Notes under the pieces: generated by a model | What the model saw: only the letters and a program-made list of their open reading frames with translations | Database searches by the model: none | What the model was told of the DNA's origin: nothing | Sequence record: KC710998 | Direction: 5' to 3' (one strand) | Length of the DNA: 51,821 nt | From: Shigella phage pSf-1 | In this document: positions 1 to 51,821 of the stretch, piece by piece | Layout of the letters: each line of letters opens with the position of its first letter | How positions within the stretch are numbered: the first letter of the stretch is position 1 | Made by a program: the position numbers and the translations under genes

Positions 1-1208
1 TGTTCATTCCCGTCTACATAAATACCAGCCCCAGGAGCTAAGGAAATACTTTTCGCTCCTGAAAAAGCACCATTTTCATTAAACTGATAATACTGTGATA
101 ACCCATTATGAAATACTCCTATTGTATGCTTTCCTACGCCTACTTGAGTCTCAAAATAAGACTGAGAAGATCCAATATCTTCACCTTGTGTACTCTTTAG
201 TTTTGAATGGTATATACCTGCGTTTGCAGTAGATGCATTTTCCGTTTCATTTTCAACATTAAGACTAAAGAACTTTGGCGCATGTTTCTCGCCAAGTCCT
301 ATATTGTTTCTGATGCCATTTGCGTCAATAGCTCCAGTACCACCAGAAGAAATAGCTAAAGGCACAGTTTCAAATGCACCAGATCCAGAAATATCTCTCT
401 GAAAAACAAGAAGACCATCATTTCTGATAACAAGCCTATATTCTCTATTTCTAGAGTACAAGATAGTATGTACGTAATCCTGAAAAAATGAATCAATACT
501 AAGCGTCTGGCGAGCAGATTCAATGTCAGAAAGATCTTTAAGATTCTGATCCTTATGCAATAGATTTTCAGGATTTACCTGTTGCGCCCACTGGCGAGCT
601 TCATCACGCGCCAATACAGCCTGATCGCGAGCGCCAAAAGCCTCTTGTTTAATGGCTTCCGTTTCGATTATAGCTGAATCTTTAATCTGTTGCGTTTGCG
701 CCTTGATTGCGTCAGTGTCTGATTTAATCTGGTTTGTTTCAGCAACAGCAGAATCCTTTATCTGTTGAGTGTTGTTTTTCAGTTGTTCAGTAGCAGCGCG
801 ATCATTGGCCGTTTTCTCTGCATCACTTTTAACCTGATTAGCCAGATCTTGCAGCTGTTTTAGGTCAAAGTTTTTGAAAAATTCAATAGCTTCCTCGATC
901 TGAGTTTCTTTGCTTTGATAGTAACGCAGCGTTTCCGCAACATCTTGCGCTAGTCCGTCAACAGTGATTGAGTCATGCAGCAAAATAATGTAGTTGCTTC
1001 GCCCAATTTCAGCGCCGCCAGTTGTGATGGCGCGTATTTGTGTATCGCTGATAACTTCACTGATCACAGCCGCTTGGAATGGTGCATCAATGAAAAAGAT
1101 TGTTGCACCAGGGCGAATGAGCGTTAGTTGCTCTCGCCATTTTGTGTCGTATCCAGTGATATAACCTTGCGCGTCCATTGACGCTTGTCCGGTTCTGTAA
1201 ATCGCCAT
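1..1208 (-). CDS. tail fiber protein, N-terminal part (3' end runs off window start; probably continuous with 50899..51821)
   Basis: ATG at 1208..1206 preceded by GGGAGA RBS; minus-strand frame open to position 1 (MAIYRTGQASMDAQGYITGYDTKWREQLTLIRPGATIFFIDAP...); absent from ORF track because truncated by window edge. Confidence 0.55.
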   Translation of the reverse strand, partial: MAIYRTGQASMDAQGYITGYDTKWREQLTLIRPGATIFFIDAPFQAAVISEVISDTQIRAITTGGAEIGRSNYIILLHDSITVDGLAQDVAETLRYYQSKETQIEEAIEFFKNFDLKQLQDLANQVKSDAEKTANDRAATEQLKNNTQQIKDSAVAETNQIKSDTDAIKAQTQQIKDSAIIETEAIKQEAFGARDQAVLARDEARQWAQQVNPENLLHKDQNLKDLSDIESARQTLSIDSFFQDYVHTILYSRNREYRLVIRNDGLLVFQRDISGSGAFETVPLAISSGGTGAIDANGIRNNIGLGEKHAPKFFSLNVENETENASTANAGIYHSKLKSTQGEDIGSSQSYFETQVGVGKHTIGVFHNGLSQYYQFNENGAFSGAKSISLAPGAGIYVDGNE

Positions 1209-1264
1209 GCGTTTTCTCCCGTGTTGCATGTTAATGTCAATGCAGATAATAGCATTTGCTAAGG

Positions 1265-1289
1265 CAAAAAAAAACCCCGCAATGCGGGG
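1265..1289 (-). terminator. rho-independent terminator downstream of primase gene
   Basis: CCCCGC-aat-GCGGGG hairpin preceded on + strand by A9 (T-run on minus strand). Confidence 0.6.
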
Positions 1290-1307
1290 TAAAAGTAGCA
1301 GTGACAT

Positions 1308-2240
1308 TTAGAGAAGAGATTCAGGTTTGTAAACCTTTCTCTCTATCCCTTGCCTGTAATTATCATGAATCGGCATCATAATTTCAAGTCCTCTTTCCTC
1401 GGCAGCAATGATCGCGTCACGGTCTGTACTCTTACAGACAACTCGCATTCTTCTGTTGCCTTTATACCTGTAAGCTACAATCTCAATATTCGTTGCATCA
1501 AAGCAGGCCCAAACCTCTTGACCAGTTGCAAGGTGAATATGTTGCGCATCAATCCAGTCAACGCAAAGATAGATAGTCTTATCGGTGCTTCCTGTTCTAA
1601 CAACCGACCCCCGCGTGTAGTCCTTTGCGAGAAAAGACTGTTTACCTTCTTCATCAATGAAAAGCACATTGCACATTTCATCATCAACATCATCTGAATG
1701 CACAAGGTAACATGGTAACGCGTGAATGTATCGACCATCTTTTACGCCGCAATCATAATGACCATCTTCAGGCGGGTATATTCCTTCATATGTGCTTAAC
1801 GGCGTGCGATCAAATTTTAGTGTTTTTGACATAACGCGCTCGCAGCATTCATGGCTTGCCTGTTTCCCAAACGAATAACCAGAATCACGAGATACTCGCT
1901 TATTTGCCTTGATTCTATAGTCCTGCGGAACTTTTCCAAGAAAACGGCCCAAAATATTGATCACTTCGCTGTAAGGTTCTCCGGTTAGCTTCATGATCCA
2001 ACCAATTCCGGTATCATTACCGCACACGTTGCAGATCGCACCGCCATCGCCTTTTTTATCGCCAAGTTTATCCGTCCATCTGAAGCGATCCTTTCCGCCG
2101 CAGTGGGGGCAAGATTGATGCTTGCCGTTAAAAACTTCATTTGGAAGACCGCAAATACTTTGTAGCGCCTCACGCCACAATCCTTGCATATATGGGAGAA
2201 CATCTTCCTTTTGATAAACCATAAAGTTTTCGTTATTCAT
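1308..2240 (-). CDS. DNA primase (P4-type zinc-binding / toprim-like)
   Basis: CPHCGG...CNVCGND zinc-ribbon motif; start moved to internal ATG (MNNENFMVYQ) with GAGGTG RBS; track ORF 1308..2342. Confidence 0.6.
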   Translation of the reverse strand: MNNENFMVYQKEDVLPYMQGLWREALQSICGLPNEVFNGKHQSCPHCGGKDRFRWTDKLGDKKGDGGAICNVCGNDTGIGWIMKLTGEPYSEVINILGRFLGKVPQDYRIKANKRVSRDSGYSFGKQASHECCERVMSKTLKFDRTPLSTYEGIYPPEDGHYDCGVKDGRYIHALPCYLVHSDDVDDEMCNVLFIDEEGKQSFLAKDYTRGSVVRTGSTDKTIYLCVDWIDAQHIHLATGQEVWACFDATNIEIVAYRYKGNRRMRVVCKSTDRDAIIAAEERGLEIMMPIHDNYRQGIERKVYKPESLL

Positions 2241-2295
2241 ATGCACCTCAAACAAAAAAGCCTGACAGATGATAACATCATGCCAGGCATTGTTT

Positions 2296-2769
2296 TTAGC
2301 AATTAGTGCTTTCAGGTTTATACAGGAATCCGCCAGGTTCATAATCTGACATTCTTACCACTCGCAACATTTCACGCTTATCACATCTCTTTGTGAGCGG
2401 TTTTCCATTGGAATCAAATCGCAGATCTGGACGACAGAATGAAGCGCGATAGCCTTGACAGCCATACTTTTTGTAATCGTTATGCACCTTTTGAGCGCCA
2501 GCGGCTGAAATCATACCGCGAACTCGCCACTGATTTACAGTTTGCTGGCTAACGTTAAGACGTTTTGCCATTGCTGACACACTTCCGTAATACTCAATAA
2601 GGATGTCAAGTCGAGCTTTTAGTCCGGCTCGCACTTCATCTTTTAGTACATAGTATCCTGTCGGGCGCTTGCGCTTCTTCTTATCCTTCCCTCGTCGAGT
2701 TCCGTTGTTTCCATTAATTGTGCGCTTGTCAATCTTGCCAGTTGATACTGCGATTCGCTGTTCTTTCAT
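2296..2769 (-). CDS. HTH DNA-binding protein (Cro/YdaS-like regulator)
   Basis: helix-turn-helix segment SVSAMAKRLNVSQQTVNQWRVRG; basic N-terminus; divergent from helicase gene. Confidence 0.5.
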   Translation of the reverse strand: MKEQRIAVSTGKIDKRTINGNNGTRRGKDKKKRKRPTGYYVLKDEVRAGLKARLDILIEYYGSVSAMAKRLNVSQQTVNQWRVRGMISAAGAQKVHNDYKKYGCQGYRASFCRPDLRFDSNGKPLTKRCDKREMLRVVRMSDYEPGGFLYKPESTNC

Positions 2770-2783
2770 TATTCATTCTCCAA

Positions 2784-2826
2784 TAGCATTTTTTGTTAAA
2801 CGATGATTTAATGATTGTGTATTATA
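2784..2826 (+). promoter_or_regulatory. conserved promoter cassette (variant ATAGCATTTTTTGTTAAAC + 18 nt + TATTAT) upstream of helicase
   Basis: member of repeated motif family; spacing and -10-like hexamer conserved. Confidence 0.5.
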
Positions 2827-2858
2827 CACGCCAAATGGCATTACTCAAAGGTTTTAGA

Positions 2859-4541
2859 ATGATTCCAAACATTGAAAAGCAAATATCAGCACTTGGTGAA
2901 GCGGTAATTAAATCCATTCAGGAGCGATTCACTGTTGGCGATATTGTGCCTTACCCTTACCAGTGCGTTGCATACGCTGAGATCGCAAAGCGTATGAAAA
3001 ATTATGAGCATCCATTCTTTGTTAAAGCGTCCGTATCGGCTGGCAAAACATTGGTGTTTGCAATGGTTGCTCACCAGTGCCGGAAAATGGGCTTGAAAAT
3101 GATGGTCCTTGCTCGCCAGGCTGAGATTGTGGGTCAGGATTCTGAAGAGATAACAAATCTTGGTGTGCCGAACTCCATCTATTGTGCAGGACTGAAGACA
3201 AAAAGCGCATACTTTCCGATCGTTGTTGGTTCTGAGGGAACTGTAGTTAATGGACTGTTTAAAGCGCTTGGCGACTATGTTCCGCACGTTATCGGGATTG
3301 ACGAGTGTCACCAGGTGGATTGGGAAGACCTTGCCGACGCAATAGACAAAGACGAATCATTTTTGCAAATGACGACGAAGAAAGGCGAAAAAGTACCAAA
3401 TCCAGATTATGACATAACAAAGGGAAGCAGGAACAGAAATACAGAGTTCCTGATTGGTGAAGATGGCTTGCCAATGGAGGGAACAGGCCGCACACAATAC
3501 ACTGTCATTATCATGGAAATGATGCGACGTTGCAGGAAAGCATATGGCCATGAACTGCGCATATTTGGCATGACTGGATCGGAGTTTCGCGGCGTAGTCC
3601 CGATCCTGGTAGAAGACAAAAAACAAAAAGGATTCTGGCGTGAACAGGTTACTAATATTGACACCAACTACCTGATCAAATTCGGTTCTGTTGTGCCAAC
3701 AAATTTTGGCGACGTTGGCGATCTAGGGTATGACCTTTCAGAGTTTGAGGCATCCAGCGAGGATGGCGTTGCAGACTTTGACGCTAAAACGCTTCGTAGG
3801 ATGGAACAAAAAATTCATGAAGAAGCGACCATGACAAAGCGCATCATGGCAAAAGTTCACGAGATCTGTAAAAACCGCAACGGCGTACTTGTGACATGTG
3901 CAGGAGAAAGGCATTGCAAAGAGGCAGCGGCAGCGTTGCCACCTGGAACTACTTACAGGATCATTACTGGTAAGACTGGCGACAATCAGCGCAAGGAGTG
4001 GTTGAGGGAAGCATACGAAGGGAAGGTAAAATACATCTTCCAGGTTCAGGCGCTAACAACTGGCGTTAACGTTCCGTTTTGGGATACGTCGGTTATATTG
4101 CGTAAGATTGGATCTCTTACGTTGCTGATTCAGCTTTTAGGGCGCGGAATGCGACTACTTAAGAAGTGGCATAAGGAGCAAGGATTCCAGAAAGATGATC
4201 ATCTCGTCATGGATTTTTCAGGAACGATGGACGAGTTAGGGGAACTTTATTTTGATCCGATACTGGAACAGGCGCAACATCAGAAGCGATTCAGGAACGG
4301 TAAAGATCCGAAGCCTTGTCCTGTTTGCGGAACTCTTAATAGCTATTATGCTCGTCGTTGTATGCACGTAGACGAAAACGGCAACAGATGCGAGTGGTTC
4401 TTTAAATTCAGGACATGCGATGATCAGATTGACCCGCGCACTAAAAAGATTATTCATCGCGGTTGTGGAACGAAAAATGATATTGCGGCCAGGGTGTGCA
4501 GACATTGCGACATGTCATTGATTGACCTAACGAGAAGTTGA
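2859..4541 (+). CDS. SF2 (DEAD/DEAH-type) DNA helicase with C-terminal zinc ribbons
   Basis: Walker A VSAGKT, GIDECHQ (DExH box), C-terminal CPVCG...CRHC; start chosen at ATG 2859 downstream of promoter cassette (track ORF starts 2793). Confidence 0.7.
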   Translation: MIPNIEKQISALGEAVIKSIQERFTVGDIVPYPYQCVAYAEIAKRMKNYEHPFFVKASVSAGKTLVFAMVAHQCRKMGLKMMVLARQAEIVGQDSEEITNLGVPNSIYCAGLKTKSAYFPIVVGSEGTVVNGLFKALGDYVPHVIGIDECHQVDWEDLADAIDKDESFLQMTTKKGEKVPNPDYDITKGSRNRNTEFLIGEDGLPMEGTGRTQYTVIIMEMMRRCRKAYGHELRIFGMTGSEFRGVVPILVEDKKQKGFWREQVTNIDTNYLIKFGSVVPTNFGDVGDLGYDLSEFEASSEDGVADFDAKTLRRMEQKIHEEATMTKRIMAKVHEICKNRNGVLVTCAGERHCKEAAAALPPGTTYRIITGKTGDNQRKEWLREAYEGKVKYIFQVQALTTGVNVPFWDTSVILRKIGSLTLLIQLLGRGMRLLKKWHKEQGFQKDDHLVMDFSGTMDELGELYFDPILEQAQHQKRFRNGKDPKPCPVCGTLNSYYARRCMHVDENGNRCEWFFKFRTCDDQIDPRTKKIIHRGCGTKNDIAARVCRHCDMSLIDLTRS

Positions 4542-4903
4542 GCGGAAAGCACTACACAAAAAACGACTGGTTCAAGGTGCAATCTTTCTCGGTTGACATA
4601 ACGAAAAACCAGAAAGGGATAATATTTAATTATGAGCTTTCCGATGGCATGGACACTTTCAGGGCGAGAGAGATATTTTTCCCTGAATCTGAGAGCCAAA
4701 TTTGCCGCGCAAAATGGCGAAGCGTTGCTCTTAAGCACATACCAGATCGCCGCGTTGCTGGCATGGTGGCGAGCTATCGTAATGCACGAAAAATAATGCA
4801 ATATGTGAATCACATTATGCCGCCATCGCGTGTGACTCACCGCAAGACTAGCAAGGGTGAAGATAATTTGTACAAGAAGGACTTTAATTATGGCAATAAC
4901 TGA
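4538..4903 (+). CDS. hypothetical protein (TTG start overlapping helicase stop)
   Basis: ORF track; no recognisable motif; start uncertain. Confidence 0.3.
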   Translation: MSGKHYTKNDWFKVQSFSVDITKNQKGIIFNYELSDGMDTFRAREIFFPESESQICRAKWRSVALKHIPDRRVAGMVASYRNARKIMQYVNHIMPPSRVTHRKTSKGEDNLYKKDFNYGNN

Positions 4904-5309
4904 TAAAGGCGATTATCTGGAGTTTTACGAAAGAGATCCGACGGATACGCTAAAAGAGGAATCACACCAGATTGGGGCGTTTCAATGGTTAACTTATGCT
5001 CATCCTGAATTTCTTGCCTGGCATACGAAAAATGAGGGAGAAAAGGGTATCGCTACCGCAATGATGGATCAGCAAGCTGGACTCGTTAAGGGCGTAAGTG
5101 ATTTTATCATCCTGATTGGATTAAAAGGCCGTTACCCATTCGCGGCTATTGAGATGAAACGCGTCAATAAGTCTGGCAAGGGCAAGGCTTCACCAGTCAG
5201 CAAGGAGCAAAAAGCCTTCTTGCGCCGTGTGCGTGAGCTTGGCGGATTCGCTGCCGTAACATACGGATATAAGCAATTCATGATCGCGGTAGAATACATG
5301 ATGAAATAG
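4890..5309 (+). CDS. VRR-NUC domain nuclease (PD-(D/E)xK)
   Basis: KGVSDFIIL...IEMKR motif pattern typical of VRR-NUC; ATG 4890 with AAGGA RBS. Confidence 0.6.
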   Translation: MAITDKGDYLEFYERDPTDTLKEESHQIGAFQWLTYAHPEFLAWHTKNEGEKGIATAMMDQQAGLVKGVSDFIILIGLKGRYPFAAIEMKRVNKSGKGKASPVSKEQKAFLRRVRELGGFAAVTYGYKQFMIAVEYMMK

Positions 5310-5349
5310 CACTTTTTGTTAAAACAGGCGCGAAGGATTGCGCCATAAT
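5306..5349 (+). promoter_or_regulatory. conserved promoter cassette (ATAGCACTTTTTGTTAAAAC + hairpin spacer + CATAAT)
   Basis: motif begins at stop codon TAG of upstream gene; spacer GGCGCGAAGGATTGCGCC is an inverted repeat. Confidence 0.55.
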
Positions 5350-5383
5350 AACACCAGTTCAACAAGCAACAGGTAATTAAGAA

Positions 5384-6085
5384 ATGAGCAAAGAAACCGA
5401 AGTGACATTTGAACAAATAGAACGCGAAACATTCATTGGCAATGCTCTTGCTACTGGTGGTCATTACCAGGCTGTTAAACCAAATCAATATTTCAAAGTG
5501 ACTGGCAACCGCTATAACGGAAGCAATACGCCGGACGTTGTGCGCGATTTGTGGTCTACGCCGTCTGAGCTTGTCGAATGGATGGAAAGCGAATACGGTG
5601 ATTATGACATCGACGCGGCGGCAAGCAAAGAAAATGCTGTATGTGAAAAATTCTACAGCAAGGAAACAAATTGTTTAAAGCGTTGGTGGGGTAGTAATAA
5701 GCATATATGGCTGAATCCACCGTATAGCAATATTACGCCATTTGTTAAGAAGGCGATTGAGCAAATGGAGCACAACAATCAGATCGACATTCTGTTACCT
5801 TGCGACACATCAACAGGATGGTTTTATGAAGCGCAGCAGCGCGCAGCGGAAATCATCTGGATCACTGGCGAAGTTTACCAGGAGGATGGAACAGAATATT
5901 CCCGCACCGGACGCCTGGCGTTTACTTCCGCGCTAACAGGTAAACCAGTGCAGGGAAACAACAAAGGAAGCGTTATTTTCATCATGCGCGAACTTAAAGA
6001 AGGTGAGCAGCAGAAAACGCGATACGTTAAAATCAGCGACATTTGCCCTTCGGTGGCAGACCGTCGCGCACGGAAACGGAGCTAA
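5384..6085 (+). CDS. dam: DNA N6-adenine methyltransferase (phage Dam-like)
   Basis: NPPY catalytic motif (WLNPPYSN), size about 233 aa. Confidence 0.7.
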   Translation: MSKETEVTFEQIERETFIGNALATGGHYQAVKPNQYFKVTGNRYNGSNTPDVVRDLWSTPSELVEWMESEYGDYDIDAAASKENAVCEKFYSKETNCLKRWWGSNKHIWLNPPYSNITPFVKKAIEQMEHNNQIDILLPCDTSTGWFYEAQQRAAEIIWITGEVYQEDGTEYSRTGRLAFTSALTGKPVQGNNKGSVIFIMRELKEGEQQKTRYVKISDICPSVADRRARKRS

Positions 6086-6088
6086 AAC

Positions 6089-6329
6089 CATGCAAAAAGA
6101 AAGAAGCGTTTATTTAAATGAAACTGGCGAATGGTTGTTATTTCGCGCTATGGTTTGCGAAGCGATTGATAAAAACGAGTTCGTAAAACCGCTATTAGGT
6201 TGCGATCCGTGGGAGTTTACAAGCGCGCTTGATATGAGTTTTGAGGAAACAAGAAAACTACCGCTTGAAAAATGGCATGAGCAGATCGGTAAAGACTTGC
6301 AAGAGTTTTACGAATCCGCGTCAAAATAG
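6089..6329 (+). CDS. hypothetical protein
   Basis: ATG 6089 with GGAG RBS; ends in TAG that is part of next promoter motif. Confidence 0.45.
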
Positions 6330-6370
6330 CACTTTTTGTTAAAACGCCCGGCCTTGTGTCGGGCATAATT
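6326..6370 (+). promoter_or_regulatory. conserved promoter cassette
   Basis: ATAGCACTTTTTGTTAAAAC + GCCCGGCCTTGTGTCGGGC hairpin + ATAATT. Confidence 0.55.
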
Positions 6371-6401
6371 TTTTCATCAAAACGAACAAGAGGAAAATAA
6401 A

Positions 6402-6581
6402 ATGGTTGTTTACGATCCACGCGCTTTTAAAATTGCTCAAGAAGTTTCACGCGAATCTGTTGCTGGCGGTTCGGTTAACGGCTATCAGTTTGATTGGTCG
6501 GCAGCAATGACCCTGCTTAAGGTTGCATATGGTCACGCGCCAATTGAAACAGCGGAGGAATATTATAAGCATGAAGGTTGA
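6402..6581 (+). CDS. hypothetical small protein (59 aa, below ORF-track cutoff)
   Basis: ATG 6402 with AGAGGA RBS immediately after promoter cassette and CATCAAAACGAAC leader. Confidence 0.4.
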   Translation: MVVYDPRAFKIAQEVSRESVAGGSVNGYQFDWSAAMTLLKVAYGHAPIETAEEYYKHEG

Positions 6582-6813
6582 ACAAGGTAGGCAGGCCGTA
6601 TGGGATCACGCAAAGGAGTGCGGGATCTCTGAAGACATAGCCAGGATAGCAAAATATTTTGATATTGCTGACATAAGCATTATCAGCGGCGACAAAATGA
6701 CATTTCTCAATGAACGACCGCGCAAGATGCATCGCGTACCAGCAATACCAACAAAGATTGATTTCAAAGAGGCTATGGCGAAAATTCGCGAGCCGCGCAA
6801 ATACTACAAATGA
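6571..6813 (+). CDS. hypothetical protein
   Basis: ATG 6571 with GGAGG RBS; track ORF 6523..6813. Confidence 0.45.
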   Translation: MKVEQGRQAVWDHAKECGISEDIARIAKYFDIADISIISGDKMTFLNERPRKMHRVPAIPTKIDFKEAMAKIREPRKYYK

Positions 6814-6911
6814 GGATTATTATCATGTGGCGTTTGTTACTTTTGCCCTTACCTGTTATGATGGCGACCTCTATTGTATACGTTGTCATAATGAGATAAG
6901 GAGAATTTTTG

Positions 6912-8027
6912 ATGAAGCAAATCAAAATCACAGATGAACAATTTATCAATGAGCGCAAGCAGGGAAAGACATATAAGCAAATCGCTAATGAGTATGGTAT
7001 GAACGTTCGCAGCATTGAGCGACGCGCGGCACGATTAGCAAAGCAAGGTAAAGTTACAACCATAGGATCACCTGGTTTTGGTGTTACTGGAGAATCAAAG
7101 CTAATTGATAAAGATGGCAATGTGGTTATGACATGGATTAAGACAAGTAAGGACCGCGAACAGTTAGAAGCATTAATGCAGGCCGCTATGGATGCATTTA
7201 GCGAAGAAGTTCCTCGACTTGATCCACAGCCAGAATCACAAAAGGATTATAGCGAGACGTTATCACTGTATCCGATCTTTGACATGCACTTGGGCGCAAT
7301 GGCGCATAAGCATGAATGCGGCGAGAATTGGGATACAGCAACAGCAGAGCGCGCAATGAATAATTTCATTGATTATTCCATCCAGTGCGCGCCGGATAGT
7401 GAAAAAGCTGTTTTGCTGATTGGTGGTGATATGCTTCACAGCGACGGACTGGAAGCGGTGACACCTGCAAGCGGTCACGTATTAGATCAAGATAGTCGAT
7501 ACGCAAAACTTGTTTATGTTGCCATCCGGTCAGTGCGTCGAGCAATCACAAAGCTGTTATCAAAACACAAAAACGTCGAGATTCAGATTATTGAAGGAAA
7601 CCACGACCAAAGCGGCATGATCTGGTTGCGCGCAGCAATGGCGGCAGCATATGAGAATGAGCCACGAGTGCATGTTGATGTATCTCCGCGAGTAGTTCAT
7701 CACACACAGTATGGCAAAACATTCCTGGCATATCATCACGGGCACACTATACGCAAGCCTGAAACATTACTAATGATGTGCGCGGCAGACTGGCGCGAAG
7801 ACTTCGGAAATTCAAAAATGATGTATGCTCACGTAGGGCACTGGCATCATCAGACAGTAACTGAAACAAGCCTGGGCATTGTTGAAGTGCATAGCACTAT
7901 GGCGGCAAAAGATGCATATGCTGCGCGCGGTGGATGGCGTTCTCGTCGCCGCGCGGCTGTTATTGTTTACGATAAAGAATACGGAGAAGTGGGGCGATTT
8001 ATGCATTATCCAGAAATGGCTGATTGA
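6912..8027 (+). CDS. calcineurin-like metallophosphoesterase with N-terminal HTH domain
   Basis: phosphoesterase motifs DMHLG, GGDMLHSD, EGNHD, HGH, GHWHH; N-terminal HTH-like segment; AAGGAG RBS. Confidence 0.65.
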   Translation: MKQIKITDEQFINERKQGKTYKQIANEYGMNVRSIERRAARLAKQGKVTTIGSPGFGVTGESKLIDKDGNVVMTWIKTSKDREQLEALMQAAMDAFSEEVPRLDPQPESQKDYSETLSLYPIFDMHLGAMAHKHECGENWDTATAERAMNNFIDYSIQCAPDSEKAVLLIGGDMLHSDGLEAVTPASGHVLDQDSRYAKLVYVAIRSVRRAITKLLSKHKNVEIQIIEGNHDQSGMIWLRAAMAAAYENEPRVHVDVSPRVVHHTQYGKTFLAYHHGHTIRKPETLLMMCAADWREDFGNSKMMYAHVGHWHHQTVTETSLGIVEVHSTMAAKDAYAARGGWRSRRRAAVIVYDKEYGEVGRFMHYPEMAD

Positions 8028-8070
8028 ACTTTTAATCATTAAAATATAAATATAAATCATCAATTTAATT

Positions 8071-8101
8071 GGGCGTGGCATTTTGCTTCGCCCTTTTTTT
8101 A
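8071..8101 (+). terminator. rho-independent terminator
   Basis: imperfect GC hairpin (GGGCGTGGCA...TGCTTCGCCC) followed by T7. Confidence 0.5.
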
Positions 8102-8173
8102 TTCCTTTTTGTGAGTTCAATGGTTAGGATACAAACAATTAATTGTTGACTTTTATCTACAGGAGATCTAATC

Positions 8174-8389
8174 ATGAAAGATTTTTTAAACGCCGCAACT
8201 TCCGGTACTGGCGGCGCGTCAATCACTGGCGCGGTAACTGGTCAAACAACTATCGCAATAGCCAGCTTAGTTTTGATGGCTGCATTTGGTATGTGGGGCG
8301 CTTATCTTCGTTGGCGTGATAGCAAGGCGCTACGTGACGCTCTTGAATGCGGTGATATTAAGAAAGCTATTGAGATCAGAGGTAAATAA
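8174..8389 (+). CDS. holin (small, pinholin-like)
   Basis: 71 aa, hydrophobic core, charged C-terminus, directly upstream of and overlapping endolysin start. Confidence 0.55.
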
Positions 8390-8877
8390 TGAGTATAAAA
8401 CAAAGAGTGACCGCTGCGGCTTTTGGCGTTGCTCTTGCCCTTACTTCTCCGCTACTGGAGGAAATAGAAGGAGTAAAATATAAGCCGTACAAAGATATTG
8501 CTGGGATATGGACGGTTTGCGCCGGAATAACTGGACCTGACGTAATACAAGGCAAAACGTACACACAAAGAGAGTGTGATGCACTACTGGCAAAGCATAT
8601 CAAGATCGCAAAGGATGAAGTTGATAAGAGTGTAAAGGTTGACATTCCTGATACAATGCGCGCAGCAATGTATTCATTCACATACAATGCTGGAACTGGA
8701 GCTTTTAGAAATTCAACCATGCTTAAGCTGATTAATAGAGGTCGTTACATGGAAGCGTGTAATCAGTTATGGCGATGGACCAAGTACACCAATCCAAAAA
8801 CTGGAAAGAAAGAAACGTCTAAAGGACTGCGCAACCGCCGCGCGGTGGAATTTAAATATTGCATTAAGGATCTGTAA
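8389..8877 (+). CDS. SAR endolysin (T4-lysozyme-like muramidase)
   Basis: N-terminal weakly hydrophobic Ala/Gly-rich signal-anchor-release segment; catalytic E-x8-D-x5-T triad ([16 protein letters not shown]). Confidence 0.7.
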
Positions 8878-8879
8878 TT

Positions 8880-9296
8880 ATGCGAAAGTTATCACTAATC
8901 GCGATCGCTGTTATTTTGTCTGGATGTTCAAGCGTTACGCCACTGACCGGATTAATCGGTAGTAAGCCGGAAATCACCGCGCAGGCAGGAGCGGAGAACG
9001 TAAAGCAGACCGTAGGCCTGACAGCAAAACAGGACGCAAGCAACAAGCAGGATACAACCATTAAAGATTCGAAAGTTGACACGGTTGATACTTCCAGCAA
9101 AAAGGAGATCAAAACGTCAACCATTCAGGCAAACACCATCAAGGCTGATAAAATCCAGGTTGTGCAGGGTGAGCAAAGGAAGTGGTACGATCCTATAATC
9201 TATTGCGCTGCAATTTTCAGTGGTCTTTTGACTATGCTTTACTTTTCCTACCGCAAAGACAACAAAAAGGAGCTTAACGCCTCCTTTGTTTTATAG
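8880..9296 (+). CDS. unimolecular spanin (lipoprotein with C-terminal TMD)
   Basis: N-terminal lipobox LSGC and C-terminal transmembrane helix; position after endolysin. Confidence 0.6.
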   Translation: MRKLSLIAIAVILSGCSSVTPLTGLIGSKPEITAQAGAENVKQTVGLTAKQDASNKQDTTIKDSKVDTVDTSSKKEIKTSTIQANTIKADKIQVVQGEQRKWYDPIIYCAAIFSGLLTMLYFSYRKDNKKELNASFVL

Positions 9297-9512
9297 TGAA
9301 TCCATCAAATCTTGAAAGCTGTTTCCGCTATAATCATTCTCGACAAGAATGTAAGCACCTTTCTTCTTTATATCCCATAACATTTCATTGTATTCGTAAC
9401 GATTTATTTCAAACGTGCTGCCATCTTCTCTTGTCGCAGTTCCTTTGTCGTTGAAAACATCAAAAGTTACATTGATGATTTTTGTCTCTTTCTTTGTTAC
9501 TTTGATAGCCAT
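9291..9512 (-). CDS. hypothetical protein
   Basis: ATG with AGGA RBS downstream of minus-strand promoter cassette; track ORF 9291..9578. Confidence 0.4.
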   Translation of the reverse strand: MAIKVTKKETKIINVTFDVFNDKGTATREDGSTFEINRYEYNEMLWDIKKKGAYILVENDYSGNSFQDLMDSL

Positions 9513-9543
9513 TTTTAAAATCCTCATATTCGTTTCGATGAAA

Positions 9544-9588
9544 CAAATATACCGATACGAGATCGGGAGTTTTAACAAAAAGTGCTAT
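9544..9588 (-). promoter_or_regulatory. conserved promoter cassette (minus strand)
   Basis: reverse-complement motif GTTTTAACAAAAAGTGCTAT, 17 nt spacer with CCGAT/ATCGG inverted repeat, TATATT, CATCGAAACGAA leader. Confidence 0.55.
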
Positions 9589-9705
9589 TCAATACGCTTT
9601 ACAGTAACCAACAAAACGCCGTCCTCATCACACAAATTATGCTCTGATATATCAAACGCTCGCATGTCAGAATGAATGAGCGTTAACATTGCGTGCATGA
9701 AGTCG

Positions 9706-10113
9706 TCATGTGAGATTGAACTTACGGCGCAGAACTTCAATATTTTGTCTATTAGCATTTGACGTAAACAATTCTTCATCGCTCATTTCTCCGATCCTTA
9801 AAACATCCCTTACCCATTCGTTTTGCATACCTTCCAGACTGTAAAGTTCAAACGAGAAAGGTCGATTTGCAGACCCTTTCTTACACCAGAACTTTCCACC
9901 AACTCCATCAAGATAACCAGCGGTCATCATTCTTGCGCAAAACTCTTTTGAAACGGCGGTTGCAAACATTCTCGGCGTAAATCCTGCGGCCCTTGCGAGC
10001 CGCTCACATTCTCTATGCTGAAATATAAATTTTGCGATATGTTGACGTGTAAACCATTCGAATGACTCACACCAGCGATACAGATCCAAGATAAACAAAA
10101 TGTTACCTCCCAT
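9706..10113 (-). CDS. hypothetical protein
   Basis: ORF track; downstream of HNH gene in same operon. Confidence 0.35.
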   Translation of the reverse strand: MGGNILFILDLYRWCESFEWFTRQHIAKFIFQHRECERLARAAGFTPRMFATAVSKEFCARMMTAGYLDGVGGKFWCKKGSANRPFSFELYSLEGMQNEWVRDVLRIGEMSDEELFTSNANRQNIEVLRRKFNLT

Positions 10114-10615
10114 GATTGCAGTGATATTTTAGTTCGTTTTCTTTTGATCTTCTTGCGCAAGCCGCATCAAATATAGTTTTAAAATATCCAATACAAAATG
10201 TTTTTCCTAAAACTCCTATTTGTGCATAATACAGTCCATCTTTAGTTATTGTAACCCCAGTTAATCCAGTTTTGTTTCTTTTGTTTTTTGATAAGTTTTT
10301 TTGATTATCTTTCTTTCTAACAAGTCTTAGATTTTCTATCCTGTTGTCGTCGCGAATGTGGTTAATGTGATCAATCTCATATCCTTCTAGTATAGCGCCG
10401 TTATGCATTTCCCATATTATCCGATGCGCCAAAAATCTCCTTTTATTTATGTTTAATAATATATAACCAGATTCTAAATCCTTACATCCTGCAATCTTAC
10501 CAGAATATTGAGTGTTACATTTGCTCATTATTCTTTCGCATGAGAAGTGGCTTAATGGCCTGGTGCGCCATATAAGCGCACCATTTGAATATGTAAAATA
10601 ATCATGCCAATTCAT
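10103..10615 (-). CDS. HNH homing endonuclease with AP2-like DNA-binding domain
   Basis: HNH motif EIDHINHIRDDNRIENLRLV...N; AP2-like segment GVTITKDGLYYAQIGVLGKTFCIGYF; GGGGTAA RBS. Confidence 0.65.
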   Translation of the reverse strand: MNWHDYFTYSNGALIWRTRPLSHFSCERIMSKCNTQYSGKIAGCKDLESGYILLNINKRRFLAHRIIWEMHNGAILEGYEIDHINHIRDDNRIENLRLVRKKDNQKNLSKNKRNKTGLTGVTITKDGLYYAQIGVLGKTFCIGYFKTIFDAACARRSKENELKYHCNHGR

Positions 10616-10619
10616 AAAA

Positions 10620-12203
10620 TTACCCCAGCAATGTTGGATTTACGAAAACAACGCCATTAATCACGCAAATATAGTTTCTTTCCTCAAGCATCGGAAGCAG
10701 TTGCGTTTCCATTCGCTTCATTACTCCAGCCTGACCAACAAACGGCTTAACTTTTCGTGCTGCCTCATATATAGCGCGAACATTCAATATCCCCTTATTA
10801 GCCTTGCCGTGTCGAGTAATGATCTCGATTAGTTTACCCATTTCAGCATCATCACCAGCGTAGCCAGAAGCGTTGGCGGCGCTAATGTATGTTTTGCTCA
10901 ACTCGCTAAACATCAGTAGTGCTTCCTGAACGGTTTCAACCTCAATCTCTTTCGACTTTTGAGGGTATCCGCCAGGGTTAAACCAATTGCGGATAGTGTG
11001 CAAAACCGAAGCAATCCTGATCACCTGCTTATCCATTTTTCCAAGCGCACCGCGCAGCATTGTATGCGAATACTTTCCGCCATCGGCAAGGTGCGGTTCC
11101 ATTTCCTGACGAGCCATGTTAAGAACTCGCATTGCTGATTTGCTGATCTTAAGCTGGATGTTTGATTCACTCATGATGTTATGGATCAGCTTAAAATATT
11201 GACTTTTCAGTTCTCCATCAACAGGCTCATAAGTCGAATCACCGTTATCATCAACAAACTTTCGACGACCTAAAAATGATTCCTCACGCACAAGCAAATA
11301 ACGCTCACTTACACCGATACCGCGCGATCCTGCATCCATGATGGCATTGATTGTTTCATCCTGGGCAATTACCGCCATACAGCCAAGAGCTTTAAAACTC
11401 ATATTGTTGTCAGCGTTTGCACGAGCTATAGAAACATGACCGTGATCCCATGCTTTTAATACAAGTTCGCTGTTGGTTTTACGTTCACTATTGGCATATG
11501 TCAGACCTAAAAGGCTGTTAATACTCGTTGCCTCGTCTGAAATTACAGCAAAGTTACCCTGGCGATTATTGATTCTTGCAAGTCCTTCCGGCGTGGTGTC
11601 GGACACAGGGAAAACTATGTCACACATCTTTTCCAGTTTTTCTTCCAGATCTTCTTTCTCCTGGTACAGAGATTCCATATCAGCGCCGGAGCGCTCGCTT
11701 TTCATCTCTTTTGCAAGACCTGCCAACTTTGCCTGAATCTTTTTTCTTTCCTTCTTTCGCTGATCGTTAATTCTTTCCACTTCTGCAACCATTGGAGCAA
11801 GTGCCAAGCTGTTAACGGCAGATTTACCAGTTGATGGAGGCTGGCTTGTAACAACGTACAGAGCGGTTGGTTGATCCGTTCCGTGATACTCAACAGTGAA
11901 GCGTCCAAGCATTGCAGCAGACACGCATCCGATAAAATGCATATATGCCGATGATTCAGGGAACTGAACTGATCGAGCAATGTTGCGCGCCAACTTGCCA
12001 ACAATATCAACATCATTGCCAAGAGAAATTACAGGGTAGCGATCGTTTCCGTTATTAACATCATTAACCTCACCCCAAAAGCTGGACGATTGACGGTATC
12101 CGTTTGCCTGAATGGACACGCGCACCGGAGACAATCCTTGTGCATCAGCTAATTCGATAATTTGTTTTGGTGTTAGTTTGTTGGTTTCAAACGAAAAATT
12201 CAT
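10620..12203 (-). CDS. DUF3987-like P-loop ATPase (putative replicative primase-helicase-associated protein)
   Basis: Walker A-like PPSTGKS, Walker B-like AVISDEAT; start at MNFSFETNK (ATG 12203, AAAGGAG RBS) downstream of promoter cassette. Confidence 0.5.
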   Translation of the reverse strand: MNFSFETNKLTPKQIIELADAQGLSPVRVSIQANGYRQSSSFWGEVNDVNNGNDRYPVISLGNDVDIVGKLARNIARSVQFPESSAYMHFIGCVSAAMLGRFTVEYHGTDQPTALYVVTSQPPSTGKSAVNSLALAPMVAEVERINDQRKKERKKIQAKLAGLAKEMKSERSGADMESLYQEKEDLEEKLEKMCDIVFPVSDTTPEGLARINNRQGNFAVISDEATSINSLLGLTYANSERKTNSELVLKAWDHGHVSIARANADNNMSFKALGCMAVIAQDETINAIMDAGSRGIGVSERYLLVREESFLGRRKFVDDNGDSTYEPVDGELKSQYFKLIHNIMSESNIQLKISKSAMRVLNMARQEMEPHLADGGKYSHTMLRGALGKMDKQVIRIASVLHTIRNWFNPGGYPQKSKEIEVETVQEALLMFSELSKTYISAANASGYAGDDAEMGKLIEIITRHGKANKGILNVRAIYEAARKVKPFVGQAGVMKRMETQLLPMLEERNYICVINGVVFVNPTLLG

Positions 12204-12230
12204 TGGTGATAACTCCTTTTTGATGCGGCA

Positions 12231-12274
12231 ATAATACCGCACCAATGCTACCCGCATTTAACAAAAAATGCTAT
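12231..12274 (-). promoter_or_regulatory. conserved promoter cassette (minus strand, variant ATAGCATTTTTTGTTAAATG)
   Basis: motif + 19 nt spacer + TATTAT upstream of DUF3987 gene. Confidence 0.5.
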
Positions 12275-12487
12275 TTGATCCGCTCTATGCTAACTAAGAT
12301 TTTTTCTGGTTCCTTTGCACTATGGCAATGCGCGGTTACAGAATCAACAAAATCAAAGTAAAGTGATTTGTGATATGAGAATCCAATCAGCCACCCAACC
12401 ATCGTTTTCTTTATTGGCCTGACTATATCGCATGATTGAAGGTTTTTGTTGCTGAATGAGTCACCTTATAGCGATATTCAGCCTTGA

Positions 12488-12874
12488 TCACTTATACATA
12501 GCCTCAAACAAATGACAGCCACCAGCGGAAAATCCAACTTCTTCGCGGTACAGCGTCCAGCGGTCGCCAGCTTCATCAAACACATAACCAGCAACAGCGC
12601 CAAGTGCTCGGCCTTGCTCAATCTGGTAGCGCTTTCCTTCTTTGAAATGCTTTTTACAAGGGATCTTGTGATCTACAAAGGTGCATTTAATTGTTTTTGT
12701 CTTGATATGACGATAGTCAGACTCAACAGCGTTTTGCCACTTGCTACCCTTTGTAATGCTCTTTACCTGGAATTGTTCCAACTCGATCACATCATCGCTA
12801 CCAGCGATTTTTTCGTATACAACTTTATAACGACCGTTCATCAAAACGTTGGTTTTATTGCAGATAACTTTCAT
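12488..12874 (-). CDS. hypothetical protein
   Basis: ORF track; AAGGAG RBS; downstream of promoter cassette. Confidence 0.45.
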   Translation of the reverse strand: MKVICNKTNVLMNGRYKVVYEKIAGSDDVIELEQFQVKSITKGSKWQNAVESDYRHIKTKTIKCTFVDHKIPCKKHFKEGKRYQIEQGRALGAVAGYVFDEAGDRWTLYREEVGFSAGGCHLFEAMYK

Positions 12875-12904
12875 CGTTTATTTCTCCTTTCGTTTCGGTG
12901 AAGT

Positions 12905-12949
12905 GATTATGCCAGGTTTTGCACCTGGCGTTTTAACAAAAAGTGCTAT
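12905..12949 (-). promoter_or_regulatory. conserved promoter cassette (minus strand)
   Basis: 44-nt core identical to the plus-strand cassette at 17701..17744 (includes hairpin GCCAGGTGCAAAACCTGGC). Confidence 0.55.
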
Positions 12950-13655
12950 TTTGCGTTTGCTTCAAAGACGGCGCGAGCAAAACCGCGCGGTGTGAGGGAG
13001 CGGATCATCTTTGTGCGAGATGATTTTCCGCCAGTTTTGGCCCAACCAGGATTATCCTTGTCATCCTCTTTAGGAAGGATTGTTGCGCGCGGAGGAATAA
13101 CAAATCCGTTTCCAGTCCAAAGGCATGTTTTCTTAAAGTACCGATCCCGCGCCGGAATAATATCAGGGAAGTCGGGATGCTTATCATCTTCCGGCAGATA
13201 GCAGCATAATCGCACGGATGGAACGTATAATCAGGCTTACGCCATAACGTTGACAGCTTGCCTACAGGATTTTCGATCATGTAAGGAACGCCGAAATAAT
13301 CAGCGATATGCGCCGCGATTCTGCAAGTGTCGGCGGCCTCATCCTGGAACGCTGGATTCTCAAGGCGTTTTTTGGTCCAATGGCGAGATCCGCTATTTGC
13401 AAGGTCAGTGCACGGCGGAAATGCCATAATGAAATCAGGCTTGCCCCAATTTTCAAGTTTTGCGGTATATTTGAATAGCTCATCAATCCACACATTAACG
13501 TAAAAAATATTATCATGGATTATGCGCACTGATTGGTAGTCGCCATGATCTGCATCATCGTAATTAAAGCAAATGCATTTATATCCAGCATCAGCCCAAT
13601 CTTTAACGGCTTTACCAGATCCATCAAACAAAGAGAATATTAAACCTTTATACAT
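12946..13655 (-). CDS. C5-cytosine DNA methyltransferase-like protein, apparently frameshifted
   Basis: motif I LFDGSG, motif IV FPPCTDLANSG (PC dipeptide), motif VI ENPVG; coding continues in another frame (track ORFs 13005..13655 and 12946..13215). Confidence 0.45.
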
Positions 13656-13888
13656 TTCATCACCTCAAAACGGAAAGCATCTGGGCAGTTCGGATCAAAA
13701 TTGCAACCACAATCATTAACAATCATAGTTGGATCTGCAAATGCAGCGCCGCATTCATGGTCCATATCCATTTCACCCAACGCATCATCAAGCGTCCTGA
13801 TTTTATATGCGACTTCAAGCGCGGCCTCTTTATTCAGTCCGGCATCTTCTGCTTTTTGCAGTCGCTCAAAAAAACCGTCTTGACTCAT
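13640..13888 (-). CDS. hypothetical Cys-rich protein
   Basis: ORF track; Cys-containing CGCNFDPNCPD segment; overlaps start of methyltransferase-like gene. Confidence 0.4.
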   Translation of the reverse strand: MSQDGFFERLQKAEDAGLNKEAALEVAYKIRTLDDALGEMDMDHECGAAFADPTMIVNDCGCNFDPNCPDAFRFEVMKCIKV

Positions 13889-13998
13889 TTAATAAACTCC
13901 TTAACAACAGCAAGAATAATCACAAGCCCAGCAGTAAAAACAAGCAAACCGACAAGGCCAATCATAACACTAAATAAAACATCAAGCGTCTTAATCAT
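13885..13998 (-). CDS. small hydrophobic peptide (about 37 aa)
   Basis: ATG..TGA minus-strand ORF MIKTLDVLFSVMIGLVGLLVFTAGLVIILAVVKEFIK, single predicted TM helix; stop overlaps next start (ATGA). Confidence 0.3.
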   Translation of the reverse strand: MIKTLDVLFSVMIGLVGLLVFTAGLVIILAVVKEFIK

Positions 13999-14010
13999 TT
14001 ATTCACCATT

Positions 14011-14036
14011 GATAAAATGGGAGGCGGAAACCTCCC
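14011..14036 (-). terminator. putative terminator (minus strand)
   Basis: perfect GGGAGG/CCTCCC hairpin followed on minus strand by ATTTTATC. Confidence 0.4.
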
Positions 14037-14045
14037 ATTGGTTAA

Positions 14046-14273
14046 TCATACAGCCTTCCAGCTTTCAATAAACATGCTGTTTTCTTCCAGCAGTTTAATC
14101 AATTCTTCGCGCGTGTATTTGCGGATTTTACTACCTGGATGTGAGCCAACAACAAACACACCTTTACCACTCGTGATTGTTAACTGGTTGATTCCGCAAG
14201 ATTTATCCATCTTAATTGCGACGCGGTGATGTGCATCAACAGTGTTCATGATGTTAGTAACTTTAGCTTTCAT
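14046..14273 (-). CDS. hypothetical protein
   Basis: start at MKAKVTNIM with GAGGAT RBS; track ORF 14046..14336. Confidence 0.45.
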   Translation of the reverse strand: MKAKVTNIMNTVDAHHRVAIKMDKSCGINQLTITSGKGVFVVGSHPGSKIRKYTREELIKLLEENSMFIESWKAV

Positions 14274-14303
14274 TATGCAATCCTCATTATATTTGGTGTG
14301 ATA

Positions 14304-14346
14304 ACTATACCAGGTTTGAGAAATATTGTTTAGCAATTCGTGCTAT
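14304..14346 (-). promoter_or_regulatory. conserved promoter cassette (minus strand, variant ATAGCACGAATTGCTAAAC + TATAGT)
   Basis: same variant upstream half as cassettes at 19381 and 21896. Confidence 0.5.
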
Positions 14347-14447
14347 CAGTTGAAATAGCTATGGCGCTTTGCTCGCTTGCCTTCTCCGCCATAATGATCA
14401 TTTGCAACAGCTACCATCCAGGAATTATGGAATATTATTAGCTTCAT

Positions 14448-14729
14448 CTAATTAATGCCAACAACGTTAAAACTTACAGCTTTTGTTGCGCTAAATACAT
14501 ACGCTTCAACAGCATCACCAAATACACGAATTTTTCCATAGCCGTACTGCGCATTCATATTGCGCCAAACCGTCCTGTTAGAACAGAACGCGTTACCAGT
14601 CTTGATAAGATTATCCATCTCTTTTCTTAGGTCATGATAATCAAGCCAGAATCTATAGGCGCGTTGTTTAATGAGTTTCGCCTTGATTGCTTCGGCTGAG
14701 TTTTTAAAATCGCTGTTTTTGTATGCCAT
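14448..14729 (-). CDS. hypothetical protein
   Basis: ORF track; start overlaps stop of upstream gene (translational coupling). Confidence 0.45.
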   Translation of the reverse strand: MAYKNSDFKNSAEAIKAKLIKQRAYRFWLDYHDLRKEMDNLIKTGNAFCSNRTVWRNMNAQYGYGKIRVFGDAVEAYVFSATKAVSFNVVGIN

Positions 14730-14923
14730 TACACAACCTCCATAATAGTATTGAATCCACGCAGTTTGAAAGAGTTTCCATGTTTAACAACGTTCCATGT
14801 CAGGCCGGAGTGATACGCAACCATATCCTCAAGATCAATTGTGATGATAGCGCCTTTCTTAAAGATTCCTTTCTCGTGAGTGGTGTCACGCTGTACAACT
14901 TTAACATCAACTTGATTTTCCAT
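14729..14923 (-). CDS. hypothetical protein
   Basis: ORF track; GGA RBS in conserved leader. Confidence 0.45.
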   Translation of the reverse strand: MENQVDVKVVQRDTTHEKGIFKKGAIITIDLEDMVAYHSGLTWNVVKHGNSFKLRGFNTIMEVV

Positions 14924-14954
14924 TTTTAAATCCTCGTTCGTTGTCGATGCGCTT

Positions 14955-14998
14955 AATATACCAATCAGAGGCGCATCGGTTTTAACAAAAAGTGCTAT
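14955..14998 (-). promoter_or_regulatory. conserved promoter cassette (minus strand)
   Basis: motif + spacer, TATATT enclosed by 8-bp inverted repeat CGATGCGC/GCGCATCG. Confidence 0.55.
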
Positions 14999-15285
14999 TC
15001 AACAACAGATCCAGTTAAAGAGATAAGTGCTCTTGTGATCTTGTGTCTGCGATACTGACGCGCAACAACCGGAAGATTTTCACCGCTTTGATGACCGAAG
15101 CAGATCGGCAACTCACCCTCAAGAGAGCGGAAGCCGCCAAATTCAAGATCCCGCACTGGATTTGAGCGCCACGCTTCAATAAATCCGCGTTCGTCACGCG
15201 TGATATAGCGGTATATGTTAGGGAGGGGCAATTGTATCCCCTCAAAATCCACGGTATCGGTATAGCTGTAAAACTTAGAACTCAT
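14995..15285 (-). CDS. hypothetical protein
   Basis: start at MSSKFYSY overlapping stop of upstream small gene; track ORF 14995..15402. Confidence 0.4.
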   Translation of the reverse strand: MSSKFYSYTDTVDFEGIQLPLPNIYRYITRDERGFIEAWRSNPVRDLEFGGFRSLEGELPICFGHQSGENLPVVARQYRRHKITRALISLTGSVVE

Positions 15286-15427
15286 AATCAACAACTCCAA
15301 ACTCGTTGACGATTTGCGCCTTATAGAAGCCGCCATTTTTCGCAAGGTTGTAGCATGCCGCCACAGTTTCAAATTCGCGCACTTCCGGCTGGCTGTTTTC
15401 ATGTTCCCAGGTAATCAGAGTAACCAT
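15275..15427 (-). CDS. hypothetical small protein (50 aa)
   Basis: ATG after conserved leader CATCGACAACGAAAGCGAGGA; MVTLITWEHENSQPEVREFETVAACYNLAKNGGFYKAQIVNEFGVVDYEF. Confidence 0.4.
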   Translation of the reverse strand: MVTLITWEHENSQPEVREFETVAACYNLAKNGGFYKAQIVNEFGVVDYEF

Positions 15428-15460
15428 TTTCAAATCCTCGCTTTCGTTGTCGATGTGTGT

Positions 15461-15504
15461 AATGTACAGGAATACGAGGATTGAGTTTTAACAAAAAGTG
15501 CTAT
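15461..15504 (-). promoter_or_regulatory. conserved promoter cassette (minus strand)
   Basis: motif + 18 nt + TACATT + CATCGACAACGA leader. Confidence 0.55.
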
Positions 15505-15771
15505 TTAGTCCAGGAGTTCGATTTCGCGCTCGCCAGTTAACGGATCTTTGATCCAGAATCCGAGCGCCTCACCGTAAATACCGCCATAGAATCCAAGCGC
15601 CGACAGATCCTCACCTTTAACAAATACCAGATCCCCGCTACGGCTTACGTGAGATACGTTAACGATAACCGGAAAGGTGCGATCCTTAAATGCAGGCCGC
15701 ATGGCGTAACACCCGTTATTGAGCAAACGTGCTTTGCGCTTAACTGGAATAGGTGCATTGATTCGCGCCAT
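15505..15771 (-). CDS. hypothetical protein
   Basis: track ORF 15505..15810, start moved to MARINAPIP. Confidence 0.4.
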   Translation of the reverse strand: MARINAPIPVKRKARLLNNGCYAMRPAFKDRTFPVIVNVSHVSRSGDLVFVKGEDLSALGFYGGIYGEALGFWIKDPLTGEREIELLD

Positions 15772-15784
15772 CTTTATTTCTCCT

Positions 15785-16030
15785 TCATTGTTGATCGTGT
15801 TTAACGGCAATCAGAACACCACAGGACTCGTTAATGAATTTTGCCATTCGCTTATCATCACCAGCAGGGATTAGCGCATTACACTCGCGTTTGCTACTGA
15901 ATACCGTCACTTTATGGAATGATGCGAACGGCATCGACGGGAACTCTACTGTTTGCGTCAAGATCCGCAATCCCATCTTTTTGGCCCTTACCTGGGCCTC
16001 AGCGAGTTCAAAATCCACTTCATTAATCAT
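15785..16030 (-). CDS. hypothetical protein
   Basis: ORF track. Confidence 0.4.
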   Translation of the reverse strand: MINEVDFELAEAQVRAKKMGLRILTQTVEFPSMPFASFHKVTVFSSKRECNALIPAGDDKRMAKFINESCGVLIAVKHDQQ

Positions 16031-16299
16031 TTCTTGATCTCCTCGGCAATAAACTTCAGGACTTTGCGCAAAAACACTTCATTATTGATGGTCGCTGGCA
16101 ATTCCTCTTTCACTTCTTGCGGCAGGTAAACGTTGCCATGCCAGGTTAAGCAATCGTAGTTGATACGATAAGAGCAAAGCCACTCGCAATCGTTATCCGC
16201 TTCCCAAATGCAGAGTTGCAGAACATCGCCAAAATTCTCAACAGTCAGGTCCAGACCGTGACGCTTTGCAAAGTTGAAAGTGGTTTTGCTGATGTTCAT
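16027..16299 (-). CDS. hypothetical protein
   Basis: start MNISKTTF after conserved leader; track ORF 16027..16371. Confidence 0.45.
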   Translation of the reverse strand: MNISKTTFNFAKRHGLDLTVENFGDVLQLCIWEADNDCEWLCSYRINYDCLTWHGNVYLPQEVKEELPATINNEVFLRKVLKFIAEEIKK

Positions 16300-16337
16300 T
16301 TGCTTTCTCCTGATGGGTATCTCGTTTCGATGCGTGT

Positions 16338-16381
16338 AATGTACCCGATCAGGATGATTCAGTTTTAACAAAAAGTGCTAT
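16338..16381 (-). promoter_or_regulatory. conserved promoter cassette (minus strand)
   Basis: motif + 18 nt + TACATT + CATCGAAACGAG leader. Confidence 0.55.
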
Positions 16382-16974
16382 TTCTCAACTGGCGATTATT
16401 CCAACTATTCCATTAATCAGGAATAACAAGAATAACTCATTCGCGATCACCTGGATTGTGAGACTTTGAGTTTGGTCAATTTTAATCAAGTGATTAACTT
16501 TTTGTGTGGAGGGGATAGAGAAACGCGGCCCTCTTGCGTCCTTTCCGGCAATCCTGGCGCGCGCAATTGTTATCTTCTGTTATCGCTGTTATGCGTGTTA
16601 TTCCGGCGTGGAATCGCATAACAAAAAATAACAAGAAAAATCCATATAACATACTAAAAAATAAGGATTATTTATTTATATGTATCTATAAATTATTATC
16701 TGTTATGTGTGTTATGTGGGCGTATTGATACCAGATGTATTTTGGTGATTGTATGTGGTTGTGTGTTGGCTTGTATGTATATATGGGGTGGGGCGTATCC
16801 GCGCATTTTTAGATAACACGCAAAAACAACATTGATTTATAAGGAAAAGAACATGAATTTTGTTTCGTTCTTGAAACACAACATTGAAAAACTGCCAATA
16901 ACAATTAAAAACAGTTGACACGCCAGGAATGGTAAATGATAATGCAGCCACTGAATCACGAGGGGGGATAAAGC
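16382..16974. repeat. noncoding AT-rich island with TGTTAT/ATAACA iterons and TG-rich repeats (candidate origin or regulatory hub)
   Basis: four direct TGTTAT copies at 9-10 bp phasing (16568-16601), three ATAACA copies (16618-16651), TGTTATG x2 (16701-16715), GTGATTGT/TGTATGT repeats; no ORF of 60 aa or more. Confidence 0.6.
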
Positions 16975-17292
16975 ATGAGTGAGTCTGTGTTTACAAATGA
17001 GCTTCGCAAGGTTGCAATTGCTCTAGCCACTGGAGTACATGAATCTATCCAGATACCTGAAAGATGGGTAAGGCAGCACCTGGAGGGCAAGAAGTCAGCC
17101 AGCAACGCCGGATCATATCTGCGTCAGATTATGGGGCGCGTTCCAGAAGTGGCGGAGAAGGGGCGAGTTTCAGTATCAAAGAAACCTTACGGCCCTGATA
17201 GCGAATACTTCGGCGAAAATTACTTTGATGTGTCGATTGTTAATGCGCCGAATCGCAGGGTTTACAACAAGGCCGCGCTTGAGAAGCTGTAG
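16975..17292 (+). CDS. hypothetical protein (first gene of plus-strand early cluster)
   Basis: ATG with GAGGGGGGA RBS; a second frame stays open past the stop (possible indel). Confidence 0.45.
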   Translation: MSESVFTNELRKVAIALATGVHESIQIPERWVRQHLEGKKSASNAGSYLRQIMGRVPEVAEKGRVSVSKKPYGPDSEYFGENYFDVSIVNAPNRRVYNKAALEKL

Positions 17293-17445
17293 CGAAAGCA
17301 AAGCGCCAGGTTGCTGAGTCAATGCTTAAAGTCTCACCAAGCCTAGCGAACTACTCGCCAGATGAATATGAAACACTTGCTAAGGCGATCGCAGATTTTC
17401 ACGCGATCATTAAAGAAACATACCTTAACGATGAGGAACAATAAA

Positions 17446-17694
17446 ATGAGCAAACTTACGCTTGATGAACTGATGGAAAAAATTGATGAAGTGGGCTTTA
17501 ACAAGCTGGTTGATTTCCACTTGACCGCATGTGAAATCACCGCGCAGGAGTTTAGCGACATGCTATCTGATGCGAGCGAGATTTACACAAGCCTATGCGA
17601 AAGAGAAATCAAAGTCATTGAAATTGAGATGCCTGGAGATCCGGTATTCGCAAGGCTTGTGGCTGCATTCGATGAGGAGAATGTTGGACTCTGA
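17446..17694 (+). CDS. hypothetical protein
   Basis: ATG 17446 with GAGGAA RBS; track ORF 17362..17694. Confidence 0.45.
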   Translation: MSKLTLDELMEKIDEVGFNKLVDFHLTACEITAQEFSDMLSDASEIYTSLCEREIKVIEIEMPGDPVFARLVAAFDEENVGL

Positions 17695-17700
17695 CCGGAA

Positions 17701-17745
17701 ATAGCACTTTTTGTTAAAACGCCAGGTGCAAAACCTGGCATAATA
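17701..17745 (+). promoter_or_regulatory. conserved promoter cassette
   Basis: ATAGCACTTTTTGTTAAAAC + GCCAGGTGCAAAACCTGGC hairpin + ATAATA + CATCGAAACGAG leader. Confidence 0.55.
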
Positions 17746-17776
17746 ACCTCATCGAAACGAGATTGAGGAAAACAAA

Positions 17777-17962
17777 ATGGCACGTCGCATCACCAAAGAC
17801 CTTAAAGTCCTGAACAAAGAAAACGTAGTTAAAATCCTGGTTATCTGGGGATACAACGAAGAAACAGCAAAGCAGAAGGTAGAGGCAGGTTATGACATGG
17901 CTGTAAAAGCAATGCCAAACGACGACGCCAAAGGTATTGCAAACTATGTAGCTTTCTTTTAA
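17777..17962 (+). CDS. hypothetical protein
   Basis: ORF track; GAGGAA RBS. Confidence 0.45.
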   Translation: MARRITKDLKVLNKENVVKILVIWGYNEETAKQKVEAGYDMAVKAMPNDDAKGIANYVAFF

Positions 17963-17977
17963 TTAGCAGGTGAGTAA

Positions 17978-18163
17978 ATGAAAACGAAATTAGTCCATAA
18001 ATCAGAAATCAAGATCGGCGATACTGTGATTCACAACGGTGAGCTTAGAACGGTTGGCAAAGAGTCAATAAGCCACGATGAATTTATGGGGATCTTGTTG
18101 TTCGGTGACTCTTATCGTCTTGGTTACAAGATGGTTGAGCTTGTGGAAGAGGTAAAATTCTAA
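17978..18163 (+). CDS. hypothetical protein
   Basis: ORF track; AGGTGAG RBS. Confidence 0.45.
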   Translation: MKTKLVHKSEIKIGDTVIHNGELRTVGKESISHDEFMGILLFGDSYRLGYKMVELVEEVKF

Positions 18164-18208
18164 ATAGCACTTTTTGTTAAAACTCGAAAACGATAACCAG
18201 GCATAATA
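18164..18208 (+). promoter_or_regulatory. conserved promoter cassette
   Basis: motif + 19 nt + ATAATA. Confidence 0.55.
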
Positions 18209-18261
18209 AATCACATAGGGCGGCACGGCGTCGCCCAAAAAACCAATCAGGAGAAAGCACC

Positions 18262-19155
18262 ATGTTAAAACTTGCTGACATTAAATTCCCGATCACTTTC
18301 GAATCTCGTGGCGTTGGTCATTACATTTTTACCGATGAGAAAACATGCCATAACGTTTGGTTGCACAGCGATAAGCCAAGCCCATCAACAATGGAGATTC
18401 AGCACTTCATTGATGCGCATAATCAGCACTACAACTCAATCCGTGACTACGGCTACGCAATGCCAGGCTACACATGCTTGCACTACAAGCCATATAAGGG
18501 CCAGGTGTTACCAGTGCGCTCACCGGAACGCGCAGAGATTCCGATGGTCAATATGAAAACCTGCGACTACAAAAAGCTGTGGTGCTTAAGTCTGGAAAAT
18601 ATCAAGTATCCGATCACGTTCCACACGACTGGTAAGTCAACGATTCGCTACACATCGCGCGACAATGGCGTTTATAGCGATGGTACGAAATCAGAGTTGA
18701 AAGTTGATTTCTTTGTCAATGGTCACAACAAATTCAATCCGCACAACGAAGAGGATAAAGTGTATTACGTGGAAGACATTACAAAACACTTGTTTGGAGA
18801 AACTCCATTCGGCGGCGGGAAGACGGCAATTCAGAAAATCATTGGCGAGGAGATCCATAAAGCGGCTGTCGAAATGAAAGCGCCTGGAGGCTGGCGTATT
18901 GACAAGAGCGCCTTTGCCTATCAAGAAATCGTAACGCAGGGCGCGATTGAAGATATGCCAGTTAAAGCCACGCTAAAAGGAGTCCGGCTTGATGACGGCA
19001 GTTGGTATGAATTAACGGCTACACCAAAGACGATCGAAATTCATGATGATGTTGTTATCCTTCTGCTTCACTACGGCGGCACTAAAAACCGGACTGTTGC
19101 AGGTGAGATCAGCATCAAGCGCGGAACGATGGTTAAGTGGAAGGTGAAGATTTGA
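18262..19155 (+). CDS. hypothetical protein with internal tandem duplication
   Basis: two similar segments (ADIKFPITFESRGVGHY... and ENIKYPITFHTTGKSTI...); AGGAGA RBS. Confidence 0.5.
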   Translation: MLKLADIKFPITFESRGVGHYIFTDEKTCHNVWLHSDKPSPSTMEIQHFIDAHNQHYNSIRDYGYAMPGYTCLHYKPYKGQVLPVRSPERAEIPMVNMKTCDYKKLWCLSLENIKYPITFHTTGKSTIRYTSRDNGVYSDGTKSELKVDFFVNGHNKFNPHNEEDKVYYVEDITKHLFGETPFGGGKTAIQKIIGEEIHKAAVEMKAPGGWRIDKSAFAYQEIVTQGAIEDMPVKATLKGVRLDDGSWYELTATPKTIEIHDDVVILLLHYGGTKNRTVAGEISIKRGTMVKWKVKI

Positions 19156-19231
19156 GTTTGTTCACTGCGGCGCACGTCGCCGCATGGATCGGATTGTTTG
19201 CCTACCTGTTTAGCTTTTATTGAGGTGAGAG

Positions 19232-19384
19232 ATGGCTACCTGGATTTTGCTGATTCTTATGATTGATGGCGGCGTTGACCATATCGAAATGAATAGCCAG
19301 CAATCTTGCATTGAGGCACGAGAGCAGATCAAGAACAACAACAGGTTTTATGCGTACACTCACACGCTATGTATTAAGAAATAG
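19232..19384 (+). CDS. small membrane protein (50 aa)
   Basis: MATWILLILMIDGG... hydrophobic N-terminus; GAGGTGAGAG RBS; stop TAG lies in next promoter motif. Confidence 0.35.
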   Translation: MATWILLILMIDGGVDHIEMNSQQSCIEAREQIKNNNRFYAYTHTLCIKK

Positions 19385-19423
19385 CACGAATTGTTAAAAC
19401 TCAAATGTGGGGCCAGGTATAAT
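19381..19423 (+). promoter_or_regulatory. conserved promoter cassette (variant ATAGCACGAATTGTTAAAAC + TATAAT)
   Basis: TATAAT lies in loop of GGCC...GGCC inverted repeat. Confidence 0.55.
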
Positions 19424-19453
19424 GGCCTCACTTTCAACGAAGGGGATAAAACG

Positions 19454-19684
19454 ATGTACGTTAACAAGAAGATGAAATGCGTTTCCGTTGGCTATGGTTT
19501 CACTGGCATGTTCAAGCCTGGCGAAATCTATATGGCGCAAAAGTTGAAATCATCAACCGGATCTTTTTACGTCAGCAACAGCAAAGGGCATCGCATGTTC
19601 CTGAACGGTGGTGAAGGCACTAAGGTTATGGCGCACGCTATGGTGATTGCTGAATTTGAGGAAGTGAAAGATGGAAACAAATAA
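19454..19684 (+). CDS. hypothetical protein
   Basis: ATG 19454 with AAGGGGA RBS; track ORF 19391..19684. Confidence 0.45.
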   Translation: MYVNKKMKCVSVGYGFTGMFKPGEIYMAQKLKSSTGSFYVSNSKGHRMFLNGGEGTKVMAHAMVIAEFEEVKDGNK

Positions 19685-19892
19685 GCGCGTTAAGCACAAG
19701 TTTATTGATAATCATGGCGATGCACTTGAGGTATATAAGTTCGGCGATCGCGTGTTTATTGATGGCACGTTTGAAGGTGGGCGCAGGCCGGATTTTAGAT
19801 CGATACTCACCATTGACCAGGTGCGCAAGCTGGCGGATAAGTTAAATGATCTGGCAGATGAAATCGAATACAAGCAAATTCATTTTAATTGA
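19671..19892 (+). CDS. hypothetical protein
   Basis: ORF track; GAGGAAG RBS. Confidence 0.45.
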   Translation: METNKRVKHKFIDNHGDALEVYKFGDRVFIDGTFEGGRRPDFRSILTIDQVRKLADKLNDLADEIEYKQIHFN

Positions 19893-19903
19893 TAGGTTTG
19901 ATA

Positions 19904-20443
19904 ATGAAAAAATACGAATTTGAACTTTGGGGCAGCAAATACCATTTTTCCACTAGCAAGCCGATTGTTATCGTTGACCTGGACGGAACGTTATCAGACG
20001 GAACGCATCGCTTGCACCTGCTTCCGACAGAAGATTTGCACCTTACAGAAAGCTGGGCTGAGTTCAATAAGGCGGCTGTTGGCGATTCGCCGATTAAGAG
20101 CACTGTTGCAGTGGTTAACGGTTTGTGGATGTCAGGATTTGCCATCGTTATCCTGACTGGACGCAGCGATGAAGTTGCGATGGATACATGTAAATGGATT
20201 GGCGAGAATGGCATCAAATACGACGCGTTAATCATGCGCCGCAAGGAAGACAACCGCAAAGATACGATCATCAAAGAAGAAGTATTGCGAGCTATCGGAC
20301 TGGAAAACATTGTGTGCGCCTTTGATGATTCGCCTAACGTGGTTAAGCACTTCCGCAGCCTGGGAATCACAACCTATCAGGTCACGGAATACGACAAGCC
20401 ACATAATCATATCCAATCGCATGGCGTGGAGGAATTGAAATGA
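19904..20443 (+). CDS. HAD-superfamily phosphatase (polynucleotide 3'-phosphatase-like)
   Basis: HAD motif I IVDLDGTL (DxDGT); size about 180 aa. Confidence 0.55.
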   Translation: MKKYEFELWGSKYHFSTSKPIVIVDLDGTLSDGTHRLHLLPTEDLHLTESWAEFNKAAVGDSPIKSTVAVVNGLWMSGFAIVILTGRSDEVAMDTCKWIGENGIKYDALIMRRKEDNRKDTIIKEEVLRAIGLENIVCAFDDSPNVVKHFRSLGITTYQVTEYDKPHNHIQSHGVEELK

Positions 20444-20601
20444 CCTGGTTACTTTTAATCTTTGTCACAAGTTACAACTCCGCCGCTATTGAATCGCAAG
20501 AGTTCCACGGCGAATCAAGGTGTCAGGAAGCACGAAAACAAGTTGTTCTCCACATGTCAGATAGTGGGAAAGATGTAACAGCGCTATGCGTTCGTAAGTA
20601 G
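20440..20601 (+). CDS. small protein with N-terminal hydrophobic segment (53 aa)
   Basis: ATGA overlap with phosphatase stop; stop TAG lies in next promoter motif. Confidence 0.3.
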   Translation: MTWLLLIFVTSYNSAAIESQEFHGESRCQEARKQVVLHMSDSGKDVTALCVRK

Positions 20602-20641
20602 CACTTTTTGCAAAAATAGATTGTCGGGCTTGCGGTATAGT
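20598..20641 (+). promoter_or_regulatory. conserved promoter cassette (variant GTAGCACTTTTTGCAAAAAT + TATAGT)
   Basis: TATAGT in loop of GGGCTT/AAGCCC inverted repeat; CCATCGACAACAAACGAGGA leader. Confidence 0.5.
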
Positions 20642-20672
20642 AAGCCCATCGACAACAAACGAGGATTAAATC

Positions 20673-20783
20673 ATGGCTAACAAGATCGAGTTTTTTAAAG
20701 CGGTAGACAAGATTGATGCGCGCCAAGTTTCTTTGCTATCCAGTCAATTGACGGTGAGGATATGGCATACAACGTTATCATAG
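20673..20783 (+). CDS. hypothetical small protein (36 aa; may be fused with next ORF if an indel is present)
   Basis: ATG with GAGGA RBS after cassette. Confidence 0.3.
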   Translation: MANKIEFFKAVDKIDARQVSLLSSQLTVRIWHTTLS

Positions 20784-20932
20784 AAAAGAATCGCAGCGTA
20801 AACGAGCTTATCATGCTTGTGGTTAAGTTCGGGAAATGTGGGTGGCTTGATTCTGGAGTAGAGCCGCGCCGCCGCGACATGCAAGATCCAGTTCTGCTTT
20901 ACACGCTTGTAATTGAAGGAGGCAGCAAATGA
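20762..20932 (+). CDS. hypothetical small protein (56 aa)
   Basis: ATG with GGTGAGG RBS; below track cutoff. Confidence 0.3.
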   Translation: MAYNVIIEKNRSVNELIMLVVKFGKCGWLDSGVEPRRRDMQDPVLLYTLVIEGGSK

Positions 20933-21114
20933 TTTGGTTACTTGTATTTTTAGTTGTTTTCCTTTATATTTCAGGCTTATTCATCTTCCGCGCGCTGGTG
21001 AAAACATGCGATTGCACGGATAAAGATCAGCCTCTTGTTCTGATGTTCTGGTTTGTGTGGTTTTGGGTGGCGCTTTACCAGATTGTACGGGATAAAAGCG
21101 GATTCAAGTGGTGA
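20929..21114 (+). CDS. small integral membrane protein (two predicted TM helices)
   Basis: MIWLLVFLVVFLYISGLFIF...WFVWFWVALYQIV; ATGA coupling. Confidence 0.45.
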   Translation: MIWLLVFLVVFLYISGLFIFRALVKTCDCTDKDQPLVLMFWFVWFWVALYQIVRDKSGFKW

Positions 21115-21308
21115 TTCTTACTATAGCGCATTCACGCAGTGCGCTATGTTGAGATAACAACATGAGATCATGAAGATGCGAAACTTCGAAAAAATCGTAT
21201 CCAAAAAGAAGCGATACAGCTACCACGAGCACCAAGAGATGAATCAACGCTATCGCAATAAGCGCCAGCGCAAAGGTAAACATTCCAGTAAACATGGAGA
21301 AAATCAAT

Positions 21309-21899
21309 ATGAAACGCGACATTATCATTCTTAACGGGCCGCCAGGAGTTGGCAAAGATACGCTTGCGGCATACTTAACGGGCCATCGTTACGCAGCGGT
21401 TAAAGCGTCATTTAAACAGCCTATGTTCGATATTGCATTCTCCATGCTTGGCGTTTACCGATATGACGAGTTCATTGATCTGTATAACGACCGCGAGCAG
21501 AAAGAAAAGCCTCAAGCAATCTTGCAAGGTAAGTCGCCGCGACAATTCATGATCTGGATTAGTGAAGAAGTCATGAAGCCAGCTTTTGGCAAGCAATATT
21601 TCGGAAATCGCATGGTTGAGCAAGTACACGAGATGTACAGAGATTTGGCTGTTGTAATTAGTGATGGCGGATTCCCTGAAGAAATCAAGCCGCTCGTTAA
21701 GGCAGGCCATGAGGTGCACATTTGCCGACTGCATCGCGAAGGCTTCACGTTTGATGGCGATTCACGAAACTATATTGACCTGAGCGGATACCATCACCGA
21801 GTCAATCATTACGACTTCACAATGATTGATGGCGAGCCAGAAAAGACTGTTGAAGAGATCATCAAAACGGTGCAGTGGAAACACACAAAGATTGAATAG
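21309..21899 (+). CDS. P-loop nucleotide/polynucleotide kinase
   Basis: Walker A GPPGVGKDT near N-terminus; start ATG 21309 with GGAG RBS (track ORF from 21294). Confidence 0.55.
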   Translation: MKRDIIILNGPPGVGKDTLAAYLTGHRYAAVKASFKQPMFDIAFSMLGVYRYDEFIDLYNDREQKEKPQAILQGKSPRQFMIWISEEVMKPAFGKQYFGNRMVEQVHEMYRDLAVVISDGGFPEEIKPLVKAGHEVHICRLHREGFTFDGDSRNYIDLSGYHHRVNHYDFTMIDGEPEKTVEEIIKTVQWKHTKIE

Positions 21900-21939
21900 C
21901 ACGAATTGCTAAAAGCGGGGCGCAATGCCTCGCTATAAT
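21896..21939 (+). promoter_or_regulatory. conserved promoter cassette (variant ATAGCACGAATTGCTAAAAG + TATAAT)
   Basis: TAG of kinase stop codon inside motif. Confidence 0.55.
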
Positions 21940-21969
21940 GCAAACACCAATCAACGAGAGGAAATCATC

Positions 21970-22371
21970 ATGGTAGAGTTAAACGACATTCGCGTTGGAA
22001 CAAGATTTCGCGTAACCTGGGCAGATGAAAATTGCGGCGTTAGTAAGGGGCAGGTTGTTACGGTGGATAGTATTTATCGCGGATACAGCAAAGACTTTCG
22101 CCGACCACGCATCAAGAATGGCTATATCATTACTCGACGTTTTGGCTTTGAGTGTTATTGCGTAGTGGCTACTCAAGGAGTTTTGATTGAGCTTCAGCGA
22201 ATCAGCGATCATCGCGGCTGTCATGTTAAGACAATGAAAGCACCATTTCAGCGAGCGCGATACGATGCGCGACGGATGCGCCGACTTGCTCGAAATGCGT
22301 TCAAGTTCAAAAAGCCTGGCAGTGATTTTTACGGCATGTACAAAAGGATTGCGCGAAATGCTGGGAAATAA
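21970..22371 (+). CDS. hypothetical protein (basic C-terminus)
   Basis: ATG 21970 with GAGAGG RBS; track ORF 21925..22371. Confidence 0.45.
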   Translation: MVELNDIRVGTRFRVTWADENCGVSKGQVVTVDSIYRGYSKDFRRPRIKNGYIITRRFGFECYCVVATQGVLIELQRISDHRGCHVKTMKAPFQRARYDARRMRRLARNAFKFKKPGSDFYGMYKRIARNAGK

Positions 22372-22470
22372 CAACAACGCAACCAATCCAAAGCCGCCAT
22401 TTGATTTTCATGAAATCATGATTGTGTTATTCTTGATTCTCTTAGTTGTTTATTCAGTGAGGGCCGCAAT

Positions 22471-22734
22471 ATGGTTTTTAATGCACTAAAACGAATCTTT
22501 AAACCTGAATACCGGATCGTTGCTTGCACAGAATGCAAGATTTATTATCTGCAACGCCGCCGCGTTATTAGTGGGGATTGGGAATATCTGACGGATGATG
22601 CTTTCGGATTTTGGGCTATGGAGTTCAATAGCTACAGCGAAGCGCGTGAGTACGCTAAAAAGTTGCACAAGTTCCGACCTTACAAACTGCGTTTGCTGGT
22701 TGTCAAAAAATGCGACGTGTGGGATCACGTATGA
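22471..22734 (+). CDS. hypothetical protein
   Basis: ORF track. Confidence 0.4.
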   Translation: MVFNALKRIFKPEYRIVACTECKIYYLQRRRVISGDWEYLTDDAFGFWAMEFNSYSEAREYAKKLHKFRPYKLRLLVVKKCDVWDHV

Positions 22735-22907
22735 AAAGAGTAATTATAACTTTTATTGCACTTATCGCTGGTTCTCACTTGGCTTATGGGTATAGCGGCA
22801 TTGTTGAGTCAATCGGCGGAATGATTATCTTCCTGGCTGGCGCATATTACGGCTATGGCGATGGATTTAAAAATGGCAAGCGTTACATCCTGACCGGGAA
22901 GAAATAA
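22731..22907 (+). CDS. small membrane protein (58 aa)
   Basis: MKRVIITFIALIAGSHLAYG...GMIIFLAGAYYGYG. Confidence 0.4.
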   Translation: MKRVIITFIALIAGSHLAYGYSGIVESIGGMIIFLAGAYYGYGDGFKNGKRYILTGKK

Positions 22908-22950
22908 TTTTTAACCGCGCCGCTTCGGTGGCGCTAAAAGGAGGAAACAA

Positions 22951-23238
22951 ATGGCTAAAAGCAATCGTAAAATGTTGATTAACGCATTCGAAAAGGCGGC
23001 GCTTGAGCGTGGTTGGAATGACTCATTTCACACGGCAAACTGTATCCGCCGTTACGGATTCAAGAATTGCCGCTCATGGGCGCGTGAAATGGCTTCATGG
23101 TATGATCTTGATGCGCATTACCTTGATATGGATTGCGCCCTGGTTGAAATGATTGAGCAGGCCGCATTAGAGGATCGACCATTAACGCAATCTGATTTTG
23201 ACGATTTTGTTCGCGATGAAATCTATTACATGAGCTAA
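22951..23238 (+). CDS. hypothetical protein
   Basis: AAGGAGGAAA RBS preceded by UUCG-loop hairpin. Confidence 0.45.
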   Translation: MAKSNRKMLINAFEKAALERGWNDSFHTANCIRRYGFKNCRSWAREMASWYDLDAHYLDMDCALVEMIEQAALEDRPLTQSDFDDFVRDEIYYMS

Positions 23239-23280
23239 TAGCACTTTTTGTTAAAACTTCCGCGAGGGCATTTGTTAAAG
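23238..23280 (+). promoter_or_regulatory. conserved promoter cassette (with TAAAGT -10-like)
   Basis: motif overlaps TAA stop/TAG; CATTGAAGCGAAACAGAGGA leader. Confidence 0.5.
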
Positions 23281-23313
23281 TGTCCTCATTGAAGCGAAAC
23301 AGAGGAAATCAAA

Positions 23314-23526
23314 ATGAAAATTCGAATCACCAGGGTTGACATTGACCGCAACGACGGAAGCATTACCCTTGAGCAATGCGGGTTCAAAGTTGGTGACATT
23401 GTAGAGGTTGACGGATTCTTTCGTGATGGTTCTTACTGCGTGTTAGCAATCCGCAACACGGAAGAAATTCGAATCGGTGATAACATCGGCGTAAACCATG
23501 ACGAATGCGAGGTAGTAGAGGAATGA
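23314..23526 (+). CDS. hypothetical protein
   Basis: ORF track; AGAGGAAA RBS. Confidence 0.45.
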   Translation: MKIRITRVDIDRNDGSITLEQCGFKVGDIVEVDGFFRDGSYCVLAIRNTEEIRIGDNIGVNHDECEVVEE

Positions 23527-23771
23527 TCACGATTAACCTTTCAGAAGAGCAAGCAAAGAAACTCCTGCATGCTGTAGGTTCTCGTGCACTTTGCGGATCA
23601 ACTGATGAAATGATGATTGATCATGAGGTTGCAAGAGAGCTTTTTACTCAGCTTGAGCAAAAATTCTCACCACGTCCGACCGACGCGGCAGAAACTGCAA
23701 AATGGCTTGCTGAGAATGGATACACGGCTTTAAAAGTTCACAACTGGAAGCGAAAAAACGAAGCGTTGTAG
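23523..23771 (+). CDS. hypothetical protein
   Basis: ATG 23523 with GAGGAATG; track ORF 23505..23771. Confidence 0.4.
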   Translation: MITINLSEEQAKKLLHAVGSRALCGSTDEMMIDHEVARELFTQLEQKFSPRPTDAAETAKWLAENGYTALKVHNWKRKNEAL

Positions 23772-23856
23772 AATGCTGGATTTTAATTAAAACTGAATGC
23801 CTAATACAGCGAACAGGACGCATTTTGACGAGGCATTTTTTATGTAAGGTGATTCA

Positions 23857-23985
23857 ATGGATAACTACATAAAACCGTCGCAGTGGTGCGCAAAGAAGCA
23901 AGAGGAAGCATTAGAGCGTGGCGACACTGAAACAGCAATGCACTATTTCGAAATGTACAACTTGTGGAAGGGTAGAGGTCTGTAA
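23857..23985 (+). CDS. hypothetical small protein (42 aa)
   Basis: AGGTGA RBS; MDNYIKPSQWCAKKQEEALERGDTETAMHYFEMYNLWKGRGL. Confidence 0.3.
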   Translation: MDNYIKPSQWCAKKQEEALERGDTETAMHYFEMYNLWKGRGL

Positions 23986-24215
23986 TGTTTGGAATGAGCG
24001 AGGCACAATTCAACGCTGCAAAACGCCAGGCTAAGAAGTGCGGCGAGGCAATGAAGGCTGATGTTGAAAAGCGCGGGAAGTATGTTGATGAAGTTATGAA
24101 GGGCATTATTGCCGAACATTATCAGCCAGTTGCGCCAATGCTGACAATTACCCAATTCATCTGGTTGTGTGGTTATCTTCGTGGTAGATGGGGAAGCGCA
24201 TTTGACCGCGAATGA
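23985..24215 (+). CDS. hypothetical protein
   Basis: ORF track; ATGTTTGG overlapping previous stop. Confidence 0.4.
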   Translation: MFGMSEAQFNAAKRQAKKCGEAMKADVEKRGKYVDEVMKGIIAEHYQPVAPMLTITQFIWLCGYLRGRWGSAFDRE

Positions 24216-24244
24216 TTGACAACGATTTCCTGATTGGTTAGCAT
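24216..24244 (+). promoter_or_regulatory. sigma70-type promoter (TTGACA-17 nt-TAGCAT)
   Basis: perfect -35 hexamer, 17-bp spacer, 4/6 match -10; followed by about 110 nt structured leader. Confidence 0.45.
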
Positions 24245-24361
24245 ATTCAGCGTTTACATAAGAGCGGCATTAGTGCCGAACGGGTGGCGCGGTTGCCACG
24301 AAACAACGGCGATATGCAGGTTTTTACCGTAAGACGTATTGCCTTTTTTATAGGTGTATAT

Positions 24362-24595
24362 ATGGAAAAGTACAAATTAACTTTCATGTTTAATAACATG
24401 GTGATGAATCCCTTAAATGGTTACGCTTGCAATAGCTTTTCTGTTACCGTGAATGCGGATGAAATTGAGGATGATGGTAAATTTATCCTAATAGGTGATT
24501 ACATTTATCCTATTCACAATATCAATTGCATCAAACGCGAGATCGTAAAAGATGAAATACAAGGTAAGGTTGACGATCAGGCGAATGGGGCGTAA
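24362..24595 (+). CDS. hypothetical protein
   Basis: ATG 24362 with AGGTG RBS; track ORF 24284..24595. Confidence 0.4.
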   Translation: MEKYKLTFMFNNMVMNPLNGYACNSFSVTVNADEIEDDGKFILIGDYIYPIHNINCIKREIVKDEIQGKVDDQANGA

Positions 24596-24737
24596 TTGCT
24601 CGTCATGTAGACAGAGTTTTGAATGTGAGGTTGAGGCGCGCGGAGAGCTTGAGGCGGCAGCAAGAGCAAAAGAGTTGTCCGGCGCTAATCAAGACACTCA
24701 CCAGTTTTCAATAGATCTTGTAAGGAAAATATCATGA
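24552..24737 (+). CDS. hypothetical Cys-containing protein
   Basis: ORF track; overlaps previous ORF, start uncertain. Confidence 0.3.
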   Translation: MKYKVRLTIRRMGRNCSSCRQSFECEVEARGELEAAARAKELSGANQDTHQFSIDLVRKIS

Positions 24738-24973
24738 GTTCTGTAATTATTGGTTTGGTTGCTTTAATCATTGGTGTTCTAATCGGCTTTGTCGCTGTAT
24801 CTTTCGTTGTGGCTGTTGGTGTTCGCTATAAGTCAAAAAAAGGTGAATTTGCTTTAGCGTTTTGGGATGAAGAGCAGAAAGTTTGGCAGGTTCGCGGTCA
24901 CTATTTATCAATCGGTGGCAGGATTCACAGCACTATGAAAACAAATCCAGAAAAAGTAAAATACAAGTATTGA
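24734..24973 (+). CDS. small membrane protein
   Basis: N-terminal TM helix VIIGLVALIIGVLIGFVAVSFVVAVGV; AAGGA RBS. Confidence 0.45.
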   Translation: MSSVIIGLVALIIGVLIGFVAVSFVVAVGVRYKSKKGEFALAFWDEEQKVWQVRGHYLSIGGRIHSTMKTNPEKVKYKY

Positions 24974-24980
24974 CCAACTA

Positions 24981-25002
24981 CCCGCCAAATGGCGGGTTTT
25001 TT
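24981..25002 (+). terminator. rho-independent terminator followed by TATAAT promoter-like element
   Basis: CCCGCC-aaat-GGCGGG + T6; TATAAT at about 25020. Confidence 0.55.
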
Positions 25003-25053
25003 ATTGCCTGCAATTTGTCTATAATGAGGCTTTGTTATAAAGGAGGGCGCATT

Positions 25054-25574
25054 ATGGCTAAAAACGTTGAGCCAGCAGTAAAGGCTTGCAATTTTAAAAA
25101 ACTATATAATAAGCAATATGGCGATATAGCAAAAATGACAAAGGCGCACAAGTACACGCCGGAACAGGTATTTGATCTGGCTGTTCGTTACTTTACGTGG
25201 GCTGAGGAAAACCATATACAGGCTGCGGAAACGGCATCCTTTCAGGGTGACGTATACGAAAGCAAGATTCACAAGCCGCGCGTGTTCACCTTAAACGGAT
25301 TCCGATTATTCGCTGGCCTTTCTGCCTCCGTACTTGAAAAATGGCGACGCGAGCAGGATTTAGCGATGTTATGGACTTTATCGACGGCGTTGTTTACGAG
25401 CAAAAATTCCAGCTTGCCGCAAACAATATTGTTAACGCCGGATTCATTGGTAAGGAGATCGGCATTGAAAAGCCAGCCACCGTTACCATTGAGAATAACA
25501 CAAGCGCCAGCGTTGACGCTGTAACGGCGGAGGAAGTCAAAGAGGCGGTAATTGACATTCTGGAGAAGATATAA
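25054..25574 (+). CDS. terminase small subunit (apparent frameshift near 25357)
   Basis: N-terminal part ...KPRVFTLNGFRLFAGLSASVLEKWRREQ in one frame, C-terminal part GFSDVMDFIDGVVYEQKFQLAANNIVNAGFIGKEIGIEKP in another (track ORFs 24883..25524 and 25341..25574); AAGGAGGG RBS. Confidence 0.55.
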
Positions 25575-27142
25575 TGCTGATTTGGGAAGACTTAACAGCG
25601 GCGCAAAAGCGCGCCGTTAAGGAAATGAGCGAATATTCATTCGAAAAGATGATCCGCATTTGGTTTCAACTTCTCCAGGGGCAAAGGTTCTTGGGAAACT
25701 GGCATTTCAGTTACCTATGCAGCGAAGTTGAAAAAATCATCAAAGGCGAGTCACAGAATGTAATTTTCAACATAACGCCAGGCAGTGGTAAAACAGAGAT
25801 ATTCTCGATCCACATGTCACCTTATGCGTCATTGAAAAGTAAGAAGGTGCGAAATCTTAATCTTTCGTTTAGTGATGGCCTTGTCCAGCAGAATAGCAAC
25901 CGCATCAAAGAGATTATTGGTTCTCCAGAATGGCAGGAGCTATGGCCTGGAAAGCTGGCAAAGGCGAGCGCAAAGGATTTGATTGTAACAGATGGCGGCA
26001 AGGTTAAATTACAAGTCAACTCGCGTTCTATTGGTGGTCAGGTTACTGGTCTGCGTGGCGGATACATGGACGATGGATTTACTGGTATGCTGGTTCTTGA
26101 TGATCCAGACAAACCGGATGACATGCTTTCTAAGGTGAAGCGCGAAGCCGGACACATGCGCCTAAAGAACACGGTGCGATCGCGTCGAATGAAAGACACT
26201 ACGCCAATTGTGATGGTTCAGCAACGTCTACACGTCAATGATTCAACGTGGTTCATGACAAACGGCGGTATGGGCGGCATCCAGTTTAAGGTGGTAAGTA
26301 TTCCGGCGCTCGTTACTAAGGAATACCGCGAAACGCTTCCTGATTGGTTAAAGCCTGAGTTTGATCGCGATGTTTTGTCCAGTAAGCCAGTGATGATTGA
26401 TGGTGTTGCTCATTATTCGTTCTGGCCTGCTAAGGAAAGCGCGGAGGAATTACTTGCACTTCGAAATGCTGATCCGTACACGTTCGCCAGTCAGTATCAG
26501 CAACAGCCTGTTGCGCTTGGTGGTAACGTGTTTAAAACAGAGTGGTTCCAGTATTACGGCAGCAGCGAGAAATGCACGCTACCAAAACCGGATCGCTTTG
26601 AATATACATTTATCACGGTTGATACCGCGCAGAAAACAGGTGAGCTTAACGACTACTCCGTGATCTGTTATTGGGGGATGTATAAAGATCGTGTCTACTT
26701 CATTGATGGCGTTCGCGGAAAATGGGAAGCACCGGACCTTGAGACGAATTTTGTTGCATTCGTTAATCAGTGCTGGAAGCGCAATAAAGAATGCGGAACG
26801 TTGCGAAGGATTCATGTTGAAGATAAATCATCTGGCACTGGCTTGATTCAGAGTGCAGCGAAAAAAATCATGATCAAGATCAATCCCGTTCAGCGCGATA
26901 AAGACAAGGTTACGCGAGCAATGGACGCAGCGCCAGTAATGCGCGCCGGACGCGTAGCACTTCCAGAATCCCATCCTATGCTGGCTGAGATACTAGCTGA
27001 AGTTGCGGCGTTTACATTCGATGATAGCCATCCTCATGATGATATTGTTGATAACATCATTGATGCGGTTAACATTGAAATGAACATGGCAGATGATCCG
27101 GTTGGAAGAATGAAAAAATTGGCAGGTTTGCGGAACAAATAG
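25574..27142 (+). CDS. terminase large subunit
   Basis: Walker A ITPGSGKTE, 522 aa, follows TerS. Confidence 0.7.
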   Translation: MLIWEDLTAAQKRAVKEMSEYSFEKMIRIWFQLLQGQRFLGNWHFSYLCSEVEKIIKGESQNVIFNITPGSGKTEIFSIHMSPYASLKSKKVRNLNLSFSDGLVQQNSNRIKEIIGSPEWQELWPGKLAKASAKDLIVTDGGKVKLQVNSRSIGGQVTGLRGGYMDDGFTGMLVLDDPDKPDDMLSKVKREAGHMRLKNTVRSRRMKDTTPIVMVQQRLHVNDSTWFMTNGGMGGIQFKVVSIPALVTKEYRETLPDWLKPEFDRDVLSSKPVMIDGVAHYSFWPAKESAEELLALRNADPYTFASQYQQQPVALGGNVFKTEWFQYYGSSEKCTLPKPDRFEYTFITVDTAQKTGELNDYSVICYWGMYKDRVYFIDGVRGKWEAPDLETNFVAFVNQCWKRNKECGTLRRIHVEDKSSGTGLIQSAAKKIMIKINPVQRDKDKVTRAMDAAPVMRAGRVALPESHPMLAEILAEVAAFTFDDSHPHDDIVDNIIDAVNIEMNMADDPVGRMKKLAGLRNK

Positions 27143-27172
27143 CACGAATCGACAAACCAATATATAATCAAA

Positions 27173-27195
27173 GGCTGGAAAATCCAGCCTTTTTT
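27173..27195 (+). terminator. hairpin + T-run between terminase and portal genes
   Basis: GGCTGGA-aaa-TCCAGCC + T6; preceded by ATAGCACGAAT...TATAAT partial cassette. Confidence 0.4.
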
Positions 27196-27210
27196 ATTGG
27201 AGGAAAGATA

Positions 27211-28490
27211 ATGAGTAAATCACGAATCGTTAAGGCTGATGGCTATAACGAGATCTTTAAAGGCGAGAATTGCAAATCGCGAGTAGAGCAACCATTCTAC
27301 ATGCAATCAATGCCATACAAGACACTTGCTGACTTTTACGAAAAAGACGGCCTGGCAAAAAGGGTTATTGACGTAGTACCAGAGGAAATGGTTTCCCCTG
27401 GCTTCACGGTTGACGGCGTGGCAGACGAGGCAGCATTCCGTTCTTTGTGGGATGAGAAGCGATTGAATGCAAAAATTATTGATGCGCTTTGCTGGTCGCG
27501 TTTGTTTGGTGGATCTGCAATCATTGCTCTTGTTCAGGATGGGCGAGCGCTCAAATCACCTGTAAAGCCTGGTGCCATGTTGGAGGATGTGCGAGTTTAC
27601 GATCGCTATCAGATTCGCGTTGAAGCGCGCGAAACTAATCCACGCAAGGTTCGCTATGGTGAGCCAGTGCTTTACACTGTAACGCCAGGCGGAGACTTGC
27701 CGGAATACCAGGTACACTACACGCGAGTTTGCATTATCGACGGTGAGCGGATACCTAACGCAAAGCGACGCAGCAATGATGGCTGGGGTGAGTCAGTTCT
27801 TAACAAGCGACTTGTTGAGGCTATTGTTGATTATAACTATTGTGAAACATTGGCAACGCAATTATTGCGGCGGAAGCAACAGGCGGTATGGAAGGCTAAA
27901 GGACTCGCTGACTTGTGCGATGATGAAGAAGGTGTTAGCGCGGCACGTCTGAGGCTTGCGCAGGTTGACGATGAGGCGGCGTAGGCAGGGCCATTGGTAT
28001 TGATGCTGAGGATGAGGAATATGATGTTCTTAACTCTGACATTAGCGGCGTTGATTCTTTTCTGGAAAAGAAAATGGATCGCATCGTTTCCCTTTCAGGT
28101 ATTCATGAAATCATCCTGAAAAATAAAAACGTTGGCGGAGTTAGCGCAAGCCAAAACACGGCGCTTGAAACATTCTATAAGCTGATTGAACGAAAACGCG
28201 TTGAGGATTACAAGCCTATTCTTGAATTTCTATTGCCGTTCATCATTAGTGAGCAGGAGTGGAGTATTGAGTTTTCACCTTTGAGCGTACCTAGCGATAA
28301 AGATCAGGCTGAAATTCTGAATAAGAATATCGACTCAATCAGCAAGGCTATTGATGGTCAGTTCCTTGATGTTGAAGAAGCGCGCGACACGTTGCGAGCA
28401 ATCGCCCCAAGCGTTAAACTAAAGGACACTAATAAAATCAAGCTGCCGGAGCCAACTGAGCCGGAGCCAGGCACGCAGGGGAATGAGTAA
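27211..28490 (+). CDS. portal protein (apparent frameshift near 27970-27985)
   Basis: two adjacent track ORFs (27211..27984, 28074..28490); second frame is open back to about 27975, so one indel joins them; position between TerL and head morphogenesis gene. Confidence 0.5.
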
Positions 28491-29254
28491 TGAAAGTGAA
28501 AGGCGTTGTTAAACAATGGCGTTTTCCTGAAGCAAGCGAGCGGCAATTTAGCCGCTCAATTCAGGAGGCAATTAGAGATCTGGTAGTTCTCATGCGTAAT
28601 AGGACAAAAGCGATGAAGTTTGACGCAACCGATAATGAGATCAACAGCGCAGAAGATGAAATTAACAGCCTGGCAACTGACCTTATAGCTGGCATTGTTT
28701 CCACTCTTCCTGCAATCGCGTTGACCATTTATAAATTCAATGCGAAGCAGTTTATCAATGTTGCCAAGTCAACTGGCGGAAAGGATAATACGGCGGTAAT
28801 TGTTTTGATCGCGGTTGGCGCTAACGCTAACGAGGATTGGTATCAGACGCTCTACGGTCAATGGCACGGGCTTACAGAATCATCGCTAAGGAAGTTATTC
28901 ACAAACATTGTTTCTGATTGGTCAACAAACATTCGTAATGCAAACTTTCGCGGAAGCAATGATAAACAGGTTAATGATCTTGCAGAAAAGAGATTTGCTG
29001 TTTATAGCTCTTGGGGTAAAACGAGATCAGAAAACATTATCGGCGCGTGGAATAGTCGCCTGATGCGCCAGCGCCTTTATGATGCTAAGGTAACTCATTA
29101 TTTCTGGCATGGAATGTTAGATGACAGAGAGCGCTTGCAGCATGTGTTATGGGAAGGTAAAAGAATAGCGCTTAATGCAATTCATGATTTCCCTGGTGAG
29201 CCGTGGGGTTGCCGTTGCTGGGCGATTCCAGATTGGAATAATAAAGGAGAGTAA
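28490..29254 (+). CDS. head morphogenesis protein (Mu F / SPP1 gp7-like)
   Basis: C-terminal motif FPGEPWGCRCWAIP. Confidence 0.55.
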   Translation: MKVKGVVKQWRFPEASERQFSRSIQEAIRDLVVLMRNRTKAMKFDATDNEINSAEDEINSLATDLIAGIVSTLPAIALTIYKFNAKQFINVAKSTGGKDNTAVIVLIAVGANANEDWYQTLYGQWHGLTESSLRKLFTNIVSDWSTNIRNANFRGSNDKQVNDLAEKRFAVYSSWGKTRSENIIGAWNSRLMRQRLYDAKVTHYFWHGMLDDRERLQHVLWEGKRIALNAIHDFPGEPWGCRCWAIPDWNNKGE

Positions 29255-29257
29255 TTA

Positions 29258-30370
29258 ATGAAGGCAAAACAAAGATTTGATAGCGTCCAGGTTAAGGCGC
29301 ATTTTGATGATAATGGCTTTTTAGTGGATCGCCCAATTGTGGCGCGAATTGGTTTGCAGGAGTACCGCACACCGTATGGAATCAGGCGAGAGTTCCGACC
29401 AGCGTCAGAAGTGTTTAAGGCTGATTCGCTTGCTACGTTCGCAGGCAAGCCGATCACTATCGGTCACGTCACAGTGACGCCAGATAATGCGGATCAGGTT
29501 GTTGTTGGTTCATGCGCTGGCGCTGGTGTTCCAAATGGGATTGGCGTTGAAGTTCCGTTAAGCATTTATTCAAAGCGAGCAATTGAGAGCGCAAAAAAGA
29601 AAGACACGGCGGAAATTTCAGTTGGTTACACATCAATTGATATTGATAAACCAGGTTGGGGCAATAATAAAACTGGCGATTACTTGTTTGAGGAAGACAT
29701 TAAGGAAGACTGGAAGCCTGATTCTCCTGATTGGGTTAAATTTGACGCCATTCAGACGAATATCCGTGTTAATCACATTGCGCTCGTCTTTCGTGGTCGT
29801 GCTGGCATTGCCAAATTAAATCTTGATAGTGAACAGGATTTTCCGTATAGTGACGAGGTTCTAAATGACAAAGGAGATGAGGAAATGACAGTAAAAATTA
29901 AACTTGATGGCGCGGTAGAATTTGATGTTCCAAAGGCCGTTGCTGATCATATTGAGGCGTTAAAGGCAGATGCAAAAGCTGCAACCGAAAAAGCTGATGG
30001 CCTTGAGGCCGAGCGCGACGCCCTGAAAACTAAAGTCGATGGCATTCCGGCGCAGATTGCAGAAGCTGTTAAGAAGGCAAAGACTGACGCAGAAGAACAC
30101 GCCAAGCTGGTTGCAGATGCAACTGAAATTGGCATCAAGTGTGACGGCCTGGACGCTAAAGCGATCAAAGTTGCTTACGTCAAAGAAGTCACTGGCGCTG
30201 ATATTTCAGAAAAAGCCGATGCATATATTGAAACAGCTTTTGACCTTGCGAAGCAGTCTGATAAAATGGCGGCGCAGCGTAAATCTGTTAAGGGCGATTC
30301 TTTCGAGTCTGGCAAGAATGAAAAAACCGACTCCCTTGATCCGACTGCGCGTTTGAAAAAACTTAAATAA
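29258..30370 (+). CDS. scaffolding protein / prohead protease-like
   Basis: C-terminal Ala/Lys/Glu/Asp-rich predicted coiled coil; position before capsid genes. Confidence 0.45.
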   Translation: MKAKQRFDSVQVKAHFDDNGFLVDRPIVARIGLQEYRTPYGIRREFRPASEVFKADSLATFAGKPITIGHVTVTPDNADQVVVGSCAGAGVPNGIGVEVPLSIYSKRAIESAKKKDTAEISVGYTSIDIDKPGWGNNKTGDYLFEEDIKEDWKPDSPDWVKFDAIQTNIRVNHIALVFRGRAGIAKLNLDSEQDFPYSDEVLNDKGDEEMTVKIKLDGAVEFDVPKAVADHIEALKADAKAATEKADGLEAERDALKTKVDGIPAQIAEAVKKAKTDAEEHAKLVADATEIGIKCDGLDAKAIKVAYVKEVTGADISEKADAYIETAFDLAKQSDKMAAQRKSVKGDSFESGKNEKTDSLDPTARLKKLK

Positions 30371-30382
30371 GGAGAAATAAAT

Positions 30383-30895
30383 ATGGCTACAATTGGAGCA
30401 AGTTATTTTGCTGTAATGTCTCGTGCGTTACCTGGTCAGGTTTCTGACACTTCAGCTTATAATATTGATGGCGCTTGTGTTCTTGAGAATGCGGCAGGCA
30501 ATCAGAACAAAAACATTTTTGTTGGTGTTGCAGTCCAGCATGGCGGCGTTGACGCGATGGGTAATAAACTGATTAAGCCTATGGCGGCAAGCGGCAAGGC
30601 TTACGGCGTTGCAATTCGATCCCACTTCCAGACGACTTCGGCTGACGGTCGAATGATTTATGAGTCTGGCGGCGGAATCAACGTAATGACTGAGGGGCGT
30701 GTTTGGATGTTGGCTAAAGACGCTTCCGCGCCAACGTTCGGCACTACAATCAAACTGTCTGATGATGGTCAGGTTGATACCGCGTCTGGTACTATCGAAA
30801 CCAACTGGATCGCGACTGGTGATTTCACCAAGTTTCAAGACTTGAAGCTGGTAGAGGTTCAGGTGCAAAAAGTTCCGGCAGTTTCAGCAGTTTAA
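30383..30895 (+). CDS. capsid-associated structural protein (paralog 1)
   Basis: AAGGAGAAA RBS; shares GVAV...G.VW.L...AP..G pattern with ORF 30985..31374. Confidence 0.4.
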   Translation: MATIGASYFAVMSRALPGQVSDTSAYNIDGACVLENAAGNQNKNIFVGVAVQHGGVDAMGNKLIKPMAASGKAYGVAIRSHFQTTSADGRMIYESGGGINVMTEGRVWMLAKDASAPTFGTTIKLSDDGQVDTASGTIETNWIATGDFTKFQDLKLVEVQVQKVPAVSAV

Positions 30896-30902
30896 TAAAT
30901 AT

Positions 30903-30924
30903 GGCGCTCACTGAGCGCCTTTTT
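30903..30924 (+). terminator. rho-independent terminator
   Basis: palindrome GGCGCTCA-c-TGAGCGCC + T5. Confidence 0.6.
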
Positions 30925-30984
30925 TATATTTGGGGTTATCATGAGTGATTATTCAGTCATTGTTGGCGCTGAGTCGCAGGGTGC

Positions 30985-31374
30985 ATGGTCGATTCTTCAA
31001 TAATGGTGATTAACGGATCTTTCGTGTGCGGAGATGAATTTATTGAGCCAGGTAAGATTGTGCGACTATCACATATAACAAATGGATACAAAATAGCAAG
31101 TGTTAATGGGGATCTCGTTATTGGTGTGGCAGTAAGGCCGCCGTACTCGTGCATATATGAGGAGGGTGATCCCGTTAGTGTAGTTAGTAGAGGTAGTGTG
31201 TGGTGCTTAACTTCTGAGAGCGAAGCGCCAGAATACGGAGATAAGGTGTTTGTAACGCAAGATGGTGATGCGTCATACAGTGAAGGCGACTTACTGAGCG
31301 GTTGGATCTTTACTGGCGAACATGTAAAGGTTGATCATGATTCATATATTGTCGGGGTAAGCATTAGCGCATAA
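30985..31374 (+). CDS. capsid-associated structural protein (paralog 2)
   Basis: ORF track; similarity pattern to 30383..30895. Confidence 0.4.
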   Translation: MVDSSIMVINGSFVCGDEFIEPGKIVRLSHITNGYKIASVNGDLVIGVAVRPPYSCIYEEGDPVSVVSRGSVWCLTSESEAPEYGDKVFVTQDGDASYSEGDLLSGWIFTGEHVKVDHDSYIVGVSISA

Positions 31375-31392
31375 CACAAAATTATGTTGCAC

Positions 31393-31411
31393 GTTTAACA
31401 AAAAATGCTAT
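31393..31411 (-). promoter_or_regulatory. orphan copy of conserved motif in reverse orientation upstream of capsid gene
   Basis: GTTTAACAAAAAATGCTAT on + strand; no minus-strand gene downstream. Confidence 0.4.
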
Positions 31412-31457
31412 CATTGGGGCGTTACATACTAACAGCCTTTATATATGGAGGAAGAAA

Positions 31458-32432
31458 ATGGAAAAAGAAAAATTTGATCAGCTAGATGCGGATATTGTTT
31501 CTAGCCATCTGGCTACTCGCGGCGTTAAGGGTGATGCTTCTGATATGGGTATCTGGACGGCGCAAGAGCTTCACAAGATCCGCTCAACTGCTTACGAGAA
31601 AGAGTATCCGGCAGGTTCGGCGCTTCGTGTATTCCCTGTAACTAATGAGCTTTCTGATACTGATAAGACTTTTGAATATCAGATGTTTGACAAGGTTGGT
31701 TACGCAAAAATTATCGCTGATTACACCGACGACCTACCGACCGTTGACGCGCTGATGTCCAGCGAATTTGGTAAAGTGTTCCGCCTGGGTAACGCGTTCT
31801 TGATCTCCATTGACGAAATCAAGGCTGGTCAGCGTACTGGCAAGAGCCTTTCCACTCGCAAGGCAAACGCAGCGCAAAACGCGCATGATCAGGAAGTTAA
31901 CCGCTTGGTGTTTAAGGGTTCAAAACCGCATAAGATTCTTTCGGTGTTCGAACATCCTAACCTGACAAAGATCGTGTCTTCTGGCTGGTTAAGTAGTGAT
32001 GAAAACACCAAGTTCCCGCAGGCTGCATCTGATGAACTGGAAAAGGCTATTGAAACCATTCAGACCATCACCAATGGTCAGCACCGAGCAACCAACATCC
32101 TGATTCCTCCGTCTATGCGCAAGGTTCTTTCCGTTCGAATGGAAAACACCACTGAAAGTTATCTGGAATACTTCCAGAAACAAAACAGCGGAATCACCAT
32201 TGACTCAATCGCAGAGCTTGAGGATATTGATGGCACAGGAACGAAAGGTTGCCTGGTATATGAGAAAGACCCGATGAACATGTCGATCGAAATTCCAGAA
32301 GCATTTAACATGCTTCCGGCGCAACCAAAAGATCTGCATTTCAAAGTTCCGTGTACTTCAAAATGTACTGGCTTGACGATTTACCGTCCGTTTACGCTAG
32401 TGCTTATTACTGGCTTGAAAAAATCAGGTTAA
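31458..32432 (+). CDS. major capsid protein
   Basis: 324 aa, GGAGGAAGAAA RBS, position in head module; followed by strong terminator. Confidence 0.5.
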   Translation: MEKEKFDQLDADIVSSHLATRGVKGDASDMGIWTAQELHKIRSTAYEKEYPAGSALRVFPVTNELSDTDKTFEYQMFDKVGYAKIIADYTDDLPTVDALMSSEFGKVFRLGNAFLISIDEIKAGQRTGKSLSTRKANAAQNAHDQEVNRLVFKGSKPHKILSVFEHPNLTKIVSSGWLSSDENTKFPQAASDELEKAIETIQTITNGQHRATNILIPPSMRKVLSVRMENTTESYLEYFQKQNSGITIDSIAELEDIDGTGTKGCLVYEKDPMNMSIEIPEAFNMLPAQPKDLHFKVPCTSKCTGLTIYRPFTLVLITGLKKSG

Positions 32433-32445
32433 TCGTATAACATTT

Positions 32446-32474
32446 GGGAATCCTTAACTGGATTCCCTTTTTTT
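32446..32474 (+). terminator. rho-independent terminator
   Basis: GGGAATCC-ttaact-GGATTCCC + T7. Confidence 0.65.
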
Positions 32475-32489
32475 ATTGGAGGTTATGAA

Positions 32490-32762
32490 ATGGCTAAAGA
32501 AAAAACTGTAACGCTAAAGGTTTCCGGCGTGTGCCTTATCATTGTTGATGGTGAGCATTATCATCCAGGCAAAGAGTTTGACGTAGAAGAATCAAAATTG
32601 AAAACAAGCGCGTTTGAATATCTAATTGCAAAAGGCGATCTGGAGGTTAAAGACAACTCCGCATTGAACGAAGAAATCAAACAGAGCGCAGCAAGCAAAC
32701 GTAAAAAAGATCCGCGAGAGGGCAAGAGCAAAGCCGAACTTGAAGACGGCGGCATCTATTAA
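32490..32762 (+). CDS. hypothetical head-module protein
   Basis: ORF track; GGAGG RBS. Confidence 0.4.
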
Positions 32763-32809
32763 TAAAGAGGGCGCTTATAGCGCCCTTTGTCATATCTGGA
32801 GGAAACACA

Positions 32810-33226
32810 ATGGTTGATGAATTTTTCACTGACGCAGAAATCACGCAGCAAATCGTGAAATTAGCGCCACCGATGAAACAGATTGATCCAGATTTAATGG
32901 TGGCATGGATTGATCTGGCAAAGGAATTTGTTTGCAAGAAGCGGTTTAAAGAATCATATCCTAAAGCGGTTGCTCTTTATACGTTGCACCTTATGACGCT
33001 TGACGGAGCTATGAAGCAAGAGGGGGAAAGCGTAGAGAGTTACTCACGGCGCGTGGCGTCATTTTCCCTGACTGGTGAATTTAGCCAGACATTTGATCGC
33101 GTGTCCGGCGATTCAAGCGGAAAAGAGATTAGACAAACTCCGTGGGGCAAAATGTATGAGACGTTAAATAGAAAAAAAGGCGGTGGATTTGGCCTTGTGA
33201 CTGGATTTCGGAGGCGCTGCAAATGA
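32810..33226 (+). CDS. putative head-tail connector/adaptor protein
   Basis: position and size; GGAGGAAA RBS. Confidence 0.35.
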
Positions 33227-33594
33227 ACTATAACGAGATCGCAAGAATGGCAACCGAAGGAATTAACTTCTTTAGTGATGGCAACGGTGAGTTTAAGTGC
33301 ATAACGCAGCGCGGAAGCGTTGAAATCATCGGAGGCGAAGAAGTAGAAAAGCCAGAGATTAGTGTAATGATTAAGGGTTTAATTAGATCCCCAAAAGTCC
33401 GAGAGGTTGACGGCGAGACAATACGAGTAACCGATAAGTTGGGAGTTTTTAACAATAAAGTTGAAATTAAGAACGGGTATCATATTGATGTTGATGGTGA
33501 ATTATATGTTGTAGTTGAAGCAAGACCAATCAGACAAACCAATGTCACAGTTGCTTATCGGCCTATTTTGAGAAGGATTTCCGTGCATGGCTAA
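33223..33594 (+). CDS. putative head-tail joining protein
   Basis: position; overlapping start/stop coupling. Confidence 0.3.
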
Positions 33595-34030
33595 AAACTA
33601 CACGATAAGGGAATTTCACGGCAACATTGATGCGTGGATAAACGCCGTTGATAGTGGACTAAAAGATTGCGTGGAGTTGTTCGCCGAAAAAGTACACACA
33701 GATTTGGTTAAGCGTTCTCCGGTAGATACTGGTCGTTACCGTGGAAACTGGCAGGTAACAGCAAATAAGCCGCCATTGTATGCGCTTAACCAGTACGATA
33801 AGCACGGCGACAAAACGATCGCGGAAGGCAAGCGCGCCATATACGCGATTTTACGAGGTGGCGGAGCAGTAAGAGCCATTTATTTTTCCAACATGCTTAT
33901 TTATGCCAACGCGCTTGAGTACGGTCATTCAAAACAAGCGCCAGCGGGTGTTCTTGGGATTGTAGCGGTTAAGTTGAGATCTTATATGGCTGAAGCAATA
34001 AAAGAGTCGAGGGCTAAAAATGCACTATGA
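33587..34030 (+). CDS. HK97 gp10-like tail completion protein
   Basis: TGRYRGNW and SNMLIYANALEYGHSKQAPAG pattern. Confidence 0.5.
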   Translation: MAKNYTIREFHGNIDAWINAVDSGLKDCVELFAEKVHTDLVKRSPVDTGRYRGNWQVTANKPPLYALNQYDKHGDKTIAEGKRAIYAILRGGGAVRAIYFSNMLIYANALEYGHSKQAPAGVLGIVAVKLRSYMAEAIKESRAKNAL

Positions 34031-34418
34031 ATTAATGCTATCTGCGCGTAAGGCGCTGGCGACTGAATACGAAACCAGATTCATGATCGCTTATGAAAAC
34101 GTAGAGTTTACGCCACCTGGTGACGGTTCGCCGTGGTTGAAGTTTGACTATGCCGAAGTTGACACAGAATACTTGTCATTGGATCGCAAGTGCGTTTCTT
34201 ATATCGGAATGATTCAGGTTGGTATTGTGTTTCCACCAGGTTACGGAACTGACAGGCCGCGCGTTCTCGCTAAAGAGATTGCGCAATTCTTTTACGATGG
34301 TAAAATGCTGGAGCATGGTTATATATATGAGGGTGCAAGAGTTCACAAGCCGCTCAAGAGTGAAAGCGGTTGGATTCTCCCAATAAGGTTTTATGTTCGA
34401 ATTGAAACAAAGGAGTAA
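34020..34418 (+). CDS. putative tail terminator protein
   Basis: position immediately upstream of major tail gene. Confidence 0.35.
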   Translation: MHYELMLSARKALATEYETRFMIAYENVEFTPPGDGSPWLKFDYAEVDTEYLSLDRKCVSYIGMIQVGIVFPPGYGTDRPRVLAKEIAQFFYDGKMLEHGYIYEGARVHKPLKSESGWILPIRFYVRIETKE

Positions 34419-34423
34419 AAATT

Positions 34424-35086
34424 ATGCATTTACCAAATGGATCGCAAATTTTCGTTGAGAGCAATCGCGGAAGCGCTATTGATGCAACGGCAGTATCAAA
34501 CGCTAAAGATCCTGTATTCACCGTTGCATCTGGCGGAACTGCGTACAAGAAAGGTGATTATGTTATCATCACTGCGTCTTCTTGGGGTAAGCTGATTGAT
34601 CGTGTTATGCGTGTAAAGACTGACGGTGAAGAAACAAGCGTGACTCTTGAAGGCGTAGATACTACTGATCAGAACGTTTTCCCGTCTGGCGGTACTGCAT
34701 CTTTTGCCAAAATTGATGCATGGACTGAGATCCCTTGCGTTCAGGATTTGTCGCAGGACGGCGGCGAACAGCAATACTACACTTATCAGTGTTTGTCAGA
34801 CGATCAGGAACAGCAGTTACCTACCTATAAGAGCGCCGTTTCTCTTACCTACACTTTTGCGCACGAATACGATAACGCGATCTATCCGCTATTGCGTTCA
34901 GCAGATGAATCGGGCGAAGTAACCGCGCTTCGTATGTATGTACCAAAAGCAAAAGAGATGCGTTGCTGGGCTGGTGTACTTTCATTTAACGAGATCCCAC
35001 AAACGACCGTTAACGAAATGGAAACCGTTTCCCTGTCTGTATCCCTGAAAGGTCGATTCACCTTCCTACCTTCTCAAGTAGCATAA
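34424..35086 (+). CDS. major tail protein
   Basis: 220 aa; position upstream of G/T chaperone and tape measure; followed by terminator. Confidence 0.5.
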   Translation: MHLPNGSQIFVESNRGSAIDATAVSNAKDPVFTVASGGTAYKKGDYVIITASSWGKLIDRVMRVKTDGEETSVTLEGVDTTDQNVFPSGGTASFAKIDAWTEIPCVQDLSQDGGEQQYYTYQCLSDDQEQQLPTYKSAVSLTYTFAHEYDNAIYPLLRSADESGEVTALRMYVPKAKEMRCWAGVLSFNEIPQTTVNEMETVSLSVSLKGRFTFLPSQVA

Positions 35087-35092
35087 TCACAA

Positions 35093-35114
35093 GGGGCGTT
35101 GCGCCCCTTTTTTT
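35093..35114 (+). terminator. rho-independent terminator
   Basis: GGGGCG-ttg-CGCCCC + T7. Confidence 0.65.
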
Positions 35115-35152
35115 GTTACTGTACAATCAAGCTACACGATTCATAATCAATT

Positions 35153-35173
35153 CTTTTAACAAAAAGTGCTATC
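35153..35173 (-). promoter_or_regulatory. orphan copy of conserved motif in reverse orientation upstream of tail chaperone gene
   Basis: CTTTTAACAAAAAGTGCTATC on + strand, 13 nt before ATG 35186. Confidence 0.4.
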
Positions 35174-35185
35174 AAGGGGAAAGAA

Positions 35186-35503
35186 ATGTCAAAAATGAAA
35201 TTGACGATTGGGCCGCTTCCTGACTTTAAATTACCAGTGAAATTTGCAATGCCTAACGGAGAAGATCAAACAATTATCTTCACAGTTCGCCACCGCAAAA
35301 CAAGTGAGATTCACGAGCGCTACACGTCAGATACTCCAATGAGCGATGTTGAAATGATCACCTTCCTTGCTTCCGGTTGGAATCTTGATGATGAATTTAA
35401 CGAAGAAAATATTAAACAGCTTCTTGATTACTACCCAGCGACAGCAATCGGATTAACTAGCGCATACATGAAAGCGCTTGCGGGGCAGCGAGTAAAAAAC
35501 TAA
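35186..35503 (+). CDS. tail assembly chaperone G-like
   Basis: 105 aa, AAGGGGAAAG RBS; ends at slippery heptamer. Confidence 0.55.
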   Translation: MSKMKLTIGPLPDFKLPVKFAMPNGEDQTIIFTVRHRKTSEIHERYTSDTPMSDVEMITFLASGWNLDDEFNEENIKQLLDYYPATAIGLTSAYMKALAGQRVKN

Positions 35504-35814
35504 AAAGGGCGGTTTACCTGTTTTATCAGAAACCGCCGACAGATGCAGAGCTTGAGGCCGTTGGCCTTACAAGGGCAGACTATGAAGGAGAAGATCCGCC
35601 AGAGGTTATATTTGATGAAAGCATGATGCAATCATGGGATATATTTTGCGCAATGCAAACGCAATGGAGATGTTCTGGCGGTGGCGCTTACGGGTTTGAT
35701 TATAATGTCTTGCCTATGCTTTTTGAGATTTACAAGGTTGAGGATCGCGAGATGGCGCTAAACGACTTGCGAATCATGGAGCAAAAAGCACTTGAAATGA
35801 TGCATTCAAAATAA
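35186..35814 (+). CDS. tail assembly chaperone GT-like fusion (programmed -1 frameshift product)
   Basis: -1 frame is open from slippery site A_AAA_AAC (35494..35500) through ORF 35623..35814. Confidence 0.5.
35494..35500 (+). promoter_or_regulatory. -1 ribosomal frameshift slippery heptamer A AAA AAC
   Basis: XXXYYYZ heptamer immediately before G stop codon. Confidence 0.5.
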
Positions 35815-35853
35815 GCGCCTACGGGCGCTTTTTTATTACCTGGAGGATTAATA

Positions 35854-38526
35854 ATGTCAGAACAATACGCAGGCTTGACGCTTGGGGTTGACGTTTCTCA
35901 ACTCAACAATGCTGTAAAGTCTTTGCAGCAATTCAAGAAGGCAAACGACGACGCAAAGGGAAGCGTTGAGAGTTTTGTTGATTCAGAGGTTGTTGCAAGA
36001 CAAAGAGCCAAACAACTGGCTGAGGAATTGGCAAAGCAGAAGCAAGAATTTAAAGCAATTCAGTCGGCAATAGATCCGACAGCAAGCAAAATGGATAAGT
36101 TGCGCCAGGCGGCAACACAGCTTGATGCGCTTTGGAAAAAAGGAATTGTGCCGGATGATACATTCTTTGAGTTAGGATCAATTCTTGAGACGCAGCAAAA
36201 CAAACTGATCGCAACTAAAAAGGCGCTAACTGAAGAAGGCCGCGCGGCGCTTGAGGAAGCAAAAAACAAGGCAAGGGCAGAGGCTGAGGCAAGAAAGTTT
36301 ATTGCGGCATTGCAGGCGCAAGCTGACGCAGCGGAAAAAACAAAATCAGAGCTTGTCGAAATGAGAGCCGCACAACTTGGAGTTAGTGCAGAGGCAGCGC
36401 CATTTATTGCAAAAATGAAGGAGCAGGAAAAACAAGCCTCAAAACTTGGCGTTTCTATGGGGCAGTACAAGCAAGCAATGGCGCAATTGCCAATGCAGAT
36501 CACTGACGTTGTTACTTCTCTTGCTTCAGGTATGCCAGTATGGATGATCGCAATCCAGCAGGGTGGGCAAATCAAGGACTCATTCGGCGGTGTTGCTAAT
36601 ACGTTTAAAGCGCTAATGACATTTGTCACGCCTTTAAGTGTAGGAATGACGGCGCTGACTGGTGCTCTTGGTTATGCTGCATATAATGCATACAAAGCAA
36701 ATGCACAATTGAAGGAGATCACAAAAACCGTTCAGGAGGCAACAGGTCTTTCCGGTGAGTTTGCAGAGCGGATCGCAACTGGAATCCAAGCGCTATCTGA
36801 CAAGACAGGAGAGAGCGCCGACAATCTGGCAAAGGCATACATAAGCACTAAGGATGGAGCAACCGAGGCCATACAAAAACTCGTCGATGTTGGATTTACC
36901 TATGACGAAGCAAAGGCAAAAGTAAACGAATACAAAAACGCATCAAGTTTTGTAAGTCTTAACAATGAAATTGCTGATCACAAAAACAAGGTTCTTGAGC
37001 TTGGCGATTCATGGTATGCGGTCTTAAAAGCAAAACGTGATTATGCTTCACCGTCCGGCGGGCTGTTGGGGAAAGAGCTTGGTTATGTGAATCCAATGCT
37101 GCAATTTGCGAAGAACACCTATGAGGATATAGGAAAGATTGTAAAAGATGCGAATAAGGATATGGCGGAACGAGCAGCACGCATCGACAGAGAAAACCTT
37201 TCCTTAAACAGAGTTCGAGCGGCGCAAGAGGCTTTAAACAAAGCCATAGAGGATCAGAAGAACGTAGCAAGGACAGCAGACGAAGAGTTGAAAAAGCGCG
37301 CGGCTGAGAACGTGGAGTTCAGGCGAAAAGAGCTTGAAGAGGCGAAGAAGGCGCAGCAGCAAAAGGAAAAAGTTGGTGGAGTTGTAAAAGCACCAACAGA
37401 GCAGCTTGATAAGGAGCTATATGTTCTCAAGGCGCAACTTGAAACGCTGAAAGAGCACCGAACTGTAAATGATGTTATTTCACGCCAGAGGCAATCTTTG
37501 TGGAGCATTGAAAAGCAGATCCAGATCCTGGAGGAAGCGCAAAGCAAACGCAAGCTGACAAAGGCTGAACAGGCGTTACTAAACGAGCAAAAAGCAGTTA
37601 TTGCTATGGCAAAAGAAAAGGCCGAGATAGGCGATCAGATTGTTTTGCAACAAAGAAAGAACAAGCAATACCAGGAAGGGCTTAAATTCATTCAGCAAAC
37701 ATCAGATGCTATTGACGCTATGAACTTGCGACAGTCTGGAGCTACAGATCTGCAAATCCAGCGAGAGCTTGAGTTGAAGAAGTTGCGAACTGATTATGTT
37801 GCTGGCGGCGGTAGTATCGACGATGAAATTTATCAGCAGATGGAAGCAAAGCTGAAAGAGTATTACGCAACTGAGGATCAACTTAGAAATAACTGGATTG
37901 CAGGAGCAAAAAACGCATGGGAGGTTTACGGACAAGATGCAATGGATATGTACGGAAACGTGCAAGATATTGCAAGCGAGGCGCTCAACGGTCTAACCAA
38001 CCAAATGGCTACATTCCTTGCAACAGGCAAGGCAAACTTTAAGAGCTTCGCAACGTCAATCATCCAAATGATTATCCAGATGATCACGAAGATGGTTATC
38101 TTTAATGCCATATCTGGTGCGATTGGAGGTGACACTTGGACGATTGGAAGCCTTCTTAAAAATGTTGGATTTGCAACTGGTGGATACACTGGCGACGGCG
38201 GGAAGTATGAGCCAGCAGGTGTTGTTCATAAAGGCGAGTTTGTCATGACGAAGGAGGCCACGAAGCGGATCGGAGTTGGAAACCTTTACAAAATGATGCG
38301 CGGTTATGCAAATGGCGGCGTTGTTGGCGGCACTTCATACACTGGCGGCGGCGTTTCATCAGGAGCAACAAACCTTAATATTGGTGGGATTAGCGTTGAT
38401 ATTAACAACGGAAACGATCCGAAGGGGTTAGAGACTGGCGTAAAAATGATTTTCACTGATATGATTAAGCGTTCCTGTACGCAGGGTGGGGAAGTTTACG
38501 AATTTGTTATGTCTAAGCGGGGGTGA
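35854..38526 (+). CDS. tape measure protein
   Basis: 890 aa, Ala/Lys/Glu-rich predicted coiled coil, Gly-rich C-terminal region, position after G/T. Confidence 0.75.
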
Positions 38527-38879
38527 TAGTGAAACTTGAGCAATTCAAATGGTGCACGCAAACGCAAGGAGGCGGCGGCACTATGACCACATCAAATAAC
38601 GACAGGGAAATCTCATTTGGTAATGGTTACACGCAGGTTGCTTCAGGAGGGTTTAACACGGTACGCAGGGAGTTTTCCATTGTCTATGTTGGCAATGATT
38701 ACAGAGACGTTGTTGACTTCCTGAATGGACACAGGCTGAAGCCGTTTTTATGGTTTATGCCTGACGGTCAACCTGGTCTATTCAGGGTAAAATCTGGTAG
38801 CGTTGGATTAACTCCAATATCAGCAACCGTTCAGGAAGTGAAAGCAACATTTACTGAGCAATTTACATCAATGCAATAA
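38523..38879 (+). CDS. minor tail protein (lambda M-like)
   Basis: 118 aa directly after tape measure. Confidence 0.5.
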
Positions 38880-38882
38880 TTC

Positions 38883-38907
38883 AAGCCGCCTTTGTGCGGC
38901 TTTTTTA
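38883..38907 (+). terminator. rho-independent terminator
   Basis: AAGCCGC-ctttgt-GCGGCTT + T6. Confidence 0.55.
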
Positions 38908-38940
38908 TTGATGATACAATGCACGAAAGGAGGTGCAATT

Positions 38941-39702
38941 ATGGCTAATGAAACAACAGGTCGCGCGGATCTTGAAAATTGTCTGCAAAGCCTTTACCCT
39001 GGCGAGATTATCACGCTAATTGAGATTGACGGCACAAAGTTTGGCGCAAACATTTACCGCATACACAATGAGAACATCTCATACACTGCGGAAGAATTAT
39101 TGCAGGCGCGAGAAACTGGAGTTCTTCCGCCGAAAGAGATTACATTCCGTGGCGAGGTTTACGGCGCGCGCCCGTTTGGAATATCTGGAATCAACTTCAC
39201 AAGCAACGGAAAGGCTGATAAGCCACAATTGATACTATCAAACCTTGATAGCCAGGTGAGCGCGATGATTCGCAACTTTAACGGCATGATGCAAGCTAAG
39301 GTTACAATCTGGATCACGCCAGCGGAATTAATGGGGAAAGATGGCAGCATTAAAGATGGAGCCTCAAGAAAGCTGGTTTACTACATTGAGCGCCCAAGCC
39401 ATTACAATAGAATGATGGCGAAATTTGACCTGACATCGCCTTATGATATGGATGGAATAATGATTCCTCCGCGAATAACTCAAAGCGTTTGTTATTGGGC
39501 GCAGCGTGGATGGTATCGAAGCGGAAAAGGTTGCGGATACAATGGATCGCGAATGTTTGACAAAGACAACAATCCTGTAACAGATCCATCTCAAGACTTT
39601 TGCGCAGGAACTGTAACAGCGTGCAAACTTCGTTTTGGTGCAGATCAGCAGCTTGATTTTGGCGGTGCACCAGTAGCAAGCCTGTTAAGGAGAAATCAGT
39701 GA
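38941..39702 (+). CDS. minor tail protein (lambda L-like)
   Basis: start ATG 38941 with AGGAGGTG RBS (track ORF from 38908); position. Confidence 0.55.
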   Translation: MANETTGRADLENCLQSLYPGEIITLIEIDGTKFGANIYRIHNENISYTAEELLQARETGVLPPKEITFRGEVYGARPFGISGINFTSNGKADKPQLILSNLDSQVSAMIRNFNGMMQAKVTIWITPAELMGKDGSIKDGASRKLVYYIERPSHYNRMMAKFDLTSPYDMDGIMIPPRITQSVCYWAQRGWYRSGKGCGYNGSRMFDKDNNPVTDPSQDFCAGTVTACKLRFGADQQLDFGGAPVASLLRRNQ

Positions 39703-40433
39703 TGATTAGTGCAAAAATAAAACTTGAAATAATGCAGCACGTAAAAGATGAATACCCGCGCGAGGCGTGCGGGGTTATCACTCAAAAATCACGCGTGCAA
39801 AAATACCACCGCATAACCAACGTGCATGATGATCCTGAAAATCATTTTGAGATGGACGCAATTGAATATGTTGAAGCGTGTGAAAGTGGCGAGCTTATTG
39901 CTGTTGTGCATAGCCACACTGGAGACGGGGCAAGTACAATTCCAAGCTCCCATGATACATGCATGTGTGATGAAATGGGTGTTTCATGGGTTATTGTGTC
40001 ATGGCCCGAAGGTGATATGAGAATAATTGAGCCTGAATCTCGTCCTCTGATTGGTCGCCCGTGGTCGCTTGGGGCGTATGATTGCTGGGGGCTTATTATG
40101 GCATGGCATAAGCAACATGGCGTTATCCTGAATGATTTCAGGAAACCATATGAATGGTGGAAGCATGAGCACGGCGAAAATCTTTACCAGGAAAATTATC
40201 TGAAAGAGGGTTTTGTTGAAACAGGAGAGCCGCCAAAACCTGGTGATATGGTTATCTTTCAGCTTTCCGCGCCAGTGTGGAATCATGCAGGCATTTATCT
40301 TGGGAACAATCAGTTGCTTCATCATGCCTTTGGTAAGTTGTCGAGGGTTGATTTGTATTCTGGATGGTATCAGGAACATGCAAAAATGGTTTGTAGACAT
40401 AAGGATCTGAAATATGACTTTGAAGGTAATTAA
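39702..40433 (+). CDS. tail assembly protein K-like (JAB/MPN + NlpC/P60)
   Basis: JAMM motif HSHTGDGASTIPSSHD; NlpC/P60-type Cys in YDCWGLI. Confidence 0.7.
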   Translation: MISAKIKLEIMQHVKDEYPREACGVITQKSRVQKYHRITNVHDDPENHFEMDAIEYVEACESGELIAVVHSHTGDGASTIPSSHDTCMCDEMGVSWVIVSWPEGDMRIIEPESRPLIGRPWSLGAYDCWGLIMAWHKQHGVILNDFRKPYEWWKHEHGENLYQENYLKEGFVETGEPPKPGDMVIFQLSAPVWNHAGIYLGNNQLLHHAFGKLSRVDLYSGWYQEHAKMVCRHKDLKYDFEGN

Positions 40434-41010
40434 ATTATCTGGATCTTTAGGCCGAAGATTTGGAGTATTTCATAAGATGGCTGTTGATTCATACCCAGAG
40501 GCAATACGCGCACTATCTTCGCAGGTGGAAGGATTCAAGGACTACATGCAAAGCGAAGTAGGATCGCGAATGCGTTACGCTGTATTTGTTGACGGTAAGA
40601 ATGTAGGACAGCACGATGAAAAAGCGTGGCAATGTGCAAAGGAAGTGAGGATTATTCCAATCCCAACAGGTTCAAAGTCTGGCGGGTTGTTTCAGGTTGT
40701 TCTTGGCGCGGTTATTATGGCGACTGCATTTTTCACTGGCGGCTCTTCACTTGCGTTAATGGGTGCTTTTGCATCGTCTGCTTTTATGATGGGTGGAGCA
40801 ATGGTACTTGGCGGAGTAATGCAAATGATCTCACCGCAGCAAGGAGGATCAAGATTGTCATCCCAATCAGCAGAAAACAAGCCGTCTTATGCTTTCGGTG
40901 GCGCTGTTAACACAACGGCAGCAGGATACCCAATACCATTGCCATATGGTCAAAGGACCGTCGGCGGAGCTATCTGGTCGGCTGGGAGTTATGCAGAAGA
41001 TAAGGCTTAA
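40414..41010 (+). CDS. tail assembly protein I-like
   Basis: position; Gly/Ala-rich hydrophobic C-terminal half. Confidence 0.5.
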   Translation: MTLKVIKLSGSLGRRFGVFHKMAVDSYPEAIRALSSQVEGFKDYMQSEVGSRMRYAVFVDGKNVGQHDEKAWQCAKEVRIIPIPTGSKSGGLFQVVLGAVIMATAFFTGGSSLALMGAFASSAFMMGGAMVLGGVMQMISPQQGGSRLSSQSAENKPSYAFGGAVNTTAAGYPIPLPYGQRTVGGAIWSAGSYAEDKA

Positions 41011-41019
41011 TATAAAAGA

Positions 41020-41046
41020 GTCGCGCGTTGCGCGGCTTTTTTTTTG
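41020..41046 (+). terminator. rho-independent terminator
   Basis: GTCGCGC-gtt-GCGCGGC + T9. Confidence 0.6.
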
Positions 41047-41090
41047 CCCGTATAATTCAACAAATCAAATAGCACAAAAGGTGAAAAAGC

Positions 41091-44000
41091 ATGGCTGAAA
41101 ATATGATAACGGGCAGTAAGGGTGGATCATCAAAACCTTATGTGCCAAAAGAGATGGAAGATAACCTGATCTCAATCAACAAAATCAAAATCCTTCTTGC
41201 CGTTTCCGATGGTGAGTGCGATCCAGATTTCACGCTTCGCGATCTGTATCTCGATGATGTTCCGGTAATTGCAGACGACGGAACTGTTAACTACCAGGGT
41301 GTGAAAGCTGAATTTCGACCTGGAACGCAGACGCAAGATTACATCCAGGGGTTTACTGACACATCAAGCGAAGTGACGCTGGCGCGTGACATTACTACAT
41401 CAAATCCTTATGTAATTTCTGTAACCAACAAAACATTATCGGCTATCAGAATCAAAATGCTAATGCCAACAGGCATCAAGCAAGAGGATAACGGCGATCT
41501 TGTCGGCGTTAAGGTTACTTATGCTGTTGATATGGCTGTTGACGGAGACTCTTACAAAGAAGTATTGCTAGACACCATCGAAGGTAAAACGCGTTCCGGT
41601 TACGACAGAAGCCGAAGGATTGACCTTCCGGCATTTAATGATCGCGTATTGCTTAGGGTTAGAAGGGTTACGGCAGACAGCGCATCATCTCGCGTTACTG
41701 ATCTGATTAAGCTACAAAGTTACGCTGAGGTTATTGATGCAAAATTCCGTTATCCTCTGACTGGTCTTGTATACGTTGAATTTGACAGTGAGTTGTTCCC
41801 TAACCAGATCCCTAACATTTCAATCAAGAAGAAATGGAAGCTGATTAACGTTCCGAGTAACTACGATCCTGTTTTGAGAGAGTATCACGGTTCATGGGAT
41901 GGTACTTTCAAGAAAGCGTGGTCGAACAATCCGGCGTGGGTTCTTTATGACATTATCACAAACCAGCGATACGGATTAGATCAGCGAGAACTTGGTGTGC
42001 AGGTTGACAAATGGAGTCTTTACGAAGCGGCACAATACTGCGATCAGAAAGTGCCGGATGGAAAAGGCGGTACAGAGCCGCGTTATCTATGCGACGTTGT
42101 GATTCAAAGCCAGATTGAGGCTTATCAGCTTATTCGTGATATTTGCTCAATCTTCCGAGGCATGAGCTTTTGGAATGGCGAGAGCTTGTCAATCGTCATT
42201 GATAAGCCGCGCGATCCGTCGTACATCTTCACCAATGACAACGTTGTTGATGGTGATTTTCAGTACACAACAGCAAGCGAAAAGAGCATGTACACGCAGT
42301 GCAACGTGACGTTTGACGACGAACAAAACATGTATCAACAGGACGTAGAGGGCGTATTCGACACAGAGGCCGCATTGCGCTTTGGATACAATCCGACAAG
42401 CATAACAGCGATCGGATGTACACGCAGGAGTGAGGCTAATCGGCGCGGTCGATGGATACTAAAAACCAACTTGCGCAGCACTACGGTAAACTTTGCTACT
42501 GGACTGGAAGGCATGATCCCATCAATAGGTGATGTGATTGCTATTGCTGACAACTTTCACAGCAGCAACCTGAAGTTAAACCTGTCAGGGCGCGTGATGG
42601 AAGTTTCCGGCTTGCAGGTATTCGTTCCGTTTAAGATTGATGCTAGACCAGGTGATTTCATTATCATCAACAAGCCGGACGGTAAGCCAGTTAAGCGCAC
42701 AATCTCAAAGGTAAGCGGTGACGGAAAAACCATTGAGCTAAACATTGGGTTTGGGTTTGAAGTTAAACCTGACACGGTTTTTGCAATCGACCGCACTGAT
42801 ATTGCGTTGCAGCAATACGTTGTAACGAGTATCGGCAAAGGTGATGATGATGATGAATTTACATACTCCATCACGGCTGTTGAATATGACCCGAACAAAT
42901 ACGACGAGATTGATTACGGAGTAAACATTGACGACAGGCCAACTTCAATTGTCCAGCCTGACACAATGGCAGCACCGGAAAACGTGCAAATATCCTCATA
43001 CTCGCGAATTGTCCAGGGGGCAAGCGTTGAAACAATGGTTGTGTCGTGGGATAAAGTACCTTACGCATCGCTGTATGAAATGCAATGGCGAAAAGGTGAT
43101 GGCAACTGGCTGAATACACCACAGACCGCAAACAAAGAAATTGAGGTTGAAGGTATTTATTCAGGAAACTACCAGGTAAGGGTTAGATCTGTTTCTGCTT
43201 CCGGTTCCACATCGCCGTGGTCCAGAATTGTGACAGCTTCACTGACTGGTAAGGTAGGAGAGCCAGGTGCGCCAGTTAACTTAACTGCATCCGACAATGA
43301 GGTGTTTGGCATTCGTGTAAAATGGGGCATGCCTGAAGGGAGTGGAGACACTGCATACATTGAGCTTCATCAGTCGCCAGATGGAACAGCGGAAAACTCA
43401 AGCCTATTAACGCTGATCCCATACCCACAATATGAATACTGGCACGGGACGCTTCCGGCTGGTCATGTTGTCTGGTATAGGATTCGAAGCGTTGACAGAA
43501 TCGGCAACGTTTCCAGCTGGACTGATTTTGTTAGAGGCATGGCTTCAGATGATGTTGAGGCTGTTTTAGGCGATATTCTTGATAAGATTTTTGATACCGA
43601 AGCAGGAAAGGATCTGAAAGAGAATGCCATTGATAGCGCAAACAAAATCAAGGATCAGGCACAAAGCATCATTCAAAACGCATTGGCGAATGATACGGAC
43701 GTTAGGATTATGAGGAAGGAGAACGGAAAACGCAAAGCCGAGTTTAGACAATCAATCCAATTGATCGCAAGTGAAACTGAAGCGCGCGTTACCGCAATGA
43801 CGCAACTTAAGGCTGAATTTGACGATGAAATAACTAGCGAAGTAACGAGACTCGATCAGGCAATTGCAACAGAATCGGAAACGCGAGCAACAGCCATTGA
43901 GGAATTGAAATCACAGATTGGTGATGATATTCAGGGGCAATTAACGCGGGTTGAGGAAGCGATTGCAAACGAAACAGAGGCGCGCGTTTCGGCTGATACA

Positions 44001-44543
44001 GCATTAACAGCGAAGTTTGGAGATGTTGAATCAGCGCTTACAGAAAAACTTGATTCATGGGCTGGCGTTAATGGAGTTGGAGCACAGTACGCAATGAAAT
44101 TGGGATTGACCTACAACGGGCAGAAGTACAGCGCCGGAATGGTCATGCAGTTATCAAACAGCGCTCAAGGTTTGATTTCACAAATCCTTTTTGATGCTGG
44201 CAGATTTGCTATCATGACGAGTTCTACCGGAGGTTCGTATACATTGCCTTTTGTGGTCGAAAATAACCAAGTTTTCATCAATAGCTTGTTAGTTAAGGAT
44301 GGATCAATAAACAATGCGAAGATTGGAAACTTTATTCAGTCAAATAATTGGGATGGTAACAATGGTTGGCACATAAATAAAAATGGCGATGCGTATCTAA
44401 TGAACGCAACAGTTAGAGGTTCACTTTACGCATCAAACGGAAATTTTTCTTTTAATGGTACTAACAATACAGTTGTTATAAATAACAATGGTATAACTGT
44501 AAACCTTCCTAATGGCGGTCGCGTTGTTGTTGGTGTTTGGTAA
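41091..44543 (+). CDS. tail tip / host-specificity protein (lambda J-like)
   Basis: 1150 aa; N-terminus GSKGGSSKPYVPKEMEDNLISINKIKILLAVSDGE resembles J family start; GGTGAAAAAG RBS. Confidence 0.7.
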   Translation: MAENMITGSKGGSSKPYVPKEMEDNLISINKIKILLAVSDGECDPDFTLRDLYLDDVPVIADDGTVNYQGVKAEFRPGTQTQDYIQGFTDTSSEVTLARDITTSNPYVISVTNKTLSAIRIKMLMPTGIKQEDNGDLVGVKVTYAVDMAVDGDSYKEVLLDTIEGKTRSGYDRSRRIDLPAFNDRVLLRVRRVTADSASSRVTDLIKLQSYAEVIDAKFRYPLTGLVYVEFDSELFPNQIPNISIKKKWKLINVPSNYDPVLREYHGSWDGTFKKAWSNNPAWVLYDIITNQRYGLDQRELGVQVDKWSLYEAAQYCDQKVPDGKGGTEPRYLCDVVIQSQIEAYQLIRDICSIFRGMSFWNGESLSIVIDKPRDPSYIFTNDNVVDGDFQYTTASEKSMYTQCNVTFDDEQNMYQQDVEGVFDTEAALRFGYNPTSITAIGCTRRSEANRRGRWILKTNLRSTTVNFATGLEGMIPSIGDVIAIADNFHSSNLKLNLSGRVMEVSGLQVFVPFKIDARPGDFIIINKPDGKPVKRTISKVSGDGKTIELNIGFGFEVKPDTVFAIDRTDIALQQYVVTSIGKGDDDDEFTYSITAVEYDPNKYDEIDYGVNIDDRPTSIVQPDTMAAPENVQISSYSRIVQGASVETMVVSWDKVPYASLYEMQWRKGDGNWLNTPQTANKEIEVEGIYSGNYQVRVRSVSASGSTSPWSRIVTASLTGKVGEPGAPVNLTASDNEVFGIRVKWGMPEGSGDTAYIELHQSPDGTAENSSLLTLIPYPQYEYWHGTLPAGHVVWYRIRSVDRIGNVSSWTDFVRGMASDDVEAVLGDILDKIFDTEAGKDLKENAIDSANKIKDQAQSIIQNALANDTDVRIMRKENGKRKAEFRQSIQLIASETEARVTAMTQLKAEFDDEITSEVTRLDQAIATESETRATAIEELKSQIGDDIQGQLTRVEEAIANETEARVSADTALTAKFGDVESALTEKLDSWAGVNGVGAQYAMKLGLTYNGQKYSAGMVMQLSNSAQGLISQILFDAGRFAIMTSSTGGSYTLPFVVENNQVFINSLLVKDGSINNAKIGNFIQSNNWDGNNGWHINKNGDAYLMNATVRGSLYASNGNFSFNGTNNTVVINNNGITVNLPNGGRVVVGVW

Positions 44544-44547
44544 TGCA

Positions 44548-44572
44548 AAGGGGGCTTTTGCCCCCTTTTTTA
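44548..44572. terminator. bidirectional rho-independent terminator between convergent genes
   Basis: GGGGGC-tttt-GCCCCC flanked by A-run and T-run. Confidence 0.65.
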
Positions 44573-45535
44573 ATACATATTTGGAGTGAATGGTATAGGC
44601 ATTGAAATATTTATATTAAATGGAAATTGAGCGCCGCTCTGAGTAGAATAGTTACCTACCCTTGTTCCTGGGGTACTTCTTACGTTGCCACCACTCATGC
44701 ATACGCCCTTGTATCGAATGTTATTATATCCACCCGTAACTCTACATATTGTACCTGTTCTCAGTATTGGGAAAAATCCACCGCACCACTGCCAACCATC
44801 ATTTATCGCCATAGTCCCGCCAAGAACAAAAGGACGTCTAACGCTTGAGAAAACTATCTGACCAGCAGGATTGCTCATAGTGATTCCTGGTCCTGGAGGT
44901 GGTGGAGTGTTATTAAATATTACGAGTTGCACGTATACGCTCGCGCCAACGTCATCAATTCCGTTATAGTTTGCATCTCTGCACCATATCGTGTTGCCGT
45001 CAGATTCCAGAGTTACGTTTGGGTTATCCCACATTCCGAAAGGAACACCCTGGACTGGCAACTGAGCCTGACCGTTAACCTGGATTCCTCCAACAAATGC
45101 CGCGCTCATTAACCTGGCGTTGTTCGGTATTGATGCAAAGTCCGTTGAGTCGCTAACAAGTATCCCCTGATTACCCGCCTGAGCGGGGAGTATTTCGTAG
45201 CAGTTGCCGTAAAACCTCATTCTCCTTCCCCTGCTCCCGTTAAAATTACCTACCGTTATTCGACCAGTTGCGTCATTTACCTTTTGAAAGCTGGTTAAAT
45301 AATAAACTTCCGGTATGTAATCCATATCGTCGATATAAACGGCTTGAGATGGAAGGCAAAAAGCCGTTGATCCTGGACTCATTTGCAAACCAAAATCAAA
45401 TACTGATCCAGATGAATCAACTCCGTCGGCTTGTATAGGTCCACACCATGATGGGGCGCGAAGTCCCGATGTTATCTCCATTGCCGGACGACCGTCATTT
45501 AGGTTTATATATATTCCCTGCCCCATAATTACCAC
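44570..45535 (-). CDS. putative receptor-binding protein (inference from context)
   Basis: 321 aa, Gly/Asn/Ser-rich; co-oriented with and directly downstream of lipoprotein gene; convergent with J. Confidence 0.35.
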   Translation of the reverse strand: MVIMGQGIYINLNDGRPAMEITSGLRAPSWCGPIQADGVDSSGSVFDFGLQMSPGSTAFCLPSQAVYIDDMDYIPEVYYLTSFQKVNDATGRITVGNFNGSRGRRMRFYGNCYEILPAQAGNQGILVSDSTDFASIPNNARLMSAAFVGGIQVNGQAQLPVQGVPFGMWDNPNVTLESDGNTIWCRDANYNGIDDVGASVYVQLVIFNNTPPPPGPGITMSNPAGQIVFSSVRRPFVLGGTMAINDGWQWCGGFFPILRTGTICRVTGGYNNIRYKGVCMSGGNVRSTPGTRVGNYSTQSGAQFPFNINISMPIPFTPNMY

Positions 45536-45759
45536 TCTTTAGTTTTGATTGATACCTTGCCGCTAAAGTTGCCCTGGACGTCATCGGATGACAGACCTTT
45601 GAATCGCATATCTATTTCGCCAGCCGGAATCTTCTGACCATCAACTAATCGCACCATGCAAGATCCGTAAGTGTAAGTAACACAGTCGCCATTTTTAAGA
45701 TTCTGAGCACAACCAGTCAGGGCAACGGCTGCAATCAAAACGGCGATTAACTCTTTCAT
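45529..45759 (-). CDS. small lipoprotein, Llp/Cor-like superinfection-exclusion candidate
   Basis: signal peptide + lipobox LTGC at residues 14-17; 76 aa; AAGGAG RBS. Confidence 0.5.
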   Translation of the reverse strand: MKELIAVLIAAVALTGCAQNLKNGDCVTYTYGSCMVRLVDGQKIPAGEIDMRFKGLSSDDVQGNFSGKVSIKTKEW

Positions 45760-45790
45760 CTTGGTATCTCCTTCGTTGTTGTTGGTTGCA

Positions 45791-45834
45791 ACTATACACG
45801 ATCTTGCGGTTGGCGTTTAGCAAAAAGTGCTATT
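45791..45834 (-). promoter_or_regulatory. conserved promoter cassette (minus strand, variant ATAGCACTTTTTGCTAAAC + TATAGT)
   Basis: motif + 18 nt + TATAGT + CAACAACAACGAAGGAG leader. Confidence 0.55.
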
Positions 45835-46259
45835 CTTGTTCTTTTTGTTATCCGGTGTTCTCAAATCTGCGGAGTCTTAAATTTAGCTCAAAAAGCGAAC
45901 AACAATAGAGCGCAATACATACAGATAATATATATACATACATATAAATCAATAAGTTAGTAGTATATATATTCATGTTTGTTCTTTATTGTTATCTATG
46001 TTTTGTGTGATTTTGTGTGTCTGGTGATTTTTCTGTGATTGTGCATGTGTCATTGGTTATGTGTGTCTATATATCTATATCCGGCGCAAATTGAGGAACA
46101 AGAGAACAAAAGATAACAAGGATATTTATCAATCACTTACATGTAAGTTTTGTTATCTAAGTTGGCTATAACGTTGTTAGAACAGAAAAAACAAAATAAC
46201 TATTGACTAAACGCATCAAATAGCTACAATGCAGACATACCAACCAATGAGGGCAAATC
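45835..46259. repeat. noncoding AT-rich island with TGTTATC/GATAACA iterons, TATA-repeats and GTGATT/GTGTG repeats
   Basis: copies of TGTTATC at about 45845, 45990, 46151; GATAACA at 46113; TATATATACATACATATAAAT tract; no ORF of 60 aa or more. Confidence 0.6.
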
Positions 46260-47321
46260 ATGAATAAGTTTATGGCGTACACCAGCGAAGAAATGAGCAA
46301 TGAGCTTTATCACGATCCAGAAGCGTGGACGGCTGATTATGTTAGTGGATCAAGCCTTGCAGAGATTTACAGCACATGCCCGGCGGCGTGGAAGTTCAAG
46401 CCGCGCGACGACAAGAGCAAGGCGCTAGTTTTCGGTACGCAGTCGCATACCAACTTTGAAAGCAAGGAGCTTTTCGAAAAAACATATCGCCGTGCGCCAG
46501 CGCCAGAAGACTTTAAGGATCTGATAACCAGCCAAACGGCGCTTGCTGCAAAGCTAAAATCATTTGGCCTGAAAGGTACAACAGGAAAGACTTACCCTGA
46601 ACTTATAAAAATGTTGGTTGACTGCGGAGAAGACCTTAACGTCATGTGGTTAATCGACATGATCGCAGAAAGTCAGGCCAGGGCTGACGGCGTGCAGCTA
46701 ATCGAATCTAAAGATTACGATGCGTGCGTGGCAATGCGCCAGGTTCTGGAATCAATACCTGAACATAACGCATGTATGAATAGCAAGACAGCACAACGTG
46801 AATTATCGTTGTTCGGTGAAATCAACGGCGTAAAAGTCAAAGTGCGATGCGATCACGTTGACGTAACGAAGAACGTAACAGCAACTTTGATTGATGGTTA
46901 CGATGAAAAAGGACAGCCGATTTGCCGCGATATTATTTATCCAGAGGCGATTGTGATCACTGACTACAAAACAACGATGAGCGCTAATCCGGCTGAGTTT
47001 ATGCGCCTGGCCTACAATCACGGCTATTATCTGAAAATGGCGTTGCAATGTGATTTATTCAGGAAAGCGTATCCAGAAGAAAAGCGACCTATAGTTGTGC
47101 GCCTGTTAGCGCAAGAGAAGAAAGAGCCTTACTTGCCGTTAGCTTTCCGCATGAACAGCGAGCAATTGAAGATCGGGCGCATTCAGTACATGAGCGTAAT
47201 TAACCAGTTTGCCATGTGCCAGCAACATGACGTTTGGCCTTCGTATTCAAACGGTGAGCCGGAGGTTTGCCTTGATACTCCTGATTGGGTGCGACGCCAG
47301 TTTAAGCAATATCTTATTTAA
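46260..47321 (+). CDS. PD-(D/E)xK family exonuclease (recombination exonuclease candidate)
   Basis: ITDYKTT motif (RecB/Cas4-like nuclease motif); upstream of Erf and SSB. Confidence 0.5.
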   Translation: MNKFMAYTSEEMSNELYHDPEAWTADYVSGSSLAEIYSTCPAAWKFKPRDDKSKALVFGTQSHTNFESKELFEKTYRRAPAPEDFKDLITSQTALAAKLKSFGLKGTTGKTYPELIKMLVDCGEDLNVMWLIDMIAESQARADGVQLIESKDYDACVAMRQVLESIPEHNACMNSKTAQRELSLFGEINGVKVKVRCDHVDVTKNVTATLIDGYDEKGQPICRDIIYPEAIVITDYKTTMSANPAEFMRLAYNHGYYLKMALQCDLFRKAYPEEKRPIVVRLLAQEKKEPYLPLAFRMNSEQLKIGRIQYMSVINQFAMCQQHDVWPSYSNGEPEVCLDTPDWVRRQFKQYLI

Positions 47322-47402
47322 ACAGCACAAATAGCTAAACAAATGAAAAATGCGGTGTTATAATTCACCGCATAAGTTAACAGCAAGAGTAAGGAAATAA
47401 AC

Positions 47403-47681
47403 ATGGAAAACAAACAAGTGTCAGAGGTGGCAGTTCATATCAATAATTTTGCAACTGGCATGGCTATGTTGCTTCGTGATTTTGTAGCGCCGCTTGATCC
47501 AACGGCAGGCGCAGAAGAGATGGAGTACATCAGAAAAGTAATTGATGCAGTCGATAACGTCGTACTTGTTGCAACAATGAGCGAAGACAACGAGGAAGCA
47601 ATCAAGGCGGTAAAAGAAAGTTCTGATCGCATGATGGAAAATCTGATTAAATTACACACCAAAGAAGAAACAAAACATTAA
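47403..47681 (+). CDS. hypothetical protein
   Basis: ORF track; AAGGAAATAAAC RBS. Confidence 0.4.
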   Translation: MENKQVSEVAVHINNFATGMAMLLRDFVAPLDPTAGAEEMEYIRKVIDAVDNVVLVATMSEDNEEAIKAVKESSDRMMENLIKLHTKEETKH

Positions 47682-47726
47682 CAGCAATAAGGCGGCTAAA
47701 GCCGCCATTAATTACGGGAATTAATC

Positions 47727-48383
47727 ATGAAACTATCAGAGCAATTCGACAAGGTTTTACCAGCACTGCATAAGGCGCGCAGTTTGTTTGTAAAGGTTAA
47801 GAAGGATAAGCAAAATACACACTTAAAAAACCGTTACGCGACACTTGATTCCGTTCTTGATGCAATCACTCCAGCACTCAACGATAACGAGCTAATGTTG
47901 ATGCAGGATATGATTGAAAGCGAACAACCTAACAGAATCAAGGTTGAGACAACAGTTCTTCATGTTTCCGGTCAGTGGGTTAAATTCTATGCTGAATTAC
48001 CAATAGTTAAAAACGATCCTCAAGGTGTCGGATCTGCATTCACATACGCGCGTCGTTATGCAGCCGCCGCAGCATTTGGCTTAAGCCAGGCAGACGATGA
48101 CGCACAGATTGCCGTTAAATCTGCAAACGACTGGAAGCGTGACATTGAGAAATGCGAAAGCGTAAACGAATTGCAAGAAGTGCTTAAATCAGCATGGAAG
48201 GCAAGCGATCCGGCAAGCAAGCAGGTAATTAAAGAGCATTACGAAAAACGCAAGGCAGAGCTTGAGATCGGAAAAGCACGAGGATTTAATCCAGCGCAAC
48301 CAAAGCAAAATCTTGCATCACCAGAAGTTGACACAAAAAACGACGAGCAAGTAAAATCACAAAGTATCACTGATTTTGAATAA
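47727..48383 (+). CDS. erf: Erf-like single-strand annealing protein
   Basis: size and composition; context exonuclease-Erf-SSB. Confidence 0.5.
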
Positions 48384-48390
48384 TTGACAT

Positions 48391-48412
48391 GGGGCGCTTG
48401 CGCCCCTTTCTT
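48391..48412 (+). terminator. putative terminator
   Basis: GGGGCG-cttg-CGCCCC followed by TTTCTT. Confidence 0.45.
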
Positions 48413-48427
48413 ACAGGAGTATAAAAC

Positions 48428-48880
48428 ATGCATATTATTACTGGTGAGATCCGAAAAGAGCCGCGAGTAAAGCAAATGCCTAACGGCAGCACACTTTATG
48501 TGGTTGAACTTTCAGAGCGATACAAAGATAAAGATGGAAACTGGCAATATACAAACTACAGTTTCTTTTTTAATGCTAAAACAGAAGGACTTAAGGGTTG
48601 GTATGATGAGGCGTTCCAGGTTGGCAAGGTTATTTCTGTATCTTGCGACACGCTGCGCATTGAAACGCGTGAATATAACGGAAAGATGTATTCAAGTTTA
48701 ATGCCAGGAGGATTTGCAAATCTTATCTTCAGTCAGCGCGGGGAAAGTCAGCAACAATATCAGCAGCGAACGCAAGGGGGATGGGGCCAACCACAACAAC
48801 AGAATCAACCGCAACAACCGCAACAGCCAAGACAAAGCAATCAACCTCCTATGGACTTTGACGACGACATTCCTTTCTGA
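48428..48880 (+). CDS. ssb: single-stranded DNA-binding protein
   Basis: C-terminal acidic tail DFDDDIPF identical to canonical SSB tip; Gln/Pro/Gly-rich linker. Confidence 0.8.
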   Translation: MHIITGEIRKEPRVKQMPNGSTLYVVELSERYKDKDGNWQYTNYSFFFNAKTEGLKGWYDEAFQVGKVISVSCDTLRIETREYNGKMYSSLMPGGFANLIFSQRGESQQQYQQRTQGGWGQPQQQNQPQQPQQPRQSNQPPMDFDDDIPF

Positions 48881-48885
48881 TCAAC

Positions 48886-48908
48886 AAAGGGGCATTACGC
48901 CCCTTTTT
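48886..48908 (+). terminator. rho-independent terminator
   Basis: GGGGC-attac-GCCCC + T5. Confidence 0.55.
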
Positions 48909-49152
48909 CACTTTCAGCCATCCCAAGCACGGCAATAACCTTAACAGCAATTCGCTTTGCAAGTTCAGTTTGATGAGCGTTAAGTTTTCCAGTGGTCATT
49001 ATTGACAACATTCCGCTCATACTTCCAAGCCCGTTAAAATCTGACATTGCCGATTTCATGATTGATATTGGTGAGTGACCTTCATCAGCTATTGTGTGCG
49101 CTCTCTCTGACAAGTCTTTAACTACCTGATCAATTCCTTCACTTTTCGTCAT
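48895..49152 (-). CDS. hypothetical protein
   Basis: ORF track. Confidence 0.35.
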   Translation of the reverse strand: MTKSEGIDQVVKDLSERAHTIADEGHSPISIMKSAMSDFNGLGSMSGMLSIMTTGKLNAHQTELAKRIAVKVIAVLGMAESEKGA

Positions 49153-49630
49153 TTGCTTTTCCTTCAGGAGTTGATTGCTGTTCTGGCATTACAGGCCACG
49201 GGCTAATTGATTCCCTTTCTGCTACTGCCTTTTCAGGTTCAATTCCTAAAAACTTTCCTACAAACTCACCAACAAAATTTGAGCTATCGCTTACATAAAC
49301 ATGCATCCTGTCTAGATCTGCAACAGTAACGCTATTTGGTGCGATCATGATCCTCTGTTGGTGAAAACCGATATACATCACATTAGCCGGACGCTCAAGA
49401 GTTCCCATATTTGGCGCAATTACGCCCATTATCCAACAATAATGAATGTTGCCATCAAGAGGTTCACATCCTGCGTTAAGCCAGTTTACTTTCTGGTGTG
49501 GGAATGCCATTGATGAATCAGTAGCATCACGCCGTAACGACCATTTAACGCCGCCAATCTCAATGATTTGTTTCGGCCTCATTCCGTTGAATTGAGTCAC
49601 GCCAGCGCCATTTTGATTAATGTTTTGCAT
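49139..49630 (-). CDS. hypothetical protein
   Basis: ORF track. Confidence 0.4.
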   Translation of the reverse strand: MQNINQNGAGVTQFNGMRPKQIIEIGGVKWSLRRDATDSSMAFPHQKVNWLNAGCEPLDGNIHYCWIMGVIAPNMGTLERPANVMYIGFHQQRIMIAPNSVTVADLDRMHVYVSDSSNFVGEFVGKFLGIEPEKAVAERESISPWPVMPEQQSTPEGKANDEK

Positions 49631-49644
49631 ATCGGTTAACCTTT

Positions 49645-49968
49645 TTACATTGATTTCATTTTACGCAATGCGCAGATACAAGCGGCAGCAAGATCGGTTA
49701 ATTCTTTCTCTATGCCATGATGCGAGCCGTCTGCCTTTTCGGTCATTAGCTCTTTGTATTCCATTTCTACAATCAACATTAAGCCGCCTGGCTTGTCAAT
49801 GTGCGCGTCCCAGGTCTTAGGATAGTGCTTAGTTCTTTCCATAACACTTCCCATAACTGAATCATGTTTGCTATCTCGCTCATAATCATCATCATGATCA
49901 TCACTCCCTATTGAAACTCGCGGCAAATGAATGCGCGGTATTTTATAGCCAGCATAACGGATCTTCAT
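49645..49968 (-). CDS. hypothetical protein
   Basis: ORF track. Confidence 0.4.
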   Translation of the reverse strand: MKIRYAGYKIPRIHLPRVSIGSDDHDDDYERDSKHDSVMGSVMERTKHYPKTWDAHIDKPGGLMLIVEMEYKELMTEKADGSHHGIEKELTDLAAACICALRKMKSM

Positions 49969-50017
49969 TATCTCGCCCTCTTGATGAAAAGCGCCCCGAA
50001 AGGCGCTTGATTTATTA

Positions 50018-50719
50018 TCAGCCGCAACAGCCAGTAGGCGGAGTCTGAGGAGTAGGCAACTTGAAGTTTACCAATTGCTCTACCTGGTTGATTTTGCAAT
50101 TCAGTGCGGCGGTCTGGTTTGCCTGAGAAAGAGCAAAACGAGCCTCCTGCAACTGAGCTTTCATATCGCAAATCAGAACAGCCTGAGAATCAGCGAACTG
50201 TTGACGAATCAGATCTCGCGTTGCGTTACCTTGTCGCTCAATGTTCAGGTTAGTCTCGCAGCAACATCTCTCCGCTGCAATCTGTGCCTGATAGGAACGC
50301 TCAAGAGCATTAACATCAGCAGCATTAATTGCAGCAACCGTCTGGTTAGTACCGCTAACAATCGCGGTATTCAGTCCGGCGAAACCTTGCACCGATGCAA
50401 GCAGGTTTTGCGTATTCTGGCTGGTAATGCCGTTAAAGGTTGATGCGGCGGAGCGCTCAACGGTAAGGTTTGTGGAGTTTTGGCCTTGCAGAGTTTGCAG
50501 CCCCAGGTTGTTTACGCCTGTCTGGATGTTGTTAATACCATCAAGAACAGCGTTAGCACCGACAGCAACAGCAGCACCATCACCACCATAACCGCCGCGA
50601 CCATTAAAGCCGTTACCAAACCATGACCCAATCAGGCCACCAACAGCACCGCCAAGACCAGCCGCGCCAGCTTCGCCACCAAAACCACCACCAGTAGGGA
50701 GTAAAGTCATATCTGACAT
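50018..50719 (-). CDS. glycine-rich protein with Cys cluster (function unknown)
   Basis: N-terminal GGGFGGEAGAAGLGGAVGG...GRGGYGG low-complexity region, internal CCC and C-terminal GCCG; AGAGGAA RBS. Confidence 0.45.
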   Translation of the reverse strand: MSDMTLLPTGGGFGGEAGAAGLGGAVGGLIGSWFGNGFNGRGGYGGDGAAVAVGANAVLDGINNIQTGVNNLGLQTLQGQNSTNLTVERSAASTFNGITSQNTQNLLASVQGFAGLNTAIVSGTNQTVAAINAADVNALERSYQAQIAAERCCCETNLNIERQGNATRDLIRQQFADSQAVLICDMKAQLQEARFALSQANQTAALNCKINQVEQLVNFKLPTPQTPPTGCCG

Positions 50720-50854
50720 AGTAAATTCCTCTTTGACGTTAAAAAAATTAAAAAAAAGTTTGCAACATTTATGTTACGACAAAGAGTATGCGCCCAATTA
50801 CCATGAATAGATATAAAATATTTGTAAGCAATATGTAAGCAACTAGCATAAAGA

Positions 50855-50883
50855 CGAAAAAAAGCGCAGCATGAGCCGCGCTT
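50855..50883 (-). terminator. rho-independent terminator downstream of tail fiber gene
   Basis: AAGCGC...GCGCTT hairpin, followed on minus strand by T-run. Confidence 0.55.
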
Positions 50884-50898
50884 GAGTTAAAAATATTG

Positions 50899-51821
50899 TT
50901 ATTTATTGAGCAGTGCAGCAACAGCCGCCTTTAATTCGTCTATCTCCTTTTGCTGGTTTTCGATCATTCCTCCCATGTAAACCATAGCGCAAGCCATATC
51001 AGCCATGATCACGTTGTTGTCAAGAGCAAGCGTATCATCTGCTTTGTCAACCACAATTTGACGATCTACATATTCTTCACCTTCATCATTAACGCCTATA
51101 ACATCTGCAAAAATGTCCCCGCCAGGTATTAGCTTTACATATTCAGGATCTATTTTTAGCAGATCCTGAGCTATCATCCCAAATCGCTGAATGTTGCTTC
51201 CATTGTATTTAAACATTGTCGGAAGCCACTGCATAACGCGATCATAGCTTTCCTTTCCATCTGTATAAATTATATCGTGCTTCAAATCTCTGTCAGAGTT
51301 AGCGGCCTTTTGAAAAATGAAATTTCCACTTGATGACCATGTGGTTATATCGTTTGAGGCTGGCTGAAACTGGAAGTTACAGAAAAAATTACCATCACCA
51401 CGAAGTCTTAATGAGCAAAAAGGCCAAGCATTATTTCCCTGTGGGATAAGACCCCAAGTTGCACGAATTGGATAACCACCAGTTGATTGTGTACCCCATG
51501 AAAGGCCAGGCGCCCATCCACCGTCATTGTTAGGGATAATCTCGCCCCAAACAAGAGCATTACCCCAATAGTTAGGATCATCCATCCATTTGTTGGGTTT
51601 TGCCAGTGTATTGAGCAGAATGCGTTCTGCCGTCAGGGTAAAACTTGTGCATATAGCTTTGCACACCATGTTTATACAGTTCAATCCCAAACGACTCAAT
51701 TTGTGCAGCACCGCCTCTGATCAAACCAGCGATAGCGTAATCGCTATACCAGTTGTAACGACTTACACCAGTCCATGAGTTCATTGGTGGATTCATGATT
51801 GAATATAGTTGTGACGGATTG
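50899..51821 (-). CDS. tail fiber protein, C-terminal part with S74-type intramolecular chaperone domain (frame disrupted near 51580-51715)
   Basis: SDRDLKHDIIYTDG... autoproteolytic chaperone-like motif in ORF 50899..51711; upstream ORF 51578..51796 is in frame with the minus-strand ORF at 1..1208 if window ends are joined. Confidence 0.5.

Follow-up and report, generated by a model that had tools for sequence, protein, structure and literature searches.

Shigella phage pSf-1, a T1-like phage (Drexlerviridae, Hanrivervirus type), carries a recurring promoter unit that precedes about 20 of its genes. The unit opens with a 20-base block that is, judged from its sequence, a near-perfect predicted binding site (marbox) for MarA, SoxS and Rob, the stress and antibiotic-resistance activators of the host. 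The phage probably borrows these activators to switch on its non-structural genes. The repeat as such is known already; the new part is the identity of the block as a marbox.

Distribution of the unit in pSf-1

The 20-mer ATAGCACTTTTTGTTAAAAC occurred 10 times exactly and 16 times with up to three mismatches in the window (the whole 51,821-nt stretch of record KC710998), against 0 in 100 shuffles. A looser scan returned 22 boxes, with about 0–1 expected by chance. It recovered, on both strands, all 17 copies listed in an earlier note (plus strand: 2783, 5306, 6326, 17701, 18164, 19381, 20598, 21896 and 23238; minus strand: 9569, 12255, 12930, 14327, 14979, 15485, 16362 and 45814) and added five more, at 2293 (minus, before the primase gene), 47322 (plus), 27139 (plus), 31392 (minus) and 35153 (minus). 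The description of a standardised promoter-plus-leader unit with a sigma70-type –10 was supported, including the placement of a –10-like hexamer after about 18 nt (gap of 17–18 nt in the window copies). That orientation matches the downstream gene was true of 19 of the 22 boxes, but two minus-strand orphans oppose their flanking genes. [quoted passage not shown]

The same element was published in 2024 for phage TLS as aaATAGCACnnnTTGnTAAAA, with its role left open (PMC11447400). These 21-nt intergenic direct repeats, also noted in T1, Rtp and Rogue1, lie about 76 nt upstream of start codons along the direction of transcription and fall into A, T and G subgroups (PMC11447400). A stoperator, an enhancer site or an UP element were the candidate roles put forward by the TLS authors, who reported only three box-free sigma70-consensus promoters (PMC11447400). 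The marbox, the fixed –10, the hairpin and the stop-codon overlap described here for the pSf-1 unit are not mentioned in that paper. The cassettes and two neighbouring features are as follows.

2241–2312, minus: primase cassette; box 2293–2312 AAAGCACTAATTGCTAAAAA (overlapping the 3' end of the Cro-like regulator gene), gap 18 nt, TATCAT; ATG 2240; 2 marbox mismatches; absent from the earlier list
2296–2769, minus: Cro-like HTH regulator gene (157 aa)
2783–2858, plus: helicase cassette; box 2783–2802 ATAGCATTTTTTGTTAAACG, gap 17 nt, TATTAT; DNA helicase ATG 2859; 1 marbox mismatch; –10 region common to the divergent sigma70-type promoter of the Cro-like regulator
5306–5383, plus: Dam methyltransferase cassette; exact 20-mer, gap 18 nt, CATAAT; ATG 5384; upstream VRR-NUC gene ends at the TAG within the box
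6326–6401, plus: cassette of 59-aa ORF 6402–6581; exact 20-mer, spacer hairpin, CATAAT then TTTTTT (terminator-like)
9513–9588, minus: cassette of 73-aa ORF 9512–9291; exact 20-mer, gap 17 nt, TATATT, leader TCGAAACGA; hairpin CCGATCTCGTATCGG plus T-run, terminator-like
12204–12274, minus: second helicase cassette (527 aa, ATG 12203); box ATAGCATTTTTTGTTAAATG
12875–12949, minus: cassette of 128-aa ORF 12874–12488; exact 20-mer; spacer identical to the copy at 17701
14274–14346, minus: cassette of 75-aa ORF 14273–14046; G-type box ATAGCACGAATTGCTAAACA, TATAGT; 0 marbox mismatches
14924–14998, minus: cassette of 64-aa ORF 14923–14729; exact 20-mer, TATATT, leader CATCGACAACGA; –10 enclosed by stem CGATGCGC/GCGCATCG
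15428–15504, minus: cassette of 50-aa ORF 15427–15275; exact 20-mer, TACATT, leader CATCGACAACGA
16300–16381, minus: cassette of 90-aa ORF 16299–16027; exact 20-mer, TACATT; first leftward one of the divergent early region
16915–16943, plus: predicted box-free sigma70 promoter; TTGACA-17-GATAAT, near-consensus; before the first rightward early gene (DUF7174)
17701–17776, plus: cassette of the DUF7421 gene (17777–17962); exact 20-mer, CATAAT, leader CATCGAAACGA
18164–18261, plus: cassette of 297-aa ORF 18262–19155; exact 20-mer, CATAAT; longer leader (ATG at box position 99), extra GC hairpin
19381–19453, plus: cassette of 76-aa ORF 19454–19684; box ATAGCACGAATTGTTAAAAC, gap 17 nt, TATAAT
20598–20672, plus: cassette of 36-aa ORF 20673–20783; degenerate box GTAGCACTTTTTGCAAAAAT, TATAGT, leader CATCGACAACAA; 3 mismatches
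21896–21969, plus: cassette of 133-aa ORF 21970–22371; G-type box ATAGCACGAATTGCTAAAAG, TATAAT
23238–23313, plus: cassette of 70-aa ORF 23314–23526; exact 20-mer, TAAAGT
45760–45833, minus: cassette of 76-aa ORF 45759–45529; box ATAGCACTTTTTGCTAAACG, TATAGT; 0 marbox mismatches
47322–47402, plus: cassette of 92-aa ORF 47403–47681; A-type box ACAGCACAAATAGCTAAACA, TATAAT; between the ExoVIII and Erf genes; absent from the earlier list

By its position after the tail genes, ORF 45759–45529 corresponds to the T1 Cor superinfection-exclusion gene, gene positions having been compared with JakobBernoulli (hypothetical protein) and T1 (Cor).

Anatomy of the cassette

Counting from the first box base as position 1, the box (1–20) would occupy –50 to –31, with GCAC (4–7) as recognition element 1 and TAAA (15–18) as recognition element 2. 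An 18-bp GC-rich spacer would lead to the –10 hexamer at 39–44, with G at –14, and a C-rich 6-nt discriminator to a start predicted at the A of the conserved CA (position 51). The 5' UTR that follows, rich in A and C, would measure about 25 nt, often contain AUCGA(C)AACGA, and run through GAGGA to the ATG near position 76.

Across 455 unique cassettes family-wide, the gap between box and –10 is 18 nt in 71% and 17–19 nt in 82%, and CA is conserved at –1/+1 in 67%; the –35 is absent, and the –10 scores well above a control region. In most window copies the ATG lies at box position 72–78, with outliers at 82–83 and 99. The leader turned out weaker than first described: CATCGA[AC]AACGA is exact in only two copies, and a leader resembling ATCGA(C)AACGA (up to two mismatches) accompanies about half of the unique cassettes family-wide. 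The CATCGAAACGA leader is only semi-conserved.

The block matches the marbox consensus in sequence and geometry

The E. coli marbox/soxbox/robbox consensus is AYNGCACNNWNNRYYAAAYN (PMC2064960), and 20 of the 22 window boxes match it with 0–1 mismatch. The motif extends to related phages, with 13–21 boxes of at most one mismatch per genome in seven Drexlerviridae genomes versus about 1 in shuffles; a lambdoid control phage had 0 such boxes. The 20-mer is identical in T1, Hanrivervirus, Webervirus, Jhansiroadvirus and a Pantoea phage. It matches the robbox of E. coli micF, ACAGCACTGAATGTCAAAAC, at 15 of 20 bases, the other five being degenerate positions, and a Klebsiella-phage copy shares 17 of 20 with the mar marbox. 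Positions outside copy selection also obey the degenerate code (A/T at position 10 in 97% and C/T at position 14 in 92% of the 455 unique cassettes), and position 19 has the A of micF. Conservation of the phage box goes beyond what the code demands: TT at positions 11–12 is unexplained by it, and A at position 3 is accounted for only by the use of TAG as a stop codon.

[quoted passage not shown] In E. coli K-12, we measured a gap from box to –10 of 18 nt at micF, sodA and nfo, and of 18 ± 1 at fumC. Since the phage unit likewise combines a forward box, an 18-nt gap to the –10 and no –35, it is predicted to be a class II MarA/SoxS/Rob-type promoter. The earlier note had rightly held that the upstream block is not a –35 hexamer, and the architecture is that of an activator-dependent promoter. 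The note's further proposal of a phage-specific transcription factor or an RNAP-modifying protein was not supported: the block matches a host MarA/SoxS/Rob site at near-consensus level and has precisely the class II geometry seen in micF and similar host promoters.

Could RNAP contact the block directly through its alpha-CTD, as a factor-independent, UP-element-like enhancer? The idea was raised by the TLS authors (PMC11447400), and the box does carry a T-run and an A-run upstream of a –10 that lacks a –35. We consider it very unlikely, however, as the most invariant bases, GCAC and TTG, are foreign to the A/T-rich UP consensus, and the T-run is wholly absent from the G-type boxes (CGAATTGC). 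Moreover, UP elements occupy –59 to –38, not the approximately –50 to –31 spanned by the block. A sigma54-type promoter (TGGCAC-N5-TTGC), hinted at where the TLS authors refer to enhancer-binding sequences and superficially resembled by TAGCAC-N3-TTGT, deserves almost no credence: it is already contradicted by a spacing 2 bp too short, AG stands in place of GG, a sigma70 –10 is conserved 18 nt downstream, and no enhancer-binding protein is encoded.

Hairpins and orphan boxes

Hairpin potential around the –10 averaged –10.3 kcal/mol versus –4.9 in block-preserving shuffles and was lower in 87% of cassettes. About one quarter of the hairpins sit in the spacer, 37% of those being followed by a T-rich tract, and several cassette hairpins are annotated as terminators in the T1 record. 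The inverted repeat that brackets the –10 probably serves to insulate the transcript arriving from upstream or to make it more stable. Three orphan boxes in the late region do not fit the promoter model and count against the main reading:

27139–27158, plus: ATAGCACGAATCGACAAACC; its TAG ends the large terminase gene; an intrinsic terminator hairpin comes next, with no –10
31392–31411, minus: 47 nt upstream of the major capsid gene ATG (31458); no –10 found at promoter spacing; orthologous reverse boxes in T1 (15086, minus) and Motto (5727, minus)
35153–35172, minus: 14 nt upstream of the tape-measure chaperone ATG (35186); directly downstream of a terminator and of TTACTG-18-CATAAT; orthologous reverse box in T1 (18850, minus)

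The significant hairpin potential, the spacer hairpins with their T-rich tracts and terminator annotations, and the orphan boxes that lack a –10 (two lie in 5' UTRs) would suit a unit that acts mainly at the RNA or elongation level, as an intercistronic terminator, processing site, stabiliser (hairpin plus box) or stoperator-like roadblock and not in initiation. We regard this as improbable, because three promoter elements (–10 hexamer, G at –14, CA start) are conserved at constant distances, most hairpins (151 of 267) enclose the –10 and lack a U tract, no Rfam family matches the cassette, and the block's identity as a marbox would be left unexplained. RNA processing, an alternative offered in the earlier note, is unneeded to explain the block, but the hairpin leaves room for an RNA-level or termination role as an added function, compatible with the class II promoter reading.

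Host activators or a phage protein as reader of the box

We think it reasonably likely, from sequence evidence, that the predicted class II marbox promoters are read by host activators of the MarA/SoxS/Rob family. Six family genomes, translated in all six frames and searched with a MarA/SoxS/Rob/RamA profile, yielded no AraC-type domain (best E = 0.8; controls AraC 1e-14 and Rns 7e-8), which favours a host reader. So does the Cro-like regulator, the only transcription regulator conserved across the family (823 phage records): its fold is that of Cro, and whereas single positions of its hypervariable recognition helix hold as many as 16 different residues, the box does not change from genus to genus.

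A phage-encoded reader, whether this regulator or another early or virion-delivered protein, would be a class II-type activator like Mu Mor/C or T4 MotA, the marbox likeness being convergent or coincidental; we hold this to be unlikely. The family-wide regulator gene adjoins a box located in its own 5' UTR, which would suit autoregulation; Cro-type proteins, however, bind as dimers, and the box has no dyad symmetry. Three core proteins lack a recognisable domain, but no non-structural core protein is highly conserved (81% identity at most across four genera). A cascade could begin from a few box-free sigma70-consensus promoters; the predicted promoter at 16915–16943 (plus), the top –35/–10 match of all intergenic sites, would drive the first rightward early gene, DUF7174, but this gene is not universal. 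Finally, a 20-bp marbox match together with the exact 18-nt class II spacing is very unlikely to arise by chance (about 1e-5 per position).

A Keio screen with the TLS-like phage LL5 picked up mutants in which plating falls about 20-fold or more, and rob, marA and soxS did not appear in that set (PMC7229145); therefore, no single factor is essential. This outcome speaks for a phage reader, and redundant activators, basal activity of the promoters or read-through could also account for it. Unstressed cells contain little MarA or SoxS. Rob, for its part, is mostly kept sequestered unless an inducer is present (PMC9178005). That family phages nevertheless grow well in plain broth counts against host reading. 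The same boxes also occur in family members labelled Vibrio, Pseudomonas or Campylobacter phages; if right, these labels would favour a phage-encoded reader, but they are doubtful (GC 44–45%, some records marked UNVERIFIED). No published transcription-start mapping for a T1-like phage was found in the literature.

Proposed mechanism and closest known systems

On the host-reader hypothesis, the cassette would be a class II (activator overlapping the –35) sigma70 promoter whose upstream 20 bp form a marbox, the asymmetric site for the monomeric AraC/XylS-type activators MarA, SoxS and Rob (RamA in Klebsiella and Salmonella). The forward-bound activator would substitute for the missing –35 by contacting the alpha-CTD and region 4 of sigma70, in the way seen in cryo-EM complexes of Rob and of RamA with micF, and host RNAP would thereby be recruited to about 19 phage promoters. 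These would serve two helicases, the primase, Dam, recombination genes, the Cor-position ORF and many small accessory genes. Rob would be the likeliest factor in unstressed cells because it is constitutively abundant; its role would pass to MarA, SoxS or RamA when bile, salicylate or oxidants stress the cell, or in mar/sox/ram mutants. The unit is also a compact gene-boundary module, its box giving the upstream gene stop codons in two frames.

The E. coli class II promoters (micF, sodA, nfo and fumC) share with the cassette a 20-bp asymmetric box with GCAC and YAAA elements, placed forward over the –35 position (PMC9178005, PMC8811837), as well as the 18-nt gap to a sigma70 –10 and the lack of a usable –35. 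Whereas host sites are degenerate and single, the phage has about 20 near-consensus copies, predicted from sequence, in a 52-kb virulent genome. Its box doubles as the upstream stop codon, its –10 is bracketed by an inverted repeat, and its leader and ATG distance are standardised.

The promoters of Mu Mor/C and T4 MotA/AsiA likewise combine a good –10 and no –35 with a conserved box at or abutting the –35, the activator contacting sigma region 4 and the alpha-CTD. Their activators are phage-encoded and their boxes unrelated in sequence; by contrast, the pSf-1 box matches the site of a host regulon, and no phage protein that would fit it turned up. The PeSL (promoter-early stem-loop) cassettes of T4-type phages, reportedly described by Arbiol et al. 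in 2010, are also standardised units of a strong promoter plus a stem-loop between small non-essential genes, and are candidate recombination junctions for modular shuffling. Unlike the pSf-1 unit, they have activator-independent sigma70 promoters with a –35; in pSf-1, the stem-loop lies inside the promoter. Homology breakpoints were only about 3-fold enriched at the pSf-1-type cassettes, on small numbers.

Genome layout of pSf-1

The window covers nearly the whole genome of a T1-like siphovirus of the Hanrivervirus type (Drexlerviridae, Tempevirinae). Phages ESh4, PGN590, herni, vojen, and JakobBernoulli share ~92% DNA identity with it over 75–86% of a 10-kb early region. The large terminase has a 100% identical counterpart in an unverified Hanrivervirus record, and the gene order agrees with that of JakobBernoulli and T1.

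Gene blocks of the pSf-1 genome
1.3–9.3 kb: replication, Dam, and lysis genes
9.3–16.4 kb, minus strand: small early genes, leftward arm of a divergent pair
17–25 kb, plus strand: small early genes, rightward arm of the same pair
~25.5–44.5 kb, plus strand: structural genes
46–49 kb: recombination genes

The divergent early arms are separated by ~600 bp of AT-rich, non-coding DNA (16380–16975) dense in short TGTTAT/ATAACA-type repeats. As the counterpart of the genome ends in the T1 record, this segment may function as an origin or in packaging. At 16915–16943, a near-consensus sigma70 promoter (TTGACA-17-GATAAT), the top −35/−10 match among intergenic sites, drives the DUF7174 gene (16975–17441). 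We noted that this gene is split by a frameshift, with residues 1–119 in one frame and 104–156 in another, and that the essential portal gene (27211–28487) is also split, near 27975–27985, into two frames that are 98% identical to the JakobBernoulli portal. Together, the two frameshifts suggest sequencing indels in the source.

A cassette repeated between genes

Each cassette comprises a conserved 20-mer (hereafter the box, with its first base as position 1), a spacer, a −10 hexamer, a leader, a Shine-Dalgarno sequence, and an ATG. The 20-mer has ten exact matches in the window and 16 at three or fewer mismatches, while shuffled sequences gave none. A looser pattern retrieved 22 copies, namely all 17 positions listed in an earlier note on this sequence together with 2293(−), 47322(+), 27139(+), 31392(−), and 35153(−). 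The claim that each copy points toward its downstream gene holds for 19 of the 22. A −10-like hexamer does follow the box, as had been described, 17–18 nt downstream in the window copies, although a few of these 17- versus 18-nt spacings may be wrong by one owing to the suspected source indels. The ATG falls at box positions 72–78 in most of the 19 gene-facing copies. The leader is unusually long in the cassette at 18164, whose ATG is at box position 99, and 18214–18255 adds a GC-rich hairpin (GGGCGGCACGGCGTCGCCC) followed by an A-run.

To extend these measurements, we used a family set of 455 unique cassettes from the window, T1, JakobBernoulli, and 120 IMG/VR fragments. In this set, 18 nt separate the box from the best −10 hexamer in 71% of cassettes and 17–19 nt in 82%; a G at −14 and a CA at −1/+1 are also conserved. 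The leader CATCGA[AC]AACGA, proposed earlier as part of the conserved unit, is exact in only two window copies but recognizable in about half of the cassettes family-wide, including those of Klebsiella phages, and is thus semi-conserved rather than invariant. Linked box subtypes occur at positions 8–10 and 14 (TTT/T, GAA/C, TTT/C, and TAA/C), with equal spacing in all; they may be affinity classes that set the firing order. The cassettes at 12930–12949 and 17701–17720, on opposite strands, have identical spacer, hairpin, and −10 (gccaggtgcaaaacctggCATAAT), which suggests a recent duplication or gene conversion of the whole cassette.

The observation of a repeated intergenic unit is therefore confirmed, and the repeat itself is already published. 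The 2024 re-annotation of phage TLS described 18–21 intergenic repeats, aaATAGCACnnnTTGnTAAAA, noted similar repeats for T1, Rtp, and Rogue1, speculated about stoperators, enhancer sites, or UP elements, and gave the function as an open question (PMC11447400).

The conserved box matches the marbox

The marbox (also soxbox or robbox), the binding site of the host activators MarA, SoxS, and Rob (and RamA), has the consensus AYNGCACNNWNNRYYAAAYN (PMC2064960). As a 20-bp asymmetric box, 20 of the 22 window copies match it with no or one mismatch. A scan with the generic AYNGCACNNWNNRYYAAAYN alone found 13–21 matches per genome in seven family members (Tunavirus T1, two Hanrivervirus, two Braunvirinae, a Klebsiella Webervirus, and Motto), compared with ~1 in shuffles and none in a lambdoid control phage; the boxes are hence present in related phages, where the earlier note had proposed to look. 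The internal structure agrees as well. Marbox A and B sites have been described (PMC9178005), and the phage boxes carry the recognition elements GCAC and YAAA 7 bp apart with an A/T preference between them. GCAC is found in 94% of copies (GCAT in 6%) and TAAA in ~95%. The copies also follow the degenerate code at two positions that had no part in their selection, with A or T at position 10 in 97% and C or T at position 14 in 92%. Moreover, the 20-mer is identical at 15 of 20 positions to the micF robbox of E. coli K-12 (ACAGCACTGAATGTCAAAAC), all five differences lying at degenerate positions, and one Klebsiella-phage copy is identical to the mar marbox at 17 of 20.

Three other readings of the block were rejected. 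An UP element would be A/T-rich, lie at about −59 to −38, and lack specific G/C bases, whereas the block occupies −50 to −31 and keeps GCAC and the G of TTG invariant. A sigma54 promoter (TGGCAC-N5-TTGC) needs a distance of exactly 10 bp between GG at −24 and GC at −12; the actual sequence, TAGCAC-N3-TTGT, is 2 bp too short and has AG in place of GG. As a −35 hexamer, TTGTTA would need a 22-bp spacer, and TTAAAA at 18–19 bp is weak. Mycobacteriophage stoperators, which are asymmetric, promoterless sites inside transcription units bound by a phage repressor, share the orientation bias but differ in that 19 of the 22 phage copies have a −10 at a fixed distance; moreover, the phage's Cro-like regulator (described below) is an improbable reader of the box. 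Rfam returned no match for the unit.

Box position and spacing resemble class II promoters

In class II promoters, a forward marbox overlaps the −35 with its center near −41, and the activator touches both the alpha-CTD and sigma70 region 4, pushing the latter off the −35 (PMC12052159, PMC8811837, PMC9178005). The phage boxes lie forward over the −35 at a set distance from the −10, with 19 of 22 facing a gene and an 18-nt gap in 71%. At micF of E. coli K-12, exactly 18 nt lie between the box and TAGAAT; for sodA and nfo the best upstream forward consensus match also has its −10 at 18 nt, and for fumC at 18 ± 1 nt. Host class II promoters (micF, sodA, and nfo) thus share the 18-nt gap with the phage cassettes, which are without a −35. 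By sequence, orientation, and spacing, the phage unit reads as a putative class II promoter of the MarA/SoxS/Rob type. Such a promoter would be bound by MarA, SoxS, or Rob and depend on the activator, and its predicted start is ~7 nt past the −10, at the A at box position 51.

Literature searches on the 20-mer, on marboxes in phages, and on Drexlerviridae with MarA, SoxS, or Rob returned nothing relevant, and a search for transcription-start data for T1-like phages found none. As far as the searchable literature shows, the marbox identity and the class II geometry are unreported.

Which protein reads the box

We searched six-frame translations of six family genomes for AraC-type domains with a profile built from MarA, SoxS, Rob, and RamA (these four sequences, and the two controls AraC and Rns, were entered by hand). 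No such domain was found in the six genomes (best E = 0.8), while the same profile detected AraC at 1e-14 and Rns at 7e-8. A tblastn search for a MarA-like protein of the phage gave a weak hit (E = 0.22) in ORF 16975–17292 (DUF7174), which was taken as chance; this ORF has few homologues, lacks conservation in T1 or Webervirus, and is frameshifted in the window.

The sole transcription regulator conserved family-wide is the 157-aa product of 2296–2769(−), present in 823 phage records. Sequence and predicted fold both mark it as Cro-like (pLDDT 86.6; best PDB match by Foldseek, 3bd1), and its predicted structure, a Cro fold rather than a MarA fold, led us to reject it as a MarA-type protein. 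As many as 16 different residues occur at one position of its hypervariable recognition helix, yet T1, Hanrivervirus, Webervirus, Vc1, and Pantoea phage AAS23 carry the identical 20-mer despite the diverged helix. Across four genera, no non-structural core protein exceeds 81% identity. An invariant 20-bp site alongside fast-diverging phage proteins makes conserved host activators the more plausible readers. The earlier note's view of a promoter was right in outline, but its phage-specific factor is probably wrong, given the missing AraC-type protein and the hypervariable helix of the Cro-like regulator. On sequence grounds, we consider it somewhat probable that the box is read by host Rob, MarA, or SoxS, or by RamA in Klebsiella. 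Rob is constitutively abundant and would therefore be the likely default reader.

Several points count against a host reader. First, Rob is mostly sequestered without inducers (PMC9178005). Second, family members labeled as Vibrio, Pseudomonas, and Campylobacter phages carry the same boxes. The Drexlerviridae records concerned (MG065636, ON843697, and NC_054898, with host labels Campylobacter, Pseudomonas, and Vibrio, respectively) have the same marbox cassettes. However, the Vibrio- and Pseudomonas-labeled records have an E. coli-like GC content of 44–45% and the Campylobacter-labeled record is marked UNVERIFIED; the host labels are hence doubtful, and these phages give no clean phyletic test. 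Third, in a Keio screen with the TLS-like phage LL5, rob, marA, and soxS were not among the genes found, and entries for the three are absent from the supplementary table (PMC7229145). Fourth, the box shows more conservation than the marbox code demands, in part for a reason given below.

We also tentatively entertain, at slightly less than even confidence, a broader possibility: that the Drexlerviridae, virulent phages of enterobacteria, have ceded control of their non-structural programme to host MarA, SoxS, Rob, or RamA, so that the stress or resistance state of the cell would set phage expression and the boxes could titrate the activators. If so, bile, salicylate, oxidants, or mar/sox/ram mutations, including clinical ones, would directly set phage gene expression and be tied to phage success. 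The ~20 high-affinity boxes per replicating genome could dampen the host response by titration, and T1-like phages would find multidrug-resistant over-producers of the activators altered as hosts in a predictable way. This would bear on phage-antibiotic combinations and on the choice of Drexlerviridae for therapy against multidrug-resistant Enterobacterales, and would offer ~20 natural, near-optimal class II marbox promoters for the study of MarA, SoxS, and Rob. If correct, this would be the first case known to us of a lytic phage family whose early and middle promoters mostly rest on a host regulon for stress and antibiotic resistance. The marbox reading also gives a direct, testable answer to the question stated for the T1-like repeat (PMC11447400).

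Orphan boxes and divergent promoters

Three boxes in the late region stand without a cassette.

Orphan boxes
27139, plus strand: its TAG ends the large terminase gene; followed by a terminator, not a −10
31392–31411, minus strand: reversed, directly upstream of the ribosome-binding site of the major capsid gene
35153–35172, minus strand: reversed, directly upstream of the ribosome-binding site of the tape-measure chaperone gene

At 27139–27200, a clean intrinsic terminator (AGGCTGGaaaatCCAGCCTTTTTT) comes after the box, ahead of the portal ribosome-binding site. T1 has boxes at both reversed positions as well, and Motto has one at the capsid position. The helicase box (2783–2802) has the same reversed placement relative to the gene of the Cro-like regulator, in whose 5′ UTR it lies. 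In this region (2770–2860), the marbox promoter of the helicase lies face to face with the divergent promoter of the regulator (TTGAGT-16-TATAAT, minus strand), and the two have one palindromic −10 region (TATTATA) in common. The arrangement looks conserved in T1, where the box at 36444 is 13 nt from the regulator ATG on the other strand, appears similar at the KpCol1 box at 5639, and could act as a switch. From these reversed placements, a bound activator could favor one or the other of two divergent promoters, or serve as a roadblock.

Stop codons, hairpins, and gene shuffling

The upstream ORF ends at the TAG of box positions 2–4 in 11 of the 22 window copies; over six genomes, this holds for 48 of ~120 copies. 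The TAA at positions 15–17 is the stop codon in about ten more, and the box is thus a gene terminus in two reading frames. Stop-codon use accounts for position 3, an N in the marbox code, being A in 98% of copies, and explains in part why the box is more conserved than that code demands.

Positions 21–56 fold at −10.3 kcal/mol versus −4.9 kcal/mol in block-preserving shuffles, and are lower in 87% of cassettes. We relied on energy tests because covariation in a fixed register was weak, as stem registers vary among copies. The −10 hexamer sits inside the stem in 151 of 267 cassettes, one arm being in the spacer and the other in the discriminator up to +4; such stems have ~10.6 pairs and are without a U tract. 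In 71 cassettes the stem lies within the spacer, a T-rich tract following 37% of those, and several spacer stems are annotated as terminators in T1. Our best guess, held with low confidence, is that the hairpins would insulate the unit from read-through transcripts of the upstream gene or stabilize them. With their excess hairpin energy and flanking ORFs of 36–130 aa, the cassettes resemble T4-type PeSLs, which place a promoter and a stem-loop between small genes, and an insulating or stabilizing role would be alike in both.

Under the marbox reading, the cassette would be a compact unit that combines stop codon, promoter, and leader, and it may drive the shuffling of genes among these phages. 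Homology breakpoints between relatives fell inside cassettes in 3 of 19 and 4 of 25 cases, against 1.1 and 1.4 expected, an approximately threefold excess on small numbers.

Follow-up and report, generated by a model that had tools for sequence, protein, structure and literature searches.

The genes that precede the promoters of the early and replication regions of Shigella phage pSf-1 usually stop on a triplet inside a conserved 20-bp box, and this triplet is mostly TAG. The other genes use a TAA just before the box (offset -3 or -2, where 0 is the A of ATAGCAC) or a TAA within it (offset +14; positions 15-17). The box belongs to about 20 near-identical promoter units located between genes of the window, i.e., the whole analyzed stretch of 51,821 nucleotides (KC710998). 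The stop-in-box observation is confirmed as real, non-random, and conserved: 11-12 of the 17-18 docked genes of the window lie in the TAG frame (binomial p = 0.004-0.008 vs. 1/3). Probably, a standard promoter unit carrying a marbox for a host activator fills each gap, with the upstream genes docked on the stops of the box.

The phage is T1-like (Drexlerviridae, Hanrivervirus), and the window is ~94% identical to phage herni. The heptamer ATAGCAC is present 18 times (5.6 expected), a number reached in 0 of 100 shuffles; the longer box TAGCACNNWTYGNYAAA, with at most one mismatch, has 21 copies, against 0.2 expected. ATAGCAC forms the 5' end of a 21-nt direct repeat published in 2024 for phage TLS, with the consensus aaATAGCACnnnTTGnTAAAA and no assigned function (German et al. 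2024, PMC11447400); repeats were also given there for T1, Rtp, and Rogue1.

The box is asymmetric (ATAGCAC-nnW-TTGyTAAAAC) and placed at -50 to -31. It is followed by an 18-bp spacer, an extended -10 (G at -14, then TAtaaT), and a predicted start-site A. The distance from the first A of the box to the start of the -10 hexamer is exactly 38 nt in 520 of 591 copies (88%), which places the hexamer 20 bp after the end of TTGyTAAA. The G at -14 (position 36) is found in 85% of the copies, and a C49/A50 pair is conserved at the expected start site, predicted from this conservation. A -35 hexamer is absent, the box occupying the position of a class II activator site, and a generic sigma-70 scan of the window missed the box promoter sites. 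The start codons of the next genes lie ~75 nt from the box start, which leaves a leader of ~25 nt after the predicted start site. Within the box, position 1 (T) is conserved in 88% and position 2 (A) in 97% of the copies, and no copy departs from T, A, and A at +14 to +16, whether or not they serve as a stop. Judged by its sequence, the unit is thus a real promoter design, and the preliminary description of ATAGCAC as a promoter motif is borne out by the fixed -10, the G at -14, and the C-A start-site pair.

The published marbox definition, gcannwwntgnnaaa, matches the window 23 times (1.7 expected), and 20 of the 23 matches are the box. The marbox string GCAHWWWWTGYYAAA fits the main box type exactly. 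The box is in forward orientation and centered at about -40, within the class II range of -36 to -55. In E. coli micF, the marbox ACAGCACTGAATGTCAAAAC is followed by 18 bp and then TAGAAT, with the start site 51 nt from the box start; 15 of its 20 bases are identical in the phage box. The box is a zero-mismatch fit to the E. coli marbox, with precisely the geometry of the class II promoter of micF, which is new here. No AraC-family gene was found in the phage. Some observations count against a host activator: positions 1-2 of the box are conserved beyond the marbox requirement, the extended -10 might function without any activator, and about half of the copies show the dyad TAGCA-N5-TGCTA, while all these phages encode a Cro-type regulator. 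A screen of the Keio single knockouts with LL5, a TLS-like phage, reported that rob, marA, and soxS were not needed, but the redundancy of the three genes and a 20-fold plating cutoff weaken this result.

In the proposed explanation, one standard promoter unit would occupy each gene gap of the early and replication regions, and its box, a marbox by sequence, orientation, and spacing, would be the site of the monomeric AraC-family proteins MarA, SoxS, and Rob. Firing of the units by the host RNA polymerase with one of these proteins is the most likely reading. Because no spacer is left upstream, the preceding gene would run into the box and stop on a triplet supplied by it: the TAG at box positions 2-4 (about half of the junctions), a TAA from two A's before the box, or the TAA at box positions 15-17. 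The two uses would not interfere physically, since translation ends on the mRNA while the activator binds the DNA. The cost of sharing would be sequence freedom, with the DNA signal fixing the TAG. The excess of TAG may come from its being the first stop that cannot be lost, so that it would catch genes after stop loss, small indels, or fusion to the box. In the stop-free frame of the box, reading would continue through the whole promoter, and the +14 stop would be ruled out wherever a spacer hairpin is present. Finally, since the gene end is docked on the box and the box is a crossover point, the gene would travel as a clean module.

The preliminary description cited eight shared stops, and all check out, with every coordinate correct. 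In the unit 5306..5349(+), with box ATAGCACTTTTTGTTAAAAC, a hairpin spacer, and the -10 CATAAT, the TAG 5307-5309 ends the VRR-NUC gene 4857-5309, as in 44 of 48 homologous C-termini, and the next gene starts at 5384. The unit 6326..6369(+) also has a hairpin spacer and CATAAT; its TAG 6327-6329 is the stop of the ORF 6003-6329, whose homologues have stop offsets of +1, +7, -2, or -3. In the unit 19381..19424(+; box ATAGCACGAATTGTTAAAAC), the TAG 19382-19384 ends the 3' part of a gene starting at 18262 and frameshifted in the window (7/7 homologues alike), and homology with herni resumes 2 nt before the box. The polynucleotide kinase gene, made up of 19889-20443 and a frameshifted tail, has its stop at TAG 20599-20601; the herni kinase ends in gaaTAGcac. 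This stop stands, but the motif was misread: the variant box GTAGCACTTTTTGCAAAAAT of the unit 20598..20641(+; -10 TATAGT) begins with GTAGCAC. In the unit 21896..21939(+; box ATAGCACGAATTGCTAAAAG, -10 TATAAT), the TAG 21897-21899 is the stop of the ORF 21294-21899 (201 aa). The two TAA stops described as adjoining the motif differ slightly. That of the ORF 17978-18163, at 18161-18163, abuts the box of the unit 18164..18207(+); that of the ORF 22951-23238, at 23236-23238, shares the first A of the box of the unit 23238..23281(+), and the box TAG follows in frame, giving tandem stops. The eighth stop, TAG 27140-27142(+), does end the large terminase gene 25574-27142, but not at a standard cassette: the degenerate box ATAGCACGAATCGACAAACC (27139..27158, +) lacks a -10 at the standard spacing. 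The terL gene of Rtp ends on the TAG of an intact box, unlike terL of T1 and TLS.

"At least eight" was, however, an undercount. On the minus strand, four further TAG stops are shared. The TAG 9585-9587 of the unit 9545..9588(-) ends the ORF 9585-9779(-), and the TAG 12271-12273 ends the ORF 12271-12402(-; 7/7 homologues alike) at the unit 12231..12274(-; box ATAGCATTTTTTGTTAAATG, -10 TATTAT), ahead of the helicase gene 10620-12257(-). The unit 12906..12949(-), with a hairpin spacer, supplies the stop of the cytosine methylase gene (TAG 12946-12948); this gene, frameshifted in the window (13005-13655 and 12946-13215), ends on the box TAG in 28 of 32 homologues. The TAG 14995-14997 of the unit 14955..14998(-) ends the ORF 14995-15402(-; 135 aa). 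Likewise uncounted were TAA stops directly before the box: 15505-15507, ending the ORF 15505-15810(-) at the unit 15461..15504(-), where a relative has reached the -2 state via a 1-nt change in an A run, and 47319-47321, ending a 353-aa ORF (46260-47321) at the unit 47322..47365(+; variant box ACAGCACAAATAGCTAAACA). Homologues of this ORF use -3, +14, or +1; by its position, it may correspond to the RecE-like exonuclease genes of T1, TLS, and Rtp. A last such case is the unit ahead of the primase gene (2269..2312, -; box AAAGCACTAATTGCTAAAAA, 18-nt spacer, -10 TATCAT): the regulator gene 2296-2769(-) stops on the TAA 2296-2298 (box positions 15-17) inside the box at 2312(-), as in T1 gene ST23.

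Other units show looser contacts or none. The unit ahead of a helicase gene (2783..2826, +; box ATAGCATTTTTTGTTAAACG) is divergent from the regulator gene, hence its TAG is used by no co-oriented upstream gene. At 14303..14346(-; box ATAGCACGAATTGCTAAACA), the TGA 14346-14348 overlaps the box by one base, in frame with the TAG; the upstream ORF has only 33 aa, and the gene call is uncertain. The first unit of the leftward early block is 16338..16381(-); going upstream from its box, one first meets a stop 6 nt away, the TGA of a 34-aa ORF that is an uncertain gene. The ORF 17362-17694 stops at a TGA 9 nt before the box of the unit 17701..17744(+; hairpin spacer), and homology with herni resumes 3 nt before this box. 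The unit 45790..45833(-), ahead of the ORF 45529-45759(-), has no docked upstream gene. Two copies lie antisense to the late operon, without stop use: 31368..31411(-), with a weak -10, between the ORFs 30985-31374 and 31458-32432 (counterparts: T1 15086(-) and TLS DR7), and 35129..35172(-), with a T1 copy at 18850(-).

The arrangement was surveyed in 1.25 Mb of related phages, comprising 293 independent junctions. The box TAG is the stop at 137 of them; counted per junction cluster, the offsets are +1 (137), -3 (32), +14 (28), and -2 (20), with no upstream ORF at 22; 85% of the upstream genes end inside the box or 3 nt from it. That gene ends are phased onto the motif is borne out, since 68% of the junctions are in the TAG frame (33% expected). 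The bias holds for upstream protein families (81/120; p = 3e-14 vs. one third), for ORFs of at least 80 aa (115/164), and for the annotated junctions of T1, TLS, Rtp, and herni (30/49). In herni, nine RefSeq CDS end on the box TAG, and nine of the ten TAG stops of the same region are box TAGs. The arrangement, whose conservation in homologous genomes had been proposed as a check, is kept down to 40-50% amino-acid identity, with occasional switches of stop state. Simple compaction alone would give one third per frame; the twofold TAG-frame excess is real, and what we infer is its cause.

Where the TAG is not the stop, it is nevertheless retained in 43/51, 37/49, and 18/22 copies (76-84%), hence it belongs to the DNA signal, and the genes are docked onto it. 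The constraint on coding and signal sequence attributed earlier to compaction therefore exists but is mainly one-way: the signal fixes the codon and the gene pays. Accordingly, the last sense codon before the box TAG is limited to NAA or CGA (n = 137: AAA 80, GAA 35, CGA 9, CAA 6), and the last amino acid of docked genes is mostly Lys, Glu, or Gln. TAG is not the sole shared stop, as the TAA at -3/-2 and at box positions 15-17 also serve.

Compaction is also an incomplete account, because the box is in addition a recombination joint between gene cassettes. Three of the five replacement gaps relative to herni regain homology at most 3 nt from a box start. Between phages, homology breakpoints are concentrated at the box edges, a second new finding: 18 fall at -10 to +1 and five at +16 to +19, over a background of ~0.7 per bin. 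The units are thus crossover points for gene-cassette swaps between related phages. About a third of the units contain a strong GC hairpin (z < -2 in 32% of distinct spacers). As predicted before testing, the +14 stop does not occur with it (0/75 hairpin units vs. 23/167 others, p = 2e-4).

It is possible, although we doubt it, that the box is instead the operator of the phage's own regulator (2296..2769, -), a rival candidate box-binding protein with a Cro-type helix-turn-helix, acting as an activator or a stoperator-like repressor; the marbox likeness would then be a coincidence, and the sharing of stops would still follow from packing as a by-product. All T1-like phages searched have this regulator in conserved form (118 homologues, 823 phage records), and it has the all-alpha fold of Cro. 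Cro-type regulators typically bind dyads; the dyad TAGCA-N5-TGCTA, with a 10-bp distance between its half-sites, is present in about half of the boxes. In TLS, its gene has its own sigma-70 promoter, with a -10 overlapping that of the box promoter on the opposite strand, in a switch-like manner. The LL5 screen, which found no host regulator requirement, also fits, and the TLS authors themselves suggested stoperators or enhancer sites (PMC11447400). The best-conserved positions, however, break the dyad (C6 vs. T10, A16/A17 vs. A0), whereas the marbox accounts for every conserved position and the spacing is that of micF. Furthermore, the copies are almost always co-oriented with transcription, and 88% of them keep a fixed distance of 18 bp to the -10, which stoperators do not. 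The T4-like phage KP15 also has a complete unit, flanked by genes without relationship to those of T1-like phages.

That TAG and TAA are kept because they are stop codons, the box being a selected translational insulator in any frame ahead of the next promoter, is unlikely. Stops are indeed available in the box at +1 (TAG) and +14 (TAA), another TAA often arises at -3/-2, most upstream genes end in or next to the box, and -10 hexamers ending in ATAAT give a second in-frame TAA at positions 40-42 (seen at 5306). But one of the three frames is stop-free throughout the box, the TAG is nearly as frequent without gene use, including copies lacking an upstream gene, and the invariant T, A, and A coincide with the AAA element of the marbox. 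Also unlikely is a unit that works chiefly on the RNA, where a hairpin and a T-rich tail would form a terminator or 3'-end element of the upstream gene, the box being part of this element and not of a promoter. The T1 record annotates spacer hairpins as rho-independent terminators, a terminator scan of the window picked the spacers 6346-6364 and 9552-9566, strong hairpins are enriched, and hairpin units exclude the +14 stop. The tail, however, is the -10 hexamer, without a U run; the two thirds of units without a strong hairpin still keep box, spacing, and -10; the conserved G at -14 and the start-site A are promoter features; and terminator-like sites overall are not enriched in the window (26 vs. 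21.9 in shuffles). The hairpin is better seen as a terminator added inside a promoter, as in PeSLs (PMC2839356, PMC4122927). An artefact of mechanical ORF calling or assembly indels has a negligible probability, even if the window has frameshifts that herni lacks (helicase, portal, kinase, and methylase genes) and some of the upstream ORFs, such as those at 9585, 12271, and 19232, span only 43-64 aa. This candidate, under which the upstream ORFs would really end elsewhere, was rejected: the RefSeq annotations of herni, T1, TLS, and Rtp, made independently, give the same ends, the box TAG is the stop of genes with recognised domains (VRR-NUC, terminase, kinase), and long ORFs and protein families show the frame bias as well.

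The 21-nt repeats of TLS are the same element as the window box: they are oriented with transcription, lie ~76 nt ahead of start codons, and number about 18-21 copies per genome (PMC11447400). They were termed intergenic, their function was left an open question, and the words "stop codon" and "overlap" are absent from the text of that paper. Few promoters were found there, and the fixed -10, the marbox match, and the recombination joints were not reported (PMC11447400).

Among host promoters, those of class II controlled by MarA, SoxS, or Rob, e.g., micF, are the closest: the phage box fits both published consensus strings, is in forward orientation over the -35 position, is centered near -40, and lies 18 bp from the -10. 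In contrast to the host sites, which are degenerate, these are phage-borne, with ~20 near-consensus copies per 50 kb, and their T and A at box positions 1-2 vary less than those of the host consensus.

Among phages, the PeSL/PmSL cassettes of the T4 type are also recombination sites for cassette shuffling and flank small genes without known function, and the stem-loop of a PeSL is typically found between the -10 and the upstream promoter element, or else covers the -10, as here (Arbiol et al. 2010, PMC2839356; Comeau et al. 2014, PMC4122927). PeSLs have a normal -35/-10 pair or a Mot box, whereas here an activator-type box replaces the -35; unlike in PeSLs, a stop codon in a preferred frame lies inside the invariant box, and a strong stem-loop is present in only about one third of the units. 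The MotA-dependent middle promoters of T4 similarly combine a conserved box in place of the -35 with a good -10. The T4 Mot box, TGCTT, is 11-13 bp from the -10, vs. 20 bp for TTGyTAAA in this phage. To our knowledge, T1-like phages have no MotA or AsiA gene, and none was seen in a non-exhaustive search. The copy of the unit in KP15 is labelled "putative middle promoter" in its record. The stoperators of mycobacteriophage L5 likewise form a large set of asymmetric copies of a single short site that point along transcription, but they serve the repressor of a temperate phage and have no tie to promoter elements, whereas the phages considered here are virulent and 88% of the box copies lie exactly 18 bp from a -10.

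The ATAGCAC motif belongs to a known 21-nt direct repeat of phage TLS, aaATAGCACnnnTTGnTAAAA, and forms its 5' end (German et al. 2024, PMC11447400). There, 18 intergenic copies are oriented along transcription, ~76 nt ahead of start codons, and the same repeat is present in T1, Rtp and Rogue1 (PMC11447400). Just three standard promoters were found in that study; stoperators, enhancer sites or UP elements were proposed for the repeat, the function of which was left as an open question (PMC11447400). In the window, ATAGCAC occurs 18 times versus 5.6 expected, and aaATAGCACnnnTTGnTAAAA has 21 matches with at most one mismatch versus 0.2 expected. Relaxed matching yields 22 copies of the element, here called the box (20 bp, its first A being position 0). 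As in TLS, the copies follow transcription: 20 of the 22 are co-oriented with the downstream gene, the start codon of which mostly lies 71-82 nt, around 75 nt, past the first box position. The 21-nt element itself is already known. The text of the TLS paper, from which the terms "stop codon" and "overlap" are absent, contains neither the phasing of stops onto the box nor the complete layout of the promoter, the match to the marbox (the MarA/SoxS/Rob site) and the recombination role discussed below (PMC11447400).

The preliminary description had placed eight gene ends on or next to the motif, and all eight coordinates are right. The copy at 20598 reads GTAGCAC rather than ATAGCAC, and the one at 27139 does supply a TAG stop, but within a degenerate box lacking a properly spaced -10. 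Four further genes end on the box TAG (positions 1-3, offset +1) on the minus strand, at 9585, 12271, 12946 and 14995. A TAA directly ahead of the box is the gene end at 15505, 18161 and 47319, while the TAA at 23236 overlaps the first A of the box and is in frame with the box TAG. The phage regulator gene, 2296-2769(-), ends on a TAA within the 3' half of the 2312(-) box. Misplaced ORF boundaries could have produced such a pattern; however, the independent RefSeq gene calls of Escherichia phage herni (53 CDS) also give nine TAG-in-box ends, with three TAA at -3, one at -2 and one at +14. Of the ten TAG stops in the herni region, nine are box TAGs. The stop-in-box observation is confirmed.

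The window represents the genome of a T1-like siphovirus (Drexlerviridae, Tempevirinae, Hanrivervirus) and is ~94% identical to herni and related phages over most of its length. Relative to herni, frameshifts split the genes for the helicase (2793-4903), a cytosine methylase (12946-13655), the polynucleotide kinase (19889-20601) and the portal (27211-28490) into two ORFs each, so that some upstream ORFs look short in the window. These splits suggest indel errors of the assembly, or real pseudogenes. Among the phage database matches, about 20 records carrying the name "Campylobacter phage" show ~90% identity to this coliphage; they seem more likely to reflect contamination or a wrong host label than a phage that truly infects Campylobacter.

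The arrangement was quantified in 1.25 Mb of related phage DNA, comprising T1, TLS, Rtp, part of herni and ~120 IMG/VR stretches. A core pattern that left box positions 0-2 free and required a -10 gave 591 unique copies in 293 junction clusters, and the stop of the longest upstream ORF was taken as the gene end of each cluster. Stop-codon usage was taken from the herni annotation, as greedy gene calling was too crude and lost overlapping or frameshifted genes. The commonest offsets were +1 (137 clusters), -3 (32), +14 (28) and -2 (20), and 22 clusters had no upstream ORF; 85% of the upstream genes terminate inside the box or at most 3 nt away. Packing alone predicts one third of the ends per frame, whereas the TAG frame accounts for 168 of 246 (p = 6e-29). 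Counted by upstream protein family (n = 120), the frames of TAG, TAA(-3) and TAA(+14) hold 81, 23 and 16 families (p = 3e-14). The TAG frame is used in 30 of 49 cases in the four annotated genomes (p = 6e-5) and in 11-12 of 17-18 in the window alone (p < 0.01). The preliminary description had proposed conservation in homologous genomes as a check, and homologues with only 40-50% identity do keep the arrangement; the VRR-NUC gene, for example, ends this way in 44 of 48 cases. In some families, the junction switches among +1, +7, -2, -3 and +14, with 21 families being mixed.

The TAG is retained in 84%, 76% and 82% of the copies in which the preceding gene uses a different frame or there is none. 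Because it persists in copies that do not use it, the TAG is part of the DNA signal, onto which genes are docked; its conservation for termination was rejected on the same ground. The claim that the motif is part of a promoter and that gene ends are phased onto it is supported with this refinement, while that of a mutual constraint holds mainly in one direction: the box constrains the last codon, but the TAG is kept by the DNA signal, also where it is unused. The cost of the fixed TAG falls on the protein, via a restricted last sense codon (AAA 80, GAA 35, CGA 9 and CAA 6 in the 137 clusters). AAA, GAA and CAA are each one substitution from TAA, and single-base paths connect the junction states (TAAATAG versus TAATAG). 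For the excess of the TAG frame, we infer a three-part account. As the first stop that cannot be lost, the TAG would catch genes that have lost their stop, acquired small indels or become fused to a box. The TAA(-3) frame has no stop inside the box, and any slip there would read through the whole promoter. A stop at +14 would add five fixed residues and would clash with a hairpin downstream of the box.

Conservation downstream of the box shows the layout of a full putative promoter, in what is here called a unit. The -10 hexamer begins at position 38 in 520 of the 591 copies (88%), and the spacer is therefore 18 bp. A G at position 36, present in 85% of the copies, makes this an extended -10, and a conserved C-A at 49-50 places the predicted start site at position 50. 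TTGyTA was rejected as an ordinary -35, since its spacer would be 21 bp, and no -35 was found at 16-18 bp from the -10 of the units. A generic sigma-70 scan missed the units, in line with the three standard promoters of the TLS paper (PMC11447400), and generic promoter and terminator scans gave no enrichment over shuffles. Between 4500 and 24000, the window has fewer sigma-70-like sites than its shuffles (27 vs. 40 +/- 6.6), which may reflect avoidance of stray promoters. A near-consensus sigma-70 promoter (TTGACA, 17 nt, GATAAT) lies at 16915-16943(+), within the divergent region that precedes ORF 16975. It is probably the counterpart of TLS P01, and it would be an activator-independent entry point of early transcription. 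A search for literature on T1 transcription start data gave nothing useful. The regulator and helicase genes are divergent too (2770-2835). In units with a -10 ending in ATAAT, like that at 5307-5348, a second in-frame TAA lies 13 codons past the box TAG, so that read-through, for example in amber-suppressor hosts, would stop inside the promoter. Two box copies oppose the late structural operon, at 31368-31411(-) and 35129-35172(-), in the gaps ahead of the ORFs starting at 31458 and 35186. Antisense equivalents exist in T1, at 15086(-) and 18850(-), and in TLS (DR7); these copies may produce an antisense RNA or serve as a decoy site.

About one third of the distinct spacers contain a strong GC hairpin (z < -2 in 32%), and an MFE of -4 or lower is reached by 44% of the spacers vs. 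21% of shuffles. The T1 record annotates these same hairpins as rho-independent terminators. A ribosome halted at +14 would cover the spacer hairpin, a prediction set beforehand, and +14 stops were found in none of the 75 hairpin units vs. 23 of the 167 others (p = 2e-4). This exclusion indicates that the hairpin matters in the read-through RNA, and it explains part of the rarity of the +14 frame. At 5327-5344(-), the opposite strand carries first the spacer hairpin and then the box complement, a T-rich stretch (GTTTTAACAAAAAG); judging from this layout, hairpin units could stop antisense transcription as well.

The box itself matches the marbox. The marbox consensus GCAHWWWWTGYYAAA fits the main box type GCACTTTTTGTTAAA exactly, and the published form gcannwwntgnnaaa has 23 matches in the window versus 1.7 expected, 20 of which are the box; 20 of the 22 box copies fit without mismatch. 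In class II marbox promoters, the site is in forward orientation, overlaps the -35 and is centred between -36 and -55. The phage box is forward, covers the -35 position and, counted from the predicted start, has its centre at about -40. Read directly, the E. coli micF promoter, a proven member of this class, consists of ACAGCACTGAATGTCAAAAC, 18 bp and TAGAAT, with the annotated RNA start 51 nt from the box start. It shares with the phage unit the 18-bp distance between marbox and -10 and 15 of 20 bases. No paper linking the marbox to T1-like phages, or containing the box sequence, was found; the marbox match is new here.

A phage-encoded MarA-like protein was rejected as the binder: tblastn with approximate MarA and SoxS queries gave a best E of 0.2, in an ORF assigned to DUF7174 by Pfam, no AraC-type domain was detected in Pfam scans of 18 ORFs, and the fold of the conserved regulator is of the Cro type instead of the AraC type. 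With no AraC-family protein detected in the phage, the binder would be host MarA, SoxS or Rob. That Cro-fold regulator is itself a serious rival for the box. It is encoded by all T1-like phages searched, about half of the boxes contain a dyad, TAGCA-N5-TGCTA, and in TLS (35841-35909) the sigma-70 promoter of the regulator and the box promoter of the helicase share their -10 region on opposite strands, which looks like a transcriptional switch. However, the most conserved box positions are asymmetric (C6, T10, A15-17) and the copies are oriented with transcription, which suits a MarA-type protein bound as a monomer more than a dimer. In a Keio single-knockout screen with the TLS-like phage LL5, rob, marA and soxS were not reported; given the redundancy of the three genes and the cutoff of the screen, this is weak evidence against a host binder. 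Vibrio phage Vc1 carries the same units, so its supposed Vibrio host cannot separate a host from a phage factor. Furthermore, a complete T1-type unit (TAATAGCACTTTTTGTTAAAAC, 18 nt, TATAGT) was encountered at 10042-10087 in the first 50 kb, the part scanned, of the T4-like Klebsiella phage KP15 (NC_014036.1, 174 kb). The upstream gene ends in TAA-TAG, the flanking genes have no T1-like homologues, and a second, adjoining copy with a 1-nt deletion lies at ~10386-10450; both are annotated as "putative middle promoter". The position of this copy, between genes unrelated to those of T1-like phages, is suggestive of a host factor or of a mobile cassette. Overall, we consider the chances about even that T1-like phages wire ~20 promoters per genome to host MarA/SoxS/Rob through near-perfect class II marboxes, carried in mobile promoter-terminator cassettes with the first triplet of the box ending the preceding gene.

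Such a wiring to the host would let phage gene expression read the stress state of the cell (bile salts, oxidants, salicylate), and would answer what the 21-nt repeat does, a question that its describers listed as open (PMC11447400). A very common enteric phage family would be coupled to the regulon controlling multidrug efflux and porins, which would matter for phage therapy combined with antibiotics. The description of the repeats as intergenic holds only in part, and the majority of TAG stops in these genomes consist of bases of the putative promoters. This is a clean case of dual coding, in which dozens of unrelated proteins have their stop codon and final residue dictated by a DNA signal, and the box edge is a natural boundary for cutting, swapping and engineering gene cassettes. 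The analysis also yields a predicted start site and a concrete binder question, Rob/MarA/SoxS versus a Cro-type protein.

Between the window and herni, homology resumes at most 3 nt from the box start in three of the five replaced segments (17701, 19381, 20598). Over all loci, 18 distinct breakpoints fall at -10 to +1 of the box and five at +16 to +19, compared to a background of ~0.7 per 10-nt bin; this pile-up at its edges makes the box a crossover zone. The promoter-stem-loop cassettes of T4-type phages (PeSL) begin at the upstream stop codon, and their stem-loop usually separates the -35 from the -10 or covers the latter (PMC2839356, PMC4122927). The units share with them the upstream gene end (85% in the box or at most 3 nt away), the next start ~75 nt further and the mosaic boundaries of related genomes; a strong hairpin occurs in about one third of distinct spacers and may act as a terminator. 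PeSL cassettes have a sigma-70 -35/-10 pair and PmSL cassettes a Mot box, whereas the units lack a -35. The stoperators of phage L5, in comparison, are repressor sites independent of promoters, whereas the box is fixed 18 bp from a -10 in 88% of copies. In T4 middle promoters, the Mot box is located about 11-13 bp upstream of the -10, while the TTGyTAAA of the phage box ends 20 bp ahead of it, which sets the units apart from MotA-dependent promoters.

Follow-up and report, generated by a model that had tools for sequence, protein, structure and literature searches.

The six short open reading frames (ORFs) that we followed up in the genome of Shigella phage pSf-1 are probably all genuine, translated genes and, judging from their sequences, a mixed set rather than one system: five appear to encode small membrane proteins and one a small soluble protein. 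The DNA analyzed (record KC710998, 51,821 nucleotides, hereafter the window) is the complete genome of a virulent, Hanrivervirus-like T1-like coliphage of the Drexlerviridae, ~94% identical to phage herni. Four of the ORFs are already catalogued, being annotated elsewhere as hypothetical proteins (phrog_5579, phrog_9755, phrog_5976/Pfam DUF7299; T1 gp69 and gp55). The ORFs, two further small ORFs that a sequence-only reading had not listed (O7 and X43), and the features that frame them are as follows.

6810..6899, + strand: O1, conserved transmembrane micropeptide gene (29 aa if read from 6810)
6912..8027, + strand: Mre11/SbcD-like phosphoesterase gene ("DNA repair exonuclease", T1 gp16 homologue; annotation in relatives), immediately 3' of O1
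8174..9296, + strand: lysis cassette, comprising holin (8174-8389), endolysin (8389-8877) and u-spanin (8880-9296); annotations in relatives
13885..13998, − strand: O2, 37-aa single-pass membrane protein gene between homologues of T1 gp5 and gp6
16915..16943, + strand: sigma-70-like promoter, TTGACA-17-GATAAT, the top-scoring promoter-like site of the scan (11/12 matches; consensus match only)
19232..19384, + strand: O3, member of the T1 gp69 family (phrog_5579), 50 aa
20440..20601, + strand: O7, 53-aa paralogue of O3, overlapping the polynucleotide kinase gene by an ATGA
20929..21114, + strand: O4, phrog_9755 protein of 61 aa, with two transmembrane segments
22358..22489, + strand: X43, 43-aa ORF whose transmembrane segment is C-terminal, MLGNNNNATNPKPPFDFHEIMIVLFLILLVVYSVRAAIWFLMH
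22731..22907, + strand: O5, protein of 58 aa with basic ends and two Gly-rich segments of moderate hydrophobicity; overlaps the upstream gene by an ATGA
24734..24973, + strand: O6, 79-aa T1 gp55 homologue whose transmembrane helix is N-terminal and whose C-terminal domain is basic
24980..24997, + strand: intrinsic-terminator-like hairpin directly 3' of O6

The promoter-like site heads a rightward block of small genes containing O3, O7, O4, X43, O5 and O6, and the hairpin that follows O6 matches in position the annotated T1 terminator after gp55. The regions concerned are putatively early, as judged from gene order and the sigma-70-like promoter.

Conservation of the Six ORFs

All six ORFs were recovered with the coordinates and translations first reported for them. 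Between positions 6001 and 25500 we counted 19 ATG-initiated ORFs of 24-80 aa with a transmembrane-like window, as compared with 9.0 ± 3.0 (maximum 17) in 200 Markov simulations of the same region. Since the majority of the 19 are spurious, lying across real genes either out of frame or antisense, hydrophobicity by itself is no proof of a gene. What sets the six apart from the spurious frames, on the sequence evidence, is their apparent conservation: they are open in diverged relatives, have the lowest pN/pS of the possible frames, and carry Shine–Dalgarno (SD) or ATGA signals. Against the prospect, raised in the sequence-only reading, of ORFs devoid of both translation signals and conservation, all six were found to be conserved, most of them with an SD motif or an ATGA stop–start overlap.

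Orthologues were collected from 15 loci. The in-frame pN/pS was 0.19 for O3, 0.27 for O4, 0.44 for O5, 0.13 for O6 and 0.20 for O7, against about 1 or higher in the majority of other frames; values for the mirrored antisense frame were low too, as expected. For O4 and O5, in particular, four of the five other frames gave at least 0.9 and at least 1.1, respectively, and the mirrored antisense frame 0.55 and 0.50.

It is highly improbable that some or all of the six are chance frames in T-rich DNA, conserved on account of neighboring genes or regulatory DNA; short hydrophobic ORFs are indeed common by chance, several curated annotations omit O1 and O2, and pN/pS is uninformative for O2, but the six overlap any larger gene by at most 4 nt, share the transcribed strand of the block to which each belongs, and stay open at unchanged length in relatives with 35-60% amino-acid identity while other frames acquire stops.

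Membrane-Type Products

Transmembrane calls were made from Kyte–Doolittle and Hessa sums, not with a trained predictor. The expectation of a single hydrophobic helix in every product was borne out for O1, O2 and O6, whereas O4 and O5 have two segments each and O3 has an apolar run of just 11 residues. Likewise, the view that these are genuine small membrane-protein genes and not noise held for five of the six, O3 belonging to a family of soluble alpha/beta miniproteins.

O2 contains 26 apolar residues (KD19 2.84) and has an ATGA overlap with the downstream gene, which is retained in orthologues together with the SD. Its frame is the sole one open in all 12 orthologues, at identities as low as 49%; its pN/pS is 0.62, and the frames were not separated by this measure. 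The gene is present in 61 phage records and is annotated in KarlJaspers, BEC3 and JLBYU26. It is absent from T1, where gp5 and gp6 lie 3 nt apart.

O4, with segments of 20 and 16 apolar residues, matched phrog_9755 over its full length (E = 1e-28; residues 1-61 on profile positions 2-61). It is preceded by the SD AAGGAGG, its 12 orthologues are all free of stops, and it occurs in 127 phage records at identities as low as 34%.

The O5 start at 22731 falls inside the mechanically defined ORF 22710-22907, as an internal ATG, yet this is the start that is both conserved and annotated. The two O5 segments are weaker (KD19 1.53), which makes the transmembrane call borderline. No PHROG or Pfam family was found for O5. 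A search of 5.8 billion proteins recovered 17 O5 clusters, every one on contigs no longer than ~53 kb; where named, these are T1-like phages. The gene is present in 113 phage records. A lipoprotein assignment was considered and discarded: the lipobox Cys is not conserved, as some relatives read IAGC where IAGS is found in the window and several others.

X43, which the sequence-only reading had missed, overlaps both adjacent genes by a few codons. An AAAGGA motif lies 9 nt 5' of its ATG. The ORF is conserved in 13 loci, the Warwickvirus relative showing hydrophobic substitutions of a conservative kind, and it is annotated in KarlJaspers as bas06_0078. Its pN/pS, computed on the non-overlapping part, is 0.49 as against 0.80 and 1.44 in the other frames.

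O6 closes its block, ahead of the terminator and the small terminase gene, and the gene 5' of O6 is homologous to T1 gp56. The protein has 30 apolar residues (KD19 3.16) and matched Pfam DUF7299 (PF23973) with 93.9 bits against a gathering cutoff of 27; an AF2 model was confident for the transmembrane helix only. T1 gp55 is its counterpart, as both match phrog_5976 (E = 3.7e-6 for O6, 8.3e-32 for gp55) and both occupy the same place before the terminator and small terminase gene. O6 is found in 145 phage records.

O3 and O7 Are Probably Soluble Miniproteins

O3, O7 and T1 gp69 all match phrog_5579 (E = 9.8e-23, 3.1e-9 and 1.6e-26, respectively); for O3 and O7 the match is full-length and includes the W...EF...C...C-V-x-K pattern. 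O3 has a strong SD, GAGGTGA. The family comprises 67 clusters with two invariant cysteines, and among 33 family sequences C28, A31 and C50 are invariant.

With ~18 apolar residues in a row as the minimum for a membrane protein, we discarded an integral membrane location for both O3 and O7: no apolar run exceeds 11 residues in O3 or 12 in O7 (KD19 1.22 and 1.05), and the 11-residue run of O3 is too short to span a membrane. A Sec signal peptide was discarded as well, Lys/Arg being missing before the core; many family members instead have Glu/Asp there (METW, MEVW, MDKMSTW). AF2 modeled O7 as a beta-beta-alpha-beta miniprotein (pLDDT 92.7) and placed the apolar stretch in a strand (residues 2-10) of a compact fold (pLDDT 94). 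O3 is thus, on this model, probably a soluble beta-beta-alpha-beta miniprotein rather than a membrane peptide.

A Micropeptide Gene Upstream of the Exonuclease

The true start of O1 is probably the ATG at 6825, which would yield a 24-aa product, MWRLLLLPLPVMMATSIVYVVIMR. A GAGGA motif lies 8 nt 5' of this codon, and the first ATG, at 6810, is absent in relatives. The ORF has a single 20-residue apolar run (KD19 2.34). Its TAA stop abuts the SD of the exonuclease gene, 9 nt 5' of a TTG at 6909 and 12 nt 5' of the annotated ATG at 6912; the exonuclease has homologues in 1828 phage records.

We defined the O1 family as hydrophobic ORFs of 21-31 aa that end at most 30 nt upstream of a Drexlerviridae exonuclease gene, in which the start Met is followed 18 residues later by a Tyr, the residue at Tyr-5 is small, and Pro at Tyr-8/Tyr-9 and Met at Tyr+4 are usual. 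The window peptide agrees with this pattern at every position. An ORF of this type was found directly 5' of the exonuclease in 40 of 43 T1-like IMG/VR metagenomic loci, against a chance expectation of 0.003 per position, a figure that also bears against the chance-frame explanation given above. Homologues occur in T1, TLS, Rtp, Veterinaerplatzvirus, Webervirus and Eclunavirus as well; in T1, TLS, Rtp and most other records examined they carry no annotation. In T1, the homologue is a 23-codon ORF in the same slot, between gp17 and gp16 (MKLYFAVVLTPLISFSVMYFIIM), which matched the O1 profile with E = 1.2e-10.

The pN/pS of O1 is 0.42 in frame, as opposed to 0.70 and 1.64 in other frames. The Tyr is invariant in the family although encoded by both TAC and TAT, and the conserved Pro uses all four Pro codons. 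O1 is broken in two metagenomic loci, by a nonsense mutation in one (L046) and a frameshift in the other (L051), and O5 is truncated in BEC3 and frameshifted in 2019SD1; hence neither gene is strictly essential, or else these records carry errors.

O1 might be a mere leader or coupling ORF, whose ribosomes reach the exonuclease start or open its SD while the peptide itself is inert, but we regard this as unlikely. The O1 stop does lie 1-27 nt from the exonuclease start in nearly all loci, frequently overlapping the SD, and in T1 and Rtp the O1 start codon and the stop codon of the gene before it overlap, as in chain coupling. A possible hairpin in the window, pairing CCUUA with the UAAGG of the SD, is however not significant (z = −0.92), and no conserved RNA structure was detected at O1 across 13 variants. 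In TLS, moreover, O1 is intact even though 476 nt and an HNH homing endonuclease gene now split it from the exonuclease. Length, hydrophobicity, the invariant Tyr, the Met-to-Tyr spacing and the small residue at Tyr-5 are all kept while synonymous sites are nearly saturated; a pure coupling ORF requires no such residues or spacing, so this conservation counts against coupling as the only role.

Possible Modes of Action

The five membrane-type products would insert into the host inner membrane during infection, with a predicted N-out/C-in topology for O6 and N-in/C-in for O5 (positive-inside rule), and would there bind or perturb membrane-embedded targets. One tentative proposal, which we consider possible but short of probable, is that they act as inner-membrane factors controlling membrane traffic or content once infection has begun, by blocking the entry of superinfecting phage DNA or neutralizing a host membrane protein. 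Searches of PHROGs, Pfam and NCBIfam gave no match of any of the ORFs to known exclusion, holin, toxin or defense families.

The bacterial proteins KdpF, AcrZ, MgtS, PmrR, IbsC and TisB are 19-49 aa long, with a single hydrophobic helix, and are often omitted from annotation; such small membrane regulators and type I toxins either bind to larger membrane proteins or disturb the bilayer itself. The phage ORFs resemble them in size and in the single helix, but they share no homology with them and are phage-encoded.

A parallel in setting is provided by the T4 Imm-type family (Imm_superinfect, PF14373), which likewise consists of small inner-membrane proteins of virulent phages. In the Guernseyvirinae Kagunavirus K1ind1 and Jerseyvirus S102, an Imm_superinfect gene sits directly 5' of a homologous exonuclease gene, that is, in the O1 slot. 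These proteins, however, are ~60 aa long with two segments, against 24 aa and one segment in O1, and show no sequence similarity to it. At the Pfam gathering score none of nine window proteins matched PF14373, and the positive controls K1ind1 ORF20 and S102 orf25 scored 50.4 and 56.7 bits. A superinfection-exclusion role for the ORFs is possible by analogy, the parallel with the Imm slot being purely positional. As for exclusion lipoproteins of the Cor/Llp type, none was recognized in the window, where only the spanin touches phrog_1119.

Under the tentative proposal made above, O1 and the exonuclease would be produced together, O1 serving either as the partner of the nuclease on the membrane side or to block entry as Imm does. 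The more specific proposal, that O1 is a Drexlerviridae-wide inner-membrane micropeptide of 23-25 residues forming with the adjacent Mre11-like exonuclease a two-part membrane device, which blocks or processes incoming DNA for superinfection control or tethers the nuclease, is speculative and rather unlikely to be correct as it stands.

Quite unlikely, in our judgment, is a role of the ORFs as host-takeover toxins, hydrophobic peptides that depolarize or permeabilize the inner membrane in the manner of the type I toxins Ibs and TisB. O1 (24 aa) and O2 (37 aa) do fall within the size and composition range of such toxins, and Keweloh and Bakker reportedly observed, in 1984, ion leakage and depolarization early in T1 infection. 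Depolarization on infection is, however, generally attributed to DNA entry itself; the ORFs are unrelated in sequence to any toxin family, and neither an antisense RNA nor another control element was found, with no Rfam family in the window.

We are still more doubtful that the ORFs set the timing of lysis, as antiholins or holin modulators of the pinholin/SAR-endolysin system. O1 stands at the head of an exonuclease-holin-endolysin-spanin module that is persistent in 508 of 522 Drexlerviridae (PMC13164509), and the build of O5 (small, with two hydrophobic segments and a basic C-terminus) is generic for holins; like O4, it resembles class II holins and pinholins (phage 21 S68, T1 gp13), which are small two-segment hairpins with charged ends. 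Yet O1-O6 all lie outside the lysis cassette, with O2, O4, O5 and O6 5-16 kb away in other transcription blocks, and an annotated T1 terminator separates the exonuclease from the lysis genes. None of O1-O6 matched a holin or antiholin PHROG, whereas the phage's own holin matched phrog_2877 with E = 1.4e-35. The u-spanin matched phrog_1804; holin, endolysin and u-spanin are the small membrane proteins of known function in this phage.

Distribution among T1-like Phages

The distribution of the genes suggests two groups. O1 and O6 are family-wide, present in T1 too, and fixed before the exonuclease and terminase genes, respectively, so they probably serve the phage's own program. O2, O4, O5 and X43, in contrast, are confined to Hanrivervirus/Warwickvirus-type lineages. 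T1 lacks O2, no T1 ORF matched O4 or O5, and T1 carries other small hydrophobic genes (gp73, gp72 and gp67) in the block equivalent to that of O4 and O5; this is the pattern expected of accessory genes for host interaction or exclusion.

The overall picture is an ordinary one for a phage, with a single modestly novel element, the micropeptide O1. Its family is missing from PHROGs, Pfam and the reference annotations of the classical phages T1, TLS and Rtp, all three of which carry the ORF.

Gene order around the small ORFs

The ORF map shows the whole 51.8-kb window to be a complete T1-like genome. The region 6000-25500 has matches in 449 phage records; the closest, about 94% identical, belong to Hanrivervirus (Drexlerviridae, Tempevirinae) and include herni, KarlJaspers and phiE31-2. 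Comparison with annotated relatives and with T1 revealed a T1-type gene order around O1-O6, six short ORFs for which the sequence-only reading had proposed small membrane peptides, each with a single hydrophobic helix. These ORFs, two further ones discussed below (O7 and X43) and the surrounding features are as follows:

6810-6899 (+), O1, directly upstream of the exonuclease gene
6912-8027 (+), exonuclease, a Mre11/SbcD-like phosphoesterase ("DNA repair exonuclease", T1 gp16 homologue), which follows a Dam methylase gene and three small genes
8174-9296, holin, endolysin and u-spanin, after the exonuclease
16371 down to 9291, leftward block, including helicase and Dcm methylase
13885-13998 (-), O2
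16915-16943, strong sigma-70-like site TTGACA-17-GATAAT at the head of the rightward block
16975-24973, rightward block of small genes, with the terminase genes next
19232-19384 (+), O3
20440-20601 (+), O7, a paralogue of O3
20929-21114 (+), O4
22358-22489 (+), X43
22731-22907 (+), O5
24734-24973 (+), O6
24980-24997, terminator-like hairpin at the end of the rightward block

In T1, a terminator is annotated at the corresponding site, downstream of gp55.

Hydrophobicity and coding evidence

All six ORFs are present as described. When hydrophobic segments were scored by Kyte-Doolittle and Hessa sums, the single helix held for O1, O2 and O6, which have one apolar run each (20, 26 and 30 residues, respectively). 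The number was wrong for O4 (two runs, of 20 and 16 residues) and O5 (two weaker, glycine-rich runs, with a score of 1.53 in a 19-residue Kyte-Doolittle window), and the kind was wrong for O3, which has only 11 apolar residues.

The region contains 19 ATG-initiated ORFs of 24-80 aa with a TM-like window, versus 9.0 ± 3.0 in 200 Markov simulations. However, hydrophobicity alone is no evidence, because the majority of 79 hydrophobic ORFs surveyed were out-of-frame or antisense shadows of real genes, in which stops arise in relatives or the own-frame pN/pS exceeds 1. For O1-O6, orthologues were recovered (15 fetched loci), and each ORF has a translation signal in the window, either a Shine-Dalgarno (SD) sequence or an ATGA overlap for O2-O6 and GAGGA for O1. 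As judged from these comparisons, O1-O6 are conserved coding sequences, five of them (O3 excepted) with predicted membrane-length hydrophobic segments.

Selection on, and translation signals of, the small ORFs (ORF; pN/pS in frame; pN/pS in other frames; translation signal)
O1; 0.42; 0.70 and 1.64 (forward frames only); GAGGA before 6825
O2; 0.62; 0.58-1.05 (frames not separated); GGTGA
O3; 0.19 (few changes); not informative; strong SD, GAGGTGA
O4; 0.27; about 0.9-2, mirrored antisense frame 0.55; strong SD, AAGGAGG
O5; 0.44; about 1.1-1.5, mirrored antisense frame 0.50; ATGA overlap
O6; 0.13; about 3-7, mirrored antisense frame 0.10; TAAGGA and ATGA overlap
O7; 0.20; about 1-1.7, mirrored antisense frame 0.34; strong SD, GGAGGA

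Among 50,697 phage records searched, 127 contained O4, 113 contained O5, 61 contained O2 and 145 contained the C-terminal domain of O6. Almost all of these are T1-like enterobacterial phages; the exceptions are labelled Campylobacter and, in one case, Streptococcus. Relatives annotate O3, O4, O5 and O6 as hypothetical proteins, and O2 only in some cases. An NCBIfam scan gave nothing useful.

About 20 "Campylobacter phage" records (host C. jejuni; MG0656xx) are about 90-92% identical to this coliphage, with O2, O5 and O6 present. Contamination by T1-like coliphages, or mislabelling, is the apparent explanation.

A micropeptide before the exonuclease

The exonuclease-holin-endolysin-spanin module occurs in 508 of 522 Drexlerviridae, in a survey that leaves the micro-ORF O1 unmentioned (KanT1 paper, PMC13164509). 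O1 lies in the 95-nt gap separating the upstream gene from the exonuclease gene. It carries no annotation in herni, KarlJaspers, phiE31-2 or BEC3, and is annotated only in PHANOTATE-called records (e.g., ON716454, ON528718, OY978835 and PP925846).

Using the exonuclease as query, we fetched 80 IMG/VR loci, 43 T1-like and 37 others. A hydrophobic ORF of 21-31 codons, with its stop 1-27 nt before the exonuclease start, was found in 40 of the 43 T1-like loci, and one more (L027) has a divergent copy. The other two, both metagenomic genomes, have a disrupted O1, by a TAA at codon 3 (L046) or a frameshift (L051), which reflects either sequencing error or a peptide that some backgrounds can do without. 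O1 was absent from the 37 other loci, where the exonuclease is about 65% identical to that of the window; the single one checked (L053) matches mEp013/mEp021-like temperate phages. Outside Drexlerviridae, O1 was not found in the exonuclease-bearing mEp021-like group, Dhillonvirus EP23 or Guernseyvirinae.

Unannotated copies occur in T1 (MKLYFAVVLTPLISFSVMYFIIM, within the 78 nt that separate gp17 from gp16), in Rtp (MKSLILVALVQLFSFTILYFMVMN) and in Veterinaerplatzvirus, Webervirus and Eclunavirus. TLS also keeps an unannotated copy, 476 nt upstream of the exonuclease, with a homing endonuclease gene inserted between the two. The O1 peptide is conserved in every Drexlerviridae lineage sampled. 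The annotated start of the TLS HNH endonuclease gene endY (39965-40636 in NC_009540) crosses the micro-ORF (TLS 40083-40163) into gp64 and is probably over-extended.

When 28 distinct O1 variants were aligned on an invariant Tyr, the residue at Tyr-5 was Ala, Gly or Ser in every one, nearly every variant had Pro at Tyr-9 or Tyr-8, and Met stood 18 residues before the Tyr in 26 variants and at Tyr+4 likewise in 26. The conserved Tyr is encoded by both of its codons and the conserved Pro by all four, and substitutions are most frequent at third codon positions (43, vs 27 and 19). By chance, an O1-like ORF would be expected at 0.3% of positions. The family had no match in PHROG, Pfam or NCBIfam.

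The second ATG of the ORF in the window (6825) has a GAGGA 8 nt upstream, and the first ATG is missing in many relatives; the product is therefore probably the 24-residue MWRLLLLPLPVMMATSIVYVVIMR.

O1 might serve for mere translational coupling to the exonuclease gene, but three observations weaken this explanation: individual residues are constrained, no hairpin is conserved, and in TLS another gene lies between O1 and the exonuclease gene. An RNA element in place of O1 was rejected: the window hairpin has a z of -0.92, 13 variants share zero conserved pairs, and there was no Rfam match in the window.

O3 and O7: a predicted soluble miniprotein

O3, O7 and T1 gp69 all match phrog_5579. A profile search of 1.84 billion representative proteins returned 67 clusters, of 47-126 residues (nearly all below 70). 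The 33 members that we aligned (47-68 residues) share the pattern M-x-T-W-I-L-I-I ... E-F ... C ... C-V-x-K, including two invariant Cys; a Pfam scan of this alignment found no match. AlphaFold2, run with the same 33 sequences, gave a confident model (pLDDT 92.7, pTM 0.72) with strands at 2-10, 15-23 and 45-52 and a helix at 25-42. Because in this model the supposed hydrophobic helix of O3 is a core beta strand, and with so short an apolar stretch, the membrane-peptide assignment fails for O3, and we reassign O3/O7 to a predicted soluble fold. O7 was absent from the sequence-only reading, and the distribution of the pair is mosaic, relatives having either or both.

The other small ORFs

Like T1 gp55, O6 has matches to phrog_5976 and Pfam DUF7299 (93.9 bits), and its upstream gene is a homologue of gp56, which precedes gp55 in T1. 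The helix of O6 is followed by a basic stretch, RYKSKK, suggesting an N-out/C-in topology; an AlphaFold model from a shallow alignment (pLDDT 62) is confident for the TM helix alone. A word-indexed search found close relatives only, for O6 (3 clusters), O7 (2 clusters) and O5 (17 clusters among 5.8 billion proteins).

Because both its ends are basic, O5 is predicted to form an N-in/C-in hairpin. The ORF is disrupted in BEC3 and in 2019SD1, a Shigella phage record marked UNVERIFIED in which O5 and O6 are both frameshifted, probably through assembly errors rather than biology. O5 orthologues in six of the loci have either a lipobox-like IAGC or, in its place, IAGS. A Cys-form relative is labelled "Lipoprotein" in one source, an identity that we rejected for O5, the lipobox Cys not being conserved.

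The O2 frame is the sole frame open in 12 of 12 orthologues, down to 49% identity, and these retain its length, a GGTGA/GAGGTG ribosome-binding site and an ATGA overlap with the next gene. O2 is flanked by homologues of gp5 and gp6, two genes that are direct neighbours in T1; hence O2 is a lineage-specific insertion.

X43, which the sequence-only reading did not list, encodes 43 aa with a hydrophobic segment in the C-terminal part, and its reading frame runs a few codons into each of its neighbours. It is kept in 13 loci, with a pN/pS of 0.49 (vs 0.80 and 1.44 in other frames), and is annotated in some relatives only (e.g., KarlJaspers bas06_0078). The equivalent block of T1 holds different small hydrophobic genes, gp73, gp72 and gp67; X43 resembles gp67 by eye, but with a BLASTP E of 0.084 across 9 residues we make no claim of homology.

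In the divergent promoter region (16372-16975), 16385-16489 (-) is a candidate ORF with a conserved hydrophobic frame (MIKIDQTQSLTIQVIANELFLLFLINGIVGIIAS) and a TTG start, which relatives place inside longer ORFs of differing lengths (herni_31, bas06_0064).

Possible roles

The membrane-type products would insert in the inner membrane of the host, where they would act on embedded targets. O1 and O6 occur throughout the family at fixed positions, suggesting that they serve the phage's own programme. The presence of O2, O4, O5 and X43 differs from one lineage to another, the pattern expected of accessory host-interaction or exclusion genes.

For superinfection exclusion by O1 there is one contextual clue, purely positional. 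In Kagunavirus K1ind1 (L116, 31-222) and Jerseyvirus S102 (L117, 7-186), a gene for a protein of 59-63 residues lies directly upstream of the homologous exonuclease gene and matches Pfam Imm_superinfect (PF14373; 50-57 bits, cutoff 27.9) and phrog_1039, "immunity to superinfection". These T4-Imm-like Guernseyvirinae proteins share with O1 the slot before the exonuclease, but no sequence similarity. By analogy, they suggest that a small membrane protein with a T1-type exonuclease is a recurrent pairing. The ORFs distant from the lysis cassette are unlikely to regulate lysis.

Significance

Phage small membrane proteins without an assigned function are commonplace. Four of the six ORFs were already in PHROGs or Pfam, as families lacking a functional assignment; new are the family-wide micropeptide before the exonuclease, the reassignment of O3/O7 to a predicted soluble fold, and the extra ORF X43. 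Literature searches on Drexlerviridae small membrane proteins, DUF7299 and T1 early genes/membrane potential yielded nothing on these ORFs. About half of the T1 proteins, mostly from small ORFs, are without a determined function (KanT1 paper, PMC13164509).

Our results show which tiny hydrophobic ORFs of a T1-like genome are under selection, correct one from membrane peptide to predicted soluble miniprotein, and add two genes that most annotations miss. The O1 peptide, being short enough for synthesis and easily mutated, is a cheap and well-defined target for learning what use a membrane micropeptide is to a virulent siphophage. Should the accessory membrane proteins prove to be exclusion or anti-defence factors, they would be relevant to the design of phage cocktails, because T1-like phages are common both as therapeutic and as contaminant phages.

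Follow-up and report, generated by a model that had tools for sequence, protein, structure and literature searches.

Gene Content and Organization of the Locus

The window analyzed, i.e., the whole 51,821-nucleotide sequence of Shigella phage pSf-1 (KC710998), was identified as that of a T1-like coliphage (Drexlerviridae, Hanrivervirus-like). Three open reading frames were found on the + strand with their catalytic motifs intact: an HTH-fused metallophosphoesterase (MPE, 371 aa) at 6912..8027, a stand-alone PNKP-type HAD phosphatase without a kinase domain (HAD, 179 aa) at 19904..20443, and a deoxynucleoside monophosphate kinase of the T4 gp1/T5 Dnk family (DNK, 196 aa) at 21309..21899. A preliminary description had recognized at these positions an HTH-fused metallophosphoesterase, a HAD phosphatase with a DxDGT motif, and a P-loop kinase with GPPGVGKDT, and all three identifications held; the family matches of the three ORFs are far beyond chance. 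The HAD gene starts with an ATG at 19904, and a TTG upstream, at 19889, is a possible alternative. A consensus scan revealed a strong sigma-70-like candidate promoter (TTGACA-17-GATAAT, 11/12) at 16915..16943 on the + strand; the rightward unit that it heads includes the HAD and DNK genes. This match lends some support to the placement of these genes in early regions, as given in the preliminary description. The gap between these two genes measures 865 bp and is filled with small ORFs, and the MPE gene is located 12 kb away from them.

Deoxynucleoside Monophosphate Kinase

The kinase matched phrog_139 with E = 7e-51. The characterized members T4 gp1, T5 Dnk, and Rao1 DNK scored 1.8e-65, 1.4e-51, and 5.7e-44 with this family, and they cover the same profile positions (~79-266) as the pSf-1 protein. 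Plain sequence and profile searches of the PDB did not reach T4 gp1 from the kinase; a direct comparison of the two with hhalign gave E = 3e-5, and T4 gp1 was the best structural match to the kinase, whose NMP-kinase fold includes a helical insertion for NMP binding and which is only 16% identical to T4 gp1 in the structural alignment. The Walker A motif GPPGVGKDT (residues 10-18; 21336..21362, + strand) has Asp in place of the usual Ser/Thr. It is the GKD(T) variant common to T4 gp1, T5 Dnk, and Rao1 DNK and not the GK[ST] form of the PNK type, and no match was obtained in Pfam between the kinase and AAA_33, a profile that T4 Pnk matches. The basic residues K36, R62, K65, R78, R140, and R153 are kept in the kinase family, a pattern that we read as NMP-kinase-like. 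Just after strand 2, where PNK-type 5'-kinases carry their catalytic Asp (Asp35 in T4), the family has no conserved acidic residue or general-base Asp, and the segment there is SFKxPMF.

The kinase is 97% identical to KarlJaspers DNK, which acts as a DNK in vivo and triggers Kongming, a defence that depends on DNK activity, and 47% identical to Rao1 DNK, which phosphorylates dAMP, dGMP, dCMP, and dTMP in vitro. Deletion of dnk in Rao1 lowers dATP, and no loss of fitness could be measured under laboratory conditions. These orthologues indicate that the P-loop protein is an ordinary deoxynucleotide kinase, i.e., a dNMP kinase of the T4 gp1/T5 Dnk type, and the kinase is the protein that exposes such phages to Kongming defence. 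A polynucleotide kinase is contradicted by the dNMP-kinase family membership, the activity of the orthologues, and the missing Asp after strand 2. The preliminary description had allowed that the kinase might prove to be a dNMP kinase, and for this half of the supposed kinase-phosphatase pair the two orthologues bear this out.

HAD Phosphatase

The HAD protein was detected by Pfam HAD_PNKP with E = 2.1e-21 and 77 bits (cut-off 27.6) and by phrog_415 with E = 1.8e-65, and its relatives among solved structures are the phosphatase domains of Pnkp1 (4xrp) and T4 Pnk (1ltq). Motif I, DLDGT (residues 25-29, including the nucleophile Asp25 and Asp27; 19976..19990, + strand), aligns with D165-V-D167-G-T of T4 Pnkp. 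Residues D25, D27, R36, T85/R87, D120, K124, D141, and D142 are invariant and aligned with the T4 catalytic residues D165, D167, R176, S211/R213, D254, K258, D277, and D278, and every residue that we take to be essential for the T4 Pnkp phosphatase is conserved. Its sequence places the protein in the PNKP phosphatase family. The 120 homologues among the matches listed are 167-264 aa long, none of them with a kinase domain. In databases, HAD is widely mislabelled as "polynucleotide kinase", and the present assignment corrects this widespread mislabel for the ~180-aa protein of T1-like phages, which has no kinase domain.

The 5'-nucleotidases T5 Dmp and VPG01 Dmp are also assigned to phrog_415 and have in common with HAD the DLDGT motif, His-Arg at +10/+11, T-x-R, KDxxxK, and DD. 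Neither Dmp is matched by Pfam HAD_PNKP, whereas the HADs of the cassettes described below reach 61-77 bits; with the HAD family profile, T4 Pnkp scores 30 bits and the Dmps 8-10 (T5 Dmp 8.5). Motifs I and II are separated by 60 residues in HAD, 46 in T4 Pnkp, and 64 in T5 Dmp, and the cap region of HAD is 14 residues longer than that of T4, with a length close to that of Dmp. Because of this spacing and the PHROG shared with T5 Dmp, HAD could be a small-molecule nucleotidase.

Metallophosphoesterase

The MPE was assigned to phrog_704 (E = 7e-151), and databases list it as "DNA repair exonuclease" or "phosphoesterase". It has the metallophosphoesterase fold and all five motifs, namely DMH (residue 124; from 7281), GDMLH (172; 7425), GNHD (229; 7596), HHGH (275; 7734), and GHWH (309; 7836), which together span 7281..7847 on the + strand and whose metal-ligand residues are invariant in 40 homologues. 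The Pfam Metallophos match was below threshold (E = 0.074). The best single structural match was MJ0936, a generic phosphodiesterase, and 3'-5' exonucleases are among the structural neighbours; the MPE is a predicted phosphoesterase of the SbcD/Mre11/DP1-like kind. No Rad50/SbcC/SMC-like ATPase partner was detected among the pSf-1 ORFs by Pfam and family assignment. The N-terminal helix-turn-helix (sigma-70 region 4-like; residues ~8-44, 6933..7043, + strand) is weak in pSf-1 (HTH_28, E = 0.0026); it is supported by the Webervirus orthologue, in which Sigma70_r4_2 scores 26.6 bits, above the cut-off, and by a model with three helices at residues 8-16, 21-27, and 32-44.

Conservation of the Cassette Across Phages

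In 80/80 sampled contigs, a DNK gene lies downstream of the HAD gene on the same strand at a distance of ≤2.2 kb, and 29 of the 80 have the order MPE–HAD–DNK with a 4-nt HAD/DNK overlap. The cassette is also present in Rao1, Webervirus, Kagunavirus, where it forms an island between tail genes of opposite orientation, and a Yersinia phage. A non-orthologous MPE (phrog_221) occupies the same slot in Aeromonas podovirus LAh1 (Autographiviridae) and Klebsiella phage Y10 (no family in its record). Since the genes form one tight cassette elsewhere, grouping them, as was done in the preliminary description, is justified. All three are genuine enzymes with a functional link between them, and in pSf-1 their genes are dispersed parts of a conserved module. 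The intervals of 12 kb and 865 bp in pSf-1 would suit unrelated housekeeping genes sharing a genome by chance, but such an explanation is hardly credible against the tight cassette of several unrelated lineages of phages, in which stop and start codons overlap, the non-orthologous MPE taking the same slot, and the constant HAD-DNK linkage.

The position of HAD ahead of DNK in all sampled contigs also bears on the idea that HAD is a Dmp-like 5'-deoxynucleotidase serving as an antidote to DNK, which would trim dAMP and blunt the Kongming signal (dAMP -> dITP) as T5 Dmp does. This fits the phrog_415 assignment and catalytic motifs common to HAD, T5 Dmp, and VPG01 Dmp, the near-Dmp length of the cap, and the Kongming study, in which Dmp homologues mostly co-occur with DNKs. 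However, Rao1 is strongly restricted by Kongming despite its full cassette, whereas T5 Dmp in trans protects, and dAMP goes up during Rao1 infection. The Dmps have no HAD_PNKP match and low scores on the HAD profile, far from that of T4 Pnkp, and a 5'-nucleotidase acting on dNMPs, with its translation coupled to that of a dNMP kinase, would create a futile cycle. We therefore consider the antidote role unlikely.

Ligase and Other Repair Components

A Pfam scan of the ORFs in the non-structural region gave no match to a ligase, RtcB, or Rnl, and no Hen1-like methyltransferase was found in the Pfam-scanned ORFs. All ORFs of at least 198 aa were placed in non-ligase families, barring 18262..19155, 50018..50719, and 40414..41010, three proteins outside this ligase-exclusion assignment, and tblastn of a phage DNA ligase against pSf-1 returned nothing. 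It is confirmed that pSf-1 encodes no ligase, as had been proposed. The accompanying claim that KxDG is absent from every ORF was incorrect: the called ORFs contain 10 copies of the motif and the six-frame translation 13, none of them in a ligase-like protein. The pSf-1 sequence contains no tRNA genes.

In other phages, a DNA ligase adjoins the kinase, namely in Klebsiella phage HY (Molineuxvirinae), an Edwardsiella podovirus, and Chaseviridae. The gene order is MPE-kinase-DNA ligase in the first two; in Chaseviridae, the kinase gene overlaps that of the ligase, and the kinase is located beside a dUTPase. In the Edwardsiella phage, the protein annotated as "PNKP ligase" is really DNA_ligase_A_M + OB, an ordinary ligase. 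A kinase next to a DNA ligase would fit DNA end processing as well.

The preliminary description saw in the kinase and the 3'-phosphatase a PNK end-healing pair, encoded as separate genes, with which phages counter anticodon nucleases. For the phosphatase half, HAD is a member of the PNKP phosphatase family and may be a polynucleotide 3'-phosphatase or a nucleotidase. The kinase half fell to the dNMP kinase assignment, and an action against anticodon nucleases is unsupported with a kinase of the T4 gp1/T5 Dnk type. As an explanation for the three genes together, end healing would have HAD remove 3'-phosphates and the MPE open 2',3'-cyclic phosphates or trim the ends of defence-cut DNA or RNA; sealing would fall to host LigA (DNA) or RtcB (RNA), or to the adjacent phage DNA ligase in podoviruses, and the kinase would supply 5'-phosphates or be a mere neighbour. 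Bacterial Pnkp indeed combines a kinase, a metallophosphoesterase, and a ligase, and the true PNKP-type domain of HAD, closest among solved structures to the RNA-repair enzymes Pnkp1 and T4 Pnkp, argues in the same direction, as do the MPE-kinase-DNA ligase order and the ligase/kinase overlap. We nevertheless regard end healing as improbable: the kinase falls in the dNMP-kinase family, has orthologues with dNMP kinase activity, and does not have the PNK Asp; pSf-1 has neither ligase nor tRNA genes; and the ligase of the Edwardsiella phage is an ordinary one. Moreover, RtcB of E. coli takes 3'-phosphate or cyclic-phosphate ends as its direct joining substrates, so that a 3'-phosphatase would oppose it. 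A tRNA-repair counter-defence should not be credited to pSf-1.

Proposed Role in Nucleotide Salvage

Nucleotide metabolism, which had been named as the alternative, is better supported than end healing. Because the kinase is an ordinary dNMP kinase, the most likely task of the set is to turn DNA breakdown products back into DNA precursors, not to mend cut tRNA, and MPE–HAD–DNK is probably a conserved phage module for deoxynucleotide supply rather than for RNA repair. In the putative first step, HAD would strip 3'-phosphates off DNA ends, oligonucleotides, or nucleotides. To our knowledge, no nuclease leaving 3'-phosphate ends acts in T1 infection, and the proposed HAD substrate is hypothetical for this reason. 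The exposed 3'-OH ends would then be degraded by the HTH-metallophosphoesterase to 5'-dNMPs, which would be captured by the kinase and converted to dNDPs, with host Ndk producing the dNTPs. Since this pathway reseals nothing, it would require no ligase.

A guess at nucleotide supply was also made in PMC13164509. T1 and TLS recycle host DNA, and the enzymes responsible are still to be found (PMC11447400). T1-like phages break down the host chromosome and use its nucleotides again, and the module would serve in this recycling. As the MPE, phosphatase, and kinase co-travel across unrelated phage families, they provide a candidate set for the host-DNA recycling enzymes of T1-like phages.

A more specific proposal, which we put forward tentatively and with some doubt, takes MPE–HAD(PNKP-type)–DNK as a conserved and horizontally mobile three-enzyme pathway that would unblock 3'-phosphorylated DNA products, digest them to 5'-dNMPs, and phosphorylate these to dNDPs. 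In a variant of this proposal, the phosphatase would tune the dNMP pool and limit the detection of DNK by Kongming. If the mobile salvage pathway exists, the enzymes with which T1-like phages recycle host DNA, long missing, would be identified, and the stand-alone PNKP phosphatase would act in nucleotide salvage instead of the expected RNA repair.

Comparison with Known Systems

T4 gp1, T5 Dnk, and the DNKs of Rao1 and KarlJaspers resemble the pSf-1 kinase in matching phrog_139 over the same span and in the GKD(T) Walker A; T4 gp1 is longer (241 aa vs. 196 aa). T4 Pnkp (PseT) and Capnocytophaga Pnkp1 share with HAD the HAD_PNKP domain and the catalytic residues. However, T4 Pnkp has a fused 5'-kinase domain, which is found in none of the HAD homologues among the matches listed, and in pSf-1 the neighbouring kinase comes from another family and a partner RNA ligase is absent. 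T5 Dmp, a 5'-deoxyribonucleotidase with anti-Kongming function, is similar to HAD in its phrog_415 membership, catalytic motif set, and genomic association with a DNK, but differs in its C-terminal extension (244 aa), the lack of a HAD_PNKP match, and a low family-profile score; unlike T5 Dmp, Rao1's own HAD gives no protection from Kongming. Mre11, SbcD, PolD DP1, and MJ0936 are not known to have the N-terminal HTH carried by the MPE, and in contrast to the Mre11/SbcD systems, pSf-1 has no Rad50/SbcC-type ATPase and its MPE remains sub-threshold for Pfam Metallophos. The bacterial Pnkp/Hen1 system of the Clostridium thermocellum type, with kinase, metallophosphoesterase, and ligase domains, has a parallel in phages in the coupling of a P-loop kinase with a metallophosphoesterase, adjoined by a ligase in some podoviruses; however, the phage kinase belongs to the dNMP-kinase family, and the adjoining ligase is an ordinary ATP-dependent DNA ligase.

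Genome Features

The 51.8-kb window is the genome of a T1-like siphovirus (Drexlerviridae, Tempevirinae, Hanrivervirus-like). Its region 17000-24000 shares 92-94% identity with phages vojen, egaa, phiE31-2, and KarlJaspers, and the metallophosphoesterase of phage damhaus is 100% identical to that of the window. The group-typical gene content comprises replication and modification genes (primase, helicase, VRR-NUC, Dam, HNH, DUF3987 helicase, and Dcm-like methylase), a lysis cassette, a terminase-to-tail-fibre block, a Cor-type lipoprotein, exonuclease VIII, Erf, and SSB. No tRNA genes were found in the 51.8-kb window. Immediately downstream of the DUF3987 helicase gene (10620..12257), an HNH_3 homing-type endonuclease is encoded at 10103..10615 on the minus strand; relatives have several HNH genes, whose locations differ. 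Next to the tail-fibre gene (50899..51711), which ends in an S74 chaperone-peptidase domain, is the gene of a 233-aa protein (50018..50719, minus strand; phrog_9288, no Pfam match) whose N-terminus is Gly-rich.

Two genes seem to be interrupted. The portal gene is seemingly split into two ORFs (27211..27984 and 28074..28490), the first of which covers positions 19-279 of the 587 in the portal profile. Together with this split, the one extra base that close relatives have across 27150..28550 (1402 bases versus 1401) suggests that this essential gene has either lost a single base or contains a sequencing error. The Dcm-like C5 cytosine methyltransferase gene (12946..13655, minus strand) looks frameshifted: ORF 13005..13655 (minus strand) aligns with the N-terminal part only of the family profile, the overlapping ORF 12946..13215 (minus strand) appears to encode the true C-terminus, and relatives have 2 bp more across 12900..13700.

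Identity of the Kinase

All three enzyme genes were recovered at the positions previously described and matched HAD_PNKP, phrog_139, and phrog_704. The P-loop protein DNK (21309..21899, plus strand) is, judging from its family and orthologues, a deoxynucleoside monophosphate (dNMP) kinase. It matched phrog_139 (E=7e-51). T4 gp1 (query sequence 100% identical to record X03016) matched this family at 1.8e-65, its alignment covering the stretch of the profile that the window protein also covers; T5 Dnk and the DNK of the T1-like phage Rao1 matched phrog_139 as well. Alignment of the kinase family with T4 gp1 by hhalign gave E=3e-5, and the unusual Walker A motif of the family, GKD(T), recurs in T4 gp1, T5 Dnk, and Rao1 DNK. 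Several basic residues conserved across the family may be read as NMP-kinase-like. In polynucleotide kinases, the catalytic Asp sits after strand 2 (T4 Pnk); no conserved acidic residue was present after strand 2 in the kinase family alignment.

The DNK of KarlJaspers (QXV82329.1), 97% identical to the window kinase, sets off the dITP-based Kongming defence, which is reportedly triggered by nucleotide kinases of phages or by the activity of these enzymes (bioRxiv 10.1101/2024.12.20.629578). In vitro, the Rao1 DNK, with 47% identity, phosphorylates dAMP, dGMP, dCMP, and dTMP, and dATP fell when it was deleted from Rao1 (bioRxiv 10.1101/2024.12.20.629578). The preliminary description favoured a split polynucleotide kinase pair acting against anticodon nucleases, which is not supported, the kinase being assigned by family and orthologues as a dNMP kinase; its own alternative, nucleotide metabolism, is supported.

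Phosphatase and Metallophosphoesterase

The product of 19904..20443 (plus strand; Pfam HAD_PNKP, E=2e-21), here HAD, is by its sequence a stand-alone PNKP-type phosphatase domain. Among solved structures, it is related only to Pnkp1 and T4 Pnk, in each case to the phosphatase domain. Residues D25, D27, R36, and T85/R87 correspond to T4 D165, D167, R176, and S211/R213, and D120, K124, D141, and D142 to T4 D254, K258, D277, and D278; none of these positions varies within the HAD family, and these T4 Pnkp phosphatase residues were reportedly essential in mutagenesis by the Shuman laboratory. Among the matches listed, none of 120 HAD homologues carried a kinase domain, so "polynucleotide kinase", as it is usually annotated, is a misnomer.

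PHROGs places HAD in one family, phrog_415, with T5 Dmp, a 5'-deoxynucleotidase and anti-Kongming factor (bioRxiv 10.1101/2024.12.20.629578), and orthology was considered on this ground. It was demoted because neither T5 Dmp nor VPG01 Dmp matched Pfam HAD_PNKP (61-77 bits for the window HAD and four cassette orthologues), because the Dmps scored only 8-10 bits against the HAD family profile versus 30 bits for T4 Pnkp, and because Rao1's own HAD gives no Kongming protection. The spacing of motifs I and II (60 residues) lies between those of T4 Pnkp (46) and T5 Dmp (64). A Dmp-like anti-Kongming role for HAD is attractive given its linkage with DNK, but it is weakened by Rao1, which bears the cassette and yet is strongly restricted by Kongming, needing T5 Dmp in trans (bioRxiv 10.1101/2024.12.20.629578).

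Two neighbouring ORFs were also noted. A 53-aa ORF (20440..20601) and the HAD stop codon share 4 nt (ATGA); KarlJaspers (bas06_0072) and phiE31-2 (gp055) each have an annotated gene in this place, and translation of the ORF may be coupled to that of the phosphatase. A 297-aa protein encoded a short way upstream of the HAD region (18262..19155; phrog_7116, no Pfam match) probably contains an internal duplication, since phrog_7116 matched in two stretches; one relative labels it "tail fiber protein", which seems unlikely from the gene position.

The HTH-fused metallophosphoesterase, MPE (6912..8027, plus strand), matched phrog_704 (7e-151), and its five metallophosphoesterase motifs are all invariant. 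No Rad50/SbcC partner is encoded in the window.

Search for a Ligase

The lack of a ligase was borne out by Pfam scans, ORF assignments, and tblastn. Ligase, RtcB, and Rnl gave no Pfam matches in any ORF outside the structural block; all ORFs of at least 198 aa, except 18262..19155, 50018..50719, and 40414..41010, were assigned to non-ligase families; and a phage DNA ligase query had no tblastn match in the window. The KxDG motif, earlier said to be absent, occurs 10 times in called ORFs, never in a ligase-like setting: every match lies in the primase, in a structural protein, or in a single small ORF, and such a scan is uninformative about ligases. "Serglycin" Pfam matches were disregarded as spurious products of the Gly-Ser linkers joining concatenated ORFs.

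The Cassette in Other Phages

Beyond the preliminary description, MPE, HAD, and DNK are one module. In Rao1, they stand side by side just before the holin (gp56-gp57-gp58; 58%, 58%, and 47% identity to the window proteins). They are adjacent in Webervirus, where HAD and DNK overlap by 4 nt, and in a Yersinia phage. In a Kagunavirus (Escherichia phage P AB-2017, locus L009 2871..5037; 46-55% identity), they form a three-gene island on the strand opposite to the tail genes on both sides, which suggests that the cassette moves horizontally as a unit. The same slot holds a non-orthologous MPE (phrog_221) in two phages: LAh1, an Aeromonas podovirus (Autographiviridae), and Klebsiella phage Y10, whose record assigns no family. 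Among IMG/VR contigs carrying HAD, DNK lay downstream on the same strand in 80 of 80, a count that overstates independence because the contigs are kin to one another; 29 had the tight three-gene cassette, 14 adjacent HAD and DNK, and 37 a spacing of 0.7-2.2 kb, as in the window. The argument for a module is carried by the cross-family examples. According to a passing remark in a 2026 paper on phage KanT1, some Drexlerviridae have "PNK" and the dNMP kinase after the "DNA repair exonuclease"; a nucleotide-supply role is guessed at there (PMC13164509). A retron Eco2 paper was irrelevant, since Drexlerviridae and PNK come up in it only under methods and host range.

Some weight remains with end healing that borrows a ligase, as HAD is genuinely PNKP-like and some podoviruses and Chaseviridae have a DNA ligase directly beside the kinase; this reading is opposed by the dNMP kinase identity and by the Mre11-like MPE. 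In two Chaseviridae loci (L005 3250..4528 and L006 3250..4624), an ATP-dependent DNA ligase gene shares its 3' end with the dNMP kinase gene, after which comes a dUTPase; HAD and MPE are absent from both, so the kinase there is in a different context. An Edwardsiella phage gene annotated "PNKP adenylyltransferase and ligase domain protein" beside MPE and kinase raised the idea of a split bacterial Pnkp, which was dropped because Pfam showed an ordinary ATP-dependent DNA ligase.

Predicted Role and Comparison with Known Systems

T1 and TLS break down the chromosome of their host and recycle the nucleotides, through enzymes not yet named (PMC11447400). In the likeliest scheme, one of nucleotide salvage, HAD would remove 3'-phosphates from DNA ends, oligonucleotides, or nucleotides, MPE would next digest the DNA to 5'-dNMPs, and DNK would turn these into dNDPs, as shown through its orthologues; a ligase would not be needed. 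If HAD were a 5'-nucleotidase, its translational coupling to a dNMP kinase would set up a futile cycle, which favours a HAD substrate outside the range of the kinase. Modest novelty lies only in the conserved cassette and in the substrates of HAD and MPE; the three genes are members of known families, one of them with a near-identical, experimentally studied orthologue.

Follow-up and report, generated by a model that had tools for sequence, protein, structure and literature searches.

A putative free-standing HNH-AP2 homing endonuclease gene at the DUF3987 helicase junction of Shigella phage pSf-1

The genome of Shigella phage pSf-1 (KC710998; 51,821 nucleotides, referred to as a whole as the window) is that of a Hanrivervirus-like (Drexlerviridae), T1-like coliphage with a GC content of 44.0%, and its helicase gene is directly followed by a short open reading frame with the features of a nuclease. 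The question raised by this locus is whether the frame is a long-standing resident of the helicase operon or a mobile gene that has entered between its two neighbours. Comparison with related phages makes it very likely that the 170-aa frame is a free-standing HNH(HNN)-AP2 homing endonuclease gene, inserted between the stop codon of the DUF3987 helicase gene and codon 2 of the next gene. The observations behind this reading include the domain architecture, the intact catalytic residues and a clean presence/absence polymorphism among relatives. The insertion can be regarded as well supported but ordinary, because about 60 close relatives are without the HNH gene at this exact spot.

Domain architecture of the helicase and the endonuclease

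The features of the locus are collected in Table 1. The 527-aa helicase matches Pfam DUF3987 with E=1.7e-43 (149.6 bits against a cut-off of 27) and phrog_2373 'DNA helicase' with E=1.7e-245, and both of its nucleotide-binding motifs were located, in agreement with the original prediction of a DUF3987-like P-loop ATPase. It shares 99.6% amino acid identity with the helicases of phiE31-2 and Fulano1, and AAGGAG sits 8-9 nt ahead of its ATG at 12203. A PDB sequence search with the helicase returned chance-level matches only and no solved relative. DUF3987 proteins have been classed, by prediction, as SF6, MCM-related putative replicative phage helicases (PMC4889955), and one PriCT-DUF3987 protein is a demonstrated 5'-3' helicase (PMC11724360); with this family-level support from the literature, the role of the window protein as a replication ATPase or replicative helicase is putative.

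Table 1 Features of the helicase junction in the window (positions are those of the whole sequence)
Feature	Position	Strand	Remarks
phrog_2794 gene ('YdbL' in relatives), 130 aa	9706..10098	-	phrog_2794 E=9e-59; TTG start
Helicase stop to downstream codon 2	10096..10619	-	524 nt vs 5 nt (TTATG) in empty alleles
HNH-AP2 endonuclease gene (putative), free-standing	10103..10615	-	170 aa + stop, GC 33.1%
GGGAGG Shine-Dalgarno	10106..10111	-	last HNH codons (Gly-Arg), 7 nt upstream of TTG
AP2-like DNA-binding domain (predicted)	10133..10258	-	residues 120-161, three strands + helix
HNH_3 catalytic core	10301..10432	-	residues 62-105
Spacer, helicase stop to HNH start, 4 nt	10616..10619	-	TTTT on coding strand
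DUF3987/SF6-type putative replicative helicase, 527 aa	10620..12203	-	Pfam, phrog; conserved, upstream of insertion
Walker B-like AVISDEAT	11526..11549	-	helicase residues 219-226
Walker A PPSTGKS	11820..11840	-	helicase residues 122-128
Promoter-like element upstream of helicase	12230..12271	-	AATAGCA[CT]TTTTTGTTAAA then TATTAT

The HNH motif predicted for the downstream frame is confirmed by a match to PF13392 (HNH_3) at 68.9 bits (cut-off 24.8, E=2.8e-19). Residues D82, H83, N95, N104 and N107 are conserved without exception across 42 homologues, and the beta-beta-alpha-metal fold, with its catalytic His as general base and its Asp/Asn metal ligands, is present. The protein can be assigned as a putative I-HmuI-like HNH_3 nuclease of the 'HNN' subtype. 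Neither the full protein nor its C-terminal 67 residues match Pfam AP2 (PF00847), even at E<=10; 26 of the 42 aligned homologues do (best 1.3e-8), the family profile matches WRI1 at 1.3e-3 and the TEM1 AP2 domain at 4e-3, and the structure model places a three-stranded antiparallel sheet followed by a C-terminal helix in this region. The AP2 assignment is supported by homologues, profile and predicted fold. Domain searches thus upheld the HNH_3 and DUF3987 parts of the original prediction, whereas its AP2-like segment stands through structure and homologues and found no direct Pfam match. NCBIfam gave no match for the HNH protein, the helicase or the downstream gene product, and further copies of the HNH family were not found within the window.

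Empty and occupied junctions

The endonuclease gene had been placed 4 nt from the helicase stop, which is correct; the position can now be refined in that both genes lie on the minus strand and that the insertion replaces the start codon of the downstream phrog_2794 ('YdbL') gene. The net insertion amounts to 519 nt, and the BLAST breakpoints of the window against phiE31-2 fall at 10101/10618. When an 801-bp probe spanning the phiE31-2 helicase/downstream-gene junction was used, about 60 Hanrivervirus records matched without interruption at 93-100% identity, and Fulano1 was the only probe-matched record interrupted at the junction, by a different HNH gene. Empty junctions were read directly in 8 alleles (e.g. 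KarlJaspers/Bas06 or phiE31-2, ...AACATTGCTGGGGTAATTATGTTTCTTCTGGAT...), and in Braunvirinae about 70 records are empty vs one occupied (SU57). The helicase gene therefore occurs in relatives without the HNH gene, and the proposed insertion of a mobile element beside a conserved gene is borne out by these empty sites, rather than all relatives carrying the gene at the same position.

Start codons of the downstream gene were compared in 8 empty and 3 occupied Hanrivervirus alleles and in Braunvirinae. The start is ATG in the empty alleles read and GTG in phage FP, while a TTG behind GGGAGG or GGGGGA is found in the window, in Fulano1, in SU57, in the metagenomic contig L004 and in L007-L009. 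One exceptional occupied type (L005/L006) extends further at its C-terminus (…NHGVKDVPA) and is without the GGGAGG/TTG arrangement. An ATG at 10113 was considered as the start of the downstream gene and rejected: it is without a ribosome-binding site, depends on the His codon being CAT and is missing from Fulano1 and SU57, whereas TTG/GGGAGG is present in all occupied types but one.

In every Hanrivervirus allele compared, the start codon (TTG vs ATG) was the only marker linked to occupancy. The same 8 empty and 3 occupied alleles were examined for immunity substitutions or a co-conversion tract near the junction; no clear tract emerged, and none is claimed, since the start codon alone tracks occupancy. 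The sequence just past the insertion (TTG TTT ATC TTG vs ATG TTT CTT CTG) overlaps with the variation among empty alleles, and two private substitutions at the 3' end of the window helicase are not present in other occupied alleles.

With regard to expression, only GGGG, within the last helicase codons, resembles a Shine-Dalgarno sequence ahead of the HNH ATG. The promoter-like motif found upstream of the helicase occurs in 17 copies in the window vs 0.65 expected by chance, and no minus-strand terminator-like site occurs from the helicase through to the end of the downstream gene. In 70 of 90 loci of the HNH family the following gene is close by, but such tight spacing is unspecific, as phage operons are compact in general.

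Mobility of the endonuclease gene and competing explanations

The closest copy of the window HNH gene is found in contig L004 (98% amino acid identity, 16 differences in 513 nt). Homologues at 98%, 68%, 67% and 66% identity all lie directly downstream of a DUF3987 helicase, including those in Braunvirinae-type phages, and the helicases beside the 66-68% homologues are only ~71% identical to that of the window. Homologues at <=50% identity sit elsewhere, such as between terminase subunit genes (49%) or after a different helicase in Sf12. Although 3,219 phage records hold a relative of the window HNH at E<=1e-5, none of the 50,697 phage genomes has it at >67% identity; the IMG/VR scan gave no relative above 48%, and in none of its 80 loci is a DUF3987 helicase the neighbour. 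This distribution shows site specificity: close homologues keep to the helicase junction across diverged genomes, and distant ones occupy other sites.

Site fidelity within the clade, a foreign base composition and mosaic flanks are likewise among the observations. The GC content of the HNH gene is 33.1% vs 44.4% for the helicase and 44.0% for the window, which is suggestive of foreign origin. The flanks of the window are closest to empty-site phages (phiE31-2, 97.3% on the left; KarlJaspers, 98.9% on the right), and despite the same HNH the flanks of L004 reach only 94.6-94.8%. The window is best read as a mosaic, having the HNH gene of L004 and flanks nearer to those of empty-site phages. 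L004 and Fulano1 are in turn collinear at 96.3-96.6% apart from the body of the HNH frame, a difference that probably reflects replacement of one HNH allele by another.

Of the competing explanations, that of an HNH gene ancestrally present in the Drexlerviridae helicase operon, deleted in most lineages and now a decaying or domesticated, immobile relic and not a recent gain, survives best but is unlikely. In its favour, a single HNH clade is found at this site in two subfamilies, both of which keep the TTG right junction and the NHGR terminus, and the divergence of the HNH proteins (66-68% identity) is close to that of the helicases (~71%) between the window and SU57-type phages, so that long vertical residence with frequent loss would also fit. 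Yet many precise deletions would be needed in ~130 records, each restoring an ATG/GTG start and a 2-3 nt spacer, and the low GC content (33% vs 44%), the window flanks being nearer to empty alleles than to L004, the other carrier of the same HNH, and a second HNH at the identical site in Fulano1 all argue against it. Decay is also made less likely by the intact catalytic residues and by the substitutions between the window and L004 copies, in which 10 codons differ synonymously and 4 non-synonymously.

Under the preferred reading of a mobile insertion, the homing activity of the protein, which is putative, would come into play on co-infection with a relative without the HNH gene, when the enzyme would act on the rival genome. 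The AP2 domain and the N-terminal hairpin would bind DNA in or close to the conserved 3' end of the helicase gene and the junction, the empty allele would be nicked or cut by the HNH site (I-HmuI is a strand-specific nickase), and recombinational repair from the HNH-bearing genome would copy the cassette into the rival. Co-transcription of the HNH gene with the helicase is to be expected, since the two genes are not separated by a terminator and a promoter-like element occurs only ahead of the helicase. For its own translation the HNH gene would take over the start position and the ribosome-binding context by which the downstream gene is read in empty alleles, and the cassette would in turn supply a new ribosome-binding site, the GGGAGG of its final codons, together with a TTG start; the displaced gene would therefore stay translatable at little polar cost.

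It is tentatively proposed, as a broader and more doubtful extension, that the helicase/'YdbL' junction of Drexlerviridae is a contested landing pad, at which at least two HNH-AP2 clades (46% identical) swap via conserved ORF termini, and that the 3' end of the cassette (…NHG-R/G stop, reading GGGAGG, then TTG) is a portable translation-restart module. If so, the module would overwrite the ATG of the host gene and free the insertion of polar effects, and occupied sites could be recognised by their start codon.

A second, quite improbable explanation holds that the nuclease is retained chiefly because it serves the phage, as a weapon or accessory function that cuts the DNA of rival phages or satellites and so excludes them, or that aids the helicase in replication or recombination, with spread of the gene being secondary. 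The tight coupling to the helicase (4-nt spacer, no terminator) and purifying selection on the HNH gene are in line with it, and for the free-standing homing endonucleases of T4 nuclease-mediated marker exclusion is established. Homing endonuclease domains have also been co-opted in phage-satellite conflict (PMC10448857). However, about 60 close relatives are viable without the gene, which is therefore dispensable for replication, and, mechanistically, homing and the exclusion of a rival genome are one event, which makes this explanation differ from the homing reading largely in emphasis. Terminases of HK97-like phages work with the help of HNH proteins of comparable size. A terminase-associated role, as required for DNA packaging in some siphoviruses, has next to no likelihood for the window protein despite the 49%-identical homologue between terminase subunit genes in other contigs, and is rejected on location and dispensability: the gene lies in an early replication operon away from the terminase and is missing from close relatives that are viable isolates, and the AP2 sequence-specific DNA-binding domain is typical of homing enzymes.

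Comparison with known systems

The value of the locus is mostly for annotation and comparative genomics, as it accounts for the 519-nt difference between the window phage and its relatives and marks the helicase 3' junction as a probable target of repeated homing in T1-like phages; it leaves the present picture of phage homing endonucleases as it was. The region is probably subject to gene conversion and should therefore be avoided in phylogenies. Three natural states (empty, type A and type B, the last being the Fulano1 allele) in genomes otherwise 95-97% identical would be convenient for measuring homing and allele competition, and could help to find a new sequence-specific nickase/nuclease target.

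At the same junction, Fulano1 gp51 (UGV22652.1, 'putative HNH homing nuclease') belongs to a different clade at 46% amino acid identity, and SU57_00071 (QLF85010.1, 'hypothetical protein'), lying between the helicase stop and a phrog_2794-type gene, is 67% identical. These two and the window HNH are alike in the MNWH... N-terminus, the ...YHxNHG C-terminus and the TTG restart of the downstream gene; SU57_00071 has an extra ~82-nt spacer with a hairpin and promoter-like motif upstream, which the window is without.

The closest solved relative is I-HmuI of Bacillus phage SPO1 (PDB 1u3e), at an identity of only ~23%; it resides in a group I intron and has helical and helix-turn-helix C-terminal DNA-binding modules, whereas the window HNH is free-standing with a putative AP2 domain. 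Against the plant and apicomplexan AP2/ERF domains (TEM1 7et4, AtERF1 2gcc, WRI1 7wq5), the AP2 region shows 17-25% identity, and the consensus tryptophans are replaced (GVTITKDGLYYAQI).

HNH-AP2 proteins are a recognised class of phage homing endonucleases, including those of T1, Rtp and T5, which tend to adjoin essential genes (PMC2248197, PMC10448857), and the window gene most probably joins this already known group of free-standing genes. The order of an N-terminal HNH and a C-terminal AP2 domain is the same in the HNN-AP2 group (Xanthomonas phages Xp10/OP1/Xop411, T1, Rtp, T5; PMC2248197) and in the 'IPA-HNH' homing endonucleases of ICP1 and others (PMC10448857), and they share with the window HNH the size class, an intergenic site beside an essential replication gene and a sporadic occurrence among close relatives. 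The window HNH differs in an AP2 region too diverged for Pfam AP2 and in having no GenBank phage record above 67% amino acid identity. The fidelity with which its clade keeps to the 3' junction of the DUF3987 helicase and the ATG-to-TTG replacement are worked out here from sequence comparison and are not described in the papers cited here.

Occupied and empty alleles of the helicase junction

Both open reading frames of the original prediction were recovered on the minus strand of the window, together with the motifs it had quoted and the 4-nt gap separating the ATPase and endonuclease genes (stop TAA at 10620–10622, next ATG at 10613–10615). A 545-aa reading of the ATPase from 12257 is possible; the start at 12203 was preferred, as AAGGAG lies 8–9 nt before its ATG and relatives annotate a 1584-nt gene.

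Coordinates of features at the helicase/HNH locus, elsewhere in the window and in related loci
Feature	Position	Strand	Remark
HNH ORF	10615 to 10103	-	170 aa
ATPase (helicase) ORF	12203 to 10620	-	527 aa
EIDHINHIRDDNRIENLRLV motif	residues 80-99		in 170-aa protein
PPSTGKS	11820-11840	-	in ATPase
AVISDEAT	11526-11549	-	in ATPase
Bidirectional hairpin	9266-9287		closes converging operons
Promoter-like element	~12230-12271		just upstream of helicase; one copy of repeated motif
Repeated-motif sites, examples	2786, 5309, 6329, 17704, 18167, 23241	+
Repeated-motif sites, examples	9571, 12257, 12932, 14981, 15487, 16364, 31394, 35155	-
Spacer of about 82 nt, helicase stop to HNH start	L003 (SU57) 3474..3555; L005 ~1700..1782; L007 ~2918..3000		Braunvirinae-type phages

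Hanrivervirus phages (Drexlerviridae, Tempevirinae) match the region at 94–97% identity, and about 513 nt of the query is absent from nearly all of these matches, with BLAST breakpoints against phage phiE31-2 at window positions 10101 and 10618. The empty allele reads ...CTGGGGTAA TT ATG TTT CTA CTT GAT..., i.e. the helicase stop, 2 nt and the start of the downstream phrog_2794 ('YdbL') gene; the window reads ...CTGGGGTAA TTTT ATG AAT TGG ...(HNH)... AAT CAT GGG AGG TAA CATT TTG TTT ATC TTG GAT..., a net insertion of 519 nt. An 801-bp probe of the empty junction matched about 60 Hanrivervirus records unbroken at 93–100% identity (a count that takes in RefSeq duplicates), phage Fulano1 being the only record interrupted at the junction among the matches, and the junction sequence was read directly in 8 empty alleles. 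Most relatives are without the HNH gene, and the proposed insertion of a mobile element beside a conserved gene is supported. The polymorphism recurs in a second subfamily, Braunvirinae, where a junction probe derived from phage SU57 found about 70 records empty and SU57 alone occupied. At >67% aa identity, this HNH protein is absent from the 50,697 phage genomes searched; some relative of its family occurs in 3,219 of those records.

The nearest copy (P0001, 98% aa) lies at the same site on a 50.5-kb metagenomic contig, L004, and Fulano1 gp51 is a different HNH (46% aa) at exactly the same junction. Counting the empty alleles, three or more states of the junction therefore occur among genomes that are nearly identical elsewhere. 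Apart from the body of the HNH ORF, L004 and Fulano1 align collinearly at 96.3–96.6% identity, homology being lost after the ORF's first 15 nt and regained 24 nt before its stop, the pattern of an allele replacement between the L004-type and Fulano1-type HNH.

Further members of this HNH-AP2 family occur in L004 (1845..2345, 4897..5370, 8259..8513) and Fulano1 (gp49, gp53), one on the upstream side of the helicase and another following the phrog_2794 gene; none occupies these sites in the window, which has a single family member in all. The helicase/downstream-gene junction of phages IME253 (L103 ~452..540) and ZL19 is longer by ~89 nt, which encode a 29-codon hydrophobic mini-ORF rather than an HNH gene. 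Some 20 GenBank entries titled 'Campylobacter phage' (e.g. MG065643.1) are Hanriverviruses 93–95% identical to coliphages at the locus, pointing to host mislabelling or to contamination; the two opened were marked UNVERIFIED, with the host given as C. jejuni.

Domain architecture of the endonuclease and its neighbour

Profile searches bore out the HNH_3 assignment of the 170-aa protein (Pfam, E=2.8e-19; phrog_99 'HNH endonuclease', 3e-56). The AP2-like segment found its support through homologues and profiles, and failed in the Pfam AP2 search of the protein itself, which gave no match even at E<=10. PF00847 (AP2) was matched by 26 of the 42 aligned homologues, and the profile of that alignment matched I-HmuI (1u3e) over its N-terminal 99 positions (6.7e-7) and the AP2/ERF structures WRI1 (1.3e-3) and TEM1 (4e-3) at positions of about 86–151. 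AlphaFold2, run with this alignment, yielded a confident model (mean pLDDT 89.7). Residues D82, H83, N95, N104 and N107 are unchanged across all 42 sequences; D82-H83, N95 and N104 align with the catalytic Asp-His and Asn residues of I-HmuI. Together, these lines of evidence identify the protein as a predicted 'HNN'-type nuclease resembling I-HmuI, joined to a DNA-binding domain of the AP2 fold; its active site is intact.

The neighbouring 527-aa protein likewise matched DUF3987 as anticipated (Pfam, E=1.7e-43) and phrog_2373 'DNA helicase' (PHROGs, 2e-245); a sequence search for a solved relative found none. DUF3987 proteins have been classed with the SF6 (MCM-related) helicases, and a role as phage replicative helicases is proposed for them (PMC4889955), and Walker-dependent 5'-3' helicase activity was shown for one PriCT-DUF3987 protein (PMC11724360). 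The designation "replication ATPase" thus has its support at the level of the family only.

Start-codon replacement and expression

The HNH start occupies the position, and the upstream GGGG context, used by the downstream gene in empty alleles. The start codon of that gene is ATG in all 8 Hanrivervirus empty alleles, and either ATG or GTG in those read from Braunvirinae; it is TTG in the window, L004, Fulano1, SU57 and the occupied loci L007-L009, where the last HNH codons (…NHG-R/G stop) supply GGGAGG or GGGGGA 5–7 nt upstream. In the L005/L006 occupied type, the C-terminus is extended and overlaps the next gene instead. An ATG at 10113 in the ORF list was rejected as the downstream start: it arises incidentally where His is encoded by CAT, lacks a ribosome-binding site and is not found in Fulano1 or SU57.

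No minus-strand terminator-like site was found from the helicase to the end of the downstream gene and a promoter-like element precedes the helicase, so the HNH gene is most likely co-transcribed with it. SU57-type cassettes place a spacer with a GC-rich hairpin and a promoter-like motif copy ahead of HNH; the 4-nt spacer of the window is without these elements. The repeated motif AATAGCA[CT]TTTTTGTTAAA, followed about 17 nt on by a CATAAT- or TATATT-like hexamer, has 17 window matches at <=2 mismatches vs 0.65 expected. Most copies are oriented with local transcription, and the set probably represents conserved phage promoters of the sigma-70 type.

A Dcm-like C5 cytosine methyltransferase gene (phrog_757, 12946..13655, minus strand) has one G missing next to ~13203 relative to phiE31-2 and Fulano1. 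Its frame is shifted after about residue 150: ORF 13005..13655 closes with unrelated residues, and the genuine C-terminus is encoded in the frame of ORF 12946..13215. Either the gene is a pseudogene or the assembly is wrong here.

Evidence for movement and place among known systems

The HNH gene has a GC content of 33.1%, whereas that of the helicase gene is 44.4% and that of the whole window 44.0%. The HNH genes of the window and L004 differ at 16 of 513 nt, vs only 94.6% and 94.8% identity for their flanks, and the window flanks reach 97.3% (left, phiE31-2) and 98.9% (right, KarlJaspers) with empty-site phages. The two genes show 10 synonymous and 4 non-synonymous codon differences, which points to purifying selection. 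All homologues at >=66% aa (P0002, P0003, SU57_00071) directly follow a DUF3987 helicase, at loci whose helicases share only about 71% identity with that of the window and whose downstream genes share 45–54%. P0007 (49%) is located between terminase subunit genes, and the Sf12 homologue (50%) is flanked by another kind of helicase and by a VRR-NUC gene; this helicase was near HNH relatives in 0 of 80 IMG/VR loci (relatives <=48% identity).

Comparison of the 8 empty alleles with occupied ones revealed no convincing co-conversion tract around the junction. Where the four codons next to the insertion differ on its downstream side, the changes overlap the variation among empty alleles, and the start codon is the only nearby marker tracking occupancy. 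Long residence of the HNH gene with repeated loss is a minority alternative, as the HNH genes have diverged between subfamilies to much the same extent as the helicases; however, it demands many precise deletions that restore the start codon each time, and leaves the GC content, flank mosaicism and second allele unexplained. Mobile insertion is therefore the favored reading.

HNH-AP2 proteins are an established homing endonuclease class of phages, cyanobacteria and protists. Multiple free-standing copies are described in T1, Rtp, T5 and Xanthomonas phages (PMC2248197), the proteins are also described as 'IPA-HNH' homing endonucleases clustering near essential genes (PMC10448857), and curators of coliphage collections already regard such regions as homing-endonuclease-infested (bioRxiv 10.1101/2021.03.08.434280). 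The HNH gene carries every sequence-testable feature of the class, with two exceptions: its own sequence stays below Pfam's AP2 threshold, and no clear co-conversion tract emerges, the start codon alone tracking occupancy. It is a new allele of an already known class. Only three points are mildly new: its clade keeps faithfully to the 3' junction of the helicase, two HNH clades exchange at a single site, and the start codon of the downstream gene is replaced.
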